Shown here piece by piece: positions 1 to 64,000 of a stretch of DNA of 64,000 nt (its first letter is position 1; the number at the start of each line of letters is the position of its first letter). The stretch is from Candidatus Hadarchaeales archaeon. Lineage in GTDB: Archaea > Hadarchaeota > Hadarchaeia > Hadarchaeales > Hadarchaeaceae. A program made the translations under genes and the position numbers. Location: positions 49,031 through 113,030 of the forward strand of contig JAVZGN010000002.1 of the NCBI GenBank assembly GCA_038872135.1, in the 5' to 3' direction. The notes beneath the pieces are model-generated. The model was given only the letters and a program-made list of their open reading frames with translations, was not told where the DNA came from and did no database searches.

Positions 1-895
1 TCGCAGAGTCTATGCCGCCCCCCGTGAGTGGATTCACCTGCCTCGCCGCATCCCCGACTATCAGGAGATTATCCCCAACCGTCTTCTTAGCCGGGCCGCA
101 GACTGGGACGCCCCCAACATTTATTTCCACCACCCTTCCCTTCGAGAGGTTGGGCATCCGCGCCACAAAATCCTTGAGATACTCCAGCGGCCTGCGCTCG
201 GCCCTGCTCCCGATAACTCCAAGACCAACATTTGCATAATCCTCTCCCTTCGGGAAAACCCATGCATAGCCTCCAGGAGAAATCCTGCTCCCCAGGTAGA
301 ACTCCAGCAGTTCCGGTGACTCTAGGTCAACATCAACCATCTGAAACTGGGCGCACGTTTCGATGTCTGAGGGGCGAACCGTTGTGTTTATTCCCGCCCA
401 TCTCGCCACCCTCGAACCAACACCGTCGGCGGCGATTATCACCTTGGCTCCAACTTCTATTTTCCCGTGGATTCCAGCTCCCCTCACCCCCGCCGGCTTC
501 CTATCCTTGAAGATGATGCCGTTCACATAAGTGCCCACCATCATGTCCGCCCCCGCTTCCACTGCTCTCAACGCCAGAAACTTGTCAAACTGCTTCCTGT
601 TCAGAAGGTATCCAACCTTCCCCCCGGCCCTCTCCGCAATTTTTATTTCTATGCCCCCCGGAGAAACTATCTTCACAGCTCTAGTCCTGTTTACCGCCCA
701 GATCTCGTCTGGTTTTATCTTCAGCTCCTTCAGGACATCCTCGGCGAGAGCCTCCCCACATTGAACCGGAACTCCAAGCTCCCGCCGCCTGTCTATCATC
801 AACACGCTCGCTCCATTCTTCACGGCAGCATAGGCCGCCGTGGACCCGGCAGGCCCTGCCCCCACAACCACAACATCATAATCTTTTCCTTGCAA
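1..895 (-). CDS. Digeranylgeranylglycerophospholipid reductase / geranylgeranyl reductase family flavoprotein (3' end runs off the window)
   Basis: Manual minus-strand translation from TTG at 895 gives QGKDYDVVVVGAGPAGSTAA (FAD-binding GxGxxG) and later GDAARQVNPLTGGGIDSA; not in the ORF track. Confidence 0.88.
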   Translation of the reverse strand, partial: MQGKDYDVVVVGAGPAGSTAAYAAVKNGASVLMIDRRRELGVPVQCGEALAEDVLKELKIKPDEIWAVNRTRAVKIVSPGGIEIKIAERAGGKVGYLLNRKQFDKFLALRAVEAGADMMVGTYVNGIIFKDRKPAGVRGAGIHGKIEVGAKVIIAADGVGSRVARWAGINTTVRPSDIETCAQFQMVDVDLESPELLEFYLGSRISPGGYAWVFPKGEDYANVGLGVIGSRAERRPLEYLKDFVARMPNLSKGRVVEINVGGVPVCGPAKKTVGDNLLIVGDAARQVNPLTGGGIDSA

Positions 896-1052
896 TTTCA
901 ATCGCCCCCACAGGGCATATCCTGGCGCACAACCCACACTCTGTGCACTTCTCCGTAGCCCAGACCGAGCCGTCAGTGGCCTCTATCGCATCCACGGGGC
1001 AGACGCTCACGCACGCCCCGCACCTCAGACAGAGCTGACCGTTAACCTTCAT
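876..1052 (-). CDS. 2x[4Fe-4S] ferredoxin, 58 aa
   Basis: Manual translation MKVNGQLCLRCGACVSVCPVDAI...KCTECGLCARICPVGAIEIARKRL; two CxxCxxCxxxCP motifs; overlaps the reductase start. Confidence 0.92.
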   Translation of the reverse strand: MKVNGQLCLRCGACVSVCPVDAIEATDGSVWATEKCTECGLCARICPVGAIEIARKRL

Positions 1053-2289
1053 CTTCCCAGAACTCCGTCAGTTTTTTCTGGACGCCTCCGACCACTTTTG
1101 GCATCCCAGGAAGTTCAATGTGACCATACTTTCCGCCTCCACCTGCGACAACCTTTAGATTTCCCTCCCTAAATGCCTTTATAACTTCCGCCACGCCATC
1201 CCCCGCCACTTCTCTCAGCTCCTCCAGCTGGGCGTTCACCAAGACTGAGATCTCGCTGCCAAACCTCGTGACAAGACTCCGCCACGTAGCCTGCACCTCC
1301 TCATCGTGCGGGTCTTTCCCACCTTTGGAGAGCGCAATGATCTCCGCCAGGGGAACTACTCTGAAATACCTTGGCCTGTGGGGTGGGTGCCTCGGCTCCG
1401 GGTAGCTTGCAAGCTCATTCACCCTGTCCCACACACCCTTCTTTATCCATCCCCCGCAGCTCTCGCACCTCCACTTCAGAGCTCTTGCCCTTTCAATGGA
1501 ATACTGGTTAAAGCATCTTGAGCATGCAGTTCGGTGATATTTTCCCAGCCTCGGGTCGAAGCCGACATTGAGAGAGATGCGCCTGCCTTCCTTCCTGAGA
1601 ATCGCCATTTTCACCTCATCGAAGGTTGGCTCCTGCAGCTCCATTCTATTGAACTCCCTCCCAAGCTTGTCTGGCCAGGGGCTGTGGGCATCGGAGCATG
1701 AGAGGAAGGTGACCTCCTGAAGCTCCGCTATCCTGTCAGCCATGTCTGAATCTGCGCTCAGCCCGAGCTCCAAGAAGCTCACCCGATCGCGCATATCCCC
1801 ATAGCAATCGCCCATTGAATCAAACTCTTTGTAAAGGCTGGTCCAAGGGGTAAAAGCATGCGCTGGACCTATGAGGCAACCGGCAGATGTGACAATTTCA
1901 GCTATTTCTGGGGCGCTCAACCCAACGGTGGCCCTTCCATCGGTGGCAATGTCCGGGGAGTGGCTCGAAAATTTTTCCCTCACAGTGTCCACCGCGCTCA
2001 AAGATGGAAAAATTATGAGATGGTGAACGCGGCTTGCGTCCTCAACCTCAGCCGTGAGAAGAAACCTGATTCCTGTCTCCTCATGCTCAAGTGTTCCGTC
2101 ATCCACCAACCGCAGGGTCTCCTCAACCTCCTCGCGCCAGGAGGGGTGGAAGATATCCCCGGTTCCGACTATCTCCAGCCCCTTGAGCCTCGCCTGTCGG
2201 GCAATTGTCTCTATATCCATCCTTGAGGAGGTTGCGCCGGAAAACCTTGAATGGATGTGGAGATCTGCATTGAATGGCTGGAGGTCCAA
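1042..2289 (-). CDS. endoQ: Endonuclease Q (PHP-domain DNA repair nuclease, TIGR00375-like)
   Basis: DLHIHSRFS, PAHAFTPW and SDAHS PHP motifs; C4 zinc finger; C-terminal PIP box QKKLTEFW. Confidence 0.88.
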   Translation of the reverse strand: MDLQPFNADLHIHSRFSGATSSRMDIETIARQARLKGLEIVGTGDIFHPSWREEVEETLRLVDDGTLEHEETGIRFLLTAEVEDASRVHHLIIFPSLSAVDTVREKFSSHSPDIATDGRATVGLSAPEIAEIVTSAGCLIGPAHAFTPWTSLYKEFDSMGDCYGDMRDRVSFLELGLSADSDMADRIAELQEVTFLSCSDAHSPWPDKLGREFNRMELQEPTFDEVKMAILRKEGRRISLNVGFDPRLGKYHRTACSRCFNQYSIERARALKWRCESCGGWIKKGVWDRVNELASYPEPRHPPHRPRYFRVVPLAEIIALSKGGKDPHDEEVQATWRSLVTRFGSEISVLVNAQLEELREVAGDGVAEVIKAFREGNLKVVAGGGGKYGHIELPGMPKVVGGVQKKLTEFWEDEG

Positions 2290-2293
2290 GCTA

Positions 2294-3058
2294 TCATCCT
2301 ATGTAGGGAGTCTCCTCACCCGCTCTTTTTTCCTCCTCCCTTGCCCTTCTCTCCATCTCTTTCTTGAGCTTTTCCATCAGCTGCTCTGTGGCTCTGGCCT
2401 TCTCTTCAAGATTCTGCATGCTTATCTTCAACTTTAAAACTCCCATCAGGATTTCAAGAACCTCTTTGGCCGCCCTGGGATCAACCATCATCCCGTGGGT
2501 CTCGCCGAGAAGGCAGAGCCCCTTCATGCCCCTGAGCCTTCCCTTGGCGATGAGAAGGCCCGCCGCCCCTATGATGGGCCCTCCTGTGATCTCCGAGGAT
2601 ATTGCACCGTAGGCCTCCGCCTCCCTCACAAGATCGATGTCGCCTAGAGCTATTACCTTCGGCTTCTCGGGAGTGTATCTTCCTGTTGCAAAGCCTCCGA
2701 GGGTGAAGAGGTACTGTGTCTTCATCTCCCAGACAAAATCTAGGACCCTCTCGACGATCTCATAGTGGCCCTCGGGAGTGGCAGACTGGACATCCCCAAC
2801 CCAGATAAGGAGATCCCTTCCATCGACCTGGACGTGATAGATTTCATTTCTAAGGGGCCTCATTATCCCTCCTGCGCCAATAGAAACGTGATGGGGGAAA
2901 TGGGGGGAGTAAAGCTCTGCAATCACCTTCCCCCTGAACTGTGAGAGAATGTGCTCCGCAGCAAGCTTTCCCACATAACCCATTCCCGGGAGCCCTTCGA
3001 TCAGCACAGGTTGGGTGAGCTTCGGCTTCTCAAGCACCCTTAGAATTGTCGTCTTCAT
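2294..3058 (-). CDS. PAC2-family proteasome assembly chaperone
   Basis: [36 protein letters not shown] motifs; start reassigned to MKTTIL at 3058, overlapping the nop10 stop. Confidence 0.88.
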
Positions 3059-3219
3059 TGATAAACACCAGCCTCCGCCTTCATCCTCCTCCTGTATTTC
3101 CCATAGGGATCCTGCGGTGAGAATCTTGGTGGGTGGGGCTGTCCTGTGGGGCTCTTGCAGGAGGGACAGAGTTCTTTGAAGGTGTAGATGTTGCAGGACT
3201 TGCACTTCCTCATCTTCAT
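3055..3219 (-). CDS. nop10: H/ACA RNP protein Nop10, 54 aa
   Basis: Manual translation [47 protein letters not shown]; conserved position after aIF2a. Confidence 0.95.
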
Positions 3220-4007
3220 TCCTCTCCCCTCACCAGCTCCCCTTTTCCGCCACTTTTCGAGATTTCTTCTATTGCTGTCTCCGCAAACCTCTTCAGCTGC
3301 GCCTCCCCAACCTTGTAAGAGGGTGCAACAATCTTTATCATGTATCTTGGAGCCCCGAGATATTGGATCTCCACCTTGACGCTCTCATCGCTCACAGCTT
3401 TCTCGGCCATCATCAGAGAAGATTTTATTAATTCAATGCCGTTGGGAGCAAAAGAGGTCAGCGAGAGTGTGCCGCTCACCATGAACCTTGGCTTTTCCAC
3501 AGTTGCCGCGGCCTGTTCCTCTATCAGCTTTGCCCACTTCTTACCGACGACCTCCTCGAGGGAGCCTGGCCTCTGAATTGCGGCCTCAAGAGCAGCATAG
3601 AGGTCGCCGAACTTCTCCTGGAGGGGGAATCCAGCCTCGGCATAAGCCTCATCCAAGGTTTTCCCAAGCTTCTGAGCCACTAGCTCCAGGAGCTTCTCCG
3701 CGCGCTGCTCAAGCTTCAGACGCTCCACCTTCCACCTTCTCTCGCTGTCCTTCACCCTCCTGATCGAGAGATCAACGCTCCTCCTCTCAGGGTCGGAGAA
3801 GAGAACCTTGCAAACCACCTTCTGCCCCTCCTTGATGTGATCGCGGATGTTCTTTATCCACCCAGATGCCACCTCTGAGATGTGCACCATCCCCTCCTTT
3901 CCCCCATACTCATCCAGGGAAACAAAGGCCCCTTGGGGGAAAATTTTAGTCACGGTGCAGAGAACTAGCTCTCCGGCTGATGGCCACTCAGCCCTACGCC
4001 TTACCAA
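3216..4007 (-). CDS. eif2a: Translation initiation factor aIF2 alpha subunit
   Basis: S1 domain [29 protein letters not shown]-terminal YLGAPRY. Confidence 0.96.
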
Positions 4008-4185
4008 AAGGCTCAGCCTCCCCGATCACTATCCCCTTCACCTTCGCTTTCCCTCCCGCCGGAACTGCCAGAGTCTTCTCGCACACCCTACATCTCACGA
4101 CAGTTGTGGCGTGGCTGAAGATCACCTGCTCATTGCCGCAGCCGGTGCATCTCACCTTGATGAACCTTCCTCCCAAGGCCATCAC
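3994..4185 (-). CDS. rps27e: 30S ribosomal protein S27e
   Basis: [40 protein letters not shown]. Confidence 0.96.
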
Positions 4186-4460
4186 TCCTCAAACTTTATC
4201 GCCTTGCTCCTGAACCCCTTCCTTGGGTGGGATTTCCCGCAAACAGAGCATTTCAGGAGGAGGGATATTTTCTTCGCCGTCTTGAAGAATTTTCTCTGCT
4301 CCGACCTTGGCTGGCTCCCGTAGCCCCTCATGACCCTCATGAACTGGCGCTGCCCCCAGCTTAGAGGGCTCGCCGAGCGCTTCTTCACCTGGGAGACGGT
4401 GTGCTCGGTGTGCCTTTTGCATGTGGGGCAGTATGTTTTGATTTTTTTCGGGACCTTCAT
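4182..4460 (-). CDS. rpl44e: 50S ribosomal protein L44e
   Basis: [20 protein letters not shown]...GYGSQP...LKCSVCGK. Confidence 0.96.
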
Positions 4461-4568
4461 CGATATCACCCAGACTTCTCAATCCTGGGGATAAAAACTC
4501 TTCTTCATCGGAAGCTTTCAAGCTCTGGACTGCCCGCATTCTCCTGAAAATTTATGGAATCTAGTCGC

Positions 4569-5123
4569 TCAAGTCTTTATCTTTATCCTCTTCAAATACC
4601 CGTGCCTTTCGAGGAAGCTCACATTCCACTCAGGCAGATTGACCAGGTCCCCCTTCTTGAATGGCCCGTAGAATTTGGCATCTGCTCCAGCAATTTTCTC
4701 CTGAAGATCTGTTAGGAAGATGGCGGGGGCTCTCGTCTTTGTCGGTGGTGCAGAAAGATCTATTGCTCCGCTCAGGGCCGGCTCAAGAGTCTTCGCAGTC
4801 AGACCCTCCAGGATCTCTCTTATTCCCATGAAGCTCGCCCTTTCCTGCTCAAGAGCTGCTGGAGGAATTTTGCCCGCTGCGATTTCCTTCAGAGCTTTCG
4901 AGACCCTGACCACATGGATTCCCCTGAGGAAAAATGATGCTGCCCTCAGCTCTCTATCCGCAAGCTCCTTCTGGAGAAGCTCCCCCCTGGCCAGCTCCTG
5001 CCTGAGATATGCTATGAGCTTTGCCGCATCCCGGTAGAAATGCTCGGGAAGCTCCGTGAGGTCCTTCGAGGAGAGCTCCCGGTTGTAAACTTCAATCAAG
5101 GTTTCGATTGTTATTTCCGTCAT
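4569..5123 (-). CDS. GINS complex subunit (Gins15/Gins51 type)
   Basis: LTELPEHFY helical A domain; B domain GADAKFYGPFKKGDLVNLP; lies between priS and rpl44e. Confidence 0.8.
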   Translation of the reverse strand: MTEITIETLIEVYNRELSSKDLTELPEHFYRDAAKLIAYLRQELARGELLQKELADRELRAASFFLRGIHVVRVSKALKEIAAGKIPPAALEQERASFMGIREILEGLTAKTLEPALSGAIDLSAPPTKTRAPAIFLTDLQEKIAGADAKFYGPFKKGDLVNLPEWNVSFLERHGYLKRIKIKT

Positions 5124-6073
5124 TCTCTCCTCTCCTTCACAAATTTTGGGATGGCGTCCTCGAGCCTGAAGCTTTCGAGATTCTTCACAACAATGCACTT
5201 CATGCTGACTCCTGAGTGGAGGGAAGATGGAAGGCGCAGAATTCTCTTTGTGTCGACAGTGACCTTTCCATCTGTGAACTCTGAGTTGAGCCTCGCCAGA
5301 GCAGAAAGGAGCTTTGTGATCGTTTCCGCGCCAAGGCCCTTCAGGCTGAAAATCTCATCGGTGTTGCCACTTCTGAGACAGTTTATGATGTGCTGCTTTT
5401 CCTCCAGGAGCCTAGCAAGAGTTCTCCTGACACCCACCTCCGCCGCCAGCCTCTTCTCATCCATCTTCTCAAGGGTTCTCGCCGCCCTCTCCCTGAAGAC
5501 CTTTGAATATCCAAGGAGAAGGGAGAGATTTGACGGGACCACCCCGCCAGCTACATATGTCACAAACTGGCTCCTCTCCGTGGTCTCAAGATGCATGGCT
5601 GCCTCATCCAGAATCCTTATGTGAAAGCCCCTGCCTGAATAGGAGGTCACGATGTTTCTGAATCCCAGGTCGCCCTTTAAGGTATCGATGAACTCCAGCG
5701 CCACATCCCTCGCCTGGTAGATGCATGACTCGCACACCTTTCCCTCGGCGCAGCCGCAGGATTTGACGGGGAGATCTTTTGCATCTATGTCCAGGGCCAG
5801 CTCCGCCTTCAGCCACCCCTCGCGCTTTGTGGGCCTTTCATAGAGGGCGACGCTGGTGTAGGCGGAGTAGGGGGCCATGTTTTTCAAAAATTCCTCAAGC
5901 TGCTCGACCGTCATGAACTGGTTGTATCTGTGGCTGGGGCCGCTCCCGTCAAGGTCAAAACCGAACTCTCTGAGGGAAAGGGTCTGACGGACGAAATCTG
6001 GGAGGTCCCGCTTGTTCCACTCTTCCCTGTAGAAAATCTGCCGCTCATCTCTCGTTGCCTCCCTCATCAGCAT
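5120..6073 (-). CDS. priS: DNA primase small (catalytic) subunit
   Basis: REFGFD, ELALDIDAKD, YSGRGFHI, VTVDTKRILRLPSSLH. Confidence 0.96.
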   Translation of the reverse strand: MLMREATRDERQIFYREEWNKRDLPDFVRQTLSLREFGFDLDGSGPSHRYNQFMTVEQLEEFLKNMAPYSAYTSVALYERPTKREGWLKAELALDIDAKDLPVKSCGCAEGKVCESCIYQARDVALEFIDTLKGDLGFRNIVTSYSGRGFHIRILDEAAMHLETTERSQFVTYVAGGVVPSNLSLLLGYSKVFRERAARTLEKMDEKRLAAEVGVRRTLARLLEEKQHIINCLRSGNTDEIFSLKGLGAETITKLLSALARLNSEFTDGKVTVDTKRILRLPSSLHSGVSMKCIVVKNLESFRLEDAIPKFVKERRE

Positions 6074-6223
6074 GATGTCCCCATCTAAGTTAAGGTGCGA
6101 AGGAAAAAAGCATCACTATTTGGGGGGCCACGGTCATCACCACATCATCCTGCAAAGGCAACCGGTCGGGACAGGCGACCACCCTCTATTTTAACCCGGT
6201 CTGCGACTTTCTTACGGTGGGGC

Positions 6224-7102
6224 ATGAAAATCTCCGAGACAAGCGCAAGGGATGTGGGGCTGGCGATCCCCCAGCGAAAGCCAGAGGCTCACAAAGGGGA
6301 CTTTGGGAGGTTGCTTGTGATCGGTGGCAGCCCTAGATATGTGGGCGCCCCAGCCCTAGCGGCTTTAGCTGCCCTCAGAAGCGGGGTGGACCTCGCGATT
6401 GTCGCCGCCCCGGAGAAGGTAGCCTGGATGATAAACTCCTTTTCCCCAGATCTCATCACGGTAAAGTTGCCCTGCGAGGAGCTGGAGCCCTCAGTCATTC
6501 CCTCCTTAAAAGAAGAACTCGCAAAAGCCACAGCTCTTGTCATCGGGCCTGGGCTCTCTGGCTCACAAAAAGTTTTGTCGGCCGTCCGCGAGATCATCGA
6601 GATCCTAAAGGGAGAATTCTCATCGTTGCCCGCGGTCTTCGACGCAGACGCCCTGAAACCATTTGCAGAAATTAAACAGCGCCTCGAGATGCCCTGGATT
6701 TTAACCCCTCACGCAGGAGAGTTTAGGTTGCTCACCGGTGAAGAACTCCCTGGCTCCACTCAGGAAAGGGCAGAAGCTGTTGCCGCCCTCTCTCAGAGGA
6801 TGGGAGTTACCGTTCTCTTGAAGGGCCATGCGGACATCATTGTATCTCCAGATGGGAGGGTAAAAATAAACAGGACTGGGAATCCGGGGATGACCGTCGG
6901 TGGTACCGGGGATGTCCTTGCGGGGGTGGTTGGGGCCTTCCTCGCCCAGAAGAACCTTCCATTTGCCGCGGCTGCCGCCGGGGCGTGGGCCTGCGGAAGG
7001 GCGGGCGACCTCTGCCTCAAAGAAATCGGATATGAGTTCACAGCCTCAGATGTAATAAATATGCTCCCGTATGTCTTTAGAGAGATTAGGAGGCGGAGAT
7101 GA
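6224..7102 (+). CDS. nnrD: ADP-dependent NAD(P)H-hydrate dehydratase (YjeF C-terminal)
   Basis: [35 protein letters not shown]; start taken at MKISE. Confidence 0.92.
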
Positions 7103-7248
7103 TGGCTAGGTTTGAGGTGGCCGAAAAGAGGCTCTTCAATGTGCTGATATGCATGAAGTGCAATGCCAGAAATCCCATCAAGGCTACAAAATGCCGGAAG
7201 TGTGGATACAAGGGGCTCAGGCCAAAATCGAAGGAGCCGAAGGGATAA
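7102..7248 (+). CDS. rpl40e: 50S ribosomal protein L40e, 48 aa
   Basis: Manual translation [48 protein letters not shown]. Confidence 0.96.
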
Positions 7249-7252
7249 ACCC

Positions 7253-8020
7253 ATGACTGAGAAACCTGTTGAAAAACACCTGAAAGATGTTATCAAAAGG
7301 GATGGAGTGGCTCACCTCACGCTGATAGACCCTGCAAAGCAGAAGCCCGAGGTGGCCGGGGAGATGGCCAGAGATGCTGAGATAGCCGGCACAAATGGAA
7401 TAATGGTCGGGGGATCCACGAAAGCTACAGGGAAGATCCTCGACGAAACTGTCCTAGCAATCAAGCGCAGGAGCAGCCTGCCGGTCATCCTCTTCCCAGC
7501 CAGCGAAGGGGGAATAACTCACTATGCTGATGCAATCTTTTTCATGAGCCTCCTGAACTCCCGAGATCCCTATTTCATCACAGGGGCGCAGATGAGGGGA
7601 GCACCTCTGGTGAAGAAGTTTGGGCTGGAGCCGATTCCGATGGCCTACATTCTGATTGAGCCTGGGGGAACTGCCGGGAAAGTTGGGAAGGCTGAGCTAA
7701 TTCCCCGCGACTCCCCCGAAACCGCTGCTGCCTATGCTCTCGCCGCCCAGTATCTTGGAATGAGCTTTGTCTATCTTGAAGCCGGGTCGGGGGCGGAGGA
7801 ACCGGTCCCAGTCGAGATGGTCAGGGCTGTGAAGAAGGAGATAGAAATCCCGCTGATAGTTGGAGGGGGGATAAGAGAGCCTGAGGCCGCGGAAGAGATA
7901 GTGAAAGCTGGAGCAGACATCATAGTTACTGGGACTGTTGTTGAAAAGGCGACGGACAGGGCCACAGAGCTGAAGAGGATCATAGACGCTGCAAAGAAGG
8001 TCGGAAGGAAGCCTACTTGA
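7253..8020 (+). CDS. Geranylgeranylglyceryl phosphate synthase
   Basis: HLTLIDP, IMVGGS, SLLNSRDPYFITG, YLEAGSGA, VGGGIR; start MTEKP follows rpl40e. Confidence 0.93.
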   Translation: MTEKPVEKHLKDVIKRDGVAHLTLIDPAKQKPEVAGEMARDAEIAGTNGIMVGGSTKATGKILDETVLAIKRRSSLPVILFPASEGGITHYADAIFFMSLLNSRDPYFITGAQMRGAPLVKKFGLEPIPMAYILIEPGGTAGKVGKAELIPRDSPETAAAYALAAQYLGMSFVYLEAGSGAEEPVPVEMVRAVKKEIEIPLIVGGGIREPEAAEEIVKAGADIIVTGTVVEKATDRATELKRIIDAAKKVGRKPT

Positions 8021-8237
8021 TGAGCCCCCTGTGCTTTGCGCAGGAGATGCAGGCGTAAGCCTTCTGGTAGGGGAGAAAAACCCTTCTCCTGTCGATGCCC
8101 GGGATATTTTTCAAATCTATTCCAGGGCCCCGTCTCACCTCAACTGCCTTCACCCTCGGGGTGAGGCGCCCGCAGTAGACACATGAGACCGGTTGGCTCC
8201 TTCCACCCACCTTGTAAAGTCCCCATTTCTTTCCCAT
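8013..8237 (-). CDS. rps26e: 30S ribosomal protein S26e-like (eS26)
   Basis: Basic 74-aa protein GRSQPVSCVYCGRLTPRVKAV...YACISCAKHRGLIK matching the eS26 pattern CxxCGRxxPxxKA...CxxCAxH. Confidence 0.72.
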   Translation of the reverse strand: MGKKWGLYKVGGRSQPVSCVYCGRLTPRVKAVEVRRGPGIDLKNIPGIDRRRVFLPYQKAYACISCAKHRGLIK

Positions 8238-8406
8238 GACTATCGCTACCTCTCTTCTTTTGCCGCTATAACTGTTGTGCTTTGAGAAGAATCATCAGCT
8301 ATTATAACCCTGAGAGTTTCACAGACTCCATTCTGAAAAAAGCCTGAAATTTAGTGATGCACAAAGATGTTATAGAGCCGCAGACAAAGGTTCATCTGGG
8401 AAATCA

Positions 8407-10503
8407 ATGCAGGGGTCTCCAGACATCCTCAGCAATCCCCTCCTCAGAAAAGAGCTACTGGAGAAAAGGGAGTACCAGGTGAATGTCGCGAGAGAGGCCA
8501 TAAGAAAAAACACCCTCGTGGTTCTCCCGACTGCCCTGGGAAAAACCATCATCGCTGTTTTAACCGCCGCCCACTTCCTCTACAACTACAGAAAAATGAA
8601 GGTCCTAGTAATGGCCCCAACAAAACCTCTAGTCCTCCAGCACAGAAACACCTTCCTGAGACTCCTCAAGCTTAGATCAGAAGATGTTGAGGTCCTCACT
8701 GGAAAATCTCCCCCGGCCTACAGGCTCAAGGCGTGGGAGGGGAACGCAAAGGTCTACTTCGCCACTCCCCAGGTTGTGAACAACGATCATGAAAAAGGGC
8801 TGAGACTCGACAAATTCAGCCTCCTCGTCTTCGACGAGTGCCACAGGGCCAGGAAAAACTACGCCTACACCAAAGTCGCTCAGGCCTACGTCTCTGAATC
8901 TCCCCATCCGATGATCCTTGCCATGACTGCGAGTCCTGGAGCCGAAAGGAAAAAGATAGAAGAGCTCTGCAGGGCCCTTTTCATCGAGCATGTAGAGATG
9001 AGAAGCGAGGAGGATCCCGATGTTCAGCCCTATGTTGGGAAGATCGGGCTGGAGTGGAAGATTCTCCCCTTCCCCCAATCCTACCGGGAAATCCACCAAA
9101 AAATCAAGGAAATGCTCGAGAATAGGCTGACCTCCCTCTCCTCCATGGGGGTGATAAAAAAGCATCCAAAATTCATCTTCAGAAATGATCTGCTGGAGGC
9201 CGGGGAGAAACTCAGAGAAATGCTCGCCTCAGCGCACGGTCCTGAGAGGGGCAAAATCTTTGGAGCAATCTTGCTGCAGTCTTCGGCCATGACCCTCTAC
9301 CATGCTCTCGAACTCCTGGAGAGCCAAGGGCTTCACACCTTCGCCAGCTTTCTGGAAAAGCTGAGGAAAAGCGGGAAGAGAAGCCACCGCTCGATTGTGA
9401 ATGAGATGGAGAGGGCCGGGATCTTTCAGAAACTTGAGGAAAAGGAGGAGCACCCGAAAATAAAAATCCTGGAGTCGGAGGTCAGGCAGCAACTCCTCGC
9501 CAACCCCTCCTCAAAAGTCATTGTCTTCACCCAGTACCGGGACACCTCCTCCTGGATCGTGGAGAGGCTCAGAAAGCTGGGGATATGGGCGGAGAGATTC
9601 GTGGGGCAGGCCGACAGGGAGGAGGAAAGGGGAATGAGCCAGGATGAGCAGGCGAGGCTCTTGGAGAAGTTCAGAGAAGGCAAGGTGAGGGTCTTGGTGG
9701 CCACCAGCATTGCCGAGGAAGGCCTTGACATCCCAAATGTTGACCTTGTGGTCTTCTATGAGCCTGTCCCAAGCGAGATAAGATACATCCAGAGGAAGGG
9801 GAGGACGGGAAGGGGGAAGTTTGGAAGGGTTGTGATCCTCGCGACCGAGAATTCCCTAGACACCACCTACCTGAGGAGCAGCAGGAAAAAGGTGGAGAGA
9901 ATGAGAAGAATGATCAAACGGCTGAACATGGAGCTTTCGCCGATCATGAGGTTTGGGCCCCAGCCCCCTCTAGATCCAATGACACCGGATGAAATTGCGG
10001 AGGCCGAAAAACTAGCACCGCCCGAGGAGATGGGAAGGGAGGATTTCGAGGAGTTGGAGGATCTGAAGCTCAAAGAGTTCAACCGGGAGGTGAACAGGGC
10101 AGCGAGGAAGCTCCTCACCACCGTGCTGAAGAGCGGGCGTGAAGGAGTCCAGGTGGAGGAGCTTGAAAAGGAGATGCCGCCTGCGATCGTGAGGGAGGCA
10201 ACGGGAAGGCTTCTTTCTAGCAACCTGGTGGAAGAAATCGATGGGAAAATCCTGCCGGCTGGAATCGGGGGAGAGAAATGGCCGGAGAGCAAGCTCCACA
10301 CCTTTGAGGTGGAGAAGATTCTTCCCGGGATGGCAATTCTTCTCGTCGACGAGAAGTGGAGGGCGATTCTCACCCCCGATAGTTATGAGGGGCCAAGAGA
10401 TCTTCTGAAAAAAGGCATAAGGTTCAGGGCTGCCGCTGACCTTTATAAAAGAGAGGGGCGGCTGCATGCCAGGGTCTGGGGAATCGAGTCTGTGCTCAGC
10501 TAG
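8407..10503 (+). CDS. hef: Hef/FANCM-like (ERCC4-related) SF2 helicase
   Basis: LPTALGKT, DECHRA, TASPG, VFTQYRDT, ATSIAEEGLDIP, QRKGRTGR. Confidence 0.9.
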   Translation: MQGSPDILSNPLLRKELLEKREYQVNVAREAIRKNTLVVLPTALGKTIIAVLTAAHFLYNYRKMKVLVMAPTKPLVLQHRNTFLRLLKLRSEDVEVLTGKSPPAYRLKAWEGNAKVYFATPQVVNNDHEKGLRLDKFSLLVFDECHRARKNYAYTKVAQAYVSESPHPMILAMTASPGAERKKIEELCRALFIEHVEMRSEEDPDVQPYVGKIGLEWKILPFPQSYREIHQKIKEMLENRLTSLSSMGVIKKHPKFIFRNDLLEAGEKLREMLASAHGPERGKIFGAILLQSSAMTLYHALELLESQGLHTFASFLEKLRKSGKRSHRSIVNEMERAGIFQKLEEKEEHPKIKILESEVRQQLLANPSSKVIVFTQYRDTSSWIVERLRKLGIWAERFVGQADREEERGMSQDEQARLLEKFREGKVRVLVATSIAEEGLDIPNVDLVVFYEPVPSEIRYIQRKGRTGRGKFGRVVILATENSLDTTYLRSSRKKVERMRRMIKRLNMELSPIMRFGPQPPLDPMTPDEIAEAEKLAPPEEMGREDFEELEDLKLKEFNREVNRAARKLLTTVLKSGREGVQVEELEKEMPPAIVREATGRLLSSNLVEEIDGKILPAGIGGEKWPESKLHTFEVEKILPGMAILLVDEKWRAILTPDSYEGPRDLLKKGIRFRAAADLYKREGRLHARVWGIESVLS

Positions 10504-11368
10504 CGGGAGATTCAAAGAATATCATTTTCTCCCAAAGAAGGTTTTGCTCCTGACCCAAGCTGTGGCCGAAAAAATAATTGAGGCGAATGCAAGGGGTGAC
10601 AAAAGCGTCTACATTACTCTCGATCTTGGAAGATCCATCTCAAAAGTCTTTTTGCGGGAAGGGCGCGTGGAGCTTGAGGGTATCTCCCTGCCAATGAAGG
10701 AGCTTGAGAGAATAAAAGAGAAGGACATTTATCAGGTGGGTTCAGAGGGAATCAAAAAAGTTGCATTTTTCGCAGGTGGAAATTACTACCGGCTAGTGAA
10801 TGTCTACCAAAACTGCGCCCCAACCCTGGAGATAAACGGCATCCACATGCACAGGATAAAAAACATCACCCCATGGGACGATGCCAGCGAAAAGGTGAAG
10901 TTGGCGAAAATTTTCCCGGGAGCAAAAGTCCTGGACATCTGCACCGGGCTTGGATACACAGCCATCCTGTCTCTCAAGCGCGGGGCTTCCGTCGTAACTG
11001 TGGAGAAGGATGAAAATGTTCTGAGGATGGCGGAGATAAACCCGTGGTCAAAAGAGCTTGAAAGCCCAAAGGTGAAGATGATTCTGGGGGATGCCACAGA
11101 AGTGATCCATGAATTTGAGAAATCTTCTTTCGACAGAATAATTCATGATCCACCCAGATTGGCGATGGCTGGGGAGCTCTACAGCGGGGATTTCTACTCA
11201 TCTCTTTTTGAAGTTCTCAAGCCAGGCGGAACCCTCTTTCACTATACCGGAGAGCCGGGAAAAATGCGGAGAAAGGATGTTCCCCGAGGCGTTTGCGAGA
11301 GATTGAAAGCGAGCGGTTTTGAGATCCTGAGAAAGACCGCCACGGGTGTGGTGGCCAGGAAACCATAG
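10466..11368 (+). CDS. Archaeal SAM-dependent methyltransferase (COG2521-like); start uncertain, possibly TTG at 10544
   Basis: PTLEINGIHMH, VLDICTGLGYTA, IIHDPPR, GELYS, FHYTGEPG. Confidence 0.82.
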   Translation: MPGSGESSLCSASGRFKEYHFLPKKVLLLTQAVAEKIIEANARGDKSVYITLDLGRSISKVFLREGRVELEGISLPMKELERIKEKDIYQVGSEGIKKVAFFAGGNYYRLVNVYQNCAPTLEINGIHMHRIKNITPWDDASEKVKLAKIFPGAKVLDICTGLGYTAILSLKRGASVVTVEKDENVLRMAEINPWSKELESPKVKMILGDATEVIHEFEKSSFDRIIHDPPRLAMAGELYSGDFYSSLFEVLKPGGTLFHYTGEPGKMRRKDVPRGVCERLKASGFEILRKTATGVVARKP

Positions 11369-11370
11369 AC

Positions 11371-11415
11371 AGTTCCAATTTTAAGACGAGTTCCATTTTT
11401 GGAAAAGCTTAAAAG
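11371..11415 (+). promoter_or_regulatory. Candidate operator and BRE/TATA promoter of the riboflavin operon
   Basis: Tandem AGTTCCA(A/T)TTT 18 bp apart; second copy forms TTCCA-N4-TGGAA (11391-11404); followed by GAAAAG-CTTAAAAG. Confidence 0.45.
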
Positions 11416-11444
11416 CTGGACAAATCACGTGAAAGGGGAGAGCT

Positions 11445-12082
11445 GTGAAAACTGAAAGATTGCTCTTGGCTCTAGCAAAGCTTGGAGGATGCAGGAGAGA
11501 GGTAAAGGTTTCGCTGAGCCTGCTAGCAAAGGAGCTTGGAACATCAAAGCAGACGGTGGGGAGAGAGCTGGAAAAACTCCAAAAAGATGGGCTGATTGCA
11601 AGAAGTTATTCCCCTGACGGACAGAAGATAAAGGTAACGGAAACTGGGACTGCGAAGCTGAAAAATCTCTACCGCCAGCTCCAGGAAATTTTTGAAAAGC
11701 AGGCCCCCCTGAAATTTGTGGGGGAAGTTGTCAGCGGGCTTGGAGAGGGCGCCTACTACATGCGGCAGCCGGGCTACACTAGGCAGATAGAAGAGGCACT
11801 GGGTTTTGTCCCCTATCCAGGAACCCTCGACATCAGGCTCGGTGAGGAGGCGGTGAGGGAGATAAAGGAACTTCCAAGCATCGAGATCTCCGGCTTCACA
11901 ACCAGAGAGAGGTCTTTTGGAGGGGTGAAGCTGTACCCGGCGAAAATAGGGGGGATTAAAGGGGCAATCGTCTATCCCCTCAGAAGCCACCACCGAGACA
12001 TCGCCGAATTCATAGCCCCGAAAAACCTTAGACGAAGCCTCAAGCTGAAGGACGGCGACACCGTGGAGGTTGAGGTGATGGG

Positions 12083-12086
<4 letters not shown>
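11445..12086 (+). CDS. ribK: CTP-dependent riboflavin kinase with N-terminal wHTH (RbkR type)
   Basis: HTH LAKELGTSKQTVGRELEKL; GEVVSGLGEGAYY; PYPGTLD; LKDGDTV. Confidence 0.93.
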
Positions 12087-13227
<1,141 letters not shown>

Positions 13228-13231
13228 GAAA

Positions 13232-13645
13232 TTGGTGAAGTTGGGAATAGTCGTCAGTGAGTTCAACGCAGAGGTAACGCTGCCAATGCTGGAGTTTGCA
13301 AAGAACCATGCAGAATTCCTCGGCGCCCAGATCTCAACGACCATGATGGTTCCAGGGGTCTTTGAGATTCCGCTGGCCGTGAAGAAGATCGCCCAGCGCC
13401 AGGATGTGGATGCCGTGGTGACCCTTGGAGCAGTGATCGAGGGGGGAACCGAGCATGACGAAATAGTGATGCAGCATGCGGTCAGAAAACTCCTGGATGT
13501 TTCGCTGGAGACCGGGAAGCCTGTTGGTCTAGGGATCTCTGGGCCGGGGATGACGAGAATCCAGGCGCTCGAGAGGGTCAACGACTATGCACGGAGAGCC
13601 GTTGAGGCAGCGGTGAAGATGGCGAGAAAACTGGAGAAGGTGTAG
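13232..13645 (+). CDS. ribH: 6,7-dimethyl-8-ribityllumazine synthase
   Basis: IVVSEFN, VPGVFEIP, LGAVIEGGTEHD, KPVGLGISGPG. Confidence 0.95.
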   Translation: MVKLGIVVSEFNAEVTLPMLEFAKNHAEFLGAQISTTMMVPGVFEIPLAVKKIAQRQDVDAVVTLGAVIEGGTEHDEIVMQHAVRKLLDVSLETGKPVGLGISGPGMTRIQALERVNDYARRAVEAAVKMARKLEKV

Positions 13646-13733
13646 AGCACAGAGGGGGCTGAAATCGGCGGAAGAAGGTAAATAGAGACACCACAGTTAT
13701 TAATCTCGGCACTAAAGGAAGAAATGTGATCAA

Positions 13734-14381
13734 GTGCTCCCGGAAGAAATAGGAGTTATCGCAATGGGCTCCCACAAGGAAAGGCATGGCGCGGCTCTCC
13801 CCCAGGACATTGATGCAAAACTCGCATCCTATGTTGCTCAGGAGGCTGCAAGGAAAACGGGGGCAAAATTCCTCGGCGTCATTTACTCTTCCTATGAGCT
13901 TCCGGGAATAGACACCGGGGAGCACCATCCGATGGAGGTGGTGCTGGAGGAGTTGAGCAGTGCCCTCTGGGATGCCAAGCAGATTTTGGGGATAAAAGCG
14001 GCGGTGATAGTCAACGGTCATGGAGGGAACAACCCAATCAAGGAAAAGCTTCCGGCCATTGAAAAGAAGCTGGGGATAAAGCTTGTCTTCAACAGCACCC
14101 TTGTGGAGCTGGAAGGCCCCCACGCAGCTACAGGAGAATTGAGCATGGGGCTCGCCATCGGCGTGACCAACACCTCAAAATTACCCGAACACACAAACTT
14201 CTCCCTATACCCTGAAGTTGGTTTTGTTGGGCTGGAGGAAGCAAAAAGGAAATATCGCTGGGCAGAAGAGCAGGCGAGAGAAGTTCAAAAATTTGGAATA
14301 AAGGTAAGCCACTTTGTCGGAGAGAAGCTCCTCCAATGCGCGGTGGCCGATGTCATCAACGATATAAAGGAAATCTCGTAA
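13734..14381 (+). CDS. arfB: Creatininase-family FAPy deformylase (archaeal riboflavin pathway)
   Basis: GSHKERHGAALP.DID, VNGHGGN, HAATGE; follows ribH. Confidence 0.8.
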   Translation: MLPEEIGVIAMGSHKERHGAALPQDIDAKLASYVAQEAARKTGAKFLGVIYSSYELPGIDTGEHHPMEVVLEELSSALWDAKQILGIKAAVIVNGHGGNNPIKEKLPAIEKKLGIKLVFNSTLVELEGPHAATGELSMGLAIGVTNTSKLPEHTNFSLYPEVGFVGLEEAKRKYRWAEEQAREVQKFGIKVSHFVGEKLLQCAVADVINDIKEIS

Positions 14382-14395
14382 GCAATTCTTTGGCG

Positions 14396-14698
14396 TCACT
14401 TCCGCACGACGACGACAAAAGCCGCTGGAACTTCTTTCTTTGGCGTTGCTGCAACCACTAGGAAAGAATATGTCGCTGGTCTCACTCCATCTGAAACTGA
14501 AACTTCCATCACAGATGTCAGGGGGGGCTTTCCTGCCGGTGGCATAAACTCAACTTTAATCCCTTCTGGAAGCCCCTCTCCTTCAGCAGAATTTGCCGAC
14601 AGAGAGATATCGTCGCCCTCTCCTTTCACCTTCACCATCACCCTAACCTTATCTCCAGGCGCCATCACTGAAAAAGCCGGCTGAAGTTCAACGGCCAT
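14396..14698 (-). CDS. Hypothetical protein, single beta-sandwich (Ig-like) domain
   Basis: Alternating beta pattern, GLPEGIKVEF.P..GKPP.TS.M.VSV; no signal peptide. Confidence 0.55.
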   Translation of the reverse strand: MAVELQPAFSVMAPGDKVRVMVKVKGEGDDISLSANSAEGEGLPEGIKVEFMPPAGKPPLTSVMEVSVSDGVRPATYSFLVVAATPKKEVPAAFVVVVRK

Positions 14699-14735
14699 TG
14701 GTTCAACTTTTTTTCTCCCAAAAAGAGGCAGTCAT

Positions 14736-15659
14736 TCACCCCACAAAATCTAGCCAGGCAAAATACTTCCGCACATTTCCTCTCACGGCTTCAAAGAAGA
14801 TCCGCTGGAGTTTTGTAGTTATCGGCCCACGCCGACCGTCGCCTATTTTCCTCCCATCAACCTCTCTGATGGGCGTCACCTCCGCTGCTGTTCCTGTGAA
14901 AAATGCCTCATCGGCTGAGTAGAGATCTTTTGGAGAGATTTTTTTCTCCCTAAACGGAATTCTTTCATCCTTTGCTATTCTGATTATTGAGTCTCTCGTT
15001 ATTCCAGAAAGCGCTCCAGAAGATATGGGAGGAGTCATCAGCACCCCATTTTTGACAATAAAAACATTCTCTCCCGGTCCCTCAGCAATGTCCCCATCAA
15101 TGTTGAGCAGGATTGCCTCCTCATAGCCTGATCTCAGGGCATCAACCTTCGCCAGGATCGAATTTGCATAGTTGGCAACCAGCTTTGCATGAGGTGGAAG
15201 GATGCTGGGGTGAATCCTTCTCCAAGGGGAGATTTTGACCCTCACCCCCTTCTCCAGTCCCTCCTCCCCGAGATATGTTCCCCAGGGCCAAACAGCAATC
15301 GCTACATCCACCGGGGCCCCGGCAGGATTGAGCCCCATAACTCCATATCCATAAAAAGCAATCGGGCGGATGTAGCATTCCTCAATCCTGTTCTTTTTTA
15401 TCGTCTCCTTCACCGCCTTGATCAAAACTTCTCTGGAGTATGGGAGCTTCATTCCCACAAGCTTCGCGGAGTTCTCGAGCCTGGCTATGTGGTCTTTAAG
15501 CCTGAAAACTGCCGGGCCCTCTTTTGTTTTATAGCATCTTATTCCCTCAAAAACCCCAAGCCCGTAGTGGAGAGTGTGGGTGAGAACGTGAATTTTAGCT
15601 TTTTCCCACCTAACAAACTTTCCATTCATCCAGATGTATTTTGTGGGAGTTAACCCCAT
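14736..15659 (-). CDS. ilvE: Branched-chain amino acid aminotransferase
   Basis: [39 protein letters not shown]. Confidence 0.96.
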
Positions 15660-15688
15660 CCTCTCAGAAGAGGATTTTTCCGGAAAAT

Positions 15689-16774
15689 TTAAAGATTCCC
15701 CTTCCTTCCTTTCAAGACCTCCCCGAGAGCCCCGAGCATCCCTTCGATATCCTCAAAGAGAATGTATCCCATGTTTCCGATTCTGAAGGTCTTCTCCTTT
15801 AAAGTCCCGTAGCCCTTAGCCAGCTCAAATCCTCGCTTTCTCATCTCCTGATAGACCTCCAGACCGCTCATGCCCTCAGGGGCGTTAACGCAGGTAACAG
15901 TCGGGCTCTCATAGCCTTCCCTCGGGAAGAGCCTTAACCCAAGCTCCTCAATCCCCCTTCTTATCCTCTCCGCCCTTCTCCGGTAGAGGTCCAGCCTCTT
16001 CTGCTTGCCCCCCTCTTCTTCGATTATCTCCAGCTCCTTCTTCAGGGCAGCTATCTGGGGAATTGGAGGGGTCATGTGGGTGCTCCACTCTTTCTGCTGG
16101 TATTTCTCATAAAGCTTGAAATCGAAATACCATCCCTTGTCCTTCATCATCTCTGATTTTTCGAGTGCAGCCTGGCTAATGCTCGCCATCGCCAGCCCCG
16201 GGGGGATCCCAAAACACTTCTGGGAGCTTGAAAAGCAAACATCTATCCCCCACTCATCAACCTTTATCTCGACTCCCCCCATAGCGCTGACGGCATCAAC
16301 AAAAAGGAGTTTTCCATGCTCTTTCACTATTTTCGCCAGCTCCTCGAGTGGATTGAGGAGCCCAACGCTGGTTTCATTGTAGGTGATTGAAACTGCCTCA
16401 ACATCTGGATTTGCCCTCAATGCATCTTCCAACAGCTCAGGTGTAACCGGGTCGCCGAGGGAGGTCTCCAGCGCTACAACTTCTTTTCCATTGGCTCGCC
16501 CGACCTCAGCATACCTCTTCCCAAACTCTCCCGAGATGCAGCAGAGAAATTTTCTCTCAACGCAGTTTCTCACAGTTCCTTCCATTACCCCTGAGCCTGA
16601 GCTGGGAAAGAGAAACACCTGATTTTTTGTCTCGAGGAATTTCTGGAGGAGCTCAACGGTTTTTCTGTGGATTTCCTGATATTCAACGCTGCGGTGGCTG
16701 AACATCTGCCTCCTCATTTCCTCCAGGACCTCGGGCCTGCATGCCACCGGGCCAACTGTAAACAGCTTCATCAA
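15689..16774 (-). CDS. Class V PLP aminotransferase (serine-pyruvate/alanine-glyoxylate type)
   Basis: [36 protein letters not shown]. Confidence 0.9.
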
Positions 16775-16870
16775 ACAACCTCTTTTTAAAGCATTTAAAA
16801 AGGTGCCCGGAGCAGCCTATTCCCCCTCACAACATCCTTTTATGGCTGCCGCCCAAGTTTAAGTGATAGT

Positions 16871-17989
16871 ATGGTGAAAACGACGATTTCGATAATAAAG
16901 TGTGACGTGGGGTCTTTGGCAGGCCACCACACAGTCCCAGAACCTCTCCTGAGAATTGCCGAGAAAAACCTCCAGAGGGCAGAGAAAGAGGGGCTCATCA
17001 ACAGCCACTTCGTCTTTCACGCCGGGGATGATCTTGAACTCCTGATGGTCCACCAGAGAGGCGAGAACAACCCAGAAATACACAAGCTGGCCTGGGATAC
17101 TTTCCAGGAGGCTGCGAAGAAGTCTGTGGAGCTGAAGCTCTACGCCGCAGGACAGGACATCCTGAAGACGGCGTTCAGCGGCAATGTCAAGGGGATGGGC
17201 CCGGGGGTTGCGGAAATGGAGATCGAGGAACGTGGCTCAGACCCGATAATAGTTTTTGCCGCAGACAAGACGGAGCCGGGAGCCTTTAACTACCCCCTCT
17301 TCCGCATTTTCGCAGATCCATTCAACACCGCAGGACTGGTGATTGACCCAGCCATGACAGGTGGGTTTAAATTTGAGGTCTTGAACGTCTTTGAAAACAA
17401 AAAAGTTGTGCTAAAGTGCCCAGAGGAAATGTATGACCTTATTGCCCTAATAGGGACGCCGGGGGAGTATGTTATCTCCCATGTATGGCGGGCAAGCGAC
17501 AACCAAATAGCTGCAGCAACCAGTACAACACGGCTCTCTTTGATAGCGGGGAAATATGTTGGGAAGGATGATCCTGTATCGATAGTCAGATGCCAGCATG
17601 GATTGCCCGCTGTCGGTGAAGCCCTTGCGCCCTTCATGCACAGCTACTTCGTTGAGGGGTGGATGAGGGGAAGCCACTGGGGACCGCTGATGCCTGTTGG
17701 CCTCAAGGATGCGAGATGCTGCGCTTTTGATGGGCCACCGCGGATAGTCGCCCTCGGATTTCAGGTGTGCAATGGAAGGATAGCCGCAGATGACGATGGA
17801 AAACCAATGATCAGCGATCTGTTTGATGACCCATCCTTCGATCTCGCCAGGCGCGAGGCAACAGAGCTGATGGCGGTGATAAGAAGGATGGGAGAGTTCG
17901 AGCCAGCGAGGCTTGGAAAGGAGTCAATGGAATATACCACGCTACCAAAGGTCCTAGAAAAATTGAAAAACAGGTTTGAGCCTGCTTAA
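16871..17989 (+). CDS. fbp: Bifunctional fructose-1,6-bisphosphate aldolase/phosphatase
   Basis: KCDVGSLAGH, LYAAGQD, DKTEPGAFN, YVGKDDP, GWMRGSH, FDGPPR, MEYTTLP. Confidence 0.96.
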   Translation: MVKTTISIIKCDVGSLAGHHTVPEPLLRIAEKNLQRAEKEGLINSHFVFHAGDDLELLMVHQRGENNPEIHKLAWDTFQEAAKKSVELKLYAAGQDILKTAFSGNVKGMGPGVAEMEIEERGSDPIIVFAADKTEPGAFNYPLFRIFADPFNTAGLVIDPAMTGGFKFEVLNVFENKKVVLKCPEEMYDLIALIGTPGEYVISHVWRASDNQIAAATSTTRLSLIAGKYVGKDDPVSIVRCQHGLPAVGEALAPFMHSYFVEGWMRGSHWGPLMPVGLKDARCCAFDGPPRIVALGFQVCNGRIAADDDGKPMISDLFDDPSFDLARREATELMAVIRRMGEFEPARLGKESMEYTTLPKVLEKLKNRFEPA

Positions 17990-18011
17990 AGGCCTGCCTT
18001 CTTTCTCTTTT

Positions 18012-18575
18012 TTACAGATATTTCTTGGCTAGCTTTTCCCAGTCGATTTTCAACATTGCAGCAATGACGATAAGGAGCAGGACCCCGGTAATGGCCGCTG
18101 CCTCCCAGCTCTCGGCTATTCCCGCCCCGATGAACCCTCCAAAGTGAGCGATTATCAAGGCCATGCAGAGCTTTCCCGCAACCGCCGCCGCAAAGATTTT
18201 CAGAAGAGGACACCGGGAGAGACCCAGGGGAATGAAGAGAAGATCGTCGGGGAGGGGTGTTAAAGCAAAGATGAAAACTGCCGGCGCCCCGTATCTCTCA
18301 AAAATTTTTGCAGAGGCCTCCATTTTCCCTGCATACTTTTTGCCCACAAATCGTCTCCCCGCATATCCCACCATATAGCCGGTTAGTTCTCCGACAGCCG
18401 CGCCTATACCGAATGCCACCGCGAGGAGGGTTGGATCGAAGACTTGCAAGGTGGCCATCGTCAAAAGTGCCACGGTGGTTGGAACCGGCACTATTATCGT
18501 CGCGGAACCTAGAAGACCTAGAAAAAATGCCCCGGGATATCCAAGGGCAATGAATGCCTCTGTCCACCCACCCAT
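18012..18575 (-). CDS. DedA/VTT-family membrane protein
   Basis: GAAVGELTGYMVG, FALTPLPDD, several hydrophobic helices. Confidence 0.85.
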   Translation of the reverse strand: MGGWTEAFIALGYPGAFFLGLLGSATIIVPVPTTVALLTMATLQVFDPTLLAVAFGIGAAVGELTGYMVGYAGRRFVGKKYAGKMEASAKIFERYGAPAVFIFALTPLPDDLLFIPLGLSRCPLLKIFAAAVAGKLCMALIIAHFGGFIGAGIAESWEAAAITGVLLLIVIAAMLKIDWEKLAKKYL

Positions 18576-18580
18576 AAAAA

Positions 18581-19495
18581 TCAGGCCTTCGCTCGCACCA
18601 GCTCTTTCACCTGCAGCCTTATTCCCTCTTCAATGGAGATCGTGGGCTCAAAACCTAGGAGTCTTTTTGCTTTTGAAATATCGGCGCAGGTGTGATAAAC
18701 ATAGTTCTTCACCGGGTTTTCAACATACTTTAGTTTCGGTTCTTTCCCCAGTTCCCTGCTGATGAGCTCCACCACCCGATTGAAGGTAGTTGCTATCCCA
18801 GTTCCGACATTCACGACCTCACAGCAAGGGGGGAGTTCTGCCGCCCGGATGCAAGCATTTACAACATCTTTCACGTGGATGAAATCTCTGGTCTGGGTGC
18901 CATCTCCATATATCTCCAGTGGCTCGCCCTTGCTAATAGCCCAGATGAATTGAGTAATCATATTTGCATATTTTCCCTTGGCTTCCTCGTGGGGACCGTA
19001 GACCGAGAAAAATCTCAGTCCAACAGATGGGGCCCCGCTCAGCTGATGGTAGACCTGAGCCAGCCGCTCCATCGCCAATCTCGCCTCAGTATAAAAATCA
19101 AATGGCACAAGTGGTAGATCCTCGTGATGGGGAGGGGGAGACATTCCATAGAGGCTAGAAGTGGAGGCATAAACAACATTTGCCCCGTTAATCTTCGCCA
19201 ACTCAAAAACCCTCATGAAATCAGCTATGGCCTCGCCAACAAGGATTGGGTTTCTCCTGTACATCGGGGAGCTGGAGGGAATTCCGAGATGAAAAATCTT
19301 GCTAACTTTGAGCCCCAGCTCCAGGAGTTTTGAGCAGGGGGCTTCTATCAGCTTAATTTTCTCGATCACTCCTCTGAGGTTTTCTCTTGATCCAGTGTGA
19401 TAGTTGTCCACCACAACGACATTCTCTCCCCGGCGGACGAGCTCCTCCACCAGATTTGAGCCGATGAAGCCTGCACCACCAGTTACCAGAATCAT
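18581..19495 (-). CDS. NAD-dependent nucleotide-sugar epimerase/dehydratase
   Basis: ILVTGGAGFIGSNL, LRFFSVYGP, GDGTQTRDFIHV. Confidence 0.92.
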   Translation of the reverse strand: MILVTGGAGFIGSNLVEELVRRGENVVVVDNYHTGSRENLRGVIEKIKLIEAPCSKLLELGLKVSKIFHLGIPSSSPMYRRNPILVGEAIADFMRVFELAKINGANVVYASTSSLYGMSPPPHHEDLPLVPFDFYTEARLAMERLAQVYHQLSGAPSVGLRFFSVYGPHEEAKGKYANMITQFIWAISKGEPLEIYGDGTQTRDFIHVKDVVNACIRAAELPPCCEVVNVGTGIATTFNRVVELISRELGKEPKLKYVENPVKNYVYHTCADISKAKRLLGFEPTISIEEGIRLQVKELVRAKA

Positions 19496-19635
19496 TTGCT
19501 GCCTCCAATCGCTTTTATCAAATGAGTTTATTATTCTATTGGAGGTTATGCCCGAAGCGGTTTTAGTCAAGCAAGATAGCGGAAAGATTCCCATTAAACC
19601 TAAGAGAGGTGTTCAATCATCCGTGAGGGAAGTAG

Positions 19636-20727
19636 ATGAGGATAGGATTTTTCACTGACACCTTTCTCCCCCAAACAAACGGTGTTGTCACCTCAATCCT
19701 GAGTTCTGGGACAGCACTAACGGAACGTGGTCATGAGGTGCACGTTTTCTGTCCAAAAACTAAATTGAAAGAGTATCGTGGCATTCACATTCACTCATAT
19801 CCTGCTGTTCCCTTCAGGCCATACCCAGAGTTCAAGATAGCAGTTCCACAGGGGAGGGAGAAGGTCCCGCCGCTGGATATCGTGCACACCCACTCTCCTT
19901 TCACGATGGGTTTTTTTGGCTGGAGAGTATCCAGATTTCAGAAAATTCCCAGAGTCTCCACTTTCCACACGCTCCTTTCAGAATATGTGAAGTATGTGAA
20001 GCTGGGTGGTCCATTTGCAAAATTTCTCACTTGGAAACTTTGCACTTTCTTTTACAATGGGCACAGAAAGGTGGTCGCACCCAGTCGCTCCCTCAAAAAG
20101 CTTCTGAAGGAAAAAGGGGTGAAAAAACCAATTGAAGTGATTCCAAATGGCATAGACCTGCGTCTATACCATCCGATAGATAAGAAACTCGCAAGAAAAA
20201 AACTTGGGCTCCAAAATGGAAGAATTTTCCTCAGTCTCGGAAGACTGAGCTATGAGAAGAATCTAGATGTGATCATCAGGGCAATGGAAAAGGCGGATGG
20301 AACACTTCTCATTGCTGGGAGGGGCCCGGCTAAACCCAAGCTCCAGAAGCTTGTGAAAAAGATTGGATTGGAGAAAAAGGTTCGATTTGTAGGATATATC
20401 CCAAATGCATATAAAAAATATTATTTCTCCGCGGCGGATGGATTCCTCATAGCTTCAACAAGCGAGACCCAAGCAATAGTAGTCGCAGAAGCCATGGCTT
20501 GTGGCTGCCCAGTAATCGGAGCAAAATCTCTTGCTATTCCAGAATTTGTCGTAAATGGAAAAAATGGATATCTCTTTGAGCCCAATAACATCGATGAGCT
20601 CTCAGAGATTATTGCAGAATTTGAGCCCTCGGAAAAAATGTCTCGAGCAGCAATAGAAACCGCAAAGAAATTCCGGCTGGAAAACTGCGTCATTCGGCTC
20701 GAAAAATTTTACGCCTCGGTTCTGTGA
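19636..20727 (+). CDS. GT4 glycosyltransferase
   Basis: FTDTFLPQTNGV, GRLSYEKN, ETQAIVVAEAMACG. Confidence 0.92.
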   Translation: MRIGFFTDTFLPQTNGVVTSILSSGTALTERGHEVHVFCPKTKLKEYRGIHIHSYPAVPFRPYPEFKIAVPQGREKVPPLDIVHTHSPFTMGFFGWRVSRFQKIPRVSTFHTLLSEYVKYVKLGGPFAKFLTWKLCTFFYNGHRKVVAPSRSLKKLLKEKGVKKPIEVIPNGIDLRLYHPIDKKLARKKLGLQNGRIFLSLGRLSYEKNLDVIIRAMEKADGTLLIAGRGPAKPKLQKLVKKIGLEKKVRFVGYIPNAYKKYYFSAADGFLIASTSETQAIVVAEAMACGCPVIGAKSLAIPEFVVNGKNGYLFEPNNIDELSEIIAEFEPSEKMSRAAIETAKKFRLENCVIRLEKFYASVL

Positions 20728-21432
20728 TCAGTGAAACAGTCGATATTCCTTCTGCTTTTTCCCGAGCAGGAATTGGACTGTTGTCCTGCTCCAATCGTCG
20801 ATCAGTCCCCCCAGCCCAAGCGCCTCCAGCCTTCTCCTGGATGTTCTTACGACGATGTGCCGGAAAAACACTACCTTTCCCTTTCTTGAAATTCTTATGC
20901 AAAGATCAAAATCTTCCGATGCCGCCATCTCCTCATCAAAACCTCCAACCTCCATGAACGGCTTTTTCTTGTAGGCAACGCATGTGCCGGCTAGAACTGG
21001 TCTCCCATAGAGAAATGACAACATTATGAGAATGTTAAAAAAGTAAAATACTATCTCAGTTATTACATCTGTTTTCATTGGCATTATCATCCCGCCGGTG
21101 CCGACAACTTCCGGTACCCGCATGTATTTCAATGTTTCATCAACAAACTCCTTCGTGAGTATCGTGTCGGCGTCCAAGAAGAGAAGAATGTCGCCTTTTG
21201 CATTTTTTGCCCCTATATTCCTTGCCGTGGCGATCGTCCCCCGGCTGTAAAAAACTCTCGCATATTTCTTTGCTATCTCAACTGTCCTGTCTTTAGAGCC
21301 GCCGTCAACCACGATGATTTCGGCTTCTGGCGCTGCCTCTCTCGCTTTTACGAGAGTTCGCTCAATCAATTTTTCTTCATTCAATGTCGGGATTACTATC
21401 GAGATCTTTGGTTTTTCTGGTATCTGGTACAT
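20728..21432 (-). CDS. GT2 glycosyltransferase
   Basis: SIVIPTLNEE, VVDGGSKD, FLDAD, GGFDE..SED. Confidence 0.92.
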   Translation of the reverse strand: MYQIPEKPKISIVIPTLNEEKLIERTLVKAREAAPEAEIIVVDGGSKDRTVEIAKKYARVFYSRGTIATARNIGAKNAKGDILLFLDADTILTKEFVDETLKYMRVPEVVGTGGMIMPMKTDVITEIVFYFFNILIMLSFLYGRPVLAGTCVAYKKKPFMEVGGFDEEMAASEDFDLCIRISRKGKVVFFRHIVVRTSRRRLEALGLGGLIDDWSRTTVQFLLGKKQKEYRLFH

Positions 21433-21482
21433 GAATCAACCCTCACTTCTATACTCTTGAGGCTAAAAAATCACTTCGTCGA

Positions 21483-22640
21483 TTAATGAGAATATTTTTC
21501 CAGATATCTCTGATAACTCCTCTCTACCTTACTCGCTATAACATCAAAATCAAAAACTCTCTCGGCCCTCCTCCTCGCATTTCTCCCGAGCCTTTTTCTC
21601 AGGTTGCTATCAGAAAGAAGTTGATTTGCTGCTTCCGCTATTTGCTCGGAATTCCTCGGCTCAACGAGAATTCCGCAGTCGGGAGTGACAACTTCTGGAA
21701 TTCCTCCAGCTCTTGTGGCAATAATTGGATTTTCGCATGCCATCGCCTCTATCAGCACTATCCCAAACGGCTCCCACAGGGAGGGGAGGACAAAGAAATC
21801 GCTTGCAGAATAATACCGGATAAGCTCTGGTTCCGGGACAACTTCTGAAATAAACTTCACCCTTTTCTCAACGCCAACCTTCTCTGCGATGCCTTTGAGC
21901 CTCCCTAGTTCAGGCCCCCTCCCGATTATCACTGCCTTGAAATCCCCTTCGATCTCTTTTACCGCTCTAACCCAGTATTCGACTCCCTTCTGGGGGATGA
22001 GCCTGCAAACCGTGGTCGAGATGTGCTCACATCCCAGCTTCTCTTTGATATCGCTTTTAACCCTCCTGAATTTTTTTGTGTCCACACCATTGAAAATGAC
22101 CTCGGTTCTTTCCCTGGGGTATTCCTTTGGGAGGGTTATATCCAAAGTCCATCTGCTGTTAGCTATGATCCAGTCGCATCTGAGCATTATCTCCCTTCCC
22201 GCCAAGTCATCGTAAAGCTGGCCCCAGAAATCGATTTCCTCACTTATTCCAACTGGTCTCGCGTTGTGAAGGGTGAGAAAAAGAGGCACCCCAATCGATT
22301 TTTTCCAGAAGGCCACGGCGGCAAAGTTGAAAAAGAATCGATTGTGAAGATGAATTATGTCTGGCCGCTCCCTTTTGCATATCTCAGTCAGATTTTTCCT
22401 GAAGGAAAGCGGGACAGACAGCGGCGGAGGAAGGAATGCCGGAAGCTTTTTCAAAACCAGAGCCTTTAACCGGTAAATCCTCGTTCCTTCTACATCCTCT
22501 ATTTCTTTCGTGTTCGGGAGCCGTGAGGTCACAACACTCACTGAGTGTTTTTTGGAAAGCCTCTTGCACAGCTCGTAGAGATAGTTCTCTGTTCCCCCCT
22601 GGTAGGGGTAGAAGAATGGGTTTATGTGGAGGATTCTCAT
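21483..22640 (-). CDS. GT4 glycosyltransferase
   Basis: GGTE, NGVD, RLIPQKG, EPFGIVLIEAMAC. Confidence 0.92.
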   Translation of the reverse strand: MRILHINPFFYPYQGGTENYLYELCKRLSKKHSVSVVTSRLPNTKEIEDVEGTRIYRLKALVLKKLPAFLPPPLSVPLSFRKNLTEICKRERPDIIHLHNRFFFNFAAVAFWKKSIGVPLFLTLHNARPVGISEEIDFWGQLYDDLAGREIMLRCDWIIANSRWTLDITLPKEYPRERTEVIFNGVDTKKFRRVKSDIKEKLGCEHISTTVCRLIPQKGVEYWVRAVKEIEGDFKAVIIGRGPELGRLKGIAEKVGVEKRVKFISEVVPEPELIRYYSASDFFVLPSLWEPFGIVLIEAMACENPIIATRAGGIPEVVTPDCGILVEPRNSEQIAEAANQLLSDSNLRKRLGRNARRRAERVFDFDVIASKVERSYQRYLEKYSH

Positions 22641-22872
22641 GGGACCAAGATTCTCTCTATCCCCAGATTTTATGGGTTTGGGTAAATGGCAAGTGTAAAA
22701 TGAAGCTGGCCGAGCGGGGAAGAGGGGCGTGAAAAAATCACGTGTGGGCTGGGCTCGGCACAGCTTCGATTTCTCTCACCTACCTCACCTTAAAAATTTT
22801 ACTGTTCCATTTTTTGAGTCATTAAAAGATGGACATGATTTTAACCAAGACGGAGAAAGTATCTCCGATGAG

Positions 22873-23343
22873 ATGGAGATAGAGCTGGGTGGGATAGGGT
22901 TCTCGGCGGCTCATTTCGTGATTGGCCACACCAAGTGTGAGCATCTCCACGGCCACAACTGGAGCATTAAAGTCGTGGTAGATGGTTACGAGGATGAGCG
23001 GGGATTAATAGTTGATTTCATAGAGCTGAAAAAAATTTTAGCAGACATCTGCGCGGGGTTTGACCATCATCTCCTCCTTCCTACCAACAACCCATCTTTA
23101 GAAGTAGTGAAGAAGGCGGGGACAACGGAAGTTCACGTCCACGGCAGAAGATATGAGTTTCCCGATGAAGATATCGTTTGGGTGCCTGCAATCAACATCA
23201 CCGTTGAAGAGCTGGCAAGGGTGATAGCAGAAAAGCTGAAGGAAACCCTCAAAAAATATGAAAATGTCTACAGAATCACGGTTGAAGCTGAGGAGGCGAA
23301 GGGGGAGAGCGCTAGAGCAACCGTTGAGCTGAGGAGAACTTGA
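22873..23343 (+). CDS. queD: 6-carboxytetrahydropterin synthase (PTPS/QueD family)
   Basis: FSAAHF, CEHLHGHNW, VDF..LK, DH; start reassigned to MEIEL. Confidence 0.85.
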   Translation: MEIELGGIGFSAAHFVIGHTKCEHLHGHNWSIKVVVDGYEDERGLIVDFIELKKILADICAGFDHHLLLPTNNPSLEVVKKAGTTEVHVHGRRYEFPDEDIVWVPAINITVEELARVIAEKLKETLKKYENVYRITVEAEEAKGESARATVELRRT

Positions 23344-23344
23344 G

Positions 23345-23773
23345 ATGAGAAGTGGAGTTTATGTCCTTCTGATCCACGTCCCCTATTCCTTTTCAACGAA
23401 AGTTGGGGAGCTTGGGAACATTGAGTTTGAGCAAGGTTACTATGCATACATTGGCTCCGCGATGGGCGGTCTGGAGAAAAGAGTTGGGCGGCACATGAAG
23501 GGTGAAAAAAAGCTTCACTGGCACATAGACTATCTACTGCTCCACTCCCGCCCAGTGGATGTCTTCATCGCTGAGACCAACGAGAAGTGCGAGTGTAAAA
23601 TTGCTGAAGAGCTGTGCAGGAGATTCTCCTCAATCGAGGGATTTGGTTCAAGCGATTGTGGATGCAAAAGCCATCTGGTTTACTCCAAAGATCCAAATGA
23701 ACTCACAAAAAGCGTAATCTCCGCTTTCAAGAACGCTGGTCTCAAGCTGGAGAAGAGGGACAGATATGGTTAA
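23345..23773 (+). CDS. GIY-YIG (DUF123) nuclease-family protein
   Basis: GVYVL...YAYIGSA, HWHIDYL, FGSSDCGCKSHL. Confidence 0.88.
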   Translation: MRSGVYVLLIHVPYSFSTKVGELGNIEFEQGYYAYIGSAMGGLEKRVGRHMKGEKKLHWHIDYLLLHSRPVDVFIAETNEKCECKIAEELCRRFSSIEGFGSSDCGCKSHLVYSKDPNELTKSVISAFKNAGLKLEKRDRYG

Positions 23774-24377
23774 AAGCAGACGGAAGGACGAAGACGGATA
23801 CTATAGAATGGCTAAGAAGCTGGGATACCGCTCCCGGGCCGCATTTAAGCTTCTCCAGCTTGATGAACGGTATTCTTTGATTAAGAAGGGGGATGTCGTT
23901 GTAGATCTGGGAGCTGCTCCGGGGGGATGGATGCAGGTTGCCGCGGAGAAGGTTGGAAGCGCCGGCTTTGTCCTGGGAGTAGATGTGCAGCAGATAGAGA
24001 AATTCCCTGAACCAAATGTTGTAACACTCATCGCCGACATAACAAAAGAAAACACTGCTGCTGAGATATTGAAGATTCTCCCGCGGCAGGCAGATGTTGT
24101 TCTTTCAGATGTCTCTCCAAAGATCACCGGGGTGTGGAGCATAGATCATTCAAGGTCAATAGAGCTAACCAGAGCTTCAGTTGACATTGCAGAAAAAATC
24201 CTCGCCCCGGGCGGCAACATCCTCATGAAGGTCTTTCAGGGGGATCTCCTTCAGGATTTCCTGGCGGAGGTAAAAGAAAAATTCACATTTTTTAAGGCTT
24301 CTAAACCGAGAGCTTCAAGAAAAGAGAGCGCAGAGGTTTATTTAATCGGAAAGGGGTTCATTTCAACTAATAACTGA
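23766..24377 (+). CDS. rlmE: 23S rRNA 2'-O-methyltransferase (FtsJ/RlmE)
   Basis: YRSRAAFKL, DLGAAPGGW, VLSD, KVFQG, SAEVY. Confidence 0.95.
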   Translation: MVKSRRKDEDGYYRMAKKLGYRSRAAFKLLQLDERYSLIKKGDVVVDLGAAPGGWMQVAAEKVGSAGFVLGVDVQQIEKFPEPNVVTLIADITKENTAAEILKILPRQADVVLSDVSPKITGVWSIDHSRSIELTRASVDIAEKILAPGGNILMKVFQGDLLQDFLAEVKEKFTFFKASKPRASRKESAEVYLIGKGFISTNN

Positions 24378-24387
24378 TGAAAAAATT

Positions 24388-25026
24388 TTATTCCTGCTCC
24401 CGTTTCAAAGCTTTTGCCACTTCCTCCACAGTTTTCGCCGTCACTGCCGCCAGCTTCCTTTCAAGGCTGTCAACAAACCTGCTCGCCGGAGCCCCAAGCT
24501 GCCAGAGATCGACATAGGCCTGAACTATTGGAACCACACCATTCTCGCTCATCGCCCTCAAGTGCTCGTCCTGTTCTAGCACAAAGATGTTTCTCTTTTT
24601 TGCTCGGCTCGGGCGGAACTTCCTCTCAACCAACTCTGAGTTTGCGTAGACGAAAACCTGGGAGTATTCTGCTGGTGTTACACCAAAAGTGAACCTGTAG
24701 GCGGAATAAGCGGTGAGCTGACCGATTTTTCTCAGCTCCTCCTCAATTTTCTCGACCTTGGCCGGCGAAAATGTCGTGTATCTGATATCCTTGCCAAGCT
24801 CTCTCGTGGCCGCCCAGTAGAGGAGGAGCCGCTTCGGGTCGACAAGCCTGAAGCCTAGGGGTCGCCTCTCAACTGCCCCTATCTGTTCAAACTTTATGAT
24901 GATTGGATTAACTGTCCCCAGCGAGAGGGAGCAGGTTTTAGCGATGCTCTTCTGGTTGAAAAACCTTATGCCCTGGGAGTAGTACCTATGGAGAATTTCT
25001 CTCATCACACGGTCGATTTTTCTCAT
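24388..25026 (-). CDS. Winged-helix regulator with AbiEi-like C-terminal domain
   Basis: N-terminal HTH NQKSIAKTCSLSLGTVN; LLYWA; TAYSAY; VPIVQAYVDLW. Confidence 0.65.
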   Translation of the reverse strand: MRKIDRVMREILHRYYSQGIRFFNQKSIAKTCSLSLGTVNPIIIKFEQIGAVERRPLGFRLVDPKRLLLYWAATRELGKDIRYTTFSPAKVEKIEEELRKIGQLTAYSAYRFTFGVTPAEYSQVFVYANSELVERKFRPSRAKKRNIFVLEQDEHLRAMSENGVVPIVQAYVDLWQLGAPASRFVDSLERKLAAVTAKTVEEVAKALKREQE

Positions 25027-25031
25027 GTTAC

Positions 25032-25078
25032 CGATTATAAGTCACATATTTTATTTATATTTGTTTCGCTTATAATCG
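25032..25078. promoter_or_regulatory. Perfect 10-bp inverted repeat around an AT-rich TATA-like core (candidate operator)
   Basis: CGATTATAAG (25032-25041), 27-bp spacer containing TTTATTTATATT, CTTATAATCG (25069-25078). Confidence 0.65.
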
Positions 25079-25141
25079 AAACTTTTCCCTAAGGAAAAAC
25101 CGGCGAAAGTTGAAAGGTGGCATAGGTCTCTTTGAAAAGCT

Positions 25142-28100
25142 ATGGTGGCCACCATAGGCAAATTTAGAGATGGGGATTGGCCCCCTGCCAACTATTCTGG
25201 GACAGTTGAAGACAGGCGGGGGGCCCACTCTCCCCAATCCCGAATCACTAATGCTAAATTAAATGACGTTCCTTTATCTGAAAAAGCCCTTTCTATATCC
25301 ATGGTGATTTTAATTCTCCTCTCAACATTTTCCCCAATGCTTCATCTGCCGCTGGCTTCTGCCGGAAGTCTAGTCGATAATTCAACGGAAAACTTTGCTC
25401 TGGGAGTCCACGAGAACACAGAAAACATCGCAAATAGGATAAGGCTCAAATCTGGGTACACTTCCGGCCAGTTCACCTCTCAGATTTTCGATGCTGGCGT
25501 CTGGGCCCATTGGGAGACCATGAACTGGGTGGAGAACGAGCCATTCCTACTTATCCAAGAGAATGACGATGTGGGGGCCGAGCCGGAAACTCTGGCTGAC
25601 GGAAGTTTGAGAAGAGGAGAGATCCTAGGCGGTTCGATCACAGATGTGAGGGTGTTGGACGGAGTTTATGAAAACATTGGGGAGAACACCGAGGACAACT
25701 GTCTGAATTGGGAACACAAGATCGAGAACATTACCTTCGGCTTTGAGAACTATGTGTTGAAGATCAGGGGATACACTGGAGGGGATTATGAGAATGTAGG
25801 CATTTACATCTGGGAAAATCAAGGAGCAACATGGGGGTGGAGGTTTATCGACAATTTAACCTCCACCGAAAAGACAATCGAGTGGACAATTCCCAGAACT
25901 TCCATAGAAAATTACTTAGTCAGCGGCGCTATTTTAATCAGATATTTCGAAAACAACACCGATGCCACTCAGACTTGGGTTGTCGTCGATCTCTGCATCC
26001 TCTCTGGGGAGAACAGGATTTTTTCAGAAGTGAAGATTCAGGTTAGGGTTAGCTCAGACAACGTGGTGTGGACTGGGTGGGCTGGCCCAAGCGGAGACGA
26101 CACAACATTTTTCACTTCTTCCCCGGCAAATCTCACACCAATTCTCGACAGAAGATATATCCAGTACAGAGTTTACTTCACCAGTCCCTCTCCATCCCTC
26201 AGCGGAGGAGATGGGCCAACTTTCGGTGAGGTGGTGATAAACTACTCCCCGGTCAGCCCACCATCTCTTCAATCGCCCTCCAATGGCTCCTGGACAAACG
26301 ACAACACCCCAACATTTGATTGGAGTGATGTAGAGGATGCCACAGAATATCATCTTCTGGTGGACAACGACTCCAACTTTTCATCCCCAGAGATAAATGT
26401 CTTAGTGGCCTCAAGCCAATTCACCTCAGCCACCGAGCTGCCAGATGCAACATACTACTGGAAGGTCAGAGCAAAAGTTGGCAGCGACCTCTCAACCGCC
26501 TTCTCCGCACCCTGGACGGTCAACATCGCCACAGCTCCACCGACCCCACCATCTCTCATCTCGCCGGACAACGATGTTACCCTCTTCGTCGACCAGCCAC
26601 TCTTCAGATGGACCATCTCAACTGGCGTGGGTGCAATTACCTACTGGCTTGTCATAGACAATGATCAGGATTTCTCCTCCCCGATCTACAACAAAACTGG
26701 AATCTCGGAGAACTCTCATGTAATTGAAAACAAACTTCCGGAGAACTTCACTCCCTACTACTGGAAGGTTGCCGCAGTGGACAACATCGGAAACCTGAGC
26801 TGGTCTGAGTGGAGGAAGTTTGAACTGAAGGTTTTCCCGTCTTCAGTTGTCGGCCAGATCTCTCCCTACTGGCAAACAGCGCCTGTAAGCATCTCAGTGA
26901 CGGCAAGTGACAACGATGGAACAATTGAAAATGTCGAGCTGTGGTACAGGTACTCGGTGGACAACTCTGAGTGGGGCCCGTGGACCTTTTATGAAAACCG
27001 CTCCTCCCCGCCCTACTCCTTTACCTTCAACTTCCCAAATGGCCAGGGCCTTTATGAGTTTTACTCGATAGCCTGGGACTCTCGCGGGAACCGGGAAAAT
27101 ACCCCGCCGACCCCGGACACTGCCTGTGGATTTGACAACGCTGCCCCGCCCGCCCCAACTCTGATTCAGCCGGAAAACGATGCTGTGATCGAAACACGGA
27201 AACCAACTTTCCGGTGGACCTCTGTGACCGATCTCTCCGGCGTCACCTACAATTTGATTGTGGATAACGAAAATACTCTAGCTCCCCCACATATTTACTT
27301 TAAGACAGGAATAACGGAAAACTCTCACACAACAGAAAACTCTCTCGACATTGGGGTATATTGGTGGAAGATTGTAGCGAGGGATGCTGTGGGAAATGAA
27401 AATTCTGAGAATGTTTTTATCTTCACGCTTAGACTCTGGAACAACGTTGAGAGATGGTCTGGGGTGATAAAAACAATTTCTGGGTGGATGACAGCCGAAG
27501 TTTGGTCTGTAACAATAAATGCACCTTATGGTGTTTATGGATATCTGCTTGTAGAAGAATGGTCGGCTGTTGTTAATGCTCCACCACCTGTTTTCACAAT
27601 TGTAGAGAGCTGGACTACCACTGTTGCTAGTGAAATCTCTGAATGGAAAGTTGTGGAATCATGGACGGCCAGCATCGGGAGTGGTGGGGGATGGATGCTA
27701 GCAGAGAGTTGGATGAGTACAGTGACGGCTCTCCCGCATATTGGGTGGTCGCAGGTTGAAACCTGGAGTTTCACAGCGGTAACACTTGCAAGATGGGAAC
27801 TCGTAGAGGGATGGAATGCTTCAATCACGGCTGCTGCGTATCTCGGCTGGCCGCAGGTAGAAATGTGGTCGGTGACAGTAGATGCCCTCCCCTATGTTGA
27901 ATGGGTGCAAGCTGAGATCTGGGCGGAAACATTGACAACCTCAGCCCAATGGTTTGTATGTGAGAGCTTCGCTGCGGATATCGTCGCTAATGTGGTCTCG
28001 GGATGGACATTTGTGGAAACTTGGACCCCCACCCTAACCTCGGTAGTGTTGAGTGGATGGACACTGGACGAAAGCTGGATTGCTACGATTACCGCGGAGA

Positions 28101-31100
28101 TCCTTCAACCGGTTCTCCTCCTGCCCCTAGACGGGGAGAACACCAACAACACAAACCCAACTTTCGACTGGGAGGACAACACCCTCCCGATAGACAACTT
28201 CGAGATTCAGATAGACGATGACCAGGACTTCTCGCCCCCGCTTGTGAGATGGGAAAACACTGGGGCGACGAGCCAGTACAGCCCCGGCTTCCTTCCTGAT
28301 AACCTCTACTGGTGGAGGGTTAGGATGTGGAGGGGAGGGGTGCCGGGGGCCTGGGCTCAGAGAACTGTAAGAGTTGATACACTGCCACCAGAGAAACCAT
28401 CTCTCCTCTCCCCCCTAGATGGAGAAAACGAAAATGACAGCGCACCTAATCTCCGGTGGAGCGCCCCGCCCGAGAACTCCTTCCCGCTCACTTATTTTGT
28501 CCAAATCTCCAACTCCAAATACTTCGAGCCGGAAAACATTGCCACAAGCGCTTGGGTGATGGAAGAGAACTGGGAGGTGCCACCGGTGCTTCAGGAGAAT
28601 GTATGGTACTGGTGGAGGGTGCTTGTGAAAGACAATGCTGGAAACACAGGGGACTATTCATCTGCCAGAAAATTCAAGATAGACACCATAGCACCGCCAC
28701 CGCCCACCGTCATCTGGCCGGAGAACGACGGGTGGACGACTACCCTGCCGAACCTAGACTGGGCGCCGGTGGTTGAAAATTCCCTCCCGGTGGTCTACTT
28801 CGGAGAAATTTCACTTTTCCCAGACTTCTCCGGCAGCCCGCTCAGAACCATTTCAACGCTGGACGACAACTGGAGCGTTTCACCGGAACTCTCAGAGGGC
28901 ACATACTTCTGGAGGCTTAAGGTCAGGGACAATGCAGGGAACTTGGGAAGCTGGTCGCAGGGATTTGTCTTCAAAGTTGACAACACGCCACCAACCGCAC
29001 CACAGCCACCCTTCACGCCACCAAACAACGGCTCAGCGCCCACTGGGTTGGTTCAATTCCAGTGGGCGGCGGCCTCCGACAGTGGCTCGGGCGTTGCAAA
29101 ATACGCGATTCAGATAGATGATGAACCTAACTTCAACCCACCGCTTGTGCATGAAAATGACAACGTTGTTGGAACTGCATACTCTTGCCTACTTGAATTT
29201 CCGAAGACATATTACTGGAAGGTAAAAGCCATTGATAACGTTGGCAACGAAGGGGAGTGGTCTGAGACCCTCAGTTTCTTTGCCACCACCGTCTGGAGGT
29301 CCATTGAGAGCTGGACGGGCACAATAGCTACCTCTGCCGCCTATCAACAGGCCGAGTCTTGGGTAGCCACCATCATAACTGTTGCTCAGTGGACGCCAAT
29401 TGAATTTTGTGTAGGAACGATCGCCACCAGCGCTTCCTGGAAGTCTGTTGAGAGCTGGACGGCAACAATAACCACTACAGCCACATGGCAGTTTACTGAA
29501 ACATGGAGTGGTATAATTGCTACCGCAGCTGCTTGGCGGTTTGCTGAGACATGGGCTGGTACAATTGCTACTGCTGCTCAGTGGCAGCTAGTTGAATCAT
29601 GGCAGGTAACCATTACAACATCGGCTCAGTGGCAGGTTGTCGAGAGTTGGACTGGAACGATAACGACTTCTGCTTCATGGCAGCAGGTTGAATCGTGGAC
29701 TGCCACAATCGCTACTGCGGCCGTCTGGCAGGTTGTTGAATCCTGGATATGCACGATAAAGGTTGGTGGAGAATGGAAACTAGCAGAAAGCTGGTCCGTT
29801 AATATTGCCCCGCCTGCCGACTGGAACTACATTGAAACTTGGGCGGCAAAAATTATCGCTATCATTCCCGCTCCAATCCCAGTTTCCCCGCGTAATGGAG
29901 AGAACAAAAACACGCTTCCAACCCTCCGCTGGGACAACCTTCTCCCTGCAGACAACTTCCAGCTCCAGATAGACAACAACCCAGACTTTTCCTCACCAGA
30001 AAACGACCTTACAGTCTTTGAGAACTTCTACACACCGCCAGCCCTCCAAGACAACCTCTGGTACTGGAGAGTTAGGACATTCAGGAACAACGAGAACTCT
30101 GCTTGGTCCACTGTGTGGAAGTTCAGGATCGACAGGCTTGCTCCTGGAAAACCTGTGCTCGTTTCACCGAGCGATGGGGAGAACATCAACGACAACACTC
30201 CACTCTTCCGCTGGCAGGCCCCACCAGAAAACTCCTTCCCGCTCGTCTACACCATCCAGATATCCACAACTTCAACATTCGCTCCCGGAACATACAACGA
30301 GTTCGCCGTTACCTCTTACGAGCAGGAAGTGGGCTGGATGGTTCCGCAAGAAAACCCCTTGGCCGACAACATCTACTACTGGAGGGTAAAGGCAAGAGAC
30401 AACGCAGGCAACGAGGGAGCATTCTCTACACCCAGAAAGTTCAGGGTTGACACTGTTTCGCCAGTCATTACCCTCATCTCGCCGGCAAACGGTGAAACCG
30501 TCAGCTCGAGACCAACTCTGAGCTGGTCCCTCGTTTATGCCGAAAATACCTTGCCCGTCGTCTATAACGCTTTGATCTCTGACACCAGCACCTTCGAATT
30601 CAGCTATGAAAATGTGAAAATAACCGAGAACTCATACACCACCCAGCCACTCGACGAAAGCGTTGGAACATATTACTGGAAGGTTTGCGCATGGGACAAT
30701 GCAGGAAACTGGAGCGGATGGTCCGAGACGAGGTGGTTCACAGTCAGAACTGCGTGGAGACAGGCTGAGAGCTGGAACCTCATGCTGACTACTTCTAGCC
30801 AGTGGAATCTGGCTGAAAGCTGGTCTGCCGCTGCTACGACTTCGGCCGAGTGGAGACAAGTTGAAGCATGGGGTACAGTGCTCAGTACAACTGCTAAGTG
30901 GTCGCAGGTTGAAACATGGCAAGCAACAATGGTCGCTTCTGCTAGCTGGCAACAGGTTGATGGCTGGGCTGTAACTCTAATAACCGCCGCAAACTGGCTC
31001 CTCGCTGAAACATGGCAGGGGATTGCAACGACTACCGCAAAGTGGTTCTCAACAGAATCTTGGACAGGGGCAGTAGCCACTGTCTCTATCTGGCAAACTA

Positions 31101-34100
31101 TAGAGAACTGGTGGGCTATGGTAACTGCTCCAGTTTATCATGGATGGATTAACGCTGAAAGTTGGAGCGGATACGTATCGTCTGGGGGTGGCTGGGTCCC
31201 CGCCGAATTCTGGAGCGCAACTATCGAAGGATGGGCTTTTTGGAAGATTGTTGAAAGCTGGTCAGACACGATAAACGCTAGCGCAGGTTGGAAAACCACT
31301 GAAACATGGCAAGTTCAAATATACTCGCCAATCCCAGCACCTGTTCTCATCTTCCCGCCAGATGGCTATAACTTCAGCCCAAGTGTCGGAGAGCTTGTGC
31401 TTAAGTGGGACAACTCGCAGCCGGCAGACAACTTTGAGATTCAAATAGACAACGATTTCGACTTTTCTTCCCCAGAAGTAGACGATTTCACCTCTACCGA
31501 AAACTTTGTGGTCCCGTCCCTGCCTGACAACCTCTACTGGTGGAGAGTAAGGACCTTCAGAACTGGCGAGAATTCTCAGTGGTCCGAGGTTTGGAGGTTC
31601 CGCATCGATAACATTCCCCCAGCTGTTCCTTCCCTCCTCGCTCCTTCAGAAGGGGAGAACATCAACGATAACACTCCGCTTCTTAGGTGGCAGGCCCCGC
31701 CCGAGAACTCCTTCCCGCTCAGATATAGGGTTCAGGTTGCTACCGACAAATTCTTCACAAACATTGTGAGGGAGGCTCTCTGGACGGTCACGGCGGAGAA
31801 CTGGGAGATCCCGGCCGAAAACTCGCTGCCAGACAACATGTACTACTGGAGAGTCGCGGCAAAAGATAACGCGGGCAACTACAGCATGTTCTCCTCCTAT
31901 AGAAGCTTCAGGGTCGACACCCTCAAGCCCGCGGTTCCATCTCTCACTTCTCCACCCCATGGAGCTTGGATCGCCTTCCCATCTCTCACGTGGAGCAAAG
32001 TAACCGATATCTCTCTCCCGCTTCTCTATAACCTTCAGATAGCCTATGACAACGACTTCTCCCATCTCGTTGTGAACGTGGAGCTTCTGGATAACTCCTG
32101 GAGCGGGCCACTGGATGAGGGGTTATACTGGTGGAAAGTTCAGGCGAAAGATGGAGCCGGCAACCTGAGCGGATGGTCGGAAAACCGGAAGTTCATCGTT
32201 GACAACGCCCCGCCGACAAAGCCGGTTCTCTCTACACCTGAAAACAGCACAGATGTGAATATAGGGACAATAACATTTGGATGGCAGGCTTCTGATCCTG
32301 GAGCTGGAATTTCAAAATACTGGATTCAGATAGATAATGAACCTGACTTTGATAACACCTTTTTCGTGCACGAAAATCAGATGGTCACAGAAAATACCTA
32401 TCAGTACATCATCTCAGTGAGCGGAAGATATTATTGGAGGGTAAGGGCAATAGACGGGGCTGGAAACATCGGTGAATGGTCGGACAACTGGAACTTCTTC
32501 GTATATGGCTGGAGCTCCATTGAAAGCTGGATGGCAATGATCAGTGGGCCGAGCCAGTGGAGAAATGTTGAGAGCTGGAATGCAACTATCAAAACTAGGG
32601 CTTATATCTGGGAAAAGCTGGAGAACTGGAGCGCCAGCATTCAGGCCCCATTTTTGGCAGGGTGGAGTTTTGTGGAAAGCTGGCAGGTAGAATTCATTTC
32701 CGTTACAGTATCTTGGAGAGGTGTTGAAAGCTGGAGAGCGATTATAACTGGAAGAGTGATTGCTCCGGTACTTCTCTCCCCCTCGAATGGCCTGAACACA
32801 TCTCAGAACCCACTCACATTCAGGTGGGAGAATGTCCATCTCGCTGACAACTACAGGATCCAGATAGATAACAAGTCCCCGGTGGTTGCTTACGAAAATG
32901 ACAATGTGGGGGCCGAGCCGGAAACCCTGGTTGACGGAAGCTTGAGAAGAGGAGAGATCCTAGGCGGCTCGATCACAGATGTAATGGTTCTGGACGGAGT
33001 TTATGAAAATATTGGAGAGAACACCGAGGACAACTGTCTGAATTGGGAACACAAGATCGAGAACATTACCTCCGGCTTTGAGAACTATGTGTTGAAAATT
33101 AAGGGATACACTGAAGGAGACAATGAAAACATCTTTGTGTACATCTGGGAGAATGACTTTGGGACTTGGAGATGGCGAGAAATTGGAACCATCACCTCAA
33201 ATGAAACAACAATCGTCTGGGAAATGAAATACACAAACATCGAGAAATATTTGATGGATGGCTCGATTTATGTCAGATATCTTGAAAACACTCCAGACTT
33301 GGTGCAAACGGTTCTTCACATAGATCTCTGCGTGCTGATGGAAAATCTCGAGAATCTGACTCCACCATTTTTAGTTGACGCAACGAGCACTGACAACTTC
33401 TACACCTACACATTCCCCGAGAATGGGAGATACTGGTGGAGAGTAATGGCAATGGTCCAGGGGATTGTCGGAGATTGGTCAAACATCTGGACGGTTCGAG
33501 CCGATACTGTTGCTCCACAGCCGCCAATCCTGATATCCCCAATCCACCATGAAAATGTTAATGATACTACTCCACTTCTCCGCTGGCAGGCCCCGCCCGA
33601 GAATTCTCTTCCCGTGAAATTCTTTGTTCAGGTAGCAACCGATCCAACATTCAATACTATCATTAGAGAAAACTGGGTTGTTGGAGAGCAATGGGAGGTG
33701 TATCCGCCACTACAGGAAAATGTTTACTACTGGATGGTGCTTGCGGTTGACAATGCAGGAAATTCCAGTCCTCCCTCTCCAACCTGGGAGTTTAGGGTTG
33801 ACATAACATCTCCCGCCACGCCTGAACCCAAAGCCCCCCGTGATGGAGAAAATCTGAATGACAACACCCCAGAACTAGTGTGGACTAGTGTTTGGGATGA
33901 TTCTCGGCCAGTAGTCTATCGCATTCAAGTAGCTTATGATGAGGCATTCCAGTTTATGGTTCCTGGATGCGATGTTTATGTCTATGAAAACACTTGGACA
34001 ACTCCCGAGCTTCCCAGCGAGAGAGTGTATCGATGGAGAGTCAAGGCCATAGACAATGCTGGAAATGAAAGTGGATGGTCTCCAACTCAAAGATTCAGGT

Positions 34101-36727
34101 TCGACTGCAGCCCGCCACTCCCCCCATCTCTTATCTCCCCAATGCCTGGCGAAAATGTTGGTAGCTCGACTCCAACCTTCTCTTGGGCGGCCCCATTCGA
34201 AAACTCAACCCCGATAAAATACTATCTTTCCATCAGCGATAATGAAGACTTCCCATACGAGAACGAAAACTCTGGATGGATCTCCTCAACTTCTTGGATA
34301 GTACAATCTCCTCTCTCAGACGGCATCTGGTACTGGAGGGTGAAGGCAAGAGACAACGCCGGCAACGAGGGAGCATTCTCTACACCCAGAAAGTTCAGGG
34401 TTGATACGCTTCCACCCGAGAATGTTTCTCTGCTGGAGCCGGAAAATGGCACGACGGTAGGTGATAACACTCCACTGCTGAAGTGGTCTAGTGCGGTAGA
34501 CAACTCCCTTCCGGTAAAGTATGTTGTGGTTGTAGCTCGCGACCCCGCCTTCGCAGATAATGTCATCTCCTCTCCTTGGCTCGACAATGAAAATTGGGAA
34601 ATCCCACTGGGGCTCTTGGACAACACATACTATTGGAAGGTGAGGGCGAGAGATAACGCAGGAAACATCTTTGAAACGCCATCTTGGTGGTTCATCGTTG
34701 AAAATGCCTCGCCCTTCATGCCACAGCTCGTCAGGCCTGCAAACGGAGCATGGGAAAACGACAACACCCCGACCTTCAAATGGGAAAACGCATGGGACAT
34801 TTCACAACCAGTGGAATATTTTGTGTGGCTCTCCACCGACAACCTCTTTGAAAACATTGTACTCACCAGTGGCTGGGTGGAGAACGAGAACTGGACGGTT
34901 CCGGCGGAAAATTCCCTCTCGGATAATGTAAAATATTACTGGAGGGTTCAGGCAAAAGACAACACCGGAAAGCTCAGCGAGAATTCTGAGACATGGTGGT
35001 TCATCGTCGACGTGGTGGTTCCGCCAAGGATAAACCTCTGGTCGCCGCCTAACGACGCCGTCTTCGAGAAGCTCACGATCACCTTCACTTGGGAAAGTGT
35101 GACCGATAATTCTGGAGTAACCTATCACATAGAAATAGATAATGAGCCCAGCTTCTCTAGCCCACTTGTGGATAGTAGATATACCACCAACGCCGTCCTG
35201 CCAAGTTACACCTTCCAAAAAACAGGGTGGTACTACTGGAGGGTAAGGACGATAGACGGAGCTGGAAATATCGGTGAATGGTCGGACAACTGGGTGATTT
35301 TGATTGGTAGATGGACTTTTCTAGAGCGCTGGAACGAGATAACAATCATTAGCCAGCCCACGGCGTGGAAATGGATAGAATCATGGGGATTAACTATAAA
35401 GGCTCCAAGCGGCTGGACCTTGGTCGAGAGCTGGCAGGCCACAGCCGTCGGAGCAATCCGATGGAGAGTTGCCGAAAGCTGGTCACTGAGCATTAGGACT
35501 AGGCCCTACTACTGGACTAAGGTTGAGGCATGGGAGAATGTGGCAACATTGAGAGGATACCCGATTCCAGTTTGGAGATTTGCTGAAAACTGGGGAGGGA
35601 TATCAATCATTTCTCTCCCACGTGAATTTAGATTTGTTGAAACTTTCAATGCTCAGATAAGGGCTCCGGCGGAAATAATTGACTTCCTCACCGCCATTGA
35701 GCGGCCACCGCCAAAGTGGGAGGAAATAGAGAAGATGCATGCGACCTTTAGGGCAAAAGAGCCGCTGCCAGGAATCCCTGTGACCGTCGGAAGGGTGATG
35801 CCCGGAACTACTTCAACGGCAGATTTTTCCGCCTTCGACATCCCAGTGATCAAGATTGAAATAACTCTTAAGCCAGACGCCCCTGCCACAGAGATCGCTC
35901 CGATCGTCCTCTCAGCCAAGGCCGTTGACAACATCCCAGGAATATCTGGTCCTCCGGGCGAAACATACAAATTCTTGGAATTTGGTGTGGATGGGATACC
36001 ACCGGAATACATTCAGAACTTCAGGGTGCGGTTCAGGGTTGAAAAGAGGTGGCTTCTCGGGATGGATGAGAAAACTCTCGAGGTGGTGAGGCTGAGCGGC
36101 AATTGGGTGCGAGTACCTTTTGAACTAATTAGCTCAACTGAAGATTACAACATATATGAAATGGCTGGCGATGTCTATTCGACCTTTGCGATAATAGCGC
36201 AGAAAAAGACGCTACCACTTCAAGCCCCGCCGGTCGTCTTGATTCCAACTGGAGAAGCCCCATCCCCAAGTCCCATTGGATTATTTGTGCTTCTCGGCAT
36301 AGGCGGGATAGCAGTGGGGCTGATGTTCTATCGTTCTGTCGCGAAAATAAGAATTGGCGGACTTGAGAAAGAGCTTGAGAAGCTCCAAAAGGCGCCTCCG
36401 ACAAAAAAGGTGGCGGTGAGAGGTGTAAGGATAACGCTTCCCAAAGTGGAAAAAATGGAGATTAAGAGGATTGCCAGAGCGATTTGGGGTCCACCGCCAA
36501 TCCCGAGAGTTCCTCCGCCTGAAAGACGCCTGGCCCCGCCAGAAATCGCGGCTGTGGAAACTCTCGAGAAGTTCATCGCTGAAAGGAGAAAGAAGGCGCC
36601 GAAAATAGCGGTTGAAAAAATTGAAGAGGTGAGAAAAAAGCTGAGCAAGGAGGAGATTGAGGTTTTCAAGACCCTAGAAAAATTTGTTGGAAAGAGAAGG
36701 AAAGCCATGAAAAGAGGAGGTGGATGA
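25142..36727 (+). CDS. Giant membrane-anchored surface protein: signal peptide, about 21 FnIII/Ig-like modules, five Trp-rich repeat blocks, PGF-pre-PGF-like domain, TM helix, basic cytoplasmic tail; true start may be nearer 25301
   Basis: Uninterrupted 3861-aa ORF; hydrophobic MVILILLSTFSPMLHLPLASA; recurring P.L.sP...P.f.W...Y.WrV.A.DnaGN modules; FRVEKRWL...YSTFAI; IGLFVLLGIGGIAVGLMFY. Confidence 0.9.
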   Translation: MVATIGKFRDGDWPPANYSGTVEDRRGAHSPQSRITNAKLNDVPLSEKALSISMVILILLSTFSPMLHLPLASAGSLVDNSTENFALGVHENTENIANRIRLKSGYTSGQFTSQIFDAGVWAHWETMNWVENEPFLLIQENDDVGAEPETLADGSLRRGEILGGSITDVRVLDGVYENIGENTEDNCLNWEHKIENITFGFENYVLKIRGYTGGDYENVGIYIWENQGATWGWRFIDNLTSTEKTIEWTIPRTSIENYLVSGAILIRYFENNTDATQTWVVVDLCILSGENRIFSEVKIQVRVSSDNVVWTGWAGPSGDDTTFFTSSPANLTPILDRRYIQYRVYFTSPSPSLSGGDGPTFGEVVINYSPVSPPSLQSPSNGSWTNDNTPTFDWSDVEDATEYHLLVDNDSNFSSPEINVLVASSQFTSATELPDATYYWKVRAKVGSDLSTAFSAPWTVNIATAPPTPPSLISPDNDVTLFVDQPLFRWTISTGVGAITYWLVIDNDQDFSSPIYNKTGISENSHVIENKLPENFTPYYWKVAAVDNIGNLSWSEWRKFELKVFPSSVVGQISPYWQTAPVSISVTASDNDGTIENVELWYRYSVDNSEWGPWTFYENRSSPPYSFTFNFPNGQGLYEFYSIAWDSRGNRENTPPTPDTACGFDNAAPPAPTLIQPENDAVIETRKPTFRWTSVTDLSGVTYNLIVDNENTLAPPHIYFKTGITENSHTTENSLDIGVYWWKIVARDAVGNENSENVFIFTLRLWNNVERWSGVIKTISGWMTAEVWSVTINAPYGVYGYLLVEEWSAVVNAPPPVFTIVESWTTTVASEISEWKVVESWTASIGSGGGWMLAESWMSTVTALPHIGWSQVETWSFTAVTLARWELVEGWNASITAAAYLGWPQVEMWSVTVDALPYVEWVQAEIWAETLTTSAQWFVCESFAADIVANVVSGWTFVETWTPTLTSVVLSGWTLDESWIATITAEILQPVLLLPLDGENTNNTNPTFDWEDNTLPIDNFEIQIDDDQDFSPPLVRWENTGATSQYSPGFLPDNLYWWRVRMWRGGVPGAWAQRTVRVDTLPPEKPSLLSPLDGENENDSAPNLRWSAPPENSFPLTYFVQISNSKYFEPENIATSAWVMEENWEVPPVLQENVWYWWRVLVKDNAGNTGDYSSARKFKIDTIAPPPPTVIWPENDGWTTTLPNLDWAPVVENSLPVVYFGEISLFPDFSGSPLRTISTLDDNWSVSPELSEGTYFWRLKVRDNAGNLGSWSQGFVFKVDNTPPTAPQPPFTPPNNGSAPTGLVQFQWAAASDSGSGVAKYAIQIDDEPNFNPPLVHENDNVVGTAYSCLLEFPKTYYWKVKAIDNVGNEGEWSETLSFFATTVWRSIESWTGTIATSAAYQQAESWVATIITVAQWTPIEFCVGTIATSASWKSVESWTATITTTATWQFTETWSGIIATAAAWRFAETWAGTIATAAQWQLVESWQVTITTSAQWQVVESWTGTITTSASWQQVESWTATIATAAVWQVVESWICTIKVGGEWKLAESWSVNIAPPADWNYIETWAAKIIAIIPAPIPVSPRNGENKNTLPTLRWDNLLPADNFQLQIDNNPDFSSPENDLTVFENFYTPPALQDNLWYWRVRTFRNNENSAWSTVWKFRIDRLAPGKPVLVSPSDGENINDNTPLFRWQAPPENSFPLVYTIQISTTSTFAPGTYNEFAVTSYEQEVGWMVPQENPLADNIYYWRVKARDNAGNEGAFSTPRKFRVDTVSPVITLISPANGETVSSRPTLSWSLVYAENTLPVVYNALISDTSTFEFSYENVKITENSYTTQPLDESVGTYYWKVCAWDNAGNWSGWSETRWFTVRTAWRQAESWNLMLTTSSQWNLAESWSAAATTSAEWRQVEAWGTVLSTTAKWSQVETWQATMVASASWQQVDGWAVTLITAANWLLAETWQGIATTTAKWFSTESWTGAVATVSIWQTIENWWAMVTAPVYHGWINAESWSGYVSSGGGWVPAEFWSATIEGWAFWKIVESWSDTINASAGWKTTETWQVQIYSPIPAPVLIFPPDGYNFSPSVGELVLKWDNSQPADNFEIQIDNDFDFSSPEVDDFTSTENFVVPSLPDNLYWWRVRTFRTGENSQWSEVWRFRIDNIPPAVPSLLAPSEGENINDNTPLLRWQAPPENSFPLRYRVQVATDKFFTNIVREALWTVTAENWEIPAENSLPDNMYYWRVAAKDNAGNYSMFSSYRSFRVDTLKPAVPSLTSPPHGAWIAFPSLTWSKVTDISLPLLYNLQIAYDNDFSHLVVNVELLDNSWSGPLDEGLYWWKVQAKDGAGNLSGWSENRKFIVDNAPPTKPVLSTPENSTDVNIGTITFGWQASDPGAGISKYWIQIDNEPDFDNTFFVHENQMVTENTYQYIISVSGRYYWRVRAIDGAGNIGEWSDNWNFFVYGWSSIESWMAMISGPSQWRNVESWNATIKTRAYIWEKLENWSASIQAPFLAGWSFVESWQVEFISVTVSWRGVESWRAIITGRVIAPVLLSPSNGLNTSQNPLTFRWENVHLADNYRIQIDNKSPVVAYENDNVGAEPETLVDGSLRRGEILGGSITDVMVLDGVYENIGENTEDNCLNWEHKIENITSGFENYVLKIKGYTEGDNENIFVYIWENDFGTWRWREIGTITSNETTIVWEMKYTNIEKYLMDGSIYVRYLENTPDLVQTVLHIDLCVLMENLENLTPPFLVDATSTDNFYTYTFPENGRYWWRVMAMVQGIVGDWSNIWTVRADTVAPQPPILISPIHHENVNDTTPLLRWQAPPENSLPVKFFVQVATDPTFNTIIRENWVVGEQWEVYPPLQENVYYWMVLAVDNAGNSSPPSPTWEFRVDITSPATPEPKAPRDGENLNDNTPELVWTSVWDDSRPVVYRIQVAYDEAFQFMVPGCDVYVYENTWTTPELPSERVYRWRVKAIDNAGNESGWSPTQRFRFDCSPPLPPSLISPMPGENVGSSTPTFSWAAPFENSTPIKYYLSISDNEDFPYENENSGWISSTSWIVQSPLSDGIWYWRVKARDNAGNEGAFSTPRKFRVDTLPPENVSLLEPENGTTVGDNTPLLKWSSAVDNSLPVKYVVVVARDPAFADNVISSPWLDNENWEIPLGLLDNTYYWKVRARDNAGNIFETPSWWFIVENASPFMPQLVRPANGAWENDNTPTFKWENAWDISQPVEYFVWLSTDNLFENIVLTSGWVENENWTVPAENSLSDNVKYYWRVQAKDNTGKLSENSETWWFIVDVVVPPRINLWSPPNDAVFEKLTITFTWESVTDNSGVTYHIEIDNEPSFSSPLVDSRYTTNAVLPSYTFQKTGWYYWRVRTIDGAGNIGEWSDNWVILIGRWTFLERWNEITIISQPTAWKWIESWGLTIKAPSGWTLVESWQATAVGAIRWRVAESWSLSIRTRPYYWTKVEAWENVATLRGYPIPVWRFAENWGGISIISLPREFRFVETFNAQIRAPAEIIDFLTAIERPPPKWEEIEKMHATFRAKEPLPGIPVTVGRVMPGTTSTADFSAFDIPVIKIEITLKPDAPATEIAPIVLSAKAVDNIPGISGPPGETYKFLEFGVDGIPPEYIQNFRVRFRVEKRWLLGMDEKTLEVVRLSGNWVRVPFELISSTEDYNIYEMAGDVYSTFAIIAQKKTLPLQAPPVVLIPTGEAPSPSPIGLFVLLGIGGIAVGLMFYRSVAKIRIGGLEKELEKLQKAPPTKKVAVRGVRITLPKVEKMEIKRIARAIWGPPPIPRVPPPERRLAPPEIAAVETLEKFIAERRKKAPKIAVEKIEEVRKKLSKEEIEVFKTLEKFVGKRRKAMKRGGG
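25559..25819 (+). repeat. 261-bp intragenic direct repeat, copy 1 (copy 2 at 32894-33154)
   Basis: Both encode END.VGAEPETL.DGSLRRGEILGGSITDV.VLDGVYENIGENTEDNCLNWEHKIENIT; long identical DNA stretches. Confidence 0.92.
27437..28100 (+). repeat. Trp-rich repeat block 1 (about 13 units of W-x3-E-x-W-x-x-T-I)
   Basis: e.g. WKVVESWTASI, WMLAESWMSTV, WSQVETWSFTA. Confidence 0.85.
29294..29865 (+). repeat. Trp-rich repeat block 2 (12 units, 16-aa period)
   Basis: WQLVESWQVTITTSAQ WQVVESWTGTITTSAS WQQVESWTATIATAAV. Confidence 0.9.
30755..31330 (+). repeat. Trp-rich repeat block 3 (12 units)
   Basis: WRQAESWNLMLTTSSQ WNLAESWSAAATTSAE WRQVEAWGTVLSTTAK. Confidence 0.88.
32510..32760 (+). repeat. Trp-rich repeat block 4 (5 units)
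   Basis: WSSIESW, WRNVESW, WEKLENW, WSFVESW, WRGVESW. Confidence 0.85.
32894..33154 (+). repeat. 261-bp intragenic direct repeat, copy 2
   Basis: Colinear and ungapped with 25559-25819. Confidence 0.92.
35312..35670 (+). repeat. Trp-rich repeat block 5 (about 7 units)
   Basis: WTFLERW, WKWIESW, WTLVESW, WRVAESW, WTKVEAW, WRFAENW, FRFVETF. Confidence 0.82.
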
Positions 36728-37370
36728 GGTGGAGCCAGAATTTCGCCTGACGAGGGCGGGAAAAATTAAATGGAAGCTGAAGAAAAACTGGAAAGTTATC
36801 GCGGCAATTATTCTATCTATATCAATAGCGGTGGGAGTTTATCTCTCAACCCTCCAGCCATCCAAGATTTCCAGAAGAGCTAAGATTACTGCTCCCTATG
36901 TTGAATTTGAAAGTAGAAGGGGGTTCTTTGCCGTGCGTAAATACCAGGAGTCTGGAATCGAAAACATTTACATCGTTAAATTTCCCAATTTTGACCCGAC
37001 CAGGGATGCGATGTCTCAGCTGGAAAATGTTGATGCAATCATTTCGAGTAGCGGGCAAACTGTGGATGTTTCGGACAATGCCCTTTTTGCTATAGTTGTG
37101 GCCGTTAGAGCAAAGGCTCCAGACAACATCGCATATGTGGTCAAAGAGAATATGTGGGTCTGGCTCGGGGCTAGTGGAGCATTCACCATCCCGAACTCTC
37201 TGGCTCCAGACTGGAAAGAATATGTTTTTGAGAGTTCTGGATATGGAACTGCGAATGGTTACATGAGAGTAAATGTGATCTGGGACAACGATGGCGAGGG
37301 ATATATACTGTACGCAGGGCAACATCTCTTCATAGACAACATCGTCTTGAAATTTTTCAGTCCAAGATAG
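36720..37370 (+). CDS. Uncharacterised single-pass membrane protein, paralog of 50465-51061
   Basis: Basic N-terminus, TM VIAAIILSISIAVGVYL, beta-rich ectodomain; start overlaps the giant gene's stop. Confidence 0.82.
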   Translation: MDEVEPEFRLTRAGKIKWKLKKNWKVIAAIILSISIAVGVYLSTLQPSKISRRAKITAPYVEFESRRGFFAVRKYQESGIENIYIVKFPNFDPTRDAMSQLENVDAIISSSGQTVDVSDNALFAIVVAVRAKAPDNIAYVVKENMWVWLGASGAFTIPNSLAPDWKEYVFESSGYGTANGYMRVNVIWDNDGEGYILYAGQHLFIDNIVLKFFSPR

Positions 37371-37418
37371 AAATTTCATAGCTTATAACCTCGGCCGCAA
37401 TTAGAAAAGTGAGATAAC

Positions 37419-38216
37419 TTGGCGGACCGAAAGATGAAACAACCTTCAATACCTGAACTTTTGAGACCGAAGCGAGAAAGGGGAATAGAAATAAAACCGA
37501 AACATGGGAGAGTGGTTGGGCTTTTTTCCTGCAAGGGAGGTGTTGGAAAGACTACCACCACGGCAAATCTCAGTCTCGCCCTTTTGGAAAAACTTGGAAC
37601 GAATATCTTGGCTTTCGACGCAAACATCGGTGCCCCTAACCTTGGACTGCATTTTGGCGAGCTAACTCCAAAAATAACAGTTCATGATGTCATCTCCGCG
37701 GAGCTTCCGGTGGAAAATGCTATTCTCACAGTTCAGGGGTTGAAGATGATTTTGGGATCGATAGCCTTTGAAGATGAAGTTCACCTGGTAGATCTCAGGG
37801 AGCTGATAAACCCCTTGAGAAAGATGTTCAAACTTGTCATCGTCGACTCTGCCCCGGGGATAGGAAGCGAGGTGGTCGCCGCCCTGAAGGCCTGTGACGA
37901 GATAATAATTGTCACGGACCCATATGTCCCAACGATCGCAAGCACATTGAAGACATTTCGGGCAGCAGAAAAATATAAGGTTCCAATCTTCGGTGTTGTT
38001 GTGAACAGGGTGGCGGGGGACCCGTTTGAGCTTCCGATCAAAGAAATAAGAAAGGCATTAGGGTGGCCTGTGGTGGCGGTGGTCCCGGAAGACAAGAAAG
38101 TGAGGGAAGCAACTGCTGCCGGCATCCCTGTAGTAAAATATGCGCCGAAGTCGCCGGCCGCCAAAGAGTTTGTTATGCTGGCGAACACTGTGTATGAACA
38201 TCTCAGAAAGGGGTAG
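37419..38216 (+). CDS. minD: MinD/ParA-family ATPase
   Basis: Deviant Walker A KGGVGKTTT, DANIGAPNL, IVDSAPG, VPED..VREA...G.PVV. Confidence 0.88.
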   Translation: MADRKMKQPSIPELLRPKRERGIEIKPKHGRVVGLFSCKGGVGKTTTTANLSLALLEKLGTNILAFDANIGAPNLGLHFGELTPKITVHDVISAELPVENAILTVQGLKMILGSIAFEDEVHLVDLRELINPLRKMFKLVIVDSAPGIGSEVVAALKACDEIIIVTDPYVPTIASTLKTFRAAEKYKVPIFGVVVNRVAGDPFELPIKEIRKALGWPVVAVVPEDKKVREATAAGIPVVKYAPKSPAAKEFVMLANTVYEHLRKG

Positions 38217-38222
38217 CCGGCG

Positions 38223-39533
38223 TCACATGAACTCAAGGATTTTCTTCTGTGCTATTTCCTCTCTGATGAGCCTGCTGGCTGAAACCCACCTCTCCAGCGG
38301 CAATGTCAGCTTTTGAACAGCGTAATTTAAGGCCTCGCGAAATGTCGGAAAAGTCGAAGGCTGTGTGCGGAGCATTGCCCTGACAGACTCCCTTGTGAAC
38401 CAAACGCCAAGAGGCAGGAGAAACCCAGGGTGAATTTCTCTGATGACAAGCGCTCCTGCCTGCCTTTTTTCCTCCCTCAGCTTTTCTGCCACCGCCAACC
38501 TGCATGCATAGTAACACCCCCCTATCTCTGGGTAGGTTGTCCTCCCCTGATATGGTTCCCAGTCGCCCATGACGGCAGGTGAAGTGGCTGATCTCTGGTT
38601 CCAAGTGGTGTTTGGAAACCATGCTTCAATCCACTCAAACCTCCAATTTTCTGGCATCAGGATGGCCGCAAAGAGATTATTCATTCTCTGAAAGGTATAT
38701 ACTCTGAACTCGTTTATCGATGGAAATTGCTTTATTTCATCTATTAGTCTCTGTGAAATTATAGAATCCACAGCAGTTATGCTCCAGCGGGTGGGCACCA
38801 GCCTCCTTCTGTTCCCCTCTCCAAACATTCCAAGGCTGAACGCTTTTTGGATTTTGGAAACCATGGTACCTAAGTTGTAAAGCTCTAGAACAGCGTCTGC
38901 GGCCTTTAAATCCTTATCATAAAATGCTTTCTCTATTCTTGGGTCTGCTTTGATGTTTGTGGCGGAAAAACTCTTGAGTGGTGCCGATGGGCCAAAGGGC
39001 TGAACATCGTCACTGAAAATCAATCGGGGTGAAGGAATTTTTTCCAAAACTACCTCGGCGTCAATTGGGTGTTTTCCCATCGCCAGCTCCTGAAGGGCTT
39101 CAATATTTTTCCCACTGTTTGCTGCCTCATGGACATCAGCAGTAACTTTCCCCCTGATCAAGGAATACCTGAAATCGACAATCTCTTGGATTGTCTTGTC
39201 TCCCCATGCTTCCGGAGTATCGAGAATTTCTGTATCGCCGCGAAATGGGGGAACCATTGGCCCAACGCTCACCCTTGGATAGCCTATCCTTCCCACAAAA
39301 ACTGCTGGTGGACTTGAACCAAAGATGTAAGCTGATGTTATGAGGGGTTTTACTTTCGCGAGCGATTGGGCCCTTATGAGAACTGGACATCTCCGCCTGC
39401 CGCAGAGCATCCTGCTTCCCCTGCAGATGATGCAGAGGTTTTGTTGAGTAGCCCTTCCCGGGTACCTGCTTTGAATTGAAAGTTCTCTCAAAAAATTGTC
39501 GGGAACTATTCCTCTAAGCCACTCTGTTGCCAT
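38223..39533 (-). CDS. nreA: Nre-family DNA repair protein
   Basis: LCIICRGSRMLCGRRRCP, GSSPPAVFVGRIGYP, LVPTRWSITAVD, GGCYYA; C-terminal PIP box QKKILEFM. Confidence 0.9.
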   Translation of the reverse strand: MATEWLRGIVPDNFLRELSIQSRYPGRATQQNLCIICRGSRMLCGRRRCPVLIRAQSLAKVKPLITSAYIFGSSPPAVFVGRIGYPRVSVGPMVPPFRGDTEILDTPEAWGDKTIQEIVDFRYSLIRGKVTADVHEAANSGKNIEALQELAMGKHPIDAEVVLEKIPSPRLIFSDDVQPFGPSAPLKSFSATNIKADPRIEKAFYDKDLKAADAVLELYNLGTMVSKIQKAFSLGMFGEGNRRRLVPTRWSITAVDSIISQRLIDEIKQFPSINEFRVYTFQRMNNLFAAILMPENWRFEWIEAWFPNTTWNQRSATSPAVMGDWEPYQGRTTYPEIGGCYYACRLAVAEKLREEKRQAGALVIREIHPGFLLPLGVWFTRESVRAMLRTQPSTFPTFREALNYAVQKLTLPLERWVSASRLIREEIAQKKILEFM

Positions 39534-39610
39534 CGGATAACCATTCCTTTTAGAGAAATAAAGTTGGAGGTTCCCAAATGGTTTAATGTTTACAAACGAT
39601 GGAAGTTTGT

Positions 39611-40588
39611 ATGGAATATGATTTTGAAGAAGAGCGAGTGAAAAAATTTCTGAGAGAGAATAGTGCGAAAAAAGCAGCGGTGCAGTTGCCATCTGGGCTG
39701 AAAAGTTACTGGAGAGAGATAGCAGAGACATTTCATTCTGCTGGCGTTGAGCCGGTTTTGATGGATAGCTGCTACGGGGGGTGTGATATCGCAGATGCCG
39801 CGGCAAAACAGATGGGGTGTGATGTTCTTGTCCACTATGGTCACGCGGATATCGGACTAAAGGCGTCTCTCCCAACGCTGTACATAGAGGCGAGAGTGGT
39901 TGGATGCGATATGGGTGGTGTAAGGAGCCTGCTGGAAAAAATGAATGGAGAGAAAGTGGGACTTCTGACCACAGTTCAATTCATCGATTACCTCGACACC
40001 GTGAAAAAGATCGGCCGAGAATGTGGTGTTGAATTGCTTATCGGCGCCCCTGGATCCAGAACAAAATATCCTGGGCAGATCCTCGGATGCGACTTCAGCT
40101 CCGCTAGGAACTTGAAGGAAGAAGTGGGGGTCTACCTTTACATGGGGACCGGGGAGTTCCACCCACTTGGCGTCTCTATTGCAACAGGGAAAAAAGTCGT
40201 GGCGTTTGATCCAATATCTTCAGCTACAAAAGAAATCACCGGAGAAGAGTTTCTGAGAAAAAGAAAAGCGACGATCACCATGGCTGCGATGGGGGAAAAG
40301 TTTGGTGTTGTCACCAGCACAAAACCTGGCCAATGGAGAATCGCAACAGCCAGAAGGGCTGTGGAGCAGCTGAGGAAAAGCGGAAAGCTGGCGGAGCTCC
40401 TTGTGGTGGATGAAATCACCCCCGAGACCGTGGGAGATTATCGCTTCGACTGCCTCGTCTGCGCCGCATGCCCCAGAATTCCGATAGACGACCAAGACAG
40501 GTTTGAGGTGCCCATCATCACTCCCTGGGAAATGAAGGTAATGCTGGGACAGGCACAATTTTCACCCTACCAAATGGATGAGCTTTAG
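39611..40588 (+). CDS. dph2: Diphthamide biosynthesis enzyme Dph2
   Basis: QLPSGLK, CYGGCD, HYGH, GQILGC, ACPRIPIDD. Confidence 0.93.
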   Translation: MEYDFEEERVKKFLRENSAKKAAVQLPSGLKSYWREIAETFHSAGVEPVLMDSCYGGCDIADAAAKQMGCDVLVHYGHADIGLKASLPTLYIEARVVGCDMGGVRSLLEKMNGEKVGLLTTVQFIDYLDTVKKIGRECGVELLIGAPGSRTKYPGQILGCDFSSARNLKEEVGVYLYMGTGEFHPLGVSIATGKKVVAFDPISSATKEITGEEFLRKRKATITMAAMGEKFGVVTSTKPGQWRIATARRAVEQLRKSGKLAELLVVDEITPETVGDYRFDCLVCAACPRIPIDDQDRFEVPIITPWEMKVMLGQAQFSPYQMDEL

Positions 40589-40633
40589 AGGATTGGGAGC
40601 TAAAAGGATTTAATACCTAACTGTTGAGGGGAA

Positions 40634-41221
40634 TTGGTCTATATGGTAGAGGTGAAAACTGGCGACCTGGTTCTGCCCGGAGATCTTCTGGCCACTGTCG
40701 AAGAGTTTGTTCCGGGAGAGGGCGTTTACGAAGAGGATGGAAAAATCTACTCTGGAGTTGTGGGGATGGTCCTGATAGACATGAGAGCAAAGAAAATCTC
40801 CGTTTTTGTGGGACAGAATGCTCCCCCAGTTTTGAAAACTGGAGACATAGTGATCGGCAGGATCGATGAGGTAAGAGATCAGTTTGCCTCCGTTTTCCTT
40901 GTTGCGATGAGGGGAAAAGAAAACCGGGAACTTCCGGCACCAAAAACCGGAATAATCCACATCTCCAAGGCCCACACAACATATGTGAGAGACCTCGGGA
41001 GACTATTCAGGCCGGGGGATGTCATCAGGGCAAAAGTGGTGGGAGTTCAGCGGGAAAATATTCAGCTCACGACTGCCGAGCGAGACCTTGGCGTTCTCGT
41101 GGCGTTGTGCTCTAGATGCAGAGACATTCTGAAGCGGGAGGGAGGGAAGCTCGTCTGCCCCAACTGCGGTAGCGTTGAGAGCAGGAAGATTGCTGCAGAT
41201 TACAGGCAGGGGATGATTTAA
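40634..41221 (+). CDS. csl4: Exosome RNA-binding subunit Csl4
   Basis: VLPGD.L...EE..PGEG, S1 domain, C-terminal zinc ribbon CSRC...CPNCG..ESRKIA. Confidence 0.93.
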   Translation: MVYMVEVKTGDLVLPGDLLATVEEFVPGEGVYEEDGKIYSGVVGMVLIDMRAKKISVFVGQNAPPVLKTGDIVIGRIDEVRDQFASVFLVAMRGKENRELPAPKTGIIHISKAHTTYVRDLGRLFRPGDVIRAKVVGVQRENIQLTTAERDLGVLVALCSRCRDILKREGGKLVCPNCGSVESRKIAADYRQGMI

Positions 41222-41235
41222 CGGTAAACAGAAAG

Positions 41236-41427
41236 GTGGAGATCAAGATTTCTGGATCAAAGGAACTTCTGGAGATGGTGAAAGTTTTGCAGGCTCTGAA
41301 TGTGAATTTAGACGCGGAGTTCAAGGAAGGGAGAATGGAAGTTATTCTCCACGGCAAGAAGGAAAAGATAAATGAATCGCTGGAAAAGTTAAAGAAGCTT
41401 CAGCGGGGAATTAAGAAAGGGGTGTAA
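41236..41427 (+). CDS. Small hypothetical protein between csl4 and rpoL
   Basis: 63-aa ORF filling the operon gap; K/E-rich. Confidence 0.6.
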   Translation: MEIKISGSKELLEMVKVLQALNVNLDAEFKEGRMEVILHGKKEKINESLEKLKKLQRGIKKGV

Positions 41428-41430
41428 AAG

Positions 41431-41709
41431 ATGGAAGTCGAAATTCTGGAAAAAGAAAAGGACAGCCGCCTGCTCGGGATAACAGGTGAGGACCACACCC
41501 TAGCCAACCTCCTCAGGATAAAGCTTAATGAGGAGAAGGATGTGGCTGCATCATACACAATGGATCACCCACTTTTGGGAAAGATAAAATTCTATGTGAG
41601 GAGTGAAGAGAGAAATCCGGATAAAGTTGTCATGGAAGCATGCGATAAAATTGTGATGGAGATCGAGGAGTTCAGAGATAATTTTGAGAAGGCCCTTAAA
41701 AAGAAATAG
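41431..41709 (+). CDS. rpoL: RNA polymerase subunit L (Rpo11)
   Basis: GEDHTLANLL...ASYTMDHPL. Confidence 0.95.
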   Translation: MEVEILEKEKDSRLLGITGEDHTLANLLRIKLNEEKDVAASYTMDHPLLGKIKFYVRSEERNPDKVVMEACDKIVMEIEEFRDNFEKALKKK

Positions 41710-41747
41710 GATTTTATCTTCCCGGAAATCTTTAATTCAGGATCAAG

Positions 41748-42350
41748 GTGAGAGAAGCAAAATTCTGGCAGATAAAACCCGAGATAAGAATTCTCGGGGT
41801 GGACGATGGATCCTTCGCTCCGCATATAAGAACCGTGCCTCTTGTTGCAACTGTTTTCAGGGGGGGAAAGTGGTTTGATGGAGTAATGAAGACAGATATT
41901 GCGAAGGATGGAGAGGATGTCACAGAAAAGCTGATTGCAATGGTGAGGAAGAGCCGCCATCTTGGCCAGCTCAGGGTGATAATGACAGATGGAATAACAT
42001 TTGGTGGTTTCAATGTCCTCGACGCTAGGAGAGTTTTCAGGGAGCTGGGGCTTCCCGTAATAGCCGTTTCGAGGAGACGGCCGAACATGGTGGAAATAAA
42101 GAGAGCGATTAAGCACCTCCCTGGCTGGAAGAAAAGGTGGGAAATTCTAAGAAAGACGGGAAAGATCTACAGCGTCAAGACGATGCACAGGGGTGGAGAG
42201 ATATTCATCCAGCCCATCGGGATAAAAATCGGAGATGCGAGAAGGATAGTTGAGATGAGTTCTATTAGGAGCTTGATTCCCGAGCCGATAAGAGCGGCCC
42301 ACATGATCGCCACAGCAATTGCGATGGGGGAGAGTCATGGTAGGGTTTAG
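41748..42350 (+). CDS. DUF99/UPF0215 endonuclease V-like protein
   Basis: ILGVDDG, DGEDVT, DGITFGGFNVLD, IPEPIRAAH. Confidence 0.88.
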   Translation: MREAKFWQIKPEIRILGVDDGSFAPHIRTVPLVATVFRGGKWFDGVMKTDIAKDGEDVTEKLIAMVRKSRHLGQLRVIMTDGITFGGFNVLDARRVFRELGLPVIAVSRRRPNMVEIKRAIKHLPGWKKRWEILRKTGKIYSVKTMHRGGEIFIQPIGIKIGDARRIVEMSSIRSLIPEPIRAAHMIATAIAMGESHGRV

Positions 42351-42927
42351 AAAACTTTTGAAAGGATTTCTTGCTCATGGAACTGTAAGGTGGTTTTTGG
42401 AACTCCTTCTGACCCTAGGAGTTCTATACTTTGCCATGGCCGGGACGATGATTTTGATTTTCAGAACTAATTCCTACTGGATGGGGGTGATCTCTGGGAG
42501 CATGAAACATGAAGGTGAAGGATGGAGGGAATATTTTGAAAATGGGAGGGTGAGAGAGGCCTTCTTGATAGCAGAAGGTGCCCCCGTCTTTTATCAGACG
42601 ACCTACGACACAAAGAAATTTCCGATTCAGGGAGGTTTTGAACGCGGAGATCTCCTGATCATTCAGGGTGTGTCTTCTGTGGCCGAGATTTCCGTTGGAG
42701 ATGTCATCATCATAGACAGGCGCCCGCGCAACCCTGTAGCCCTCACCCACAGGGTTCTGGGTGTGTGGCAGGAAAATGGGAAGGTGAGATTTACAACAAA
42801 GGGGGACCACAATCCATATCTAATAGAGCCTGATGATGTCGTCGTCCTGCCTGAAAAGATAGTTGGGAAGGTGATTTTCGTTGTCCCAAAGCTCGGATTC
42901 TTCTCCCTCTGGAGCCAGGGAAAATAA
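42337..42927 (+). CDS. Signal peptidase I (Sec11 type)
   Basis: TM segment, VISGSM, GDL, THRV, TKGDHN, IVGKV...PKLG. Confidence 0.88.
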   Translation: MVGFRKLLKGFLAHGTVRWFLELLLTLGVLYFAMAGTMILIFRTNSYWMGVISGSMKHEGEGWREYFENGRVREAFLIAEGAPVFYQTTYDTKKFPIQGGFERGDLLIIQGVSSVAEISVGDVIIIDRRPRNPVALTHRVLGVWQENGKVRFTTKGDHNPYLIEPDDVVVLPEKIVGKVIFVVPKLGFFSLWSQGK

Positions 42928-42931
42928 AAAG

Positions 42932-43315
42932 TTGCCTGTTGTCATGGTGGATGTCGTAATAGTTTCTCAGGATGGAGTTATCTTGGTGAAAAGAAAAAAG
43001 GAGCCTTTTAAAGGGAAGTGGGCAATTCCCGGGGGTTTTGTTGAGTATGGGGAAAGGGTTGAAGATGCTGCAAAGAGGGAGGCCAGGGAAGAAACTGGGC
43101 TTGAAGTTGAGATTCTGAGAATTCTCGGGGTCTACTCAGATCCAGATAGGGACCCGCGAGGGCACAGCGTGAGCGTATGCTATCTCGCAAAACCCGTGGG
43201 TGGAGAGCTGCGAGGCGGGAGTGATGCCGCAGATGCCAGGGTTTTTCGCAAAATTCCATGGAAAAAATTGGCTTTCGACCACGCAAAGATATTAAAGGAT
43301 GCGGGCTTCAGATGA
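42932..43315 (+). CDS. NUDIX hydrolase
   Basis: GGFVEYGERVEDAAKREAREETGL; RDPR; LAFDH. Confidence 0.93.
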   Translation: MPVVMVDVVIVSQDGVILVKRKKEPFKGKWAIPGGFVEYGERVEDAAKREAREETGLEVEILRILGVYSDPDRDPRGHSVSVCYLAKPVGGELRGGSDAADARVFRKIPWKKLAFDHAKILKDAGFR

Positions 43316-43319
43316 AACG

Positions 43320-43649
43320 ATGGAATTCTGCAAGAAGTGTGGATCTCTGATGCTCCCGAGAAAAACCGAAGAAGGGATATTCCTAGAATGCACATCCTGT
43401 GGAAAAATTGAAAAAGCGAAAGATACCAAAAACTACAGGGCGATTGAAAAGAGTGTGGCGGCTGAAAAGGAGATTCCAGTCATTGAAGAGGAAGCTCCCG
43501 CCACCCTGCCCATAACAAAGGTTACATGCCCGAAGTGCGGAAACAACCGGGCATACTGGTGGATCAAACAAACCAGGGCAGCGGATGAACCCTCCACGAG
43601 ATTCTACAAATGCACAAAATGCGGGAAGGTTTGGAGGGAGTATGCGTAG
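43320..43649 (+). CDS. tfs: Transcription factor S (TFS/RpoM)
   Basis: MEFCKKCGSLM...CPKCGN...QTRAADEP..RFYKCTKCG. Confidence 0.95.
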   Translation: MEFCKKCGSLMLPRKTEEGIFLECTSCGKIEKAKDTKNYRAIEKSVAAEKEIPVIEEEAPATLPITKVTCPKCGNNRAYWWIKQTRAADEPSTRFYKCTKCGKVWREYA

Positions 43650-43660
43650 GTGATTTTTCC

Positions 43661-44020
43661 ATGAGCTATCCCCTTTCAACGGCTCCGGCGATTCCAAAAA
43701 AGATATCAGAGATTACAGCCTCTTCTGAGAGGGTGAGGGTCTTCGGAGTTGTTGTCGCCAAGGGGGAGGGGGAGCTTTTGATTGATGATAGATCAGGACA
43801 GATAAATGTGGTTTTTGAGGATCCTCAGACGATAAAAGATGTAAAAGTTCAATCGATGGTGCGGGTCTTTGGCGTCCCAATGGTTACGGAAGAGGGGGTG
43901 GAGCTGAGGGGGGAAATCATTCAAAAGCTTGATGGACTAAAGATAGAGCTTTATGAAGAAGTGCAGAGGGAATGGAGGAGATTGGAGGAAGAAGTGAGGC
44001 GGTTGAGTGGTAAGAGTTAG
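43661..44020 (+). CDS. OB-fold protein, RPA small-subunit-like
   Basis: RVRVFGVV...IDDRSGQI...VRVFG; C-terminal helix; lies between tfs and pcn. Confidence 0.7.
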   Translation: MSYPLSTAPAIPKKISEITASSERVRVFGVVVAKGEGELLIDDRSGQINVVFEDPQTIKDVKVQSMVRVFGVPMVTEEGVELRGEIIQKLDGLKIELYEEVQREWRRLEEEVRRLSGKS

Positions 44021-44756
44021 AATGAAGAGCCCGGAAGTCTGGAAGACATTCGTGAAGTCGGTTGTGAACCTCATAGGAGAGGGGGCTATGAAATTTGAGA
44101 GCGATGGAGTGAAGATGAAGGCAATAGACCCCTCCCGCGCCGTCCTCGTTGACTTCCATCTCAAAAAAGATGCTTTTGAAGCATATGAGGTGAAGGAATC
44201 TAAACTTGTGGGGGTGAAATTCGACGAGCTGGAAAAGGTTCTCTCTAGAGCAAAATCTGATGATGAGCTGATAATGGAGCTGGATGAAACCCAAGGAAAG
44301 CTTGCGATAACCTTCAAGGGAGCCTCAACGAGAAAACTCAGCATCCCTTTGATCTCTGTGGATGAGAGGGAACTCCCTGAGCCGAAGATTCAGTTCACGG
44401 CGGAGGTTGAGGTTACTGGCGAAGTCATCCAGGATGGATTGAAGGATGCCGAGATGGTTGGAGAGACAATAAAGTTCATTGTGGATAAAGATGAGTTCCA
44501 AATGATCGGGGAGGGAACAGAGGGGAGGTCTGAACTGAAGCTGTCCAAGGGGGACAAGGGGCTTGTGAAGATATCGGTCCAGCAGCCGGCGAAATCGAAG
44601 TTTGGGCTGAAAAACATTGCAGAGATAACGAGGGGAGTGAAGGGGTCTGATGTCGTCAAAATAAGCCTTGGGACAGACATTCCCCTGCAGCTTGACCTCC
44701 CGCTGGAAAATGGAAAGCTGAGATTTTTTGTCGCCCCCTACATTGATGTTGAGTAG
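44007..44756 (+). CDS. pcn: PCNA sliding clamp
   Basis: AIDPSRAVLV, GTDIPL, FFVAP. Confidence 0.93.
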   Translation: MVRVRMKSPEVWKTFVKSVVNLIGEGAMKFESDGVKMKAIDPSRAVLVDFHLKKDAFEAYEVKESKLVGVKFDELEKVLSRAKSDDELIMELDETQGKLAITFKGASTRKLSIPLISVDERELPEPKIQFTAEVEVTGEVIQDGLKDAEMVGETIKFIVDKDEFQMIGEGTEGRSELKLSKGDKGLVKISVQQPAKSKFGLKNIAEITRGVKGSDVVKISLGTDIPLQLDLPLENGKLRFFVAPYIDVE

Positions 44757-44800
44757 TTCTGAAAGTTAAAAGCCGACCAGTAGATGATAATCGGGAGAAA

Positions 44801-46087
44801 ATGCTGCCGGGAGAATATCGGGCGGTCATAGATCCTTTTTCAGAAGAAGCTAGGGAGATTCTCAAGAGTGTCCCCTTGGAGAGCCTGCCAGCCGATGTTG
44901 TAGAGATGGCGGTGAAAAGGGTTGGATGGAGTGGAAGGGAGGGGATGATCGAAGCAAACATCGATGCAATAAAAGCTGATGTTCTCTCCTTTCACCTCAT
45001 GTGCATGGGGATAGCCTCGGTTTCCCATCCCTACTCGAGAGAGGTTGCCCTTGCCAGCGAAGCCACAAGAAATGTGATCAGATATAGGGTTTCCAAGCTT
45101 TTCGGGATGGGGGAGGAGAAGTTTTGCATAGAAACCATGGCAAAATATCTCAACCTGATTGATGTTGAAAAGGGAGAGAAATACAGGGTTGGGGATGCAG
45201 AGATTCCAGATGCAGATGTCTTTAGGATCAGAGACAAAAGGATGGAGAAAGATGGGAAGGAGGTTGATCCGGCATTTCTTTCCTGGTATTTTCCCCGATA
45301 TGCTGTGAGATGGACAGATCTGGCGCCGATCATGAGGAGGGGGAAAATAGACCTAACGGACCTTTACCTGATGAATGGATGGGCAGTGCTCACGACCAGA
45401 GACCTTTGGGATGTGTATGCCGACTTTATAAGCGTTAAAACTGAGGAGCATATCCAATCAATTTATGAGAAGATTCAGCCGGCGGGCGAAGGGGGAAGCG
45501 CTGGTGAATCTCTCTTCATAGAAGTGGGGGGAAGAATCTCTGCCCTAGTTCCGAAAACTTCGAGTGTTGGGGGGTGGTGGGCCGGAGCTGGAAAGCTAAG
45601 ACCGGAGTTTTTCCCGCCCTGCATCTTGGCAACACTTGAGGGGGTTGGTAGTGGGATGAGGAACTTTGCTATAACGATGCTGCTGACGACATTTCTCTCT
45701 TATGCGAGGGTTGCACCCTCAGGGAAGGTGGTTACAAAAATGGCTGATTTTATCGACGACATTTCGGTTGTAACAGAGGAGATTGCGCCGATCATCTTCC
45801 AGGCGGCCGAGAGATGCAATCCACCCCTGTTTAAAGATCAACCACAGGAGAAGGCAAACGTTTTTTACCACATGGGGTTTGGGATGACTACTGCGCCCAA
45901 GCTCTCGGACTCTGGAAAATCGAAGTGGTACCGGGTGCCGAATTGCTCGAAAATTCAGATGTCGACGCCAACGCTTTGTAGGCCGGATGAACTCTGCAGG
46001 AGGGTGAAGAATCCCCTCACCTACTACTTCAGGAAGAAAGCTGAGAGCTTCAGGAGGGGCAGTCAAACCAGTGGTGTCGGGGATTGA
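44801..46087 (+). CDS. priL: DNA primase large subunit
   Basis: DPFSEEA, FFPPCI..GV.SG.RNFAIT.LLT.FL, WY..PNC.KI...LC.PD..C..VKNPLTYY Fe-S domain. Confidence 0.88.
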   Translation: MLPGEYRAVIDPFSEEAREILKSVPLESLPADVVEMAVKRVGWSGREGMIEANIDAIKADVLSFHLMCMGIASVSHPYSREVALASEATRNVIRYRVSKLFGMGEEKFCIETMAKYLNLIDVEKGEKYRVGDAEIPDADVFRIRDKRMEKDGKEVDPAFLSWYFPRYAVRWTDLAPIMRRGKIDLTDLYLMNGWAVLTTRDLWDVYADFISVKTEEHIQSIYEKIQPAGEGGSAGESLFIEVGGRISALVPKTSSVGGWWAGAGKLRPEFFPPCILATLEGVGSGMRNFAITMLLTTFLSYARVAPSGKVVTKMADFIDDISVVTEEIAPIIFQAAERCNPPLFKDQPQEKANVFYHMGFGMTTAPKLSDSGKSKWYRVPNCSKIQMSTPTLCRPDELCRRVKNPLTYYFRKKAESFRRGSQTSGVGD

Positions 46088-46467
46088 GAAACTCCAGACG
46101 GCCTCTCGGTTTTTGTGGTCTTGGTGTCCACTGCGTGAAGTCTATATGTTTAACTGTGCCGCCCAATAATCTCGGCTCGACCTCCAATCCATTCTGGAGG
46201 CTGGCTTGGGACGAGACTGGGTCAGAAGCCCACAGGAGATGATCAACCATGTCAGGAACTCGAAGAGTTCCTAACACGTTTCGTCCATACGTATTTGGGG
46301 GTGCAAAAAATCTGCGCTTGCGTTTTCTCTCCACCGTGGCCGATAACATCAACCAATGAGAGGGCCGCTATCCTCTGACGCTGATGGATTAAGCTTTGGA
46401 TGGGATGTGTATTTGTGCCTTTTAACATTAGTAAAATTTAAATAATGTTAATAATTCTAATATTATT

Positions 46468-47751
46468 GTGGAAAAACAAGAAATAATTCCAAGGGATATT
46501 TTAACAAAATTCGAGAAATTGCTAGAAAGACGAGAGGCTCTTGCGATAAAAGGTCCCCGACAATCGGGGAAGACAACTCTTTTGAAAATCTTGGCGAGAA
46601 GACTTGAGAACGCAGGCAAAGTCGTTTTTCTGAATTTCGAGGACCCCGATGTGCTCGAAGCCTTTGAGAGGGACCCCAAGGGTTATGTGCGGAGCTTCAT
46701 GCTCGGTCCCGAAAGGCATTACTTCTTGATGGACGAGTTCCACTACATCAGTGAACCTGGAAAGAAACTCAAGTTACTCTACGACACCTTCGAGAATGCG
46801 AAGTTCATCGTCACCGGTAGTTCCTCCCTAGAACTCGGTGGGGCGATGGCGAAATTTTTGGTGGGTCGAGTGTTTTTCTTTGAGTTGCTTCCCTTCAGCT
46901 TCCACGAGTTCCTAGTGGCAAAAAACGAGAGATTGGCTAAGATTTATGAGAAAAAGAACGAAGCCATCAAAGCCTTCATGCTGGGAGAAGAAGTAGAACT
47001 GGAAGAAGATATCTTCGTGAAAGAGCTTGAGCCCCTTTTCCTTGAGTACCTCACTTACGGCGGCTATCCGGCTGTGGTCTTGGCTAACGATGCGGAGACA
47101 AAGCGAATGATCCTGAAAGGCATATACGATACATACATTTCCAAAGATGTGATTGAGTTTTTGAAATTCACCGACGCGTTCAAGTACAGAGATACTATCA
47201 GGATCCTAGCAGCGTCGGTTGGAGGATTGCTAAACTACCAAGCGGTGGGCTCGGCGGTCCAAAGCTACTTCAAGGAGCTGAAGCGGATCCTCTCGATTCT
47301 CTCCGAAACGTACGTGATAATCTTGCTCCGACCATTCTCAAGGAACCCGAGAACCGAGCTAAGGAAAAGCCCAAAGGTCTATTTCTTTGACTTGGGGCTC
47401 AGGAACTATGTGCTAAACAATTTTAACCCACTCGACAGGAGGGCTGATGCCGGAGCGATGGTTGAAAACTTCGTGCTGCTGGAGCTAATGCGTGCCTTCC
47501 CAGCTGAGTCCTTAAATTACTGGCGGACGATAGCAAAAGCCGAGGTAGACTTCGTGCTGAGGGTCGGGGAAAAATTGATACCGATAGAGGCCAAATATCA
47601 AAGTTTCGCGGAACCAAAAATCTCAAGAAGCCTCCGGAGCTTCATCCACACTTACAGCCCAGAGCGCGCTTTGGTTGTGACCCGCGATAGGTGGGCGAGG
47701 AGTGAAATTGATGGAACAAAAGTGCTTTTCGCTCCCGCCTGTTACATTTAA
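46468..47751 (+). CDS. AAA+ ATPase with C-terminal DUF4143 nuclease-like domain (COG1373-like)
   Basis: GPRQSGKTT, DEFH, TGSSS, GGYP, PKVYFFDLGL, ENFV, EVDFV...PIEAK. Confidence 0.9.
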   Translation: MEKQEIIPRDILTKFEKLLERREALAIKGPRQSGKTTLLKILARRLENAGKVVFLNFEDPDVLEAFERDPKGYVRSFMLGPERHYFLMDEFHYISEPGKKLKLLYDTFENAKFIVTGSSSLELGGAMAKFLVGRVFFFELLPFSFHEFLVAKNERLAKIYEKKNEAIKAFMLGEEVELEEDIFVKELEPLFLEYLTYGGYPAVVLANDAETKRMILKGIYDTYISKDVIEFLKFTDAFKYRDTIRILAASVGGLLNYQAVGSAVQSYFKELKRILSILSETYVIILLRPFSRNPRTELRKSPKVYFFDLGLRNYVLNNFNPLDRRADAGAMVENFVLLELMRAFPAESLNYWRTIAKAEVDFVLRVGEKLIPIEAKYQSFAEPKISRSLRSFIHTYSPERALVVTRDRWARSEIDGTKVLFAPACYI

Positions 47752-50462
47752 CGATGCACAAGCTTGGATTCTTCCTCATGACCTAATCTTAGGCCGCTTG
47801 AGATTTCGGGGAGACTCTTCTTCCCGAGCCTGAGGTACCTCCACACAACAGCTAAAACAACGATTGAAAGGACTATGAAGGCGGCCACAATGAGGTAGGG
47901 GGACGAAACACCGGCTAGAGGAACTGTCGGCATCGTAGAAATTGTGATGGTGTGAACGGAGAAGTAAGGGATTGAGACGATAACTTGGATCCCTCTGCCT
48001 CCCTTCACCAAATAATATTCTGGTAAACCATTGTCATTTGTCGGGTCGAGGGCATCTACATAATCATCTGCAAGGGCTATTTCAACGTCATTGAGGAGGA
48101 CCCTAGCAGTCCATCCCGCCGGGAGCACTCGATTTTCAACATTTATCACAACTGTTGTGCCATTTTCCATCGAGCTGATGTTCTCCACGACGAGCTCTAC
48201 TTTTTCACCGAATACTACCGTGCCGAGTGTTATCCTGAGGTCCTTGTGCTCGTATCCCCTTGAAATTCCCGGTTTTTCAGCTTCAATTCTGATAGCCACG
48301 ACCGCTCCGAGATTTCCCCTTAGGAAGGCATTTTCCAGCTCCCTCAATTTCTCCTCTTCAACTGGAACTCCGATATCAGCAGCCTGCTCGATAAAGTTGT
48401 TTTCCATGACTTCCATTTTCTGCTCTACCAGCTGGCTCACCACCGTAGCAGTGGAAATAGCAGTGGTAGCAGAATAGATGTTGTCGCCGGCAAAAAATGC
48501 GGTTATAGTGGCAGTTGTCTGATTTTCCACAATTGGGGCTGTGAAGATGACCGTGGCCTGCCCAGAGTTGTCAGTACTGCTGGTGAAGTAGCTGAGGCTT
48601 CCGAGGGTTGTTGACCAGGAGATGATTTTGCTGGAAAGTGGAAGCCCTCGCGAGGTGAGCTTGACGATCAAAGTCTCGGTCTTTCCAGATCCTATTACGA
48701 AACTTGCCGGGGAAATCGTGAGGGTTGTGGGAGCCGGGGTTATCGTCACCGTCAGACTCGCATTGCTCGAATAATAGCTCGCATCCCCGGCGAAAGAAGC
48801 CGTGACCACAACATTTTCGGATGCCGCGACACCTTGGGCAATGTAAATAACTGAGGCATTGCCATTCCCATCGGTTGTAGTGGCGGTCGCCGAGAGAACA
48901 CCTTTTGCAACACTCCAGGAAATGGTCTTTCCTGAAAGGACCAACCCATTCGCGTCTTTGAGGGTAGCCGTCAGCATCACCGAATCGCCGGGTAAAATGC
49001 TCAGGCTAGAAGGAGCTATCGTTAAAAAGGTGGAGATTCTTGAGGGGGGAGGGGAGGGCGTTGTAATTCTCGCGCTCCGGCTTTCGACCATCTGAAACCA
49101 AGTTGTTGTCGTAACAGTTGCACTCCTGCTCTCAGCCAGAGTATACCACAAAGCTGTTGTGATTGTAGCAGCCCAATTTTCGGCCAGCTGAAACCATGCT
49201 GGTTCTTTTGGCCCTATTTGCACGGATGGCATAGGATCTATCGACTTTCGAAGAATTTTCCAGACATCACGCCTGTAATTCCCATCGTAACCTCCCATCA
49301 CCCAGACTGCATCTTTGAAAACAACTGATGAGTGTTCATATCTCGCGCTCCATGTGACTCCGGTCAATTTCGTCCAGCTTGAGCCATTTTCTGAATACCA
49401 AATGTCGGAAAGATATTCCGCCCACAACTCCCCATTGCCACCAATAACCCACATCCGGTTGTCAAAAACAACTGAAGTGTGATATCTCCTGGGAGTCCAG
49501 CCGCCATTTCCAGTCGCTTGGAACCAGTTTTCACCATCTGAAGAGTACCAGACATCATTCTTGAAAGCACCGCTTGAGTATCCTCCAATCACCCACATCC
49601 TGTTGTTGAAGACCACCGAGGAATGGCTGTGGCGCGGGCTCCAAGGGGCTGCTGAAGTAACCTGACACCAGTTAACACCATCACTAGAATACCAGACATC
49701 ATTCTTGTAGTTGCCATCATAACCTCCGATTACCCAGATTTTACCGGCAAAAACAATCGAAGTGTGGCCCCATCTCGCCGACCATCCTGGAGAAGATGTT
49801 GCGAGTATCCAGTTTTCGCCATTCTCCGAATACCAGACCTCAGAGTCTGGGCCACCGATTACCCACATCCGATTGTTGAAAACCACCGATGTGTGATTTC
49901 TTCGCGAAGTCCATCCCGCATTGTCAACAACTAGCATCCAGTTAACTCCATCGGCTGAACACCAGACATCATTTTCTGCGTTTTCAGCCCCTCCTCCAAT
50001 CACCCAGATTTTATTATCAAATACGAGGGAAGTGTGGGCATACCTTGGAGACCAGCCGGCATCTGCCGTCGCCTGAACATCAGCATACGGAAGAATAGTG
50101 TTCTCCCAGCTGCTCACATTTGTGGCCGTGGGATTTCCATAGTAAACGTAAATCGTGTTGTCGGAATTTTCAGGCCTCCGCACCCAAATAGTCGCGTTGT
50201 CTGGGGTGTAGTTCTCGACCCAGAAATTGAGAAGGCCGAAATTATCGTTCTCCAGAAACCTTAGATCTCTGAAGTCTGGTTGCATCTCAGCGTAGAAGGG
50301 GAGAATTATCTTCAGATGAATATTCTCGGGATGAGGGGAAATTGTGATGGCCCTCCTCCTCGTCCAACTCTCATCCCACCATCCGGCGGCTGCTGCGTAG
50401 GGAGAACTTAGAAGCATCGACAAGAGAAAAATCACTAAAAACGCCCGCGAAAACCGTTGCAT
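47748..50462 (-). CDS. Membrane-anchored surface protein: DUF2341-like N-domain, Kelch beta-propeller, 3 Trp repeats, 2 Ig-like domains, C-terminal TM
   Basis: Signal MQRFSRAFLVIFLLSMLLSSPYAAA; WWDESWTRRRAITI..DLRF..IYVYYGNP; repeated R..HTSVVF...WVIGG...DVWYS; YLIVAAFIVLSIVVLAVVW. Confidence 0.88.
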   Translation of the reverse strand: MQRFSRAFLVIFLLSMLLSSPYAAAAGWWDESWTRRRAITISPHPENIHLKIILPFYAEMQPDFRDLRFLENDNFGLLNFWVENYTPDNATIWVRRPENSDNTIYVYYGNPTATNVSSWENTILPYADVQATADAGWSPRYAHTSLVFDNKIWVIGGGAENAENDVWCSADGVNWMLVVDNAGWTSRRNHTSVVFNNRMWVIGGPDSEVWYSENGENWILATSSPGWSARWGHTSIVFAGKIWVIGGYDGNYKNDVWYSSDGVNWCQVTSAAPWSPRHSHSSVVFNNRMWVIGGYSSGAFKNDVWYSSDGENWFQATGNGGWTPRRYHTSVVFDNRMWVIGGNGELWAEYLSDIWYSENGSSWTKLTGVTWSARYEHSSVVFKDAVWVMGGYDGNYRRDVWKILRKSIDPMPSVQIGPKEPAWFQLAENWAATITTALWYTLAESRSATVTTTTWFQMVESRSARITTPSPPPSRISTFLTIAPSSLSILPGDSVMLTATLKDANGLVLSGKTISWSVAKGVLSATATTTDGNGNASVIYIAQGVAASENVVVTASFAGDASYYSSNASLTVTITPAPTTLTISPASFVIGSGKTETLIVKLTSRGLPLSSKIISWSTTLGSLSYFTSSTDNSGQATVIFTAPIVENQTTATITAFFAGDNIYSATTAISTATVVSQLVEQKMEVMENNFIEQAADIGVPVEEEKLRELENAFLRGNLGAVVAIRIEAEKPGISRGYEHKDLRITLGTVVFGEKVELVVENISSMENGTTVVINVENRVLPAGWTARVLLNDVEIALADDYVDALDPTNDNGLPEYYLVKGGRGIQVIVSIPYFSVHTITISTMPTVPLAGVSSPYLIVAAFIVLSIVVLAVVWRYLRLGKKSLPEISSGLRLGHEEESKLVHR

Positions 50463-50464
50463 GA

Positions 50465-51061
50465 TTAGCCCCATAGCCATAGACTTACAGTAAATCCTGC
50501 ATAAGAGCCAGCGGGCAACTTCCATCCCGTTCCATTATTGTCGAACACTGCATTTATCCTCACATATCCGTTGGCCGTCCCATACCCGGAGTTTTCAAAA
50601 ACATATTCAATCAAGTCGGTTGAGTTATCATGCCAGCTGAAGCCTGATGTCCATTGCAACTCAACCTTTACATTTTCTTTTGAAGCGTAGGCTGGTGGAT
50701 CTCCATCCAAATTTATTGCATCTGCCCTCACAGCCGGCACCACATCGAAGGGGGTCTCATAGGGGATATCAACAGTCTGACCGGGCCCAGTTATTACATC
50801 TAGACAATAGTTTGTATTTCCCGCATATTGACCAAGCCAGCTATTTTTATCATATCCAGAACCATGCTTCATTATATAGATGTTTTCAAACCCATCGGTG
50901 TTTTCTGAGATAAAAGAGTATCCACTTCCGCTCCAGACGGCAACGAGTCTCCACCGAGGTCCCTGAACAATCGATTCTTTGGCAGGGAGATATGAAGTGA
51001 TAAGTAAAACAGCGATTACCAAAGTAGCTAAAATTCCTGCAGCCTGCCATCTTCCAATCAT
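50465..51061 (-). CDS. Uncharacterised exported or single-pass protein, paralog of 36720-37370
   Basis: N-terminal hydrophobic helix; shares ENIYI, GQTVD, AVRA, KEN, EYVFE.SGYGTANGY.R.N...DN.G.G with the paralog. Confidence 0.82.
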   Translation of the reverse strand: MIGRWQAAGILATLVIAVLLITSYLPAKESIVQGPRWRLVAVWSGSGYSFISENTDGFENIYIMKHGSGYDKNSWLGQYAGNTNYCLDVITGPGQTVDIPYETPFDVVPAVRADAINLDGDPPAYASKENVKVELQWTSGFSWHDNSTDLIEYVFENSGYGTANGYVRINAVFDNNGTGWKLPAGSYAGFTVSLWLWG

Positions 51062-51278
51062 CTTCCCAAATAGACTCCTTTTTTCTGCCTAAAAGCGATG
51101 TACATGGAAAATTTCTATGAACTATTTTATCCATGAAAAATTGCCTGAGAAGCAAAGGAAGTAGTGCAACCATCATCAATTTGAACATTGCCCTTTCTCA
51201 ACTACAATGAGGAGGCTTTTGCGGGCTTAACAAAAAGTTAAAATGGCGATAACGCCGATGGATAAAAGAGTGAGCTAG

Positions 51279-53939
51279 ATGGAAAAGATGATTTATTTCT
51301 TTGAAGAAGCCGATGGAACCAACAAAAGACTGCTGGGTGGAAAAGGAGCAGGGCTTTGCACGATGGCTCAGCTGGGACTGCCTGTTCCCCCGGGTTTTGT
51401 GATTACCACTGAAGTCTGCAGAAGATACTATGAAGAGGGGGGAAAATTCCCAGAAGGTTTGCTGGAAGAGCTTGCCCGAGCGATGGAGCGACTGGAAAAG
51501 CTGACCGGAAAAAAATTTGGTGATCCAAAAAATCCCCTCCTCGTTTCCGTGAGATCGGGTTCGATGCTTTCAATGCCGGGGATGATGGACACTATTTTGA
51601 ACCTCGGACTCAACGATGCAGTTGCTGAAGGACTCGCTCAGCTCTCTGGGGACGAAAGATTCGCCCTAGACGCCTACAGGAGGTTCATTCAGATGTTTGG
51701 AAAAATCGTGATGGGGGTTGACGGCAAGAAATTTGACGAGATTTTTGAGGAGCAGAAAAAGAAGAGGGGAGCCAAAGCTGACACCGAACTTACAGTGGAG
51801 GACCTCAGAGAAGTGATTCAGAAGTTCAAGCAGCTTATAAAGGCGGAAACTGGAAAAGATATCCCTTCTGAACCTTTCGAGCAGCTGAAGATGGCGGTTG
51901 GGGCAGTCTTCAGATCCTGGAATAACCAGAGGGCAATTGAGTACAGGAACTTCTACAAAATCCCCCATGACCTCTACACCGCAGCGAACATCGTCACGAT
52001 GGTCTTCGGAAATATGGGGGAGAACTCTGGAACTGGGGTGGCTTTCACCAGAAACCCGTCAACTGGTGAAAAGGAGATTTATGGGGAGTTTCTCTTTAAC
52101 GCCCAAGGGGAGGATGTTGTCGCTGGGATAAGAACCCCGCTGAAGATATCCGAGCTGAAGCTCCGCAACCCAGAGATCTACCGGCAGCTTCAGGAAACTT
52201 CTGAAAAACTGGAAAAACACTACAAGGACATGCAGGACATGGAGTTCACGGTTGAGCGCGGGAAATTCTACATGCTCCAGACAAGAGCGGGAAAGAGAAC
52301 TGCGCAGGCGGCCGTCAAAATTGCAGTGGATATGGCGGAGGAGGGGCTAATAACAAAGGAAGAAGCCATAAGAAGGATAGAACCAGCGCAGCTAGAGCAG
52401 CTCTTCTTCAAGCAAGTGGATCCAAGGGCAAAGGTGAAAAAGATTGCAAAAGGACTGAATGCAAGCCCTGGGGCCGCGGTGGGGAAGGTTGTGTTTGATG
52501 CTGAGAGGGCGAAGGAACTGGCAAGGAACGGGGAGAAGGTGATTCTTGTGCGACCTGAGACAAGCCCAGACGATGTTGGCGGAATAATCGCTTCAGCCGG
52601 AGTTCTGACATCAAGGGGCGGATTTACATCCCATGCCGCCGTTGTCACGAGGGGGCTTGGAAAACCTGCAGTAGTGGGATGCGAGGCAATAGAAGTGAAT
52701 GTGAGCGAGAAGTTCTTCAGGGCGGGAGATGTTGTCGTCAGAGAAGGCGACATCATTACAATCAATGGAAGCACAGGAGATGTTATTCTTGGGGAGGCTC
52801 CGCTCATCGAGCCAAAGATGTCGGAGGAAGTTATCAAACTTCTTAAGTGGTGTGATGAGATGAAGAGACTGCAGAACTGGGCTAACGCCGACACTCCCCA
52901 AGACGCCAAAAAGGCGAGAGAGCTCGGAGCCCAGGGGATAGGCCTCTGTAGAACAGAACACATGTTTTTTGGTGAGGAGCGACTACCAATCTTCCAGCAG
53001 GTGATTTTGGAAGAGGACCCAGAAAAAAGAAAACAGATCCTGGCAAAGCTCCTGGAGTTCCAAAAGGAGGATTTCAAGAAGATTTTGAAGGAAATGGACG
53101 GGTTACCAGTGATCATAAGACTGCTCGATCCCCCCTTGCACGAATTTCTGCCCAGTCATGATGAGCTGGTTCAGGAAGTCATTGTCAGGAAGATGGGTGG
53201 AGGAAAAGATGAGAAGCTGAAGGCTGTAGAAAATCTTCTTAGAAAAGTTGAGGACCTGAGGGAAGCCAATCCTATGATGGGGCTGAGGGGGTGCAGGCTA
53301 GGCATCACCCACCCAGAAATAAATGAAATGCAGGTCAGAGCAATTTTTGAAGCTGCATGCGAACTGAAACTTGAGGGCTACAACCCGAAGCCGGAAATAA
53401 TGATCCCAATAGTTGCTCATGTGAATGAGTTGAAGGTTGTAAGAGAGCAGCTGGAGAAGGTGGCGAAAGAAGTGATAGAAGCGAAAGGAGTGAAAGTCAA
53501 CTACAAATTTGGGACGATGATAGAGGTTCCGAGGGCGGCTTTGACTGCGGACGAGATAGCTCAAGAGGCGGAGTTCTTCTCTTTTGGAACTAATGATCTC
53601 ACCCAGATGGTTTTTGCCTTCTCTAGGGATGACGCCGAAAGAAAATTCCTCTTCCCTTATGTTGAGAAAAAAATTCTCCCAGCCGATCCATTCCAAACAC
53701 TTGACCGGGAGGGGGTGGGAAAGCTAATGAAAATAGCCGTTGAGCTGGGAAGGAAAACTAGGCGGGATCTTGAGATAGGGATATGCGGTGAGCATGGGGG
53801 AGATCCGGCATCGATAGAATTCTGCCATGAGATTGGGCTGAACTATGTTTCCTGCTCTCCATTCAGATTACCGGTGGCAAGGCTTGCGGCGGCTCAGGCA
53901 GCTTTAAAAGTGATGGCGGAAAAAGAGAGATATCTATAG
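51279..53939 (+). CDS. ppdK: Pyruvate, phosphate dikinase
   Basis: LGGKGAGL, SVRSG, GEDVVAGIRTP, GGFTSHAAV, GLCRTEHMF, GTNDLTQ, CGEHGG. Confidence 0.97.
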   Translation: MEKMIYFFEEADGTNKRLLGGKGAGLCTMAQLGLPVPPGFVITTEVCRRYYEEGGKFPEGLLEELARAMERLEKLTGKKFGDPKNPLLVSVRSGSMLSMPGMMDTILNLGLNDAVAEGLAQLSGDERFALDAYRRFIQMFGKIVMGVDGKKFDEIFEEQKKKRGAKADTELTVEDLREVIQKFKQLIKAETGKDIPSEPFEQLKMAVGAVFRSWNNQRAIEYRNFYKIPHDLYTAANIVTMVFGNMGENSGTGVAFTRNPSTGEKEIYGEFLFNAQGEDVVAGIRTPLKISELKLRNPEIYRQLQETSEKLEKHYKDMQDMEFTVERGKFYMLQTRAGKRTAQAAVKIAVDMAEEGLITKEEAIRRIEPAQLEQLFFKQVDPRAKVKKIAKGLNASPGAAVGKVVFDAERAKELARNGEKVILVRPETSPDDVGGIIASAGVLTSRGGFTSHAAVVTRGLGKPAVVGCEAIEVNVSEKFFRAGDVVVREGDIITINGSTGDVILGEAPLIEPKMSEEVIKLLKWCDEMKRLQNWANADTPQDAKKARELGAQGIGLCRTEHMFFGEERLPIFQQVILEEDPEKRKQILAKLLEFQKEDFKKILKEMDGLPVIIRLLDPPLHEFLPSHDELVQEVIVRKMGGGKDEKLKAVENLLRKVEDLREANPMMGLRGCRLGITHPEINEMQVRAIFEAACELKLEGYNPKPEIMIPIVAHVNELKVVREQLEKVAKEVIEAKGVKVNYKFGTMIEVPRAALTADEIAQEAEFFSFGTNDLTQMVFAFSRDDAERKFLFPYVEKKILPADPFQTLDREGVGKLMKIAVELGRKTRRDLEIGICGEHGGDPASIEFCHEIGLNYVSCSPFRLPVARLAAAQAALKVMAEKERYL

Positions 53940-53979
53940 CGGTTCATCGATTGAGCGAGTTCTAATCGCTCTAAAACCA

Positions 53980-54381
53980 TTAATTTTCTTTATAATAGCA
54001 AATTGCAAGCTTTTCATCGTAGACTTTTGGCTCAGAGAACTTTTTTGCTTGTTCGGGGGTTACCCCATCACTCCTCCTCCAGTTGTGCATGATAGCGTTT
54101 GCTTTGAGACCCAAATCAACTTTCCTGAGGAGGCAAGTTGTGTCCTCCTGGATTCTCCTGACCTTCTTCAGAGTGCATGAGATATCTTCTTGAACTCTTC
54201 TTATGTCCTCCTGAACCTTTTTCACCTCGCCGAGGACCGATTCAATCCTCGAAAGGATCTGGTAGGTCTGTGCTGTAGTCGTTTCGAATATCCTCTGGGT
54301 CTGCCGGTTGCTCAGGATAACTGTGACAATTATCGGAAGGGTGATCGCCCCAAAAGCCTGAAGGATGTCCATCAATACCAT
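53980..54381 (-). CDS. Hypothetical protein with N-terminal TM helix and coiled coil
   Basis: GGAGGTGA SD upstream of MVLMD; AFGAITLPIIVTVIL; heptads VKKVQED IRRVQED. Confidence 0.65.
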   Translation of the reverse strand: MVLMDILQAFGAITLPIIVTVILSNRQTQRIFETTTAQTYQILSRIESVLGEVKKVQEDIRRVQEDISCTLKKVRRIQEDTTCLLRKVDLGLKANAIMHNWRRSDGVTPEQAKKFSEPKVYDEKLAICYYKEN

Positions 54382-54493
54382 CTTTCTCTCACCTCCTATT
54401 TCTCCTTTTCCCGCCAAAGTTTTGGGAGGGAGTTGTTTATAAATGAAGAAAAGCGCCGCACTTATGGCCCGACGAGGCATGTTTGGCCGGAAG

Positions 54494-55195
54494 CTACAAG
54501 ATGTTCATCACTTCTGCAAGGGAGTGAACCGTAAAATCTGCTTCTTCTTCGTTGTGCCATTCCCTCCTGAAAACTCTAATTGTCTTCATCCCAGCATTTT
54601 TCGCTCCACGGATATCCGTGTATGGTTTATCCCCAATCATCACGCACTCCTCCGGCTTTACTCCGAGCCTTGATGCAACTACGAGGAAGGCCTGAGGGTC
54701 TGGCTTTGGAAGGGGTGTTTCTTCCCCAGCAACAATTACAGTTTCAAAATATTTCATCACAGAGAGATGGCTTATCCTCGCCCATTTTCTCCCTGGAGTT
54801 CCATCTGTGTCTGTGACCATTCCCAGCCTGTAGCCCTTTTTCTTCAAATAATCGAGGAGGGGCTCGGCATCTGGAAATGGTTCGCTGGCCTCAGAGTAGG
54901 AGTCCCAGTAGAGCGCTGTGAGTTCTTTCAGTTGGTGGTTTTCAAGCGGCTGCAGCCCCACCCTCTCCACAAGCTCCTGCCACCATCGGTCCCTGTCATA
55001 ATCCCTTTTCACCTGCTTTTCTCTCTCGAGCTTCTCCAACTCAGCCTCAATCTTTTCCCTCTCGACATTATCTCCCCTTTTGGCAAGAAAATCCATCAAC
55101 TTGTCGATAACTCTTCCGTGGGCTACCCTTGATGCCGCCTGAGCGTCCATCAGCGTTTCGTCGAGATCAAAGAGAACCGCCTTTATTCCCTTCAT
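54494..55195 (-). CDS. HAD-superfamily hydrolase
   Basis: FDLDETL, KPDP, IGDKPYTDIRGAKNAG. Confidence 0.92.
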   Translation of the reverse strand: MKGIKAVLFDLDETLMDAQAASRVAHGRVIDKLMDFLAKRGDNVEREKIEAELEKLEREKQVKRDYDRDRWWQELVERVGLQPLENHQLKELTALYWDSYSEASEPFPDAEPLLDYLKKKGYRLGMVTDTDGTPGRKWARISHLSVMKYFETVIVAGEETPLPKPDPQAFLVVASRLGVKPEECVMIGDKPYTDIRGAKNAGMKTIRVFRREWHNEEEADFTVHSLAEVMNIL

Positions 55196-55848
55196 TCCCT
55201 TCCCCCACAGAACTTCACAGTCATCTCTACCGTCCGATTCCCCACTTCCTGCAAGGTTTCTTCAGAAATTCCCGGAACACCGCAGATCAAAAAAAGGACA
55301 TCGGTCGTGGCGGTCGTGATTTTAGTTTCTTCCGCATCCCTGTATGGGTATATCGCGATCAACTTCTTTGTATCCGCCACAACCAGCTCATTCCCAGAAA
55401 GTGTCTCGGGGGCATTCATCCCTATTCCCAAGAATTTTTCCCCCTCCACAGCTTCCCTTAGAAGAAGTTCTCCCTCAATTTTCCGAAAATCGAAAGCACC
55501 TATCGCCACACCAGTTCTAAGCGAAACGGCGTTATAAACATCTACCAGAGTATTTATCTTAGGAATGGGCTTTCCTCCAAAGACGCGCCTCACTAGGGCT
55601 TCCCCCGCGGGCCTTATCTTGGTAGGGTCTATGCCGATCCTCCAGTAAAAATCGCGGTAAGCCCGAAAAATCGGCACATCTTTGACCTCTTCAAGCTTCA
55701 TCGATCTTTTTACCTCTTCTATCATTTCCTGCTTGAAGCCTTCCACCCCGGCGCTTTCGGTCTCCACTCTCACCCCCCGGACAATCCTGATGAGCGCCCT
55801 AAGCCCTGGAAATTTTTCAGCCAACTTTTCCTCAATCTTCAGCCACAT
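55192..55848 (-). CDS. Stand-alone B3/4 domain protein (PheRS beta editing-like)
   Basis: YRDFYWRIGIDPTKIRPAGEALVRR, INTLVDVYN, GAFD. Confidence 0.88.
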   Translation of the reverse strand: MWLKIEEKLAEKFPGLRALIRIVRGVRVETESAGVEGFKQEMIEEVKRSMKLEEVKDVPIFRAYRDFYWRIGIDPTKIRPAGEALVRRVFGGKPIPKINTLVDVYNAVSLRTGVAIGAFDFRKIEGELLLREAVEGEKFLGIGMNAPETLSGNELVVADTKKLIAIYPYRDAEETKITTATTDVLFLICGVPGISEETLQEVGNRTVEMTVKFCGGRE

Positions 55849-55880
55849 ACACTCTAAAGAAGCGCTTCAATATCTTTAAA

Positions 55881-56642
55881 GTGATGAGGATTGGCTGTGC
55901 GGAGTTTGCGGTTCCTGGAAAAACTCTCCGGGAGAAGCTTGAGTTTCTTGAGAGACAAAAGCTTTGGCTAGAGTTAGCCAACGATGGAGCAAAAACTCCG
56001 AAAGATGTGAAGTCCCTGCTCGCAAACTACAGGGTTGAAATCCGGTCCCTTCAAGCCTACCGCCAGCATGAGCTAAATCTCCTCGCAAAAGATGAAAGCG
56101 AGAGGAAAGCGGCAAAAGCTCATATTGAGGAGACCATGAGATTTGCCGGGGAAATCGGGGCGAGAAATGTGGTGGTCGTCACCGGCTATGGGGCTCCTGG
56201 AGTCATTGAACCCAGAAAAGTCCTTGGGGAGTCGCTGAGAGAGTTCAGCCAGCTTGGAGAAGAAATCGGAGTGACAATTGGACTCGAGCCTCTTGGAGCA
56301 AAAACTTCATTCCTCCCGCGGGTTGGAGATGTCGCTGGCTTCCTCAAAGAGCTTTCGCTGGAAAATATTGGAATAGTGATGGACACCATGCACACATTCT
56401 CAGCCGGTGATGACCCTACAGAGGTTTTCAAGGAAAATTCTTCCATCATCGCCGAGATCCAGCTGAGGGATACTGAGTCGAAGGCTCCTGGGAGAGGGGA
56501 GATAGAATTTAAAAAGCTTGGAAAGCTTCTCAACAACTATCGGGGGTTGGTATGCTTGGAATACCGGCCTGGTGAAAATCCCGAGAGAGAACTCTTGGAT
56601 GCTGTCTCTTTTGTTAATGGAATTATCTCTGAGGCTCGATAA
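55881..56642 (+). CDS. Sugar phosphate isomerase/epimerase (xylose isomerase-like TIM barrel)
   Basis: LEPL, MDTMH, LRD..APGRG, LEY. Confidence 0.82.
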   Translation: MMRIGCAEFAVPGKTLREKLEFLERQKLWLELANDGAKTPKDVKSLLANYRVEIRSLQAYRQHELNLLAKDESERKAAKAHIEETMRFAGEIGARNVVVVTGYGAPGVIEPRKVLGESLREFSQLGEEIGVTIGLEPLGAKTSFLPRVGDVAGFLKELSLENIGIVMDTMHTFSAGDDPTEVFKENSSIIAEIQLRDTESKAPGRGEIEFKKLGKLLNNYRGLVCLEYRPGENPERELLDAVSFVNGIISEAR

Positions 56643-57645
56643 CAACCTTCAAACAATTTTCACCTGCAGCCACCATCGAAAAGGCCTTCTGAATCTCTGA
56701 GAGCCCAAACCTATGGGTGATCAGACCATCGACTTTTACTTTCCTTCCTGAAAGAAGGTCTAGAGCCTCGACCAGGTCTCTCGGGGCGGCACCATAGGAT
56801 GTCATCACCGAGATCTCGTTTCTCCAGAAGTCCGCGAGGGGGATGCTAACACCGACACCGGGAGGGGGGACTGCAAAGAAAAGAATCACTCCTCCTCTCT
56901 CAACGCTTTCCATGGCTTGTGCTGCTGCCTTTTCTGCTCCCGTACAGACGATTACCCAGTCGGCGCCACTCCCTGTAATTTCCCTCACAACCTTTGGGAC
57001 ATTCTCCCTAGCATCGATCACTTCATCTGCTCCAAACTTCTTCGCGGCCTGCAGCCGATATTCGCTAATGTCGGTGGCGATAATTTTTCCAATTTTCTTA
57101 GCCTTCGCGAGAGAGATGTGAAGGATGCCCGATGGCCCGCTTCCAAGAATCAGGATAACTCCATCACGCTTGACTCCCGCAAGCCTTTGTCCCCTGACCA
57201 CGCAAGCAAGGGGCTCTATCAATGTCCCCTCTTCAAAAGAGAGGGATGGTGGAAGCCGGTATATCCCCTTTTCAACATTTATCTTGGGGATTCTGATAAA
57301 CTCCGAGAAGCCTCCAGGGTAGAAGTTGGTTGTGTGGAGGGTTTCGCATGCCGTCTCATGGCCCCTCAAGCAATATTTGCAATTCCCACAAGGAACGTGG
57401 TGGGAGACAAAAACCCTATCGCCGAGCCTCCACCCAGATACATTTTCTCCCACTTCCTCAATCACACCCGTGGCTTCGTGGCCCAGAACTCTCGGAGCAC
57501 TTTTGACCCTATACCACTCCAAAACATCGGAGCCGCAGATACCGCAAACCATTGTCCTCAGCAGAATTTCATCTGAGGATATCTCCGGCTTTGGCATTTC
57601 CTCAACCCTGACATCTCTATTGTTGTAGTAGACGGCTACCCTCAT
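56623..57645 (-). CDS. Zinc-dependent alcohol/polyol dehydrogenase
   Basis: CGICGSD, GHE, CGNCKYC...C, GSGPSG. Confidence 0.92.
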   Translation of the reverse strand: MRVAVYYNNRDVRVEEMPKPEISSDEILLRTMVCGICGSDVLEWYRVKSAPRVLGHEATGVIEEVGENVSGWRLGDRVFVSHHVPCGNCKYCLRGHETACETLHTTNFYPGGFSEFIRIPKINVEKGIYRLPPSLSFEEGTLIEPLACVVRGQRLAGVKRDGVILILGSGPSGILHISLAKAKKIGKIIATDISEYRLQAAKKFGADEVIDARENVPKVVREITGSGADWVIVCTGAEKAAAQAMESVERGGVILFFAVPPPGVGVSIPLADFWRNEISVMTSYGAAPRDLVEALDLLSGRKVKVDGLITHRFGLSEIQKAFSMVAAGENCLKVVIEPQR

Positions 57646-57731
57646 GCATTCACAATTCTTTTATCAAGTTTAAGGGGATATCGAAGTTATGGCCCACCGC
57701 TATGCTTATCATTTCTGAAAATACTTCCTAA

Positions 57732-59234
57732 GTGATGGTGTTTGAAATTCTCCACCGGGATGGACTGGGAAGAATTGGACGGCTGAAAACTGCCCACGGC
57801 AGCGTCACCACTCCAACCCTTATGCCGGTGATAAACCCAGTAGACATCTTCATCTCGCCTGCCGAGATGAGAAAGGAGTTTGGCGCCGAGCTGATGATGA
57901 CCAACGCCTATCTTATTTTCAAACATTTTGGGGAAGAGGGAGCCAGAAGAGGTGTGCACGAAATTCTTGGTTATAATGGACCCATAATGACAGACAGCGG
58001 AGGTTATCAGATATTGAGGTATGGGGAGGTAGAAATCGCACCGGAAGAAATAGTCAGATATCAAGAGGCTATCGGTAGCGACATCGCAACTATTCTCGAC
58101 GTTCCCACCGGGATTAACGCCACGAGGGAAAGAGCGGAGGAGACTGTGGAGATAACACTCAAAAGGGCAAGGGAGTCTTTAAAATTGCGTTCAAAGGAGG
58201 AAACCTTGTGGTGTGGACCTATTCAGGGGGGGCTTTTCTCTGATCTCGTGGAGCGCTCAGCGAAAGAGATGGGATCGATGGACTTTCACGTTTACGCCAT
58301 CGGAAGTCCTGTTGAGCTGATGGAGGAATATAGATACCGGGAGTTGGTGAAGCTTGTGATGGCCGCAAAGAAAAATCTTCCTCCACACAGGCCCGTCCAT
58401 CTCTTCGGTGCTGGACACCCTATGATGTTTTCCCTAGCGGTGCTGATGGGCTGCGACCTCTTTGACTCTGCAGCCTACGCCCTCTATGCCAAAACCGGAC
58501 GATACATGACAGCGAGGGGGACCTTGAAACTGGAAGAGCTGAAGTTCTTTCCCTGCGAGTGCCCAGTGTGCACATCCACCGAGCCTTCGGAAGTGATGAA
58601 GATGGAAAAAGACGAGAGATTGAGATTTCTCGCCAAGCACAATCTTCATGTGAGTTTTGGAGAGATGAGGAGAATAAGGCAAGCAATTGTTGATGGGAAG
58701 CTATGGGAGCATACACAGCAAATGGCCATGTCCCATCCAAGGTTGCTGGACGGTTTTAGGGAACTCCTCAACCATTCTGGGTTTATTGAAAAGTTCAACC
58801 CTGTGACCAAACCATCTGCCTTCTTCTACCTTGGAAAGGAGTCTGAGAGGAGACCAGAGGTTCTCAGACATAGGAAGAAGATGGAGGAGTATTCCCCACC
58901 GTACCTCCAGAAGCTTTTGATCGTCGCCGGGAAGATGCCTTCGAATGTCCCAGGAGATGTTCATGTGATCAAATTTATCCCGCCTTTTGGGGTGGTGCCG
59001 GAAGAACTCGATGAAATCTATCCCCTCTGGCAGAATGAAGTCCCCCGAGATCTCAGGCAGGAGGAGCTCGCCGGGAGCCTCGGGAGCTTGGAAGATTATC
59101 TAAGGATCCATGGGCAGAAATACTCCGAGGTCATCCTCTACGTTGATGAAAGGTGGGAAGAAGCCGTGAAGAGCGCATGCGGGGCTGTGAGGGAAAAATT
59201 GAGAATATATTCTCCAGAAACCGGGCTGCTCTAA
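57732..59234 (+). CDS. tgtA: Archaeosine tRNA-guanine(15) transglycosylase, short form without an evident PUA domain
   Basis: TPTLMPVINP, MTDSGGYQ, PIQGG, HLFGAGHPM, DLFDSAAY, CECPVC..HNL. Confidence 0.92.
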   Translation: MMVFEILHRDGLGRIGRLKTAHGSVTTPTLMPVINPVDIFISPAEMRKEFGAELMMTNAYLIFKHFGEEGARRGVHEILGYNGPIMTDSGGYQILRYGEVEIAPEEIVRYQEAIGSDIATILDVPTGINATRERAEETVEITLKRARESLKLRSKEETLWCGPIQGGLFSDLVERSAKEMGSMDFHVYAIGSPVELMEEYRYRELVKLVMAAKKNLPPHRPVHLFGAGHPMMFSLAVLMGCDLFDSAAYALYAKTGRYMTARGTLKLEELKFFPCECPVCTSTEPSEVMKMEKDERLRFLAKHNLHVSFGEMRRIRQAIVDGKLWEHTQQMAMSHPRLLDGFRELLNHSGFIEKFNPVTKPSAFFYLGKESERRPEVLRHRKKMEEYSPPYLQKLLIVAGKMPSNVPGDVHVIKFIPPFGVVPEELDEIYPLWQNEVPRDLRQEELAGSLGSLEDYLRIHGQKYSEVILYVDERWEEAVKSACGAVREKLRIYSPETGLL

Positions 59235-59270
59235 GCTTATGCGTTTTTCACTCCGAAATAGGTTGAGACG

Positions 59271-60314
59271 ATGAGTTTGCTTCATTTTCCAACTGTTAGA
59301 AAGGCTCTCTTCGGTGAGAAGCTTGACGGTAGAATGGTCAGGTGCTCCCTCTGTGAGCGCAGGTGCATAATCGGCCCGGGAAGCCGCGGGTATTGCCGCA
59401 CGCGGATTAACATCGAAGGAGAACTATATACTCTCGTCTATGGCGATATCAGTGCTATTGAAAGCAGGCCGATTGAGATCAAGCCTTTCTTCCATTACTG
59501 GCCGGGGTCGAGAGCTCTGACCTTCTCCACTTGGTCATGCAACTTTAACTGCCAGTGGTGTCAGAACCACCATCTCTCACGAACCGAGCCAGAGCCTTCT
59601 AAGGGCAACTTCATCTCGCCGGAAAAGGTTGTGGAGCTGGCTATCAAGGAAGGGGATCAAGGCCTCTGCGCAAGCTTTCAGGAGCCAACCCTTCTAACTG
59701 AGTGGGCGCTAGAGGTTTTCAGGCTTGGAAAGAAACGGGGACTTTACTGCTGCTATGTTTCCAATGGCTACATGACCCGAGAAGCTCTGAGAAAACTTGC
59801 AGACGCTGGGCTGGATGGCCTCAAGATAGATATTAAAGGAGATGACGAAACCTACAAAAAATTCTGCGGCGGGGCTGATGTGGAGAAGATATGGAGGAAC
59901 GCGAGAGAGGCGAAGCTACTCGGCCTTTACGTTGAAATCGTTAATCTCGTTGTCACAGGTGTCAATGACTCAGAGAAATGCCTCAGGTGGGTAATCCAGA
60001 AACATCTTCAGGTGCTAGGGCCTGAAACCCCGCTTCACTTCACCAGATACTACCCCGCTCATATGTTTTTCAATCCTCCCACGCCTGTTGAGACTCTCGA
60101 GCGAGCCTACCTGCTGGCACGGGAGATGGGAGTGCTTTATACCTACCTGGGGAATGTCTCCGGCCATCCTTACGAAAATACAAGCTGCCCCAGATGTGGG
60201 AGGGAGGTCATCCGGAGGTTTGGGTGCCGCTTTGTTTCAAGTGCCCTTACCAAAGACAAGCGATGCCCAAGCTGCGGAGAACCCATTCCGATAACAGGCC
60301 CCATTGTGAAGTGA
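59271..60314 (+). CDS. Radical SAM enzyme, AmmeMemoRadiSam / PFL-activase-like
   Basis: CSLCERRC, PIEIKPFFH, CNFNCQWCQN, PLHFTRYYP, YLGNV..H..ENT.CP.CG. Confidence 0.88.
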   Translation: MSLLHFPTVRKALFGEKLDGRMVRCSLCERRCIIGPGSRGYCRTRINIEGELYTLVYGDISAIESRPIEIKPFFHYWPGSRALTFSTWSCNFNCQWCQNHHLSRTEPEPSKGNFISPEKVVELAIKEGDQGLCASFQEPTLLTEWALEVFRLGKKRGLYCCYVSNGYMTREALRKLADAGLDGLKIDIKGDDETYKKFCGGADVEKIWRNAREAKLLGLYVEIVNLVVTGVNDSEKCLRWVIQKHLQVLGPETPLHFTRYYPAHMFFNPPTPVETLERAYLLAREMGVLYTYLGNVSGHPYENTSCPRCGREVIRRFGCRFVSSALTKDKRCPSCGEPIPITGPIVK

Positions 60315-60361
60315 GTTTAATTTTGCTCTGTCTGCTACGAAATTTCATTTTGACATGCTGA

Positions 60362-60437
60362 TGGTGGGCCCGGAGGGATTCGAACCCTCGAGCTTCACCG
60401 TGTCAGGGTGACGTCATAACCACTAGACCACGGGCCC
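60362..60437 (-). tRNA. tRNA-Val(GAC), CCA encoded, no intron
   Basis: Minus strand GGGCCCG...TCACC-CTGACAC-GGTGA...GAGGG-TTCGAAT-CCCTC-CGGGCCC-ACCA; G at position 15. Confidence 0.96.
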
Positions 60438-60467
60438 ACGATAATTTTTGGCTGGCAGGTTTTATCG

Positions 60468-60493
60468 GTTCCGCATGTTTAAATATCTCCGCA
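60468..60493 (+). repeat. 26-bp direct repeat, copy 1 (copy 2 at 61550-61575)
   Basis: GTTCCGCATGTTTAAATATCTCCGCA versus GTTCCGCAGGTTTAAATATCTCCGCA (25/26). Confidence 0.85.
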
Positions 60494-60496
60494 AAA

Positions 60497-60690
60497 ATCA
60501 ATTTCCTCAGCGCTTCATCGAGGGGGATCGTCTCACCCCTCTCATCCCTTTTGACGCTCTCTCTGAGCGCTGCCCCATCATCTCGGCCGATTTCCTCTCA
60601 GCATTTCCTTGAGCCTCAAGCTTGGCTCTGATCAAGTTCTTCGTGCAATGCCTCTGGTGTACTAATATCCATGGCCATTCCGCCATCCAT
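60497..60690 (-). pseudogene. Possible degraded antitoxin-like gene
   Basis: Broken frames ending in EGETIPLDEALRKL, similar to the C-termini of small archaeal antitoxins. Confidence 0.3.
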
Positions 60691-60696
60691 TTGAAG

Positions 60697-61122
60697 TTAT
60701 GTGCCTATTCCTTCACAAGAATTCTTGAAGAAAACTGTCTTCTTTCCGCCCTCAAACAAAACATCAAATTTATCGAAGATGTCGAGCCTCCCTAAAATCA
60801 GTGGTACATCCTCACTCATGCACCAAGCGACCCTCACATCTGATTCTTCACCACCAATTCTCATCTTCAGTCGCCTTACGACGATGGAAATTTTTCCTCC
60901 CCCAACACCGCCGATTCTTCTGATTTTATCTTCGGGTTTGAGAGAGAACCCTAAGGCTATACCGACGGAATAAGGGATCAGAGTTATGTCCGCTCCAGAG
61001 TCAACATACATGTCCGCGGCGATTTCCATATTTTTGTTTATCAGTTTCACCCTAGCCAATGGCCTGAGGATTGTAGGGAGAATGTTTGCCTTTTCCTCGA
61101 CGAAAGGAAACTCTATCCGCAT
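60697..61122 (-). CDS. Retropepsin-like (clan AA) aspartyl protease
   Basis: VDSGADITLIP, GVGGG flap, LILGR. Confidence 0.85.
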   Translation of the reverse strand: MRIEFPFVEEKANILPTILRPLARVKLINKNMEIAADMYVDSGADITLIPYSVGIALGFSLKPEDKIRRIGGVGGGKISIVVRRLKMRIGGEESDVRVAWCMSEDVPLILGRLDIFDKFDVLFEGGKKTVFFKNSCEGIGT

Positions 61123-61310
61123 CCGGCCACCAAAATCAGCGTTTCTTCCTCAGGTATCTTTCTCAGAACTATCTCTCTCCTTGGGTACTTAGCTCTGGCG
61201 CGATCGAGCACGAGCTTTGCGTTTTCACCGCTGGCGACGACTTTTTTGCTCACTATTGCAACATACTTCCCTCGGTATTTTGTGAGATTTACCCATGACT
61301 CTCGCCGCAT
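61113..61310 (-). CDS. DUF5678-like small protein
   Basis: KYRGKYVAIVSKKVVASGEN...A..KYP; GGTGA SD; overlaps the protease start. Confidence 0.8.
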   Translation of the reverse strand: MRRESWVNLTKYRGKYVAIVSKKVVASGENAKLVLDRARAKYPRREIVLRKIPEEETLILVAGCG

Positions 61311-61549
61311 GTTCTCACCTATAAATTCCTATGCAGACATTCAAATAAAATGTTAGGGCAGGCGAAATTTTTGTTTGCAGTTCCCTTATATTTTCGACAA
61401 CCCTGTTCCGCACCTCCTTATCGGGTTTAGGAAATCGCGGTCAACCCACTCTGATGAAATGAGAGAATACCTCGCTTATCGATGCCTATGCTTTCTCAAA
61501 AACTGGATTTAGCGGCTGAAACCGACAAAACCCTTTTTGGAGAAAGAGT

Positions 61550-61575
61550 GTTCCGCAGGTTTAAATATCTCCGCA
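61550..61575 (+). repeat. 26-bp direct repeat, copy 2
   Basis: See 60468-60493; contains a TTTAAATA box. Confidence 0.85.
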
Positions 61576-61595
61576 CAGAAATCTCATCGGACAAA

Positions 61596-61889
61596 ATGAG
61601 TGTGCCACCTGAGATAGCGTGGCTGCTTCCGATTGCCGTTCCGTTCATCATCGGGTTGCTTGTGGGAGCAGTTGTGAAAAAGGCGGTGAAGCTATTGATA
61701 GCGGTCGTGGCCTTGGTTGTCGTCCTGATTGCCACCGGAGCCATAAGCCTAAGATTTCAAGATATTTACTCCAAAGCTATGGAGTTTCTGCCGAAGATTT
61801 ATGAAAGTGGCAGCGCGGTTGTCAACGTCCTTCCCTATTCTTCGGCGGCGTTCCTGATAGGGCTGGCGATCGGCCTCTGGAAGGGCTGA
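61596..61889 (+). CDS. Small membrane protein, FUN14-like
   Basis: FIIGLLVGAVVKKAVKLL...G.ISL...LPYSSAAFLIGLAIGL. Confidence 0.7.
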   Translation: MSVPPEIAWLLPIAVPFIIGLLVGAVVKKAVKLLIAVVALVVVLIATGAISLRFQDIYSKAMEFLPKIYESGSAVVNVLPYSSAAFLIGLAIGLWKG

Positions 61890-62189
61890 AGCTAAGCAAA
61901 AGGGCAGAAACAGGTCTCACCTCAAAGGCATGAGGATTTTGAGGTCAAGGCACCAGCATTTTGCAAAATCTAAAGATCAGTTTCTCTATTGCCAAGCATA
62001 TAACGGCTGTGGATATATAGAAACCAAGCATTTGTGTGAAAATAAGGTTCTGAATCGCGCCCCACTTATCGCACTGACCCATGTTGTCTGCGCCCCCGGT
62101 AGCACGAGGGCGATTTCGTGAACAAAGTAGATATCCTAACATTCGGCTATATTCCAGATGGAGGACAACCGGCTTTTGTAAGGACCAAT

Positions 62190-62813
62190 TTAAAACAAGA
62201 CAAAAGCTGGAGGACAGTAAAGCCCCGCCTCAGGGTCATCTTTGAATAGCCTTCCGGGGGCTCGCGAGCTTTTCACCTGAACTTCAACCGGAACCTTGGT
62301 CCCGTTCATCCAGTGAAAGACCTCAACGTGAGTTTGATCGAGCCCGGGAAGAGTGCCCCATCCAGGAATGGCAACCCCTCTGAGGACTATCTCCTCCCCC
62401 GGTCCGATTTTCTCCACCAGCCATTCATCGATGCTGTCCCCCGGCATCACTTCTCCATCTCTTGCACCATCCGCCAAGTGATATTCTTGAGTTGCCACAA
62501 CCTTGAGATTTCTGTATGTCCTGTTTGAGTTGTTTTTTATGCGCACCTCATAGGGCACAGGCCTGGAGATGAAGTAGACGGGATAAACTCCGAAATATTG
62601 TGGAGCATACTCCCCGCCTGCATGATAGGTCCAGTTCCAAGCTGGGAAATAGTAGGTGGCTCCCCTCTCATCAATTGTGAGGACCCCTGGAGCATTCAGA
62701 TATTCAACGGTGATCTCGAGCGGCGCTGCATCTCCGATATGCTTTCCCCCAGCTCCAGCAACCGGAGCGAGCATGAGCAGGAGAACGACTGCGGAGAGGA
62801 TGATGCCCTTCAT
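62190..62813 (-). CDS. Secreted beta-sandwich protein of unknown function
   Basis: Signal peptide MKGIILSAVVLLLMLAPVAGA; YEVRIKN...IGPGEEIVL. Confidence 0.75.
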   Translation of the reverse strand: MKGIILSAVVLLLMLAPVAGAGGKHIGDAAPLEITVEYLNAPGVLTIDERGATYYFPAWNWTYHAGGEYAPQYFGVYPVYFISRPVPYEVRIKNNSNRTYRNLKVVATQEYHLADGARDGEVMPGDSIDEWLVEKIGPGEEIVLRGVAIPGWGTLPGLDQTHVEVFHWMNGTKVPVEVQVKSSRAPGRLFKDDPEAGLYCPPAFVLF

Positions 62814-62838
62814 TGATTTTACCTCATGGCTACTCTTT

Positions 62839-62964
62839 TTAATTGTTGTTGTTCATGTGCCCGCAGTTGGGACAGGGGTTGTGCTGGTAGTCGAGCATCA
62901 GCGGGTACTGGTAGTAAAGTCCGCATCTCCCGCAGATGGTTGGCATTGGCTTTACCTCGGCCAT
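62839..62964 (-). CDS. 41-aa zinc-finger microprotein (CxxCG...CPxCG)
   Basis: Manual translation MAEVKPMPTICGRCGLYYQYPLMLDYQHNPCPNCGHMNNNN; GGTGAGG SD immediately upstream. Confidence 0.7.
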   Translation of the reverse strand: MAEVKPMPTICGRCGLYYQYPLMLDYQHNPCPNCGHMNNNN

Positions 62965-63072
62965 CTTCCTCACCAATATCTTCTCTGTTCCTCGAAGTAT
63001 AAATATATTTCTATTTAAGTAAAATTTGAATTATACAAAAACTTCATCTGCTGAGGGGAGAAATAACGGCAG

Positions 63073-63855
63073 ATGCAGATAGCACCAGTTCCAGATGTTC
63101 CCGCTTTAAGAATAAAGGACAAAAATGAGCGCATTCTGGCGATTACTGATTTACACATAGGGATTGAATGGGAACTTTCAAAGCAGGGGATTTCTCTGCC
63201 CAGCCAGGTCCCGAGACTGAAGAAGAGGCTGCTAAACTTGATAAAAGAGGAGAGAGCCAAGCGTCTGATTTTTTTGGGAGACATCAAACACAACATCCCC
63301 GTCTCTAGCTGGCAGGAATGGAGTGAAATTCCGCGCCTTCTTCAGGACCTCGCGGAAGTGGTTGAGGTGGAAATCATCCCTGGCAATCACGATGGTGACA
63401 TCAAGGGGATGGTTCCAAAAGATGTTATCGTCCACGACGTCAAAGGAATAATCATTGGAAAAATCGGGCTTGTTCACGGGCACGCGTGGCCCAAGCCTGA
63501 ACTCTTCCAGACCGAACTCTTGGTTACTGGACATGACCACCCGGCTGTAGAGTTCAGGGACTCGATCGGCGGAAGAATTTTTGAAAAAGTCTGGCTCAGG
63601 GGAAAGCTGAACCCGAAAAAAATGCCAAAAAAGTTTAGAGAAGCTGTCGGAAAGAAGCCTCCTGAGTTCCTTGTGGTCCCGGCTTTCAGCGAGCTGGTTG
63701 GCGGCACAGCTGTCAATGGAAAATTGCAAAAACCGCTGGTTGGACCATTTTTCAAGTCGGGGGCGGTCGATTTGAACAGGGCTGAGATTTACCTTCTGGA
63801 TGGAACATTTCTTGGAGAGGTGAGAATTTTAAAGCGGATAGGAGGTGCCCAATAG
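63073..63855 (+). CDS. Metallophosphoesterase (ICC-like, COG1407 type)
   Basis: DLHIG, LGDIKH, PGNHDG, HGH, GHDHP, VPAFS. Confidence 0.9.
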   Translation: MQIAPVPDVPALRIKDKNERILAITDLHIGIEWELSKQGISLPSQVPRLKKRLLNLIKEERAKRLIFLGDIKHNIPVSSWQEWSEIPRLLQDLAEVVEVEIIPGNHDGDIKGMVPKDVIVHDVKGIIIGKIGLVHGHAWPKPELFQTELLVTGHDHPAVEFRDSIGGRIFEKVWLRGKLNPKKMPKKFREAVGKKPPEFLVVPAFSELVGGTAVNGKLQKPLVGPFFKSGAVDLNRAEIYLLDGTFLGEVRILKRIGGAQ

Positions 63856-63938
63856 GTGCTCGGCCCACGACTGGCCAAAACATAAAGAGGTCTGGGTAAT
63901 TAAAAAGCGCTGGGTCATTACCTAAGACTGTCCGTAAG

Positions 63939-64000
63939 CTAGCACATTCTCTTCACAAGCCCGTCAAAGCCGGAGTCAAAGCTTGCGATGCTCTCTATTC
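63939..64000 (-). CDS. C-terminus of a probable PIN/VapC-domain protein (partial)
   Basis: IESIASFDSGFDGLVKRMC* resembles the PIN C-terminal S-F-D-x-x-F-D motif. Confidence 0.5.
   Translation of the reverse strand, partial: IESIASFDSGFDGLVKRMC

Follow-up and report, generated by a model that had tools for sequence, protein, structure and literature searches.

What links the large surface proteins of an uncultured archaeon to the small membrane proteins encoded beside them? In a 64,000-nucleotide stretch of DNA from a Candidatus Hadarchaeales archaeon (the window), two genes for anchored proteins, P0001 and P0002, each lie next to a gene for a small single-pass protein, P0003 and P0004 respectively. 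A sequence-only reading of the window proposed that a tryptophan repeat common to both large proteins, here called W16, forms a functional pair with the small neighbour. The source organism comes from the subsurface, and its giant cell-surface proteins are built on this new repeat. All four open reading frames were confirmed at the positions given for them; with neighbouring genes, they are as follows.

24388..25026, minus strand: soluble protein of 212 aa, encoded divergently; weak winged-helix/HTH signal (Pfam HTH_Crp_2, E 5.9e-4; MarR, E 7e-3)
25142..36727, plus strand: P0001, 3861-aa surface protein (domain and repeat searches)
36720..37370, plus strand: P0003, clade B member of the small family, lacking a Zn ribbon; translation may in fact begin at GTG 36729
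37419..38216, plus strand: MinD/ParA-type ATPase with deviant Walker A KGGVGKT (profile matches and motif)
42319..42927, plus strand: signal peptidase I, ~200 aa, carrying GSM, HRV and KGDHN motifs, within a housekeeping gene row
47748..50525, likely start 50462, minus strand: P0002, with DUF2341, Kelch and Big_1 matches
50465..51061, minus strand: P0004, a clade C small-family member, encoded immediately upstream of P0002 (DUF2341-Kelch)

Gene content of the window

P0001 starts with a long signal peptide, continues with FnIII/Ig domains (Pfam Ig_Rha78A_N, 3.3e-48; Big_13, 4.8e-36) alternating with five W16 arrays, and ends with a PGF-pre-PGF domain, a transmembrane (TM) segment and some 140 aa of basic sequence on the cytoplasmic side. 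For the PGF-pre-PGF domain, the TIGR04213 model gives 43.8 bits (cut-off 28); it has no match in P0002 and reaches 23.3 bits, under the cut-off, in a W16 protein on contig C6 of the source genome. P0002 is composed of a signal peptide, DUF2341, a Kelch propeller, three W16 units, two Big_1 domains, a C-terminal module and a TM anchor.

The tight gene spacing described earlier depends on the choice of start codons. P0001 and P0003 overlap by 8 bp if P0003 starts at GTG 36720, and are separated by 1 nt if it starts at GTG 36729, the position matching the beginning of a database homolog of P0003. The 2-bp gap between P0004 and P0002 stands if P0002 starts at Met22, nt 50462. The ATPase beside P0003 was rightly assigned to the MinD/ParA type (Pfam ParA, 6.8e-19; CbiA, 2.4e-18), and its minD_arch score of 187.3 bits lies under the subfamily cut-off of 201.75; MinD homologs occur within 3 kb of 16 of 51 small-family genes. 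The "divergent regulator" proposed for the same locus is a less certain assignment, with an HTH signal only below cut-off and no NCBIfam match. Relatives of this protein found with phmmer, labelled HTH, adjoin small-family genes in other genomes, also in divergent orientation, for example at L042-L050.

A 16-residue tryptophan repeat

P0001 contains 46 matches to WxxxExW, compared with a mean of 1.0 and a maximum of 6 in 1000 shuffles, which bears out the repeat noticed in the sequence. Its units, of signature W-x3-E-x-W-T-x-T and period 16, are spaced by 16 residues in 22 cases, 17 in 3 and 18 in 7, and are grouped in five arrays.

27437..28105, plus strand: P0001 array 1, aa 766-988; spacing 16-19, one gap
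29294..29869, plus strand: P0001 array 2, aa 1385-1576, 12 units; used for structure modelling
30755..31336, plus strand: P0001 array 3, aa 1872-2065 (repeat search)
32510..32761, plus strand: P0001 array 4, aa 2457-2540 (repeat search)
35312..35620, plus strand: P0001 array 5, aa 3391-3493 (repeat search)
49053..49196, minus strand: P0002, three degenerate 16-aa W16 units, aa 444-491

P0002 does share the repeat, as claimed, but in a degenerate form: the first Trp sits one residue out of register, and two of the three units have Arg instead of the second Trp.

No Pfam family spans the W16 arrays of P0001, and the search with an isolated array yielded nothing beyond DUF7840 (E 0.22). From L043, a variant array matched DUF3499 (8.2e-8 over 28-aa stretches), which we judged compositional. 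The repeat was seen in 18 database proteins whose head domains are unrelated; it is carried by many proteins of differing architecture, often as a stretch just before the membrane anchor, and directly precedes the C-terminal anchor in P0131, P0132, P0133, P0140 and L090. Two further W16 proteins are encoded in the source genome, on contigs C17 and C6.

The AlphaFold2 model of the 12-unit array is a β-solenoid of modest confidence (pLDDT 49-74 in the array, pTM 0.37), with one 16-residue coil per unit, in which W1, E5, W7 and Thr would stack as ladders. The model aligns to the β-helices 3p4g (Z 18.4, rmsd 2.6 Å over 191 residues), Ag43 (7koh; Z 17.7, 3.4 Å over 192) and TibA (4q1q; Z 17.7, 3.8 Å over 190). 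Judging from where W16 sits within its proteins, its main role in the cargo may be that of a rigid stalk or spacer.

A family of small single-pass proteins

P0003 and P0004 are paralogs, as had been noticed (65 of 183 residues identical, 36%; BLASTP E 1e-23), and belong to no named family, with 0 matches in both Pfam and NCBIfam; a third paralog is found on contig C9 of the source genome. P0003 consists of a basic N-tail, a TM helix (aa 24-44) and a predicted β-sandwich ectodomain (aa ~52-216). The model of the small protein is a single-pass β-sandwich with a pLDDT of 88, and the predicted topology of the family places the N-terminus inside and a β-sandwich of about 160 aa outside. Foldseek returned 0 matches at E ≤0.001. 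The best VIA Z score of the ectodomain, 5.6, was to generic Ig-like sandwiches, with no informative structural relative; TasA, AbpA and thread subunits are absent among the 50 structural matches listed. As far as these searches reach, neither the W16 repeat nor the small family is catalogued, and both are clade-specific.

The family tree has three clades (support 100/100 and 100/96) with differing gene contexts. Members of clade A combine a strongly conserved cytoplasmic Zn ribbon with a basic n-region, ~11 hydrophobic residues and GLGAWA, the AWA motif closing the hydrophobic segment on its outer side, and their gene is followed by that of a catalytically intact peptidase. Conservation is higher in the Zn ribbon and in the LPW...GAWAL segment than in the ectodomain. 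Most family members carry the ribbon; P0003 and P0004 have none. Clade B, that of P0003, usually lies between an intact peptidase and a paralog without the catalytic Ser: among its 11 members P0003 alone adjoins a repeat gene, and the other 10 adjoin signal-peptidase genes. In clade C, that of P0004, all four members lie directly upstream of the gene of a DUF2341-Kelch anchored protein, in an operon with it, and none (0/4) has an adjacent S26 gene; two of the four neighbouring Kelch proteins, which are orthologs and retain the small gene beside them, have no W16 at all. An AxA-like motif is conserved in clade A only, so cleavage cannot be general.

Dedicated signal peptidases

Of the genes near the small family, the one found closest and most consistently encodes a dedicated signal peptidase I of archaeal type, and the tie to it is tighter than that to the repeat. 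An S26 gene lies within 200 bp of 38 of the 51 small-family ORFs (29 of 37 when only ORFs with 1 kb or more of flank are counted); in the window, neither P0003 nor P0004 adjoins one. The order and spacing of the two genes are kept across four families of the order, and at L038 they form a small-S26-small-S26 tandem. Four of the small-gene neighbours tested exceed the cut-off of Pfam Peptidase_S26 (PF10502). TIGR02228 (cut-off 51.85 bits) matches C9 669-1094 with 57.5 bits and L054 10644-11141 with 73.9 bits, and gives only 18.6 bits for the second C9 copy.

In an alignment of 34 S26-like ORFs, the G-x-S-M-x-P, H-R and K-G-D-N motifs are kept in 24. The catalytic Ser is replaced by Asp, Gly, Glu or Asn in nine, including C9 237-665, and most of these degenerate copies retain the His. 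One of the 34 is the window enzyme (42319..42927), with Ser/His/Asp motifs present. It is probably a general Sec11-type peptidase outside the module discussed below; similar ORFs of ~195-215 aa are present in genomes both with and without the small family. In the source genome this general peptidase is separate, in its housekeeping row, and contig C9 carries a clade A gene, an intact S26 and a degenerate S26. A full-length match to the dedicated peptidase at E ≤2.8e-30, a threshold picked after seeing the gap (next best E 8.2e-22), was present in 31 of the 34 genomes that have the small family, as against 1 of the 31 that lack it.

Proposed pairing of repeat and small protein

Among 65 Hadarchaeia genomes, the small family occurs in 34 and W16 in 35. 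Both are found in 30 genomes and neither in 26, in favour of co-occurrence; four have the small family only and five the repeat only. These genomes are metagenome-assembled (MAGs) and relatives are not independent samples; moreover, because the genes are physically linked, a joint absence may reflect a missing contig. As a general rule, direct adjacency of the two genes fails: only three of the 51 small genes adjoin a repeat gene, and two of these three lie in the window. The synteny counts given here rest on a crude custom ORF caller. A W16 gene does lie within 5 kb of 16 of the 22 small genes with at least 5 kb of flank. No small homolog was detected in five of the 35 W16 genomes, and at the one W16 locus checked, L090, none lies within 10 kb. 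The idea of a functional pair is only partly supported.

A candidate envelope module and its alternatives

We tentatively favour, at a probability of about 45%, a clade-specific envelope-biogenesis module of Hadarchaeota that resembles SipW/TasA and SipA and of which the window holds pieces. Its distribution is restricted to Hadarchaeota within the searches run. The core would consist of the small family and the extra Sec11-type signal peptidase I genes, the small proteins acting as dedicated clients of these peptidases, either as substrates or as bound partners. If tapA-sipW-tasA and the dead peptidase SipA of streptococcal pili are a guide, the module may mature, position or decorate the W16 proteins. 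Encoded alongside are the MinD-like ATPase, large surface proteins with C-terminal anchors and the small HTH-like protein. This reading builds on observed gene content, synteny, co-occurrence, motif loss and predicted folds. One feature sits oddly with it: a conserved cytoplasmic Zn ribbon is surprising in a mere signal peptide, and a peptidase-client relationship leaves it unexplained.

The model of the sequence-only reading, in which the small ectodomain docks on W16 or polymerises from it and the repeat proteins are the scaffold of a fibre or branched structure, seems unlikely. The genome counts (30/4/5/26), the proximity within 5 kb and the two translationally coupled pairs of the window speak for it, as do the frequent membrane-proximal position of W16, at the height expected of an anchored ectodomain, and the periodic flat face of the modelled solenoid. 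Against these stand the rarity of direct adjacency (3/51), the clade C partners devoid of W16 (2/4), the W16 genomes (5/35) and the L090 locus without a detected small homolog, and copy numbers that do not scale, ~46 and 3 units being each matched by one small gene; physical linkage alone can also yield co-occurrence in MAGs. It is quite improbable, too, that clade A proteins are cleaved at AWA by their own peptidase, secreted and self-assembled into a fibre or matrix as TasA is, with the dead peptidase as a chaperone and the W16 proteins as mere neighbours. The canonical n/h/c layout ending in GLGAWA, the intact S26 next door, the SipW/TasA and SipA precedents and a conserved DN(D/N)GxGY loop, which we read as a putative Ca-binding loop, would fit, but the cleavage motif is absent in clades B and C, an invariant Zn ribbon is unexpected on a discarded leader, and P0003 and P0004 give no Peptidase_M73/TasA or other family signal.

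In a further reading the small protein would be a TM sensor, whose ectodomain would be clipped by the signal peptidase at site 1 and whose freed Zn-ribbon stub would then control surface-gene expression together with the HTH protein. In Bacillus, RsiV undergoes site-1 cleavage by signal peptidase. The strong conservation of the ribbon and the divergent HTH-like gene beside many loci agree with such a sensor; we nonetheless hold it very unlikely, as P0003 and P0004 lack the ribbon and the divergent neighbour is Trm1 instead of the HTH gene in many genomes. Equally little credit goes to the absence of any functional link, the small, peptidase and W16 genes just sharing a variable envelope-gene island: the patchy distribution within genera and the frequent rearrangements between genomes point that way, but the conserved small-S26 order and spacing in four families, the duplication of the pair as a unit at L038 and the coupled start and stop codons in the window argue against it. 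Finally, and with low probability, the small β-sandwich proteins could be membrane-anchored receptors or folding caps for W16 β-solenoids, loaded by a two-part signal-peptidase machine with a cutting and a holding subunit and positioned by the MinD-like ATPase. If so, archaea would have a hitherto unrecognised route to giant adhesins or fibres, in which W16 would serve as the docking element.

Comparison with known systems

W16 proteins are predicted to share tandem short coils in very large surface proteins with the β-solenoid adhesin stalks of MpAFP region IV (3p4g) and of the self-associating autotransporters Ag43 and TibA. They differ in the 16-residue coil with its W-x3-E-x-W-T-x-T signature, in their archaeal origin and in their anchor, a C-terminal TM helix instead of a β-barrel. 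Bacterial ice-nucleation proteins are also made of 16-residue coils with TxT motifs, and match W16 in period and, going by the W16 model, in having Thr-x-Thr on one strand per coil; they have no known sequence likeness to W16, whose hosts come from hot subsurface habitats.

Spc3/SPC22-23 is a single-pass protein with its N-terminus inside and a β-sandwich across the membrane, and works with a Sec11-type peptidase. The predicted topology of the small family is alike, but the family has no Pfam match to Spc3/SPC22 (PF04573), which is also absent among the 50 structural matches listed.

In the pilus islands of Streptococcus pyogenes, SipA (LepA) is a catalytically dead, signal-peptidase-like assembly factor: Asp and Gly stand where Ser and Lys would be, and pili cannot be assembled without it (PMC4049620). 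The nine of 34 S26-like ORFs that have lost the nucleophile Ser, yet are conserved beside a small-family gene, recall this enzyme. The hadarchaeal peptidases belong to the archaeal class with Ser/His rather than the bacterial class with Ser/Lys, and the His survives in the majority of degenerate copies; their loci, unlike the SipA pilus islands, showed neither sortase nor pilin genes.

Another parallel is tapA-sipW-tasA of Bacillus subtilis, where the dedicated signal peptidase SipW processes the secreted β-rich matrix proteins TasA and TapA (PMC9245690). In the hadarchaeal module, too, an extra Sec11/SipW-type peptidase adjoins small proteins with an N-terminal hydrophobic segment and a predicted β-sandwich, in a surface-structure locus with a transcription-factor-like gene. 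The archaeal AbpA/AbpB bundling pili are compared along with this operon; their locus, in the parts of PMC9245690 that describe it, comes without a dedicated peptidase, unlike the hadarchaeal module. P0003 and P0004 show no TasA/Peptidase_M73 (Pfam) or TIGR04088 (NCBIfam) signal. Compared with tapA-sipW-tasA, the hadarchaeal module is set apart by the cytoplasmic Zn ribbon of most small-family members, and by its two peptidase paralogs, its MinD-like ATPase and its giant anchored proteins.

Two large surface proteins of the window share a Trp repeat

The window (contig C2:49031-113030, from a 1.08-Mb assembly in 34 contigs) holds two large anchored surface proteins, each encoded beside a small single-pass protein. 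Homologs of the encoded proteins carry the names Hadarchaeales or Hadesarchaea in their source databases. The surrounding genes are archaeal housekeeping genes: Nre, diphthamide synthase, PCNA, the large primase subunit, TFS and exosome Csl4.

Features of the window
25142-36727, +: P0001, 3861 aa, five arrays of a 16-residue Trp repeat (W16), FnIII/Ig-type domains between the arrays
36720-37370, +: P0003, small single-pass protein beside P0001
42319-42927: signal peptidase I gene, in a housekeeping row between the two loci
47748-50525 (likely start 50462), -: P0002, large anchored protein with W16
50465-51061, -: P0004, small single-pass protein beside P0002

In P0001 the WxxxExW core of the repeat matches 46 times, with 1.0 expected (at most 6 in 1000 shuffles), and most units are spaced by exactly 16 residues. 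P0002, whose domains are DUF2341, Kelch and Big_1, bears three degenerate units, at aa 444-491. All the features described in the sequence-only reading are present, and the repeat is common to both large proteins, as it had claimed. Its claim that P0003 and P0004 are paralogs is likewise borne out (36% identity, E 1e-23), and each small gene is tightly coupled to its large neighbour.

At its C-terminus, P0001 has a PGF-pre-PGF domain followed by a TM helix and then a basic tail. This cytoplasmic tail (window 36250-36727, aa ~3700-3861) is rich in Lys, Glu and Pro, runs for ~140 aa after the helix and contains one motif twice, ETLEKFIAERRKK / KTLEKFVGKRRK; it may serve as a cytoplasmic docking site. 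Similar basic tails end several database W16 proteins. A domain of ~150 aa (..VGAEPETL.DGSLRRGEILGGSITDV..NCLNWEHKIENIT..ENYVLKI.GYT..) also occurs twice in P0001, nearly identical, at window ~25559-26010 and ~32894-33360, and recurs in a giant W16 protein on contig C17 of the same genome.

W16 is predicted to form a solenoid

W16 has no match in Pfam or NCBIfam. We modelled a 391-aa piece of P0001 composed of an FnIII domain, 12 W16 units and a second FnIII domain. The flanks are confident, the array has a pLDDT of 49-74, and the pTM is 0.37. The modelled array aligns with the parallel β-helix 3p4g (Z 18.4, rmsd 2.6 Å over 191 residues) and with Ag43 and TibA (Z 17.7), scores that exceed the level deemed unspecific for repeats by the structure-search tool. 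Because of this alignment to parallel β-helices, we read the model as a solenoid in which each unit makes one coil. In a fold of this kind, W1, E5, W7 and T8/T10 would line up in stacked ladders; position-specific conservation was derived from 139 units of 20 ORFs. A flat antiparallel meander, considered from the DSSP assignment of 13 strand residues and three others per unit, was rejected on the strength of the 191-residue alignment. Foldseek matches of the same model were limited to the flanking FnIII domains. One W16 variant, WQLIETWTGTVEAP (locus L043 1-600, minus strand, genome G019), passes the Pfam threshold for DUF3499 over three ~28-aa stretches (E 8.2e-8), a match that is probably compositional.

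The repeat is found in 18 database proteins alongside unrelated Pfam modules: NosD-type β-helix, glycoside-hydrolase, PQQ-propeller, papain-like, MG2 and F5/8-C. In several of them the array stands directly before the C-terminal anchor, a position that fits a stalk or spacer. The same architecture is seen in one genome, G053, that belongs to a family of the order without the small proteins:

7610-10483 of G053:C7 (L090): W16 protein with a 17-residue period, array abutting the TM anchor

Within 10 kb of this gene, no small-family or signal peptidase I (S26) gene was found.

The small proteins form three subfamilies

We built a maximum-likelihood tree from 46 small proteins, leaving out five ORFs shorter than 180 aa; it separates three groups. 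Clade B (11 rows, support 100/100) includes P0003, its sole member adjoining a W16 gene; the other ten all lie beside S26 genes, eight of them next to an intact S26, followed in several cases by one lacking the catalytic Ser. Clade C (4 rows, support 100/96) includes P0004, and all four members are placed directly upstream of a gene for a DUF2341-Kelch anchored protein. Two of these anchored proteins (1258 and 1230 aa) have a β-helix and an FnIII segment and no W16. The remaining rows (clade A) mostly carry a Zn ribbon, MKCPRCGYEW..PKECPRCK.RLDY, plus a conserved LPW...GAWAL segment, and an intact peptidase gene comes next. Ribbon and segment alike are more conserved than the ectodomain. The cytoplasmic ribbon, almost unchanged from family to family within the order, corresponds to no named family in Pfam or NCBIfam.

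Neither P0003 nor P0004 matches Pfam or NCBIfam. The model of P0003 (13-row alignment, pLDDT 88) places one TM helix at aa 24-44 and, from about aa 52, a predicted β-sandwich. Searches with this fold gave nothing at E ≤0.001 with Foldseek against the PDB, and only generic sandwiches (best Z 5.6), with no informative neighbour, in the VIA wide structure search. A profile search of PDB sequences reached a best E of 0.85, and the best ESM Atlas score was 0.89, under the 0.9 level for a lead, to clusters without names. None of these searches assigned a family. A class III (prepilin-type) signal peptide, considered by eye for the small proteins, was rejected, as their TM segment is not preceded by a G/A-hydrophobic cleavage motif.

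A signal peptidase is the closest neighbour of the small genes

In 33 other genomes we inspected the neighbourhoods of the small genes over at most 20 kb, with ORFs called by a simple script and labelled by HMMER; the resulting set has 51 small-family ORFs at 39 loci. An S26 gene lies within 200 bp of 38 of the 51 (29 of the 37 that have 1 kb or more of flank on each side). At the same distance, a W16 ORF accompanies only three: the two pairs of the window and the G029 ortholog pair of P0004/P0002. Within 5 kb, a W16 ORF is found for 22 of 51 (16 of the 22 having at least 5 kb of flank), and for 16 of 51 a MinD homolog lies no more than 3 kb away. The most frequent layout is [Trm1 or HTH-like, divergent] small - S26 - (small - S26) - MinD - W16 protein. 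We interpret the pair of repeat and partner put forward from the sequence as one local form of a larger conserved module, in which the tightest link joins the small family to the peptidase.

The Ser, His and Asp motifs are all conserved in 24 of the 34 S26-like ORFs that were aligned, and in nine others Asp, Gly, Glu or Asn stands in place of the Ser; the last is the peptidase of the window, misaligned there but with GSM. The short, module-type peptidase has full-length matches in 31 of the 34 genomes that carry the small family versus 1 of the 31 without it, at a threshold set after seeing a gap in E-values from 2.8e-30 to 8.2e-22.

The genome itself holds further copies of these elements:

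L002, contig C9, 237-1961: clade A small gene with intact and Ser-less peptidase genes
L001, contig C17, 2-8749: giant W16 protein, >2916 aa, 3' end running off the contig
L003, contig C6, 4942-7359, -: W16 protein, 805 aa, Gly-rich, 2-3 W16 units, C-terminal anchor

The third small paralog, on C9, has 267 aa and an N-terminal CxxC...CxxC Zn ribbon; its gene is followed by the two signal-peptidase-like genes and the contig end, with Trm1 divergent upstream. From their compatible orientation relative to synteny in related genomes, C9 and C17 may be neighbouring contigs. Near the C6 gene there is no small-family gene; it adjoins genes that by eye resemble an archaellum/pilus-type ATPase and its membrane partner. 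The third signal peptidase I gene of the genome, at window 42319-42927, has all its catalytic motifs intact and probably encodes the general enzyme.

Repeat and small family co-occur in Hadarchaeia

Searched against 1.84 billion cluster representatives, the small-family profile had 109 protein hits at E ≤1e-3. The family is present in 34 of 65 Hadarchaeia genomes and W16 (four-unit profile) in 35; of the 25 high-quality genomes, 18 have the family and 18 have W16. Combining the two presence tables by hand, both occur in 30 genomes and neither in 26; the small family stands alone in four (G028, G035, G041 and G046, 82-87% complete) and W16 in five (G017, G020, G050, G053 and G056, 65-88% complete), counts in which related genomes are non-independent samples. 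Repeat and partner co-occur across these genomes; their direct adjacency is limited to three of the 51 small-family ORFs. The two features covary within genera: in g1, the genome studied here and G042 have both and G043 and G044 neither, and in g2 the split is three genomes with both to three with neither. Because the genes are physically linked, one missing contig removes both. A locus scan of sequence records, relying on two peptide patterns that distant relatives could escape, gave 72 matches, of which 18 were confirmed; 16 of these are labelled Hadarchae* or Hadesarchaea and two only 'archaeon'.

Discussion

Hadarchaeota are a widespread subsurface lineage and, to our knowledge, almost nothing is known of their cell envelope. 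In the literature searched, we found no paper on their surface proteins, the W16 repeat or the small family. The models point to two uncatalogued building blocks: a putative 16-residue Trp-ladder solenoid repeat, used in many extracellular proteins, and a family of predicted single-pass β-sandwich proteins with three branches. The locus provides defined targets for MAG annotation, for structural work and for interpreting cryo-ET images of enrichment cultures, one of which is described in PMC10811742.

It is possible that the small protein docks directly on W16. It may also be a secreted fibre subunit, or have a signalling role. We favour a reading in which the small proteins would be dedicated clients of the intact and degenerate peptidases, with the W16 proteins as co-encoded cargo. 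In a control-free complex prediction, the intact C9 peptidase and aa 55-267 of the clade A small protein of C9 scored 0.27 against a mark of 0.32, which counts neither for nor against this reading. The peptidase-client reading is preferred because the link between small family and peptidase is the tightest, and because its best precedents are SipW with TasA and TapA (PMC9245690) and the Ser-less SipA, required by streptococcal pili (PMC4049620). The module would then be a testable archaeal counterpart of bacterial surface assembly through signal peptidases that are dedicated, as for SipW and TasA, or catalytically dead, as for SipA and pili.

Follow-up and report, generated by a model that had tools for sequence, protein, structure and literature searches.

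The stretch of DNA analysed here (the window; 64,000 nucleotides) belongs to a Candidatus Hadarchaeales archaeon genome of 1.08 Mb that is 91% complete, and it encodes a giant surface protein, a Kelch surface protein and two small membrane proteins that resemble each other in sequence (Table 1). Two hydrophobic stretches of the giant protein span residues 43-61 and 3712-3730, the second followed by a cytoplasmic tail of 131 residues. Also present is one of the four GT2 glycosyltransferase genes of the genome, whose product may act as the lipid-phosphate sugar synthase for a glycan donor.

Table 1. Genes of the window considered here (coordinates count from the first nucleotide of the window).
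Feature	Coordinates	Strand	Length (aa)	Basis and remarks
GT2 glycosyltransferase	20728..21432	-		PF00535 match at 20947-21402, 101.6 bits
Giant surface protein, membrane-anchored	25142..36727	+	3861	Pfam; Ig-like domains (Rha78A-like, Big_13)
Small single-pass membrane protein (36720 protein)	36720..37370	+	216	No Pfam family; start overlaps stop of the giant gene
Kelch / DUF2341 / Big_1 surface protein	47748..50525	-	925	Pfam; hydrophobic segments N- and C-terminal
Small single-pass membrane protein (50465 protein)	50465..51061	-	198	No Pfam family; overlaps start of the Kelch gene
Pyruvate phosphate dikinase (PPDK)	51279..53939	+		Pfam; cytoplasmic comparison

Asparagine in the exported proteins of the window follows aspartate or glutamate (hereafter [DE]N) far more often than expected. 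An earlier note on this DNA had drawn attention to this bias, and our recount returned the same figures for its first ~245 mature residues of the giant protein (residues 75-320; 18 of 22 Asn after Asp or Glu, 3.5 expected), for the 50465 protein (6 of 13, 1.2 expected) and for the cytoplasmic PPDK (2 of 27, 4.2 expected). The Kelch protein, also named there, carries the bias at 28 of 53 Asn (4.9 expected). For the 36720 protein, the seven acid-preceded Asn (1.3 expected) and the lack of any N-x-S/T site stand, while the whole protein has 12 Asn compared with the 11 given for the ectodomain, the extra one lying before the membrane segment. The richest carrier is the giant protein as a whole, with 163 of 257 Asn after Asp or Glu (30.6 expected); its ectodomain accounts for 163 of 254, all but one of these 163 without Pro next, and its cytoplasmic tail contains no Asn. 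Pooled, the 46 cytoplasmic-class proteins of the window have 36 [DE]N pairs where 38.6 are expected.

The same division holds across the genome, far outside the window. With open reading frames called by a crude custom caller and proteins sorted by a similarly crude hydropathy rule in place of a trained signal-peptide predictor, the 108 exported-class proteins contain 681 [DE]N pairs against 200 expected from composition (3.4-fold), compared with 743 against 741 (ratio 1.00) in the 794 cytoplasmic-class proteins. The enrichment survives correction for composition by 300 within-protein shuffles (z = 36.7 for exported proteins, 0.1 for cytoplasmic ones), and the per-protein median observed/expected ratio (O/E) is 3.07 in 52 exported proteins. 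When the 400 dipeptides were compared between compartments, DN and EN were the sole large outliers, exceeding their cytoplasmic values 4.2-fold and 3.3-fold in exported proteins; no further dipeptide went above 1.68. [DE]N accounts for about 39% of the Asn residues of the exported class. Since [DE]N-Asn make up 1.97% of exported but 0.34% of cytoplasmic residues, while other Asn make up 2.75% and 2.22%, the extra Asn of exported proteins are motif Asn.

The signal is confined to a single position. Immediately before Asn, Asp is enriched 2.9-fold and Glu 3.7-fold in exported proteins (0.6-fold and 1.2-fold in cytoplasmic ones), and every other position is unremarkable: Asp/Glu at -2 stands at chance in exported proteins (O/E 1.00), acids are not enriched at +1, the reversed dipeptide N[DE] is not enriched in exported proteins (O/E 0.80), and the +2 position of exported [DE]N sites is likewise at chance for Ser and Thr (0.8-fold and 1.2-fold).

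All seven Hadarchaeales genomes sampled share the bias, with O/E of 1.78-4.38 in exported and 0.80-1.05 in cytoplasmic proteins; the weakest signals (2.04 and 1.78) come from two relatives with small samples. No such bias appears in four outgroup archaea that carry WWD[YF]G, one of them from the same phylum (O/E 0.88-1.39); a Thermoplasmatota genome, whose fetched contigs were ~4 kb each, was left out of this set. Among the genomes sampled, the bias is restricted to the order Hadarchaeales. The canonical N-x-S/T sequon has an O/E of 0.96 in exported and cytoplasmic proteins alike, a lack of enrichment that does not mean that such sites are unused; the identical pipeline returned 1.77 for exported proteins in Bathyarchaeia and 2.07 in Methanosarcinales, and 0.95 and 1.10 in the other two outgroups. 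The premise of the earlier note, that archaeal surface proteins are enriched in N-x-S/T, therefore applies to two of these four outgroups and not to the remaining two.

Composition, repeats within proteins, domains shared among paralogues, the calling of genes or a motif at the DNA level might each produce such a bias as an artefact. Repetition is strong in the giant protein, whose Ig-like repeats have a common G-E-N-x-N-D motif, and both the gene caller and the compartment rule are crude. However, the shuffles separate the compartments cleanly, and the identical pipeline yields values near 1 in the four outgroups. Repeats and paralogues are ruled out as the cause by the subset of 69 exported proteins that have no paralogue, in which 248 [DE]N pairs were observed against 81.7 expected (O/E 3.03). 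The values for N[DE] and for position -2 rule out composition as well as any local grouping of acidic residues with Asn. A DNA-level motif is ruled out in turn: GANAAY in frame has a density of 17.6 per kb in genes for exported proteins compared with 3.4 per kb in those for cytoplasmic ones, the remaining two frames show no difference between the classes, and all eight codon pairs that encode the motif are in use. An artefact of this kind is thus rejected, and we consider it extremely improbable.

Proline is excluded after the motif, and only outside the cell, a hallmark that the earlier note had not foreseen. In exported proteins, Pro occupies +1 at 14 of 1098 [DE]N sites (1.3%) compared with 117 of 1888 other Asn (6.2%; Fisher p 7e-12), whereas in cytoplasmic proteins 94 of 1261 [DE]N sites and 630 of 8334 other Asn are followed by Pro (~7.5%; p 0.95). 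This pattern matches the rule of oligosaccharyltransferases (OSTs), described in PMC8342417 as strictly excluding Pro at +1. Topology within single proteins gives the same division: in 37 bitopic proteins from seven genomes, ectodomains contain 810 [DE]N pairs against 204.5 expected, while their cytoplasmic tails contain 1 against 1.9 (N-tails) and 3 against 2.3 (C-tails). In multi-pass proteins, assigned by a crude positive-inside topology, the O/E was 2.12 in outside and 1.34 in inside loops, a contrast in the expected direction but modest; the bitopic control is far cleaner.

The pairs might also act non-covalently, by binding Ca2+ or another cation, or as an adaptation of solubility or stability to hot subsurface habitats, with no modification involved. 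A pair of acid and amide can coordinate a cation, most carriers are surface domains rich in beta structure, and the evidence for a sequon consists of sequence statistics. Such roles would not readily explain the strict order of the pair (3.4 for [DE]N versus 0.8 for N[DE]), its presence on unrelated folds, among them the paralogue-free proteins, or its coverage of so large a share of exported Asn, nor is the bias present in the outgroup that belongs to the same phylum. The exclusion of Pro is also difficult to reconcile with stability, as selection against deamidation would favour N-P. The Ca2+ or stability alternative is weakened by these observations, and we regard it as unlikely.

The altered sequon proposed in the earlier note draws support from the oligosaccharyltransferase itself. 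The genome contains a single match to the STT3 profile, an AglB of 745 aa (contig positions 28645-30879) that scores 49.6 bits against Pfam STT3 (PF02516; CAZy GT66; cut-off 24.5) over profile positions 72-258 only and reaches the cut-off of none of the curated NCBIfam models. Profile-profile alignment joins it to canonical AglBs with a probability of 99.9% (E 6e-34, 489 columns), though at 18% identity it is very divergent. Its AF2 model (pLDDT 89.0, pTM 0.84) retrieves OST catalytic subunits at Foldseek PDB ranks 1-19 (STT3A/B, yeast Stt3, PglB and Archaeoglobus fulgidus AglB; E 1e-17 to 5e-13), the next match being DPY19 (E 7e-8), and the predicted structure has the OST fold, a GT-C multi-pass region with a C-terminal globular domain. 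The catalytic motifs are retained: TTSDSG (D39) stands for the first DXD, located in EL1, GAFDRE (D153, E155) for the second DXD/DxE, and YASE (E300) for the TIXE/SVSE Glu of EL5. No substitution of D39, D153 or E300 occurs in an alignment of 34 homologues.

The remodelling instead affects the region that reads the acceptor. Where WWDYG is expected, the sole AglB has QWSFG. In the HMMER alignment each of these five residues pairs with its counterpart in the WWDYG of human STT3A and STT3B, and just the second Trp and the Gly match. Among aligned homologues the first Trp gives way to Q or E and the Asp to S, and the middle Trp (W469) is invariant. In human STT3A, bioRxiv 10.64898/2026.09.03.749169 describes W525 and D527 as binding the +2 hydroxyl and W526 as stacking on +1, so the residues replaced in AglB are those reading the +2 hydroxyl. 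Among the 91 database homologues none has WWD and 88 show xW[SA]xGH; an MSBL1 single-cell genome carries an AglB homologue of PWSYGH type. One genome that is 94% complete gave no AglB match. The region of DGGK / DNXTZNX[T/S] and DK/MI appears rebuilt as well: D486 and G487 never vary (DG.E), an insertion of 41 residues comes next, and INGRRxDVQ then aligns with the second half of DNXTZNX[T/S], with no DxxK or MxxI recognisable in the sequence alignment. The gene lies beside those for HisRS and one GT4, with no obvious glycosylation cluster.

Alternatively, some other enzyme that modifies or processes Asn outside the cytoplasm may recognise [DE]N, the divergence of AglB being unrelated; AglB might then still use N-x-S/T, need no fixed sequon, or glycosylate another substrate. 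The link between motif and AglB is a co-distribution within one clade set against outgroups, effectively one evolutionary event, and AglB is therefore inseparable from the other traits of the order. The low identity of AglB to its canonical counterparts and its place below every curated NCBIfam cut-off are compatible with such an enzyme, as is a search of this 91% complete genome that found no AglH-type initiating transferase (PF00953), though this is no proof that one is absent. Against it, the exclusion of Pro is a known OST signature, the changes in AglB hit precisely those residues that read the sequon and leave the catalytic ones invariant, and N-x-S/T is unenriched here but enriched in two outgroups. 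We consider a separate enzyme improbable.

Since acid-Asn pairs are favoured outside the cell and the only OST found lacks the pocket for Asn-X-Ser/Thr, this lineage probably attaches sugars at another signal. We therefore favour, with a probability of roughly 60%, the interpretation that [DE]-N-{P} in exported Hadarchaeales proteins is a positively selected motif and, judging from sequence patterns, most likely the N-glycosylation sequon of a remodelled AglB. Slightly better than even, in our estimate, is the more specific proposal that the N-X-S/T rule has been given up and that [DE]-N-{P} is a minimal sequon read from its N-terminal side by an AglB with a rebuilt Ser/Thr pocket. AglB would then act on the Asn of [DE]N, with the acidic side chain at -1 replacing the +2 hydroxyl in anchoring; candidate readers of this acid are the family-invariant R534 and R535 of INGRRxDVQ, or R154 within D-R-E. 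The donor would be a lipid-phosphate-linked glycan made by the GT2 and GT4 enzymes. Counting against a sequon are the negative search for PF00953, the position of AglB outside any obvious glycosylation cluster, the modest multi-pass contrast, the weaker signals of two relatives and a co-distribution that amounts to one evolutionary event.

If this interpretation is correct, Hadarchaeales would be, to our knowledge, the first OST lineage with an acceptor rule independent of the +2 hydroxyl, and one readable as a proteome-wide signature. It would show that OST acceptor recognition can be rewired with the catalytic core fixed, and would provide a natural experiment on the contribution of the +2 hydroxyl to catalysis. 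All glycosite predictions for Hadarchaeota based on N-x-S/T would be wrong, and a two-residue glycosylation tag could become available for engineering. Peptides together with a single recombinant enzyme would suffice for a direct test of the claim, as would a renewed search of existing hot-spring or subsurface metaproteomes. A full-text literature search, with subscription journals outside its scope, brought up neither a [DE]-N sequon nor any work on glycosylation in Hadarchaeota.

PMC8342417 treats the Asn-X-Ser/Thr sequon as common to the OSTs of all three domains. The Hadarchaeales enzyme shares with canonical AglB/STT3 the superfamily and fold, both DXD-type motifs and the catalytic Glu, and, on our interpretation, the use of extracytoplasmic Asn with Pro excluded at +1. 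It differs in having [QE]WS[FY]GH for WWDYG, an insertion of 41 residues and INGRRxD as an invariant element, and the motif shows a strong preference for Asp/Glu at -1 and none for Ser/Thr at +2. The best-known sequon variation, that of Campylobacter PglB, only adds to Asn-X-Ser/Thr, and PglB retains the WWD motif. Text in PMC8342417 supports this retention, and PMC4894442 describes an OST that needs negative charge N-terminal to Asn (D/E-X-N-X-S/T). PglB places its acid at -2 and requires Ser/Thr at +2, whereas the Hadarchaeales acid is at -1, with -2 and +2 at chance; a PglB-like -2 rule is rejected by these values. For the STT3A of Trypanosoma brucei, the preferred acceptor context is acidic. 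This single-subunit OST chooses acceptors depending on peptide context, according to PMC5724017. There, acidity only modulates the use of N-x-S/T, while in Hadarchaeales it concerns one defined position and N-x-S/T is not enriched. Glycosylation of Asn-2 in the Halobacterium salinarum S-layer reportedly tolerates loss of the +2 Ser. That case concerns one site in one protein, and we know of no -1 acid rule or proteome-wide signature attached to it; it offers an archaeal precedent for N-glycosylation independent of the +2 hydroxyl.

Pfam matches show Ig-like and Kelch domains in the window proteins that carry the [DE]N dipeptide (Asp or Glu directly before Asn), marking them as surface proteins, and identify the adjacent gene products as ordinary cytoplasmic enzymes. 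Hand counts given for named window genes in an earlier note all held on recount (see table). The giant protein also contains an internally duplicated 158-residue domain (residues 130-287 and 2575-2732, 68% identical) that lacks a Pfam match and in which EN pairs are very abundant. The genes of two small, paralogue-like single-pass proteins (36720 and 50465) each overlap a large surface-protein gene, one at its end and the other at its start, and the pairing looks like a repeated two-gene module. Elsewhere in the window, the longest ORF for Nre overlaps a diphthamide-synthase gene by ~280 nt; since the Nre_N domain starts only at residue 157, the real start codon is likely to lie further downstream.

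Window features and the AglB gene (AglB in contig coordinates, all others in window coordinates), with counts of Asn preceded by Asp or Glu
Feature	Position	Strand	Length	Asp/Glu before Asn
Giant protein	25142-36727		3861 aa	18/22 (residues 75-320); 163/257 overall, 30.6 expected
Duplicated domain, first copy	25529-26002		158 aa	
Duplicated domain, second copy	32864-33337		158 aa	
36720 protein	36720-37370			7/12; no N-x-S/T
Nre, longest ORF	38223-39875	-		
Diphthamide-synthase gene	39599-40588	+		
50465 protein	50465-51061			6/13
Kelch protein				28/53
PPDK (cytoplasmic)				2/27
AglB	C2:28645-30879		745 aa	

Across the genome studied, G000 (archaeal, 1.08 Mb in 34 contigs, 91% complete), a purpose-written simple caller (longest ORFs, codon log-odds score, greedy non-overlapping choice) gave ~1090 genes at a coding density of 88%. 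Proteins were classed by hydropathy as cytoplasmic (no hydrophobic segment), exported (one N-terminal segment) or multi-segment (several), and [DE]N expectations were taken from each protein's own composition. The proposed restriction of the bias to exported proteins was borne out: observed/expected (O/E) was 3.41 in 108 exported proteins with the giant protein left out (681 observed, 200 expected) versus 1.00 in 794 cytoplasmic proteins (743 and 741), and 3.54 in 119 multi-segment proteins (302 and 85). Nor did the bias vanish after composition correction, with z, against 300 within-protein shuffles, reaching 36.7 in the exported class and 0.1 in the cytoplasmic class. Per-protein median O/E was 3.07 for exported proteins expected to hold one or more sites (n = 52) and 0.87 for 283 cytoplasmic proteins. 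Within the G000 cytoplasmic class, Asn-Pro was commoner (O/E 1.60) and Asp-Asn rarer (0.65) than expected.

The signal is narrow. When all 400 dipeptides were compared between secreted and cytoplasmic proteins, as the earlier note had proposed, DN (exported/cytoplasmic ratio 4.2, z 15.9) and EN (3.3, z 31.0) were the sole large outliers, the next dipeptide reaching 1.68. Relative to Asn in exported proteins, Asp was enriched 2.9-fold and Glu 3.7-fold at -1, with all other positions from -5 to +5 near 1 (+2 Ser 1.0, Thr 1.1). Local acidic, Asn-rich composition is ruled out as the cause because the reversed dipeptide N[DE] stood at 0.8 and Asp or Glu at -2 at 1.0. The bias persisted in 69 exported proteins without a paralogue among membrane proteins (248 observed, 81.7 expected). 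All eight [DE]N codon pairs are in use, and GANAAY occurs at 17.6 versus 3.4 per kb in the coding frame of exported versus cytoplasmic genes, with no difference between gene classes in other frames or the reverse complement. Asn makes up 1.97% ([DE]N) plus 2.75% (other) of exported residues versus 0.34% plus 2.22% in the cytoplasm, so that nearly all of the surplus Asn on the exported side is [DE]N Asn.

The bias also follows membrane topology. In 37 proteins with N- and C-terminal membrane segments, pooled from seven Hadarchaeales genomes, the stretches between segments held 810 [DE]N versus 204.5 expected; the short N-tails held 1 (1.9 expected) and the C-tails 3 (2.3 expected). The 131-residue tail of the giant protein is Glu-rich with zero Asn. 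Under a cruder positive-inside topology, 133 multi-pass proteins gave a weak difference in the same direction (2.12 outside, 1.34 inside). Across the exported sets of five Hadarchaeales genomes, Pro followed [DE]N in 14 of 1098 cases (1.3%) versus 117 of 1888 (6.2%) for other Asn (Fisher p 7e-12); both cytoplasmic frequencies were ~7.5% (94/1261 and 630/8334). Pro at +1 is described in PMC8342417 as strictly barred in oligosaccharyltransferase (OST) acceptors, a textbook property. A directional, Asn-specific, extracytoplasmic, Pro-excluding motif positively added to proteins is how an N-glycosylation sequon looks in a proteome. A non-covalent role for the pairs, such as cation binding, appears unlikely.

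Six relatives from four families, sampled at ~200 kb each and with exported and bitopic proteins combined as the exported set, showed the same pattern. Exported and cytoplasmic O/E were 3.66 and 1.00 in G000, 3.13 and 1.05 in its genus (G003), 2.04 and 0.95 (G010) and 1.78 and 0.80 (G005) in its family, and 4.38 and 0.91 (G019), 2.97 and 0.94 (G028) and 2.29 and 1.03 (G060) elsewhere in the order. G031, the single same-phylum genome outside the order, has a canonical AWWDYGYWI AglB and an exported O/E of 0.99 (391 kb sample); the other outgroups, in the exported class alone, gave 1.39 (Bathyarchaeia; 22 observed, 16 expected), 0.92 (Nitrososphaera) and 0.88 (Methanosarcinales, with a WWDFGH AglB), though this comparison of clades comes down to one evolutionary event. 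The same pipeline returned exported N-x-S/T O/E of 1.77 in Bathyarchaeia, 2.07 in Methanosarcinales and 0.96 in G000, and is able to pick up canonical sequon enrichment where present; that the [DE]N bias is an artefact is extremely improbable.

The one STT3-family gene of G000, aglB, lies 18 kb before the window, which spans C2:49031-113030. Its product retains the acidic catalytic motifs (TTSDSG, GAFDRE, YASE), with D39, D153 and E300 invariant across 34 homologues, and its AlphaFold model (pLDDT 89, pTM 0.84) has OST catalytic subunits at all of the first 19 PDB ranks. Inspection of the pocket motif, which the earlier note had advised, revealed QWSFG in the place of WWDYG in a residue-for-residue HMMER alignment with human STT3A and STT3B. 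According to a 2026 preprint (10.64898/2026.09.03.749169), the +2 hydroxyl is held in human OST by the first Trp of WWDYG together with its Asp, while the other Trp stacks on residue +1. Precisely the two hydroxyl-holding residues are replaced here; the stacking Trp is invariant. When 85 of the 91 homologues (700 aa or more) were aligned profile to profile with ~80 canonical AglBs (probability 99.9%), the region of the DGGK / DNXTZNX[T/S] and DK/MI motifs proved to be rebuilt, running from DG.E through a 41-residue insertion (invariant G.W(EN), PPD) to an invariant GRR.D. R534/R535, or R154 within D-R-E, are candidate readers of the -1 carboxylate.

On sequence grounds, the variant characterizes the order as a whole. 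AglB homologues were present in 29 of 31 sampled relatives, and every aligned one covering the motif reads xW[SA]xGH. In a 5.8-billion-protein collection, WWD occurred in none of 91 homologues and the variant motif in 88, with source names of Hadarchaeales, Hadesarchaea or Hadarchaeum, single exceptions aside. In 185,579 species genomes, a scan that was biased to the variant, since that motif was one of its two patterns, picked up 54 loci; the label was Hadarchaeota or a synonym for all except four. One of these four, labelled 'Hodarchaeaceae', is G005, which is placed in the same family as the window. No AglB match came up by protein query or Pfam family in G013 (also of that family, 94% complete), an absence that could be an assembly gap or natural loss; AglB was found in 6 of 8 genomes searched from its genus. 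Many Hadarchaeales AglBs (P0006-P0082) are ~1100 aa, fused C-terminally to Ig-like domains (PF25788, PF19077) of the same kinds that build the giant surface protein; that of G000 is unfused.

AglB is the obvious candidate enzyme because the bias is confined to the one order in which the sole OST no longer has the Ser/Thr pocket. Our data suggest, with a probability of roughly 60%, that [DE]-N-{P} (Pro barred at +1) is an AglB N-glycosylation sequon; the earlier proposal of an altered OST sequon is favored by motif statistics and the AglB change, both read from sequence. Against this stand the single evolutionary event behind the clade contrast and the failure to find a PF00953-type initiating transferase in G000 (91% complete), present in 12 of 14 control genomes. 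Another Asn-directed modification as the source of the bias seems doubtful. Under the AglB sequon reading, since PF00953 (AglH / GlcNAc-1-P transferase type) was not found, synthesis of the glycan donor may begin with a GT2 enzyme acting on lipid monophosphate; G000 has four GT2 genes (one of them in the window) as well as a GT4 close to AglB, and these could build a lipid-phosphate-linked donor. A full-text literature search found nothing on a [DE]-N sequon or Hadarchaeota glycosylation. Two known systems come nearest. Canonical AglB/STT3 shares its fold with Hadarchaeales AglB and would share the Pro rule, but would differ in the reading side. In Campylobacter PglB, an acid at -2 is added to N-x-S/T, whereas in Hadarchaeales an acid at -1 would replace it.
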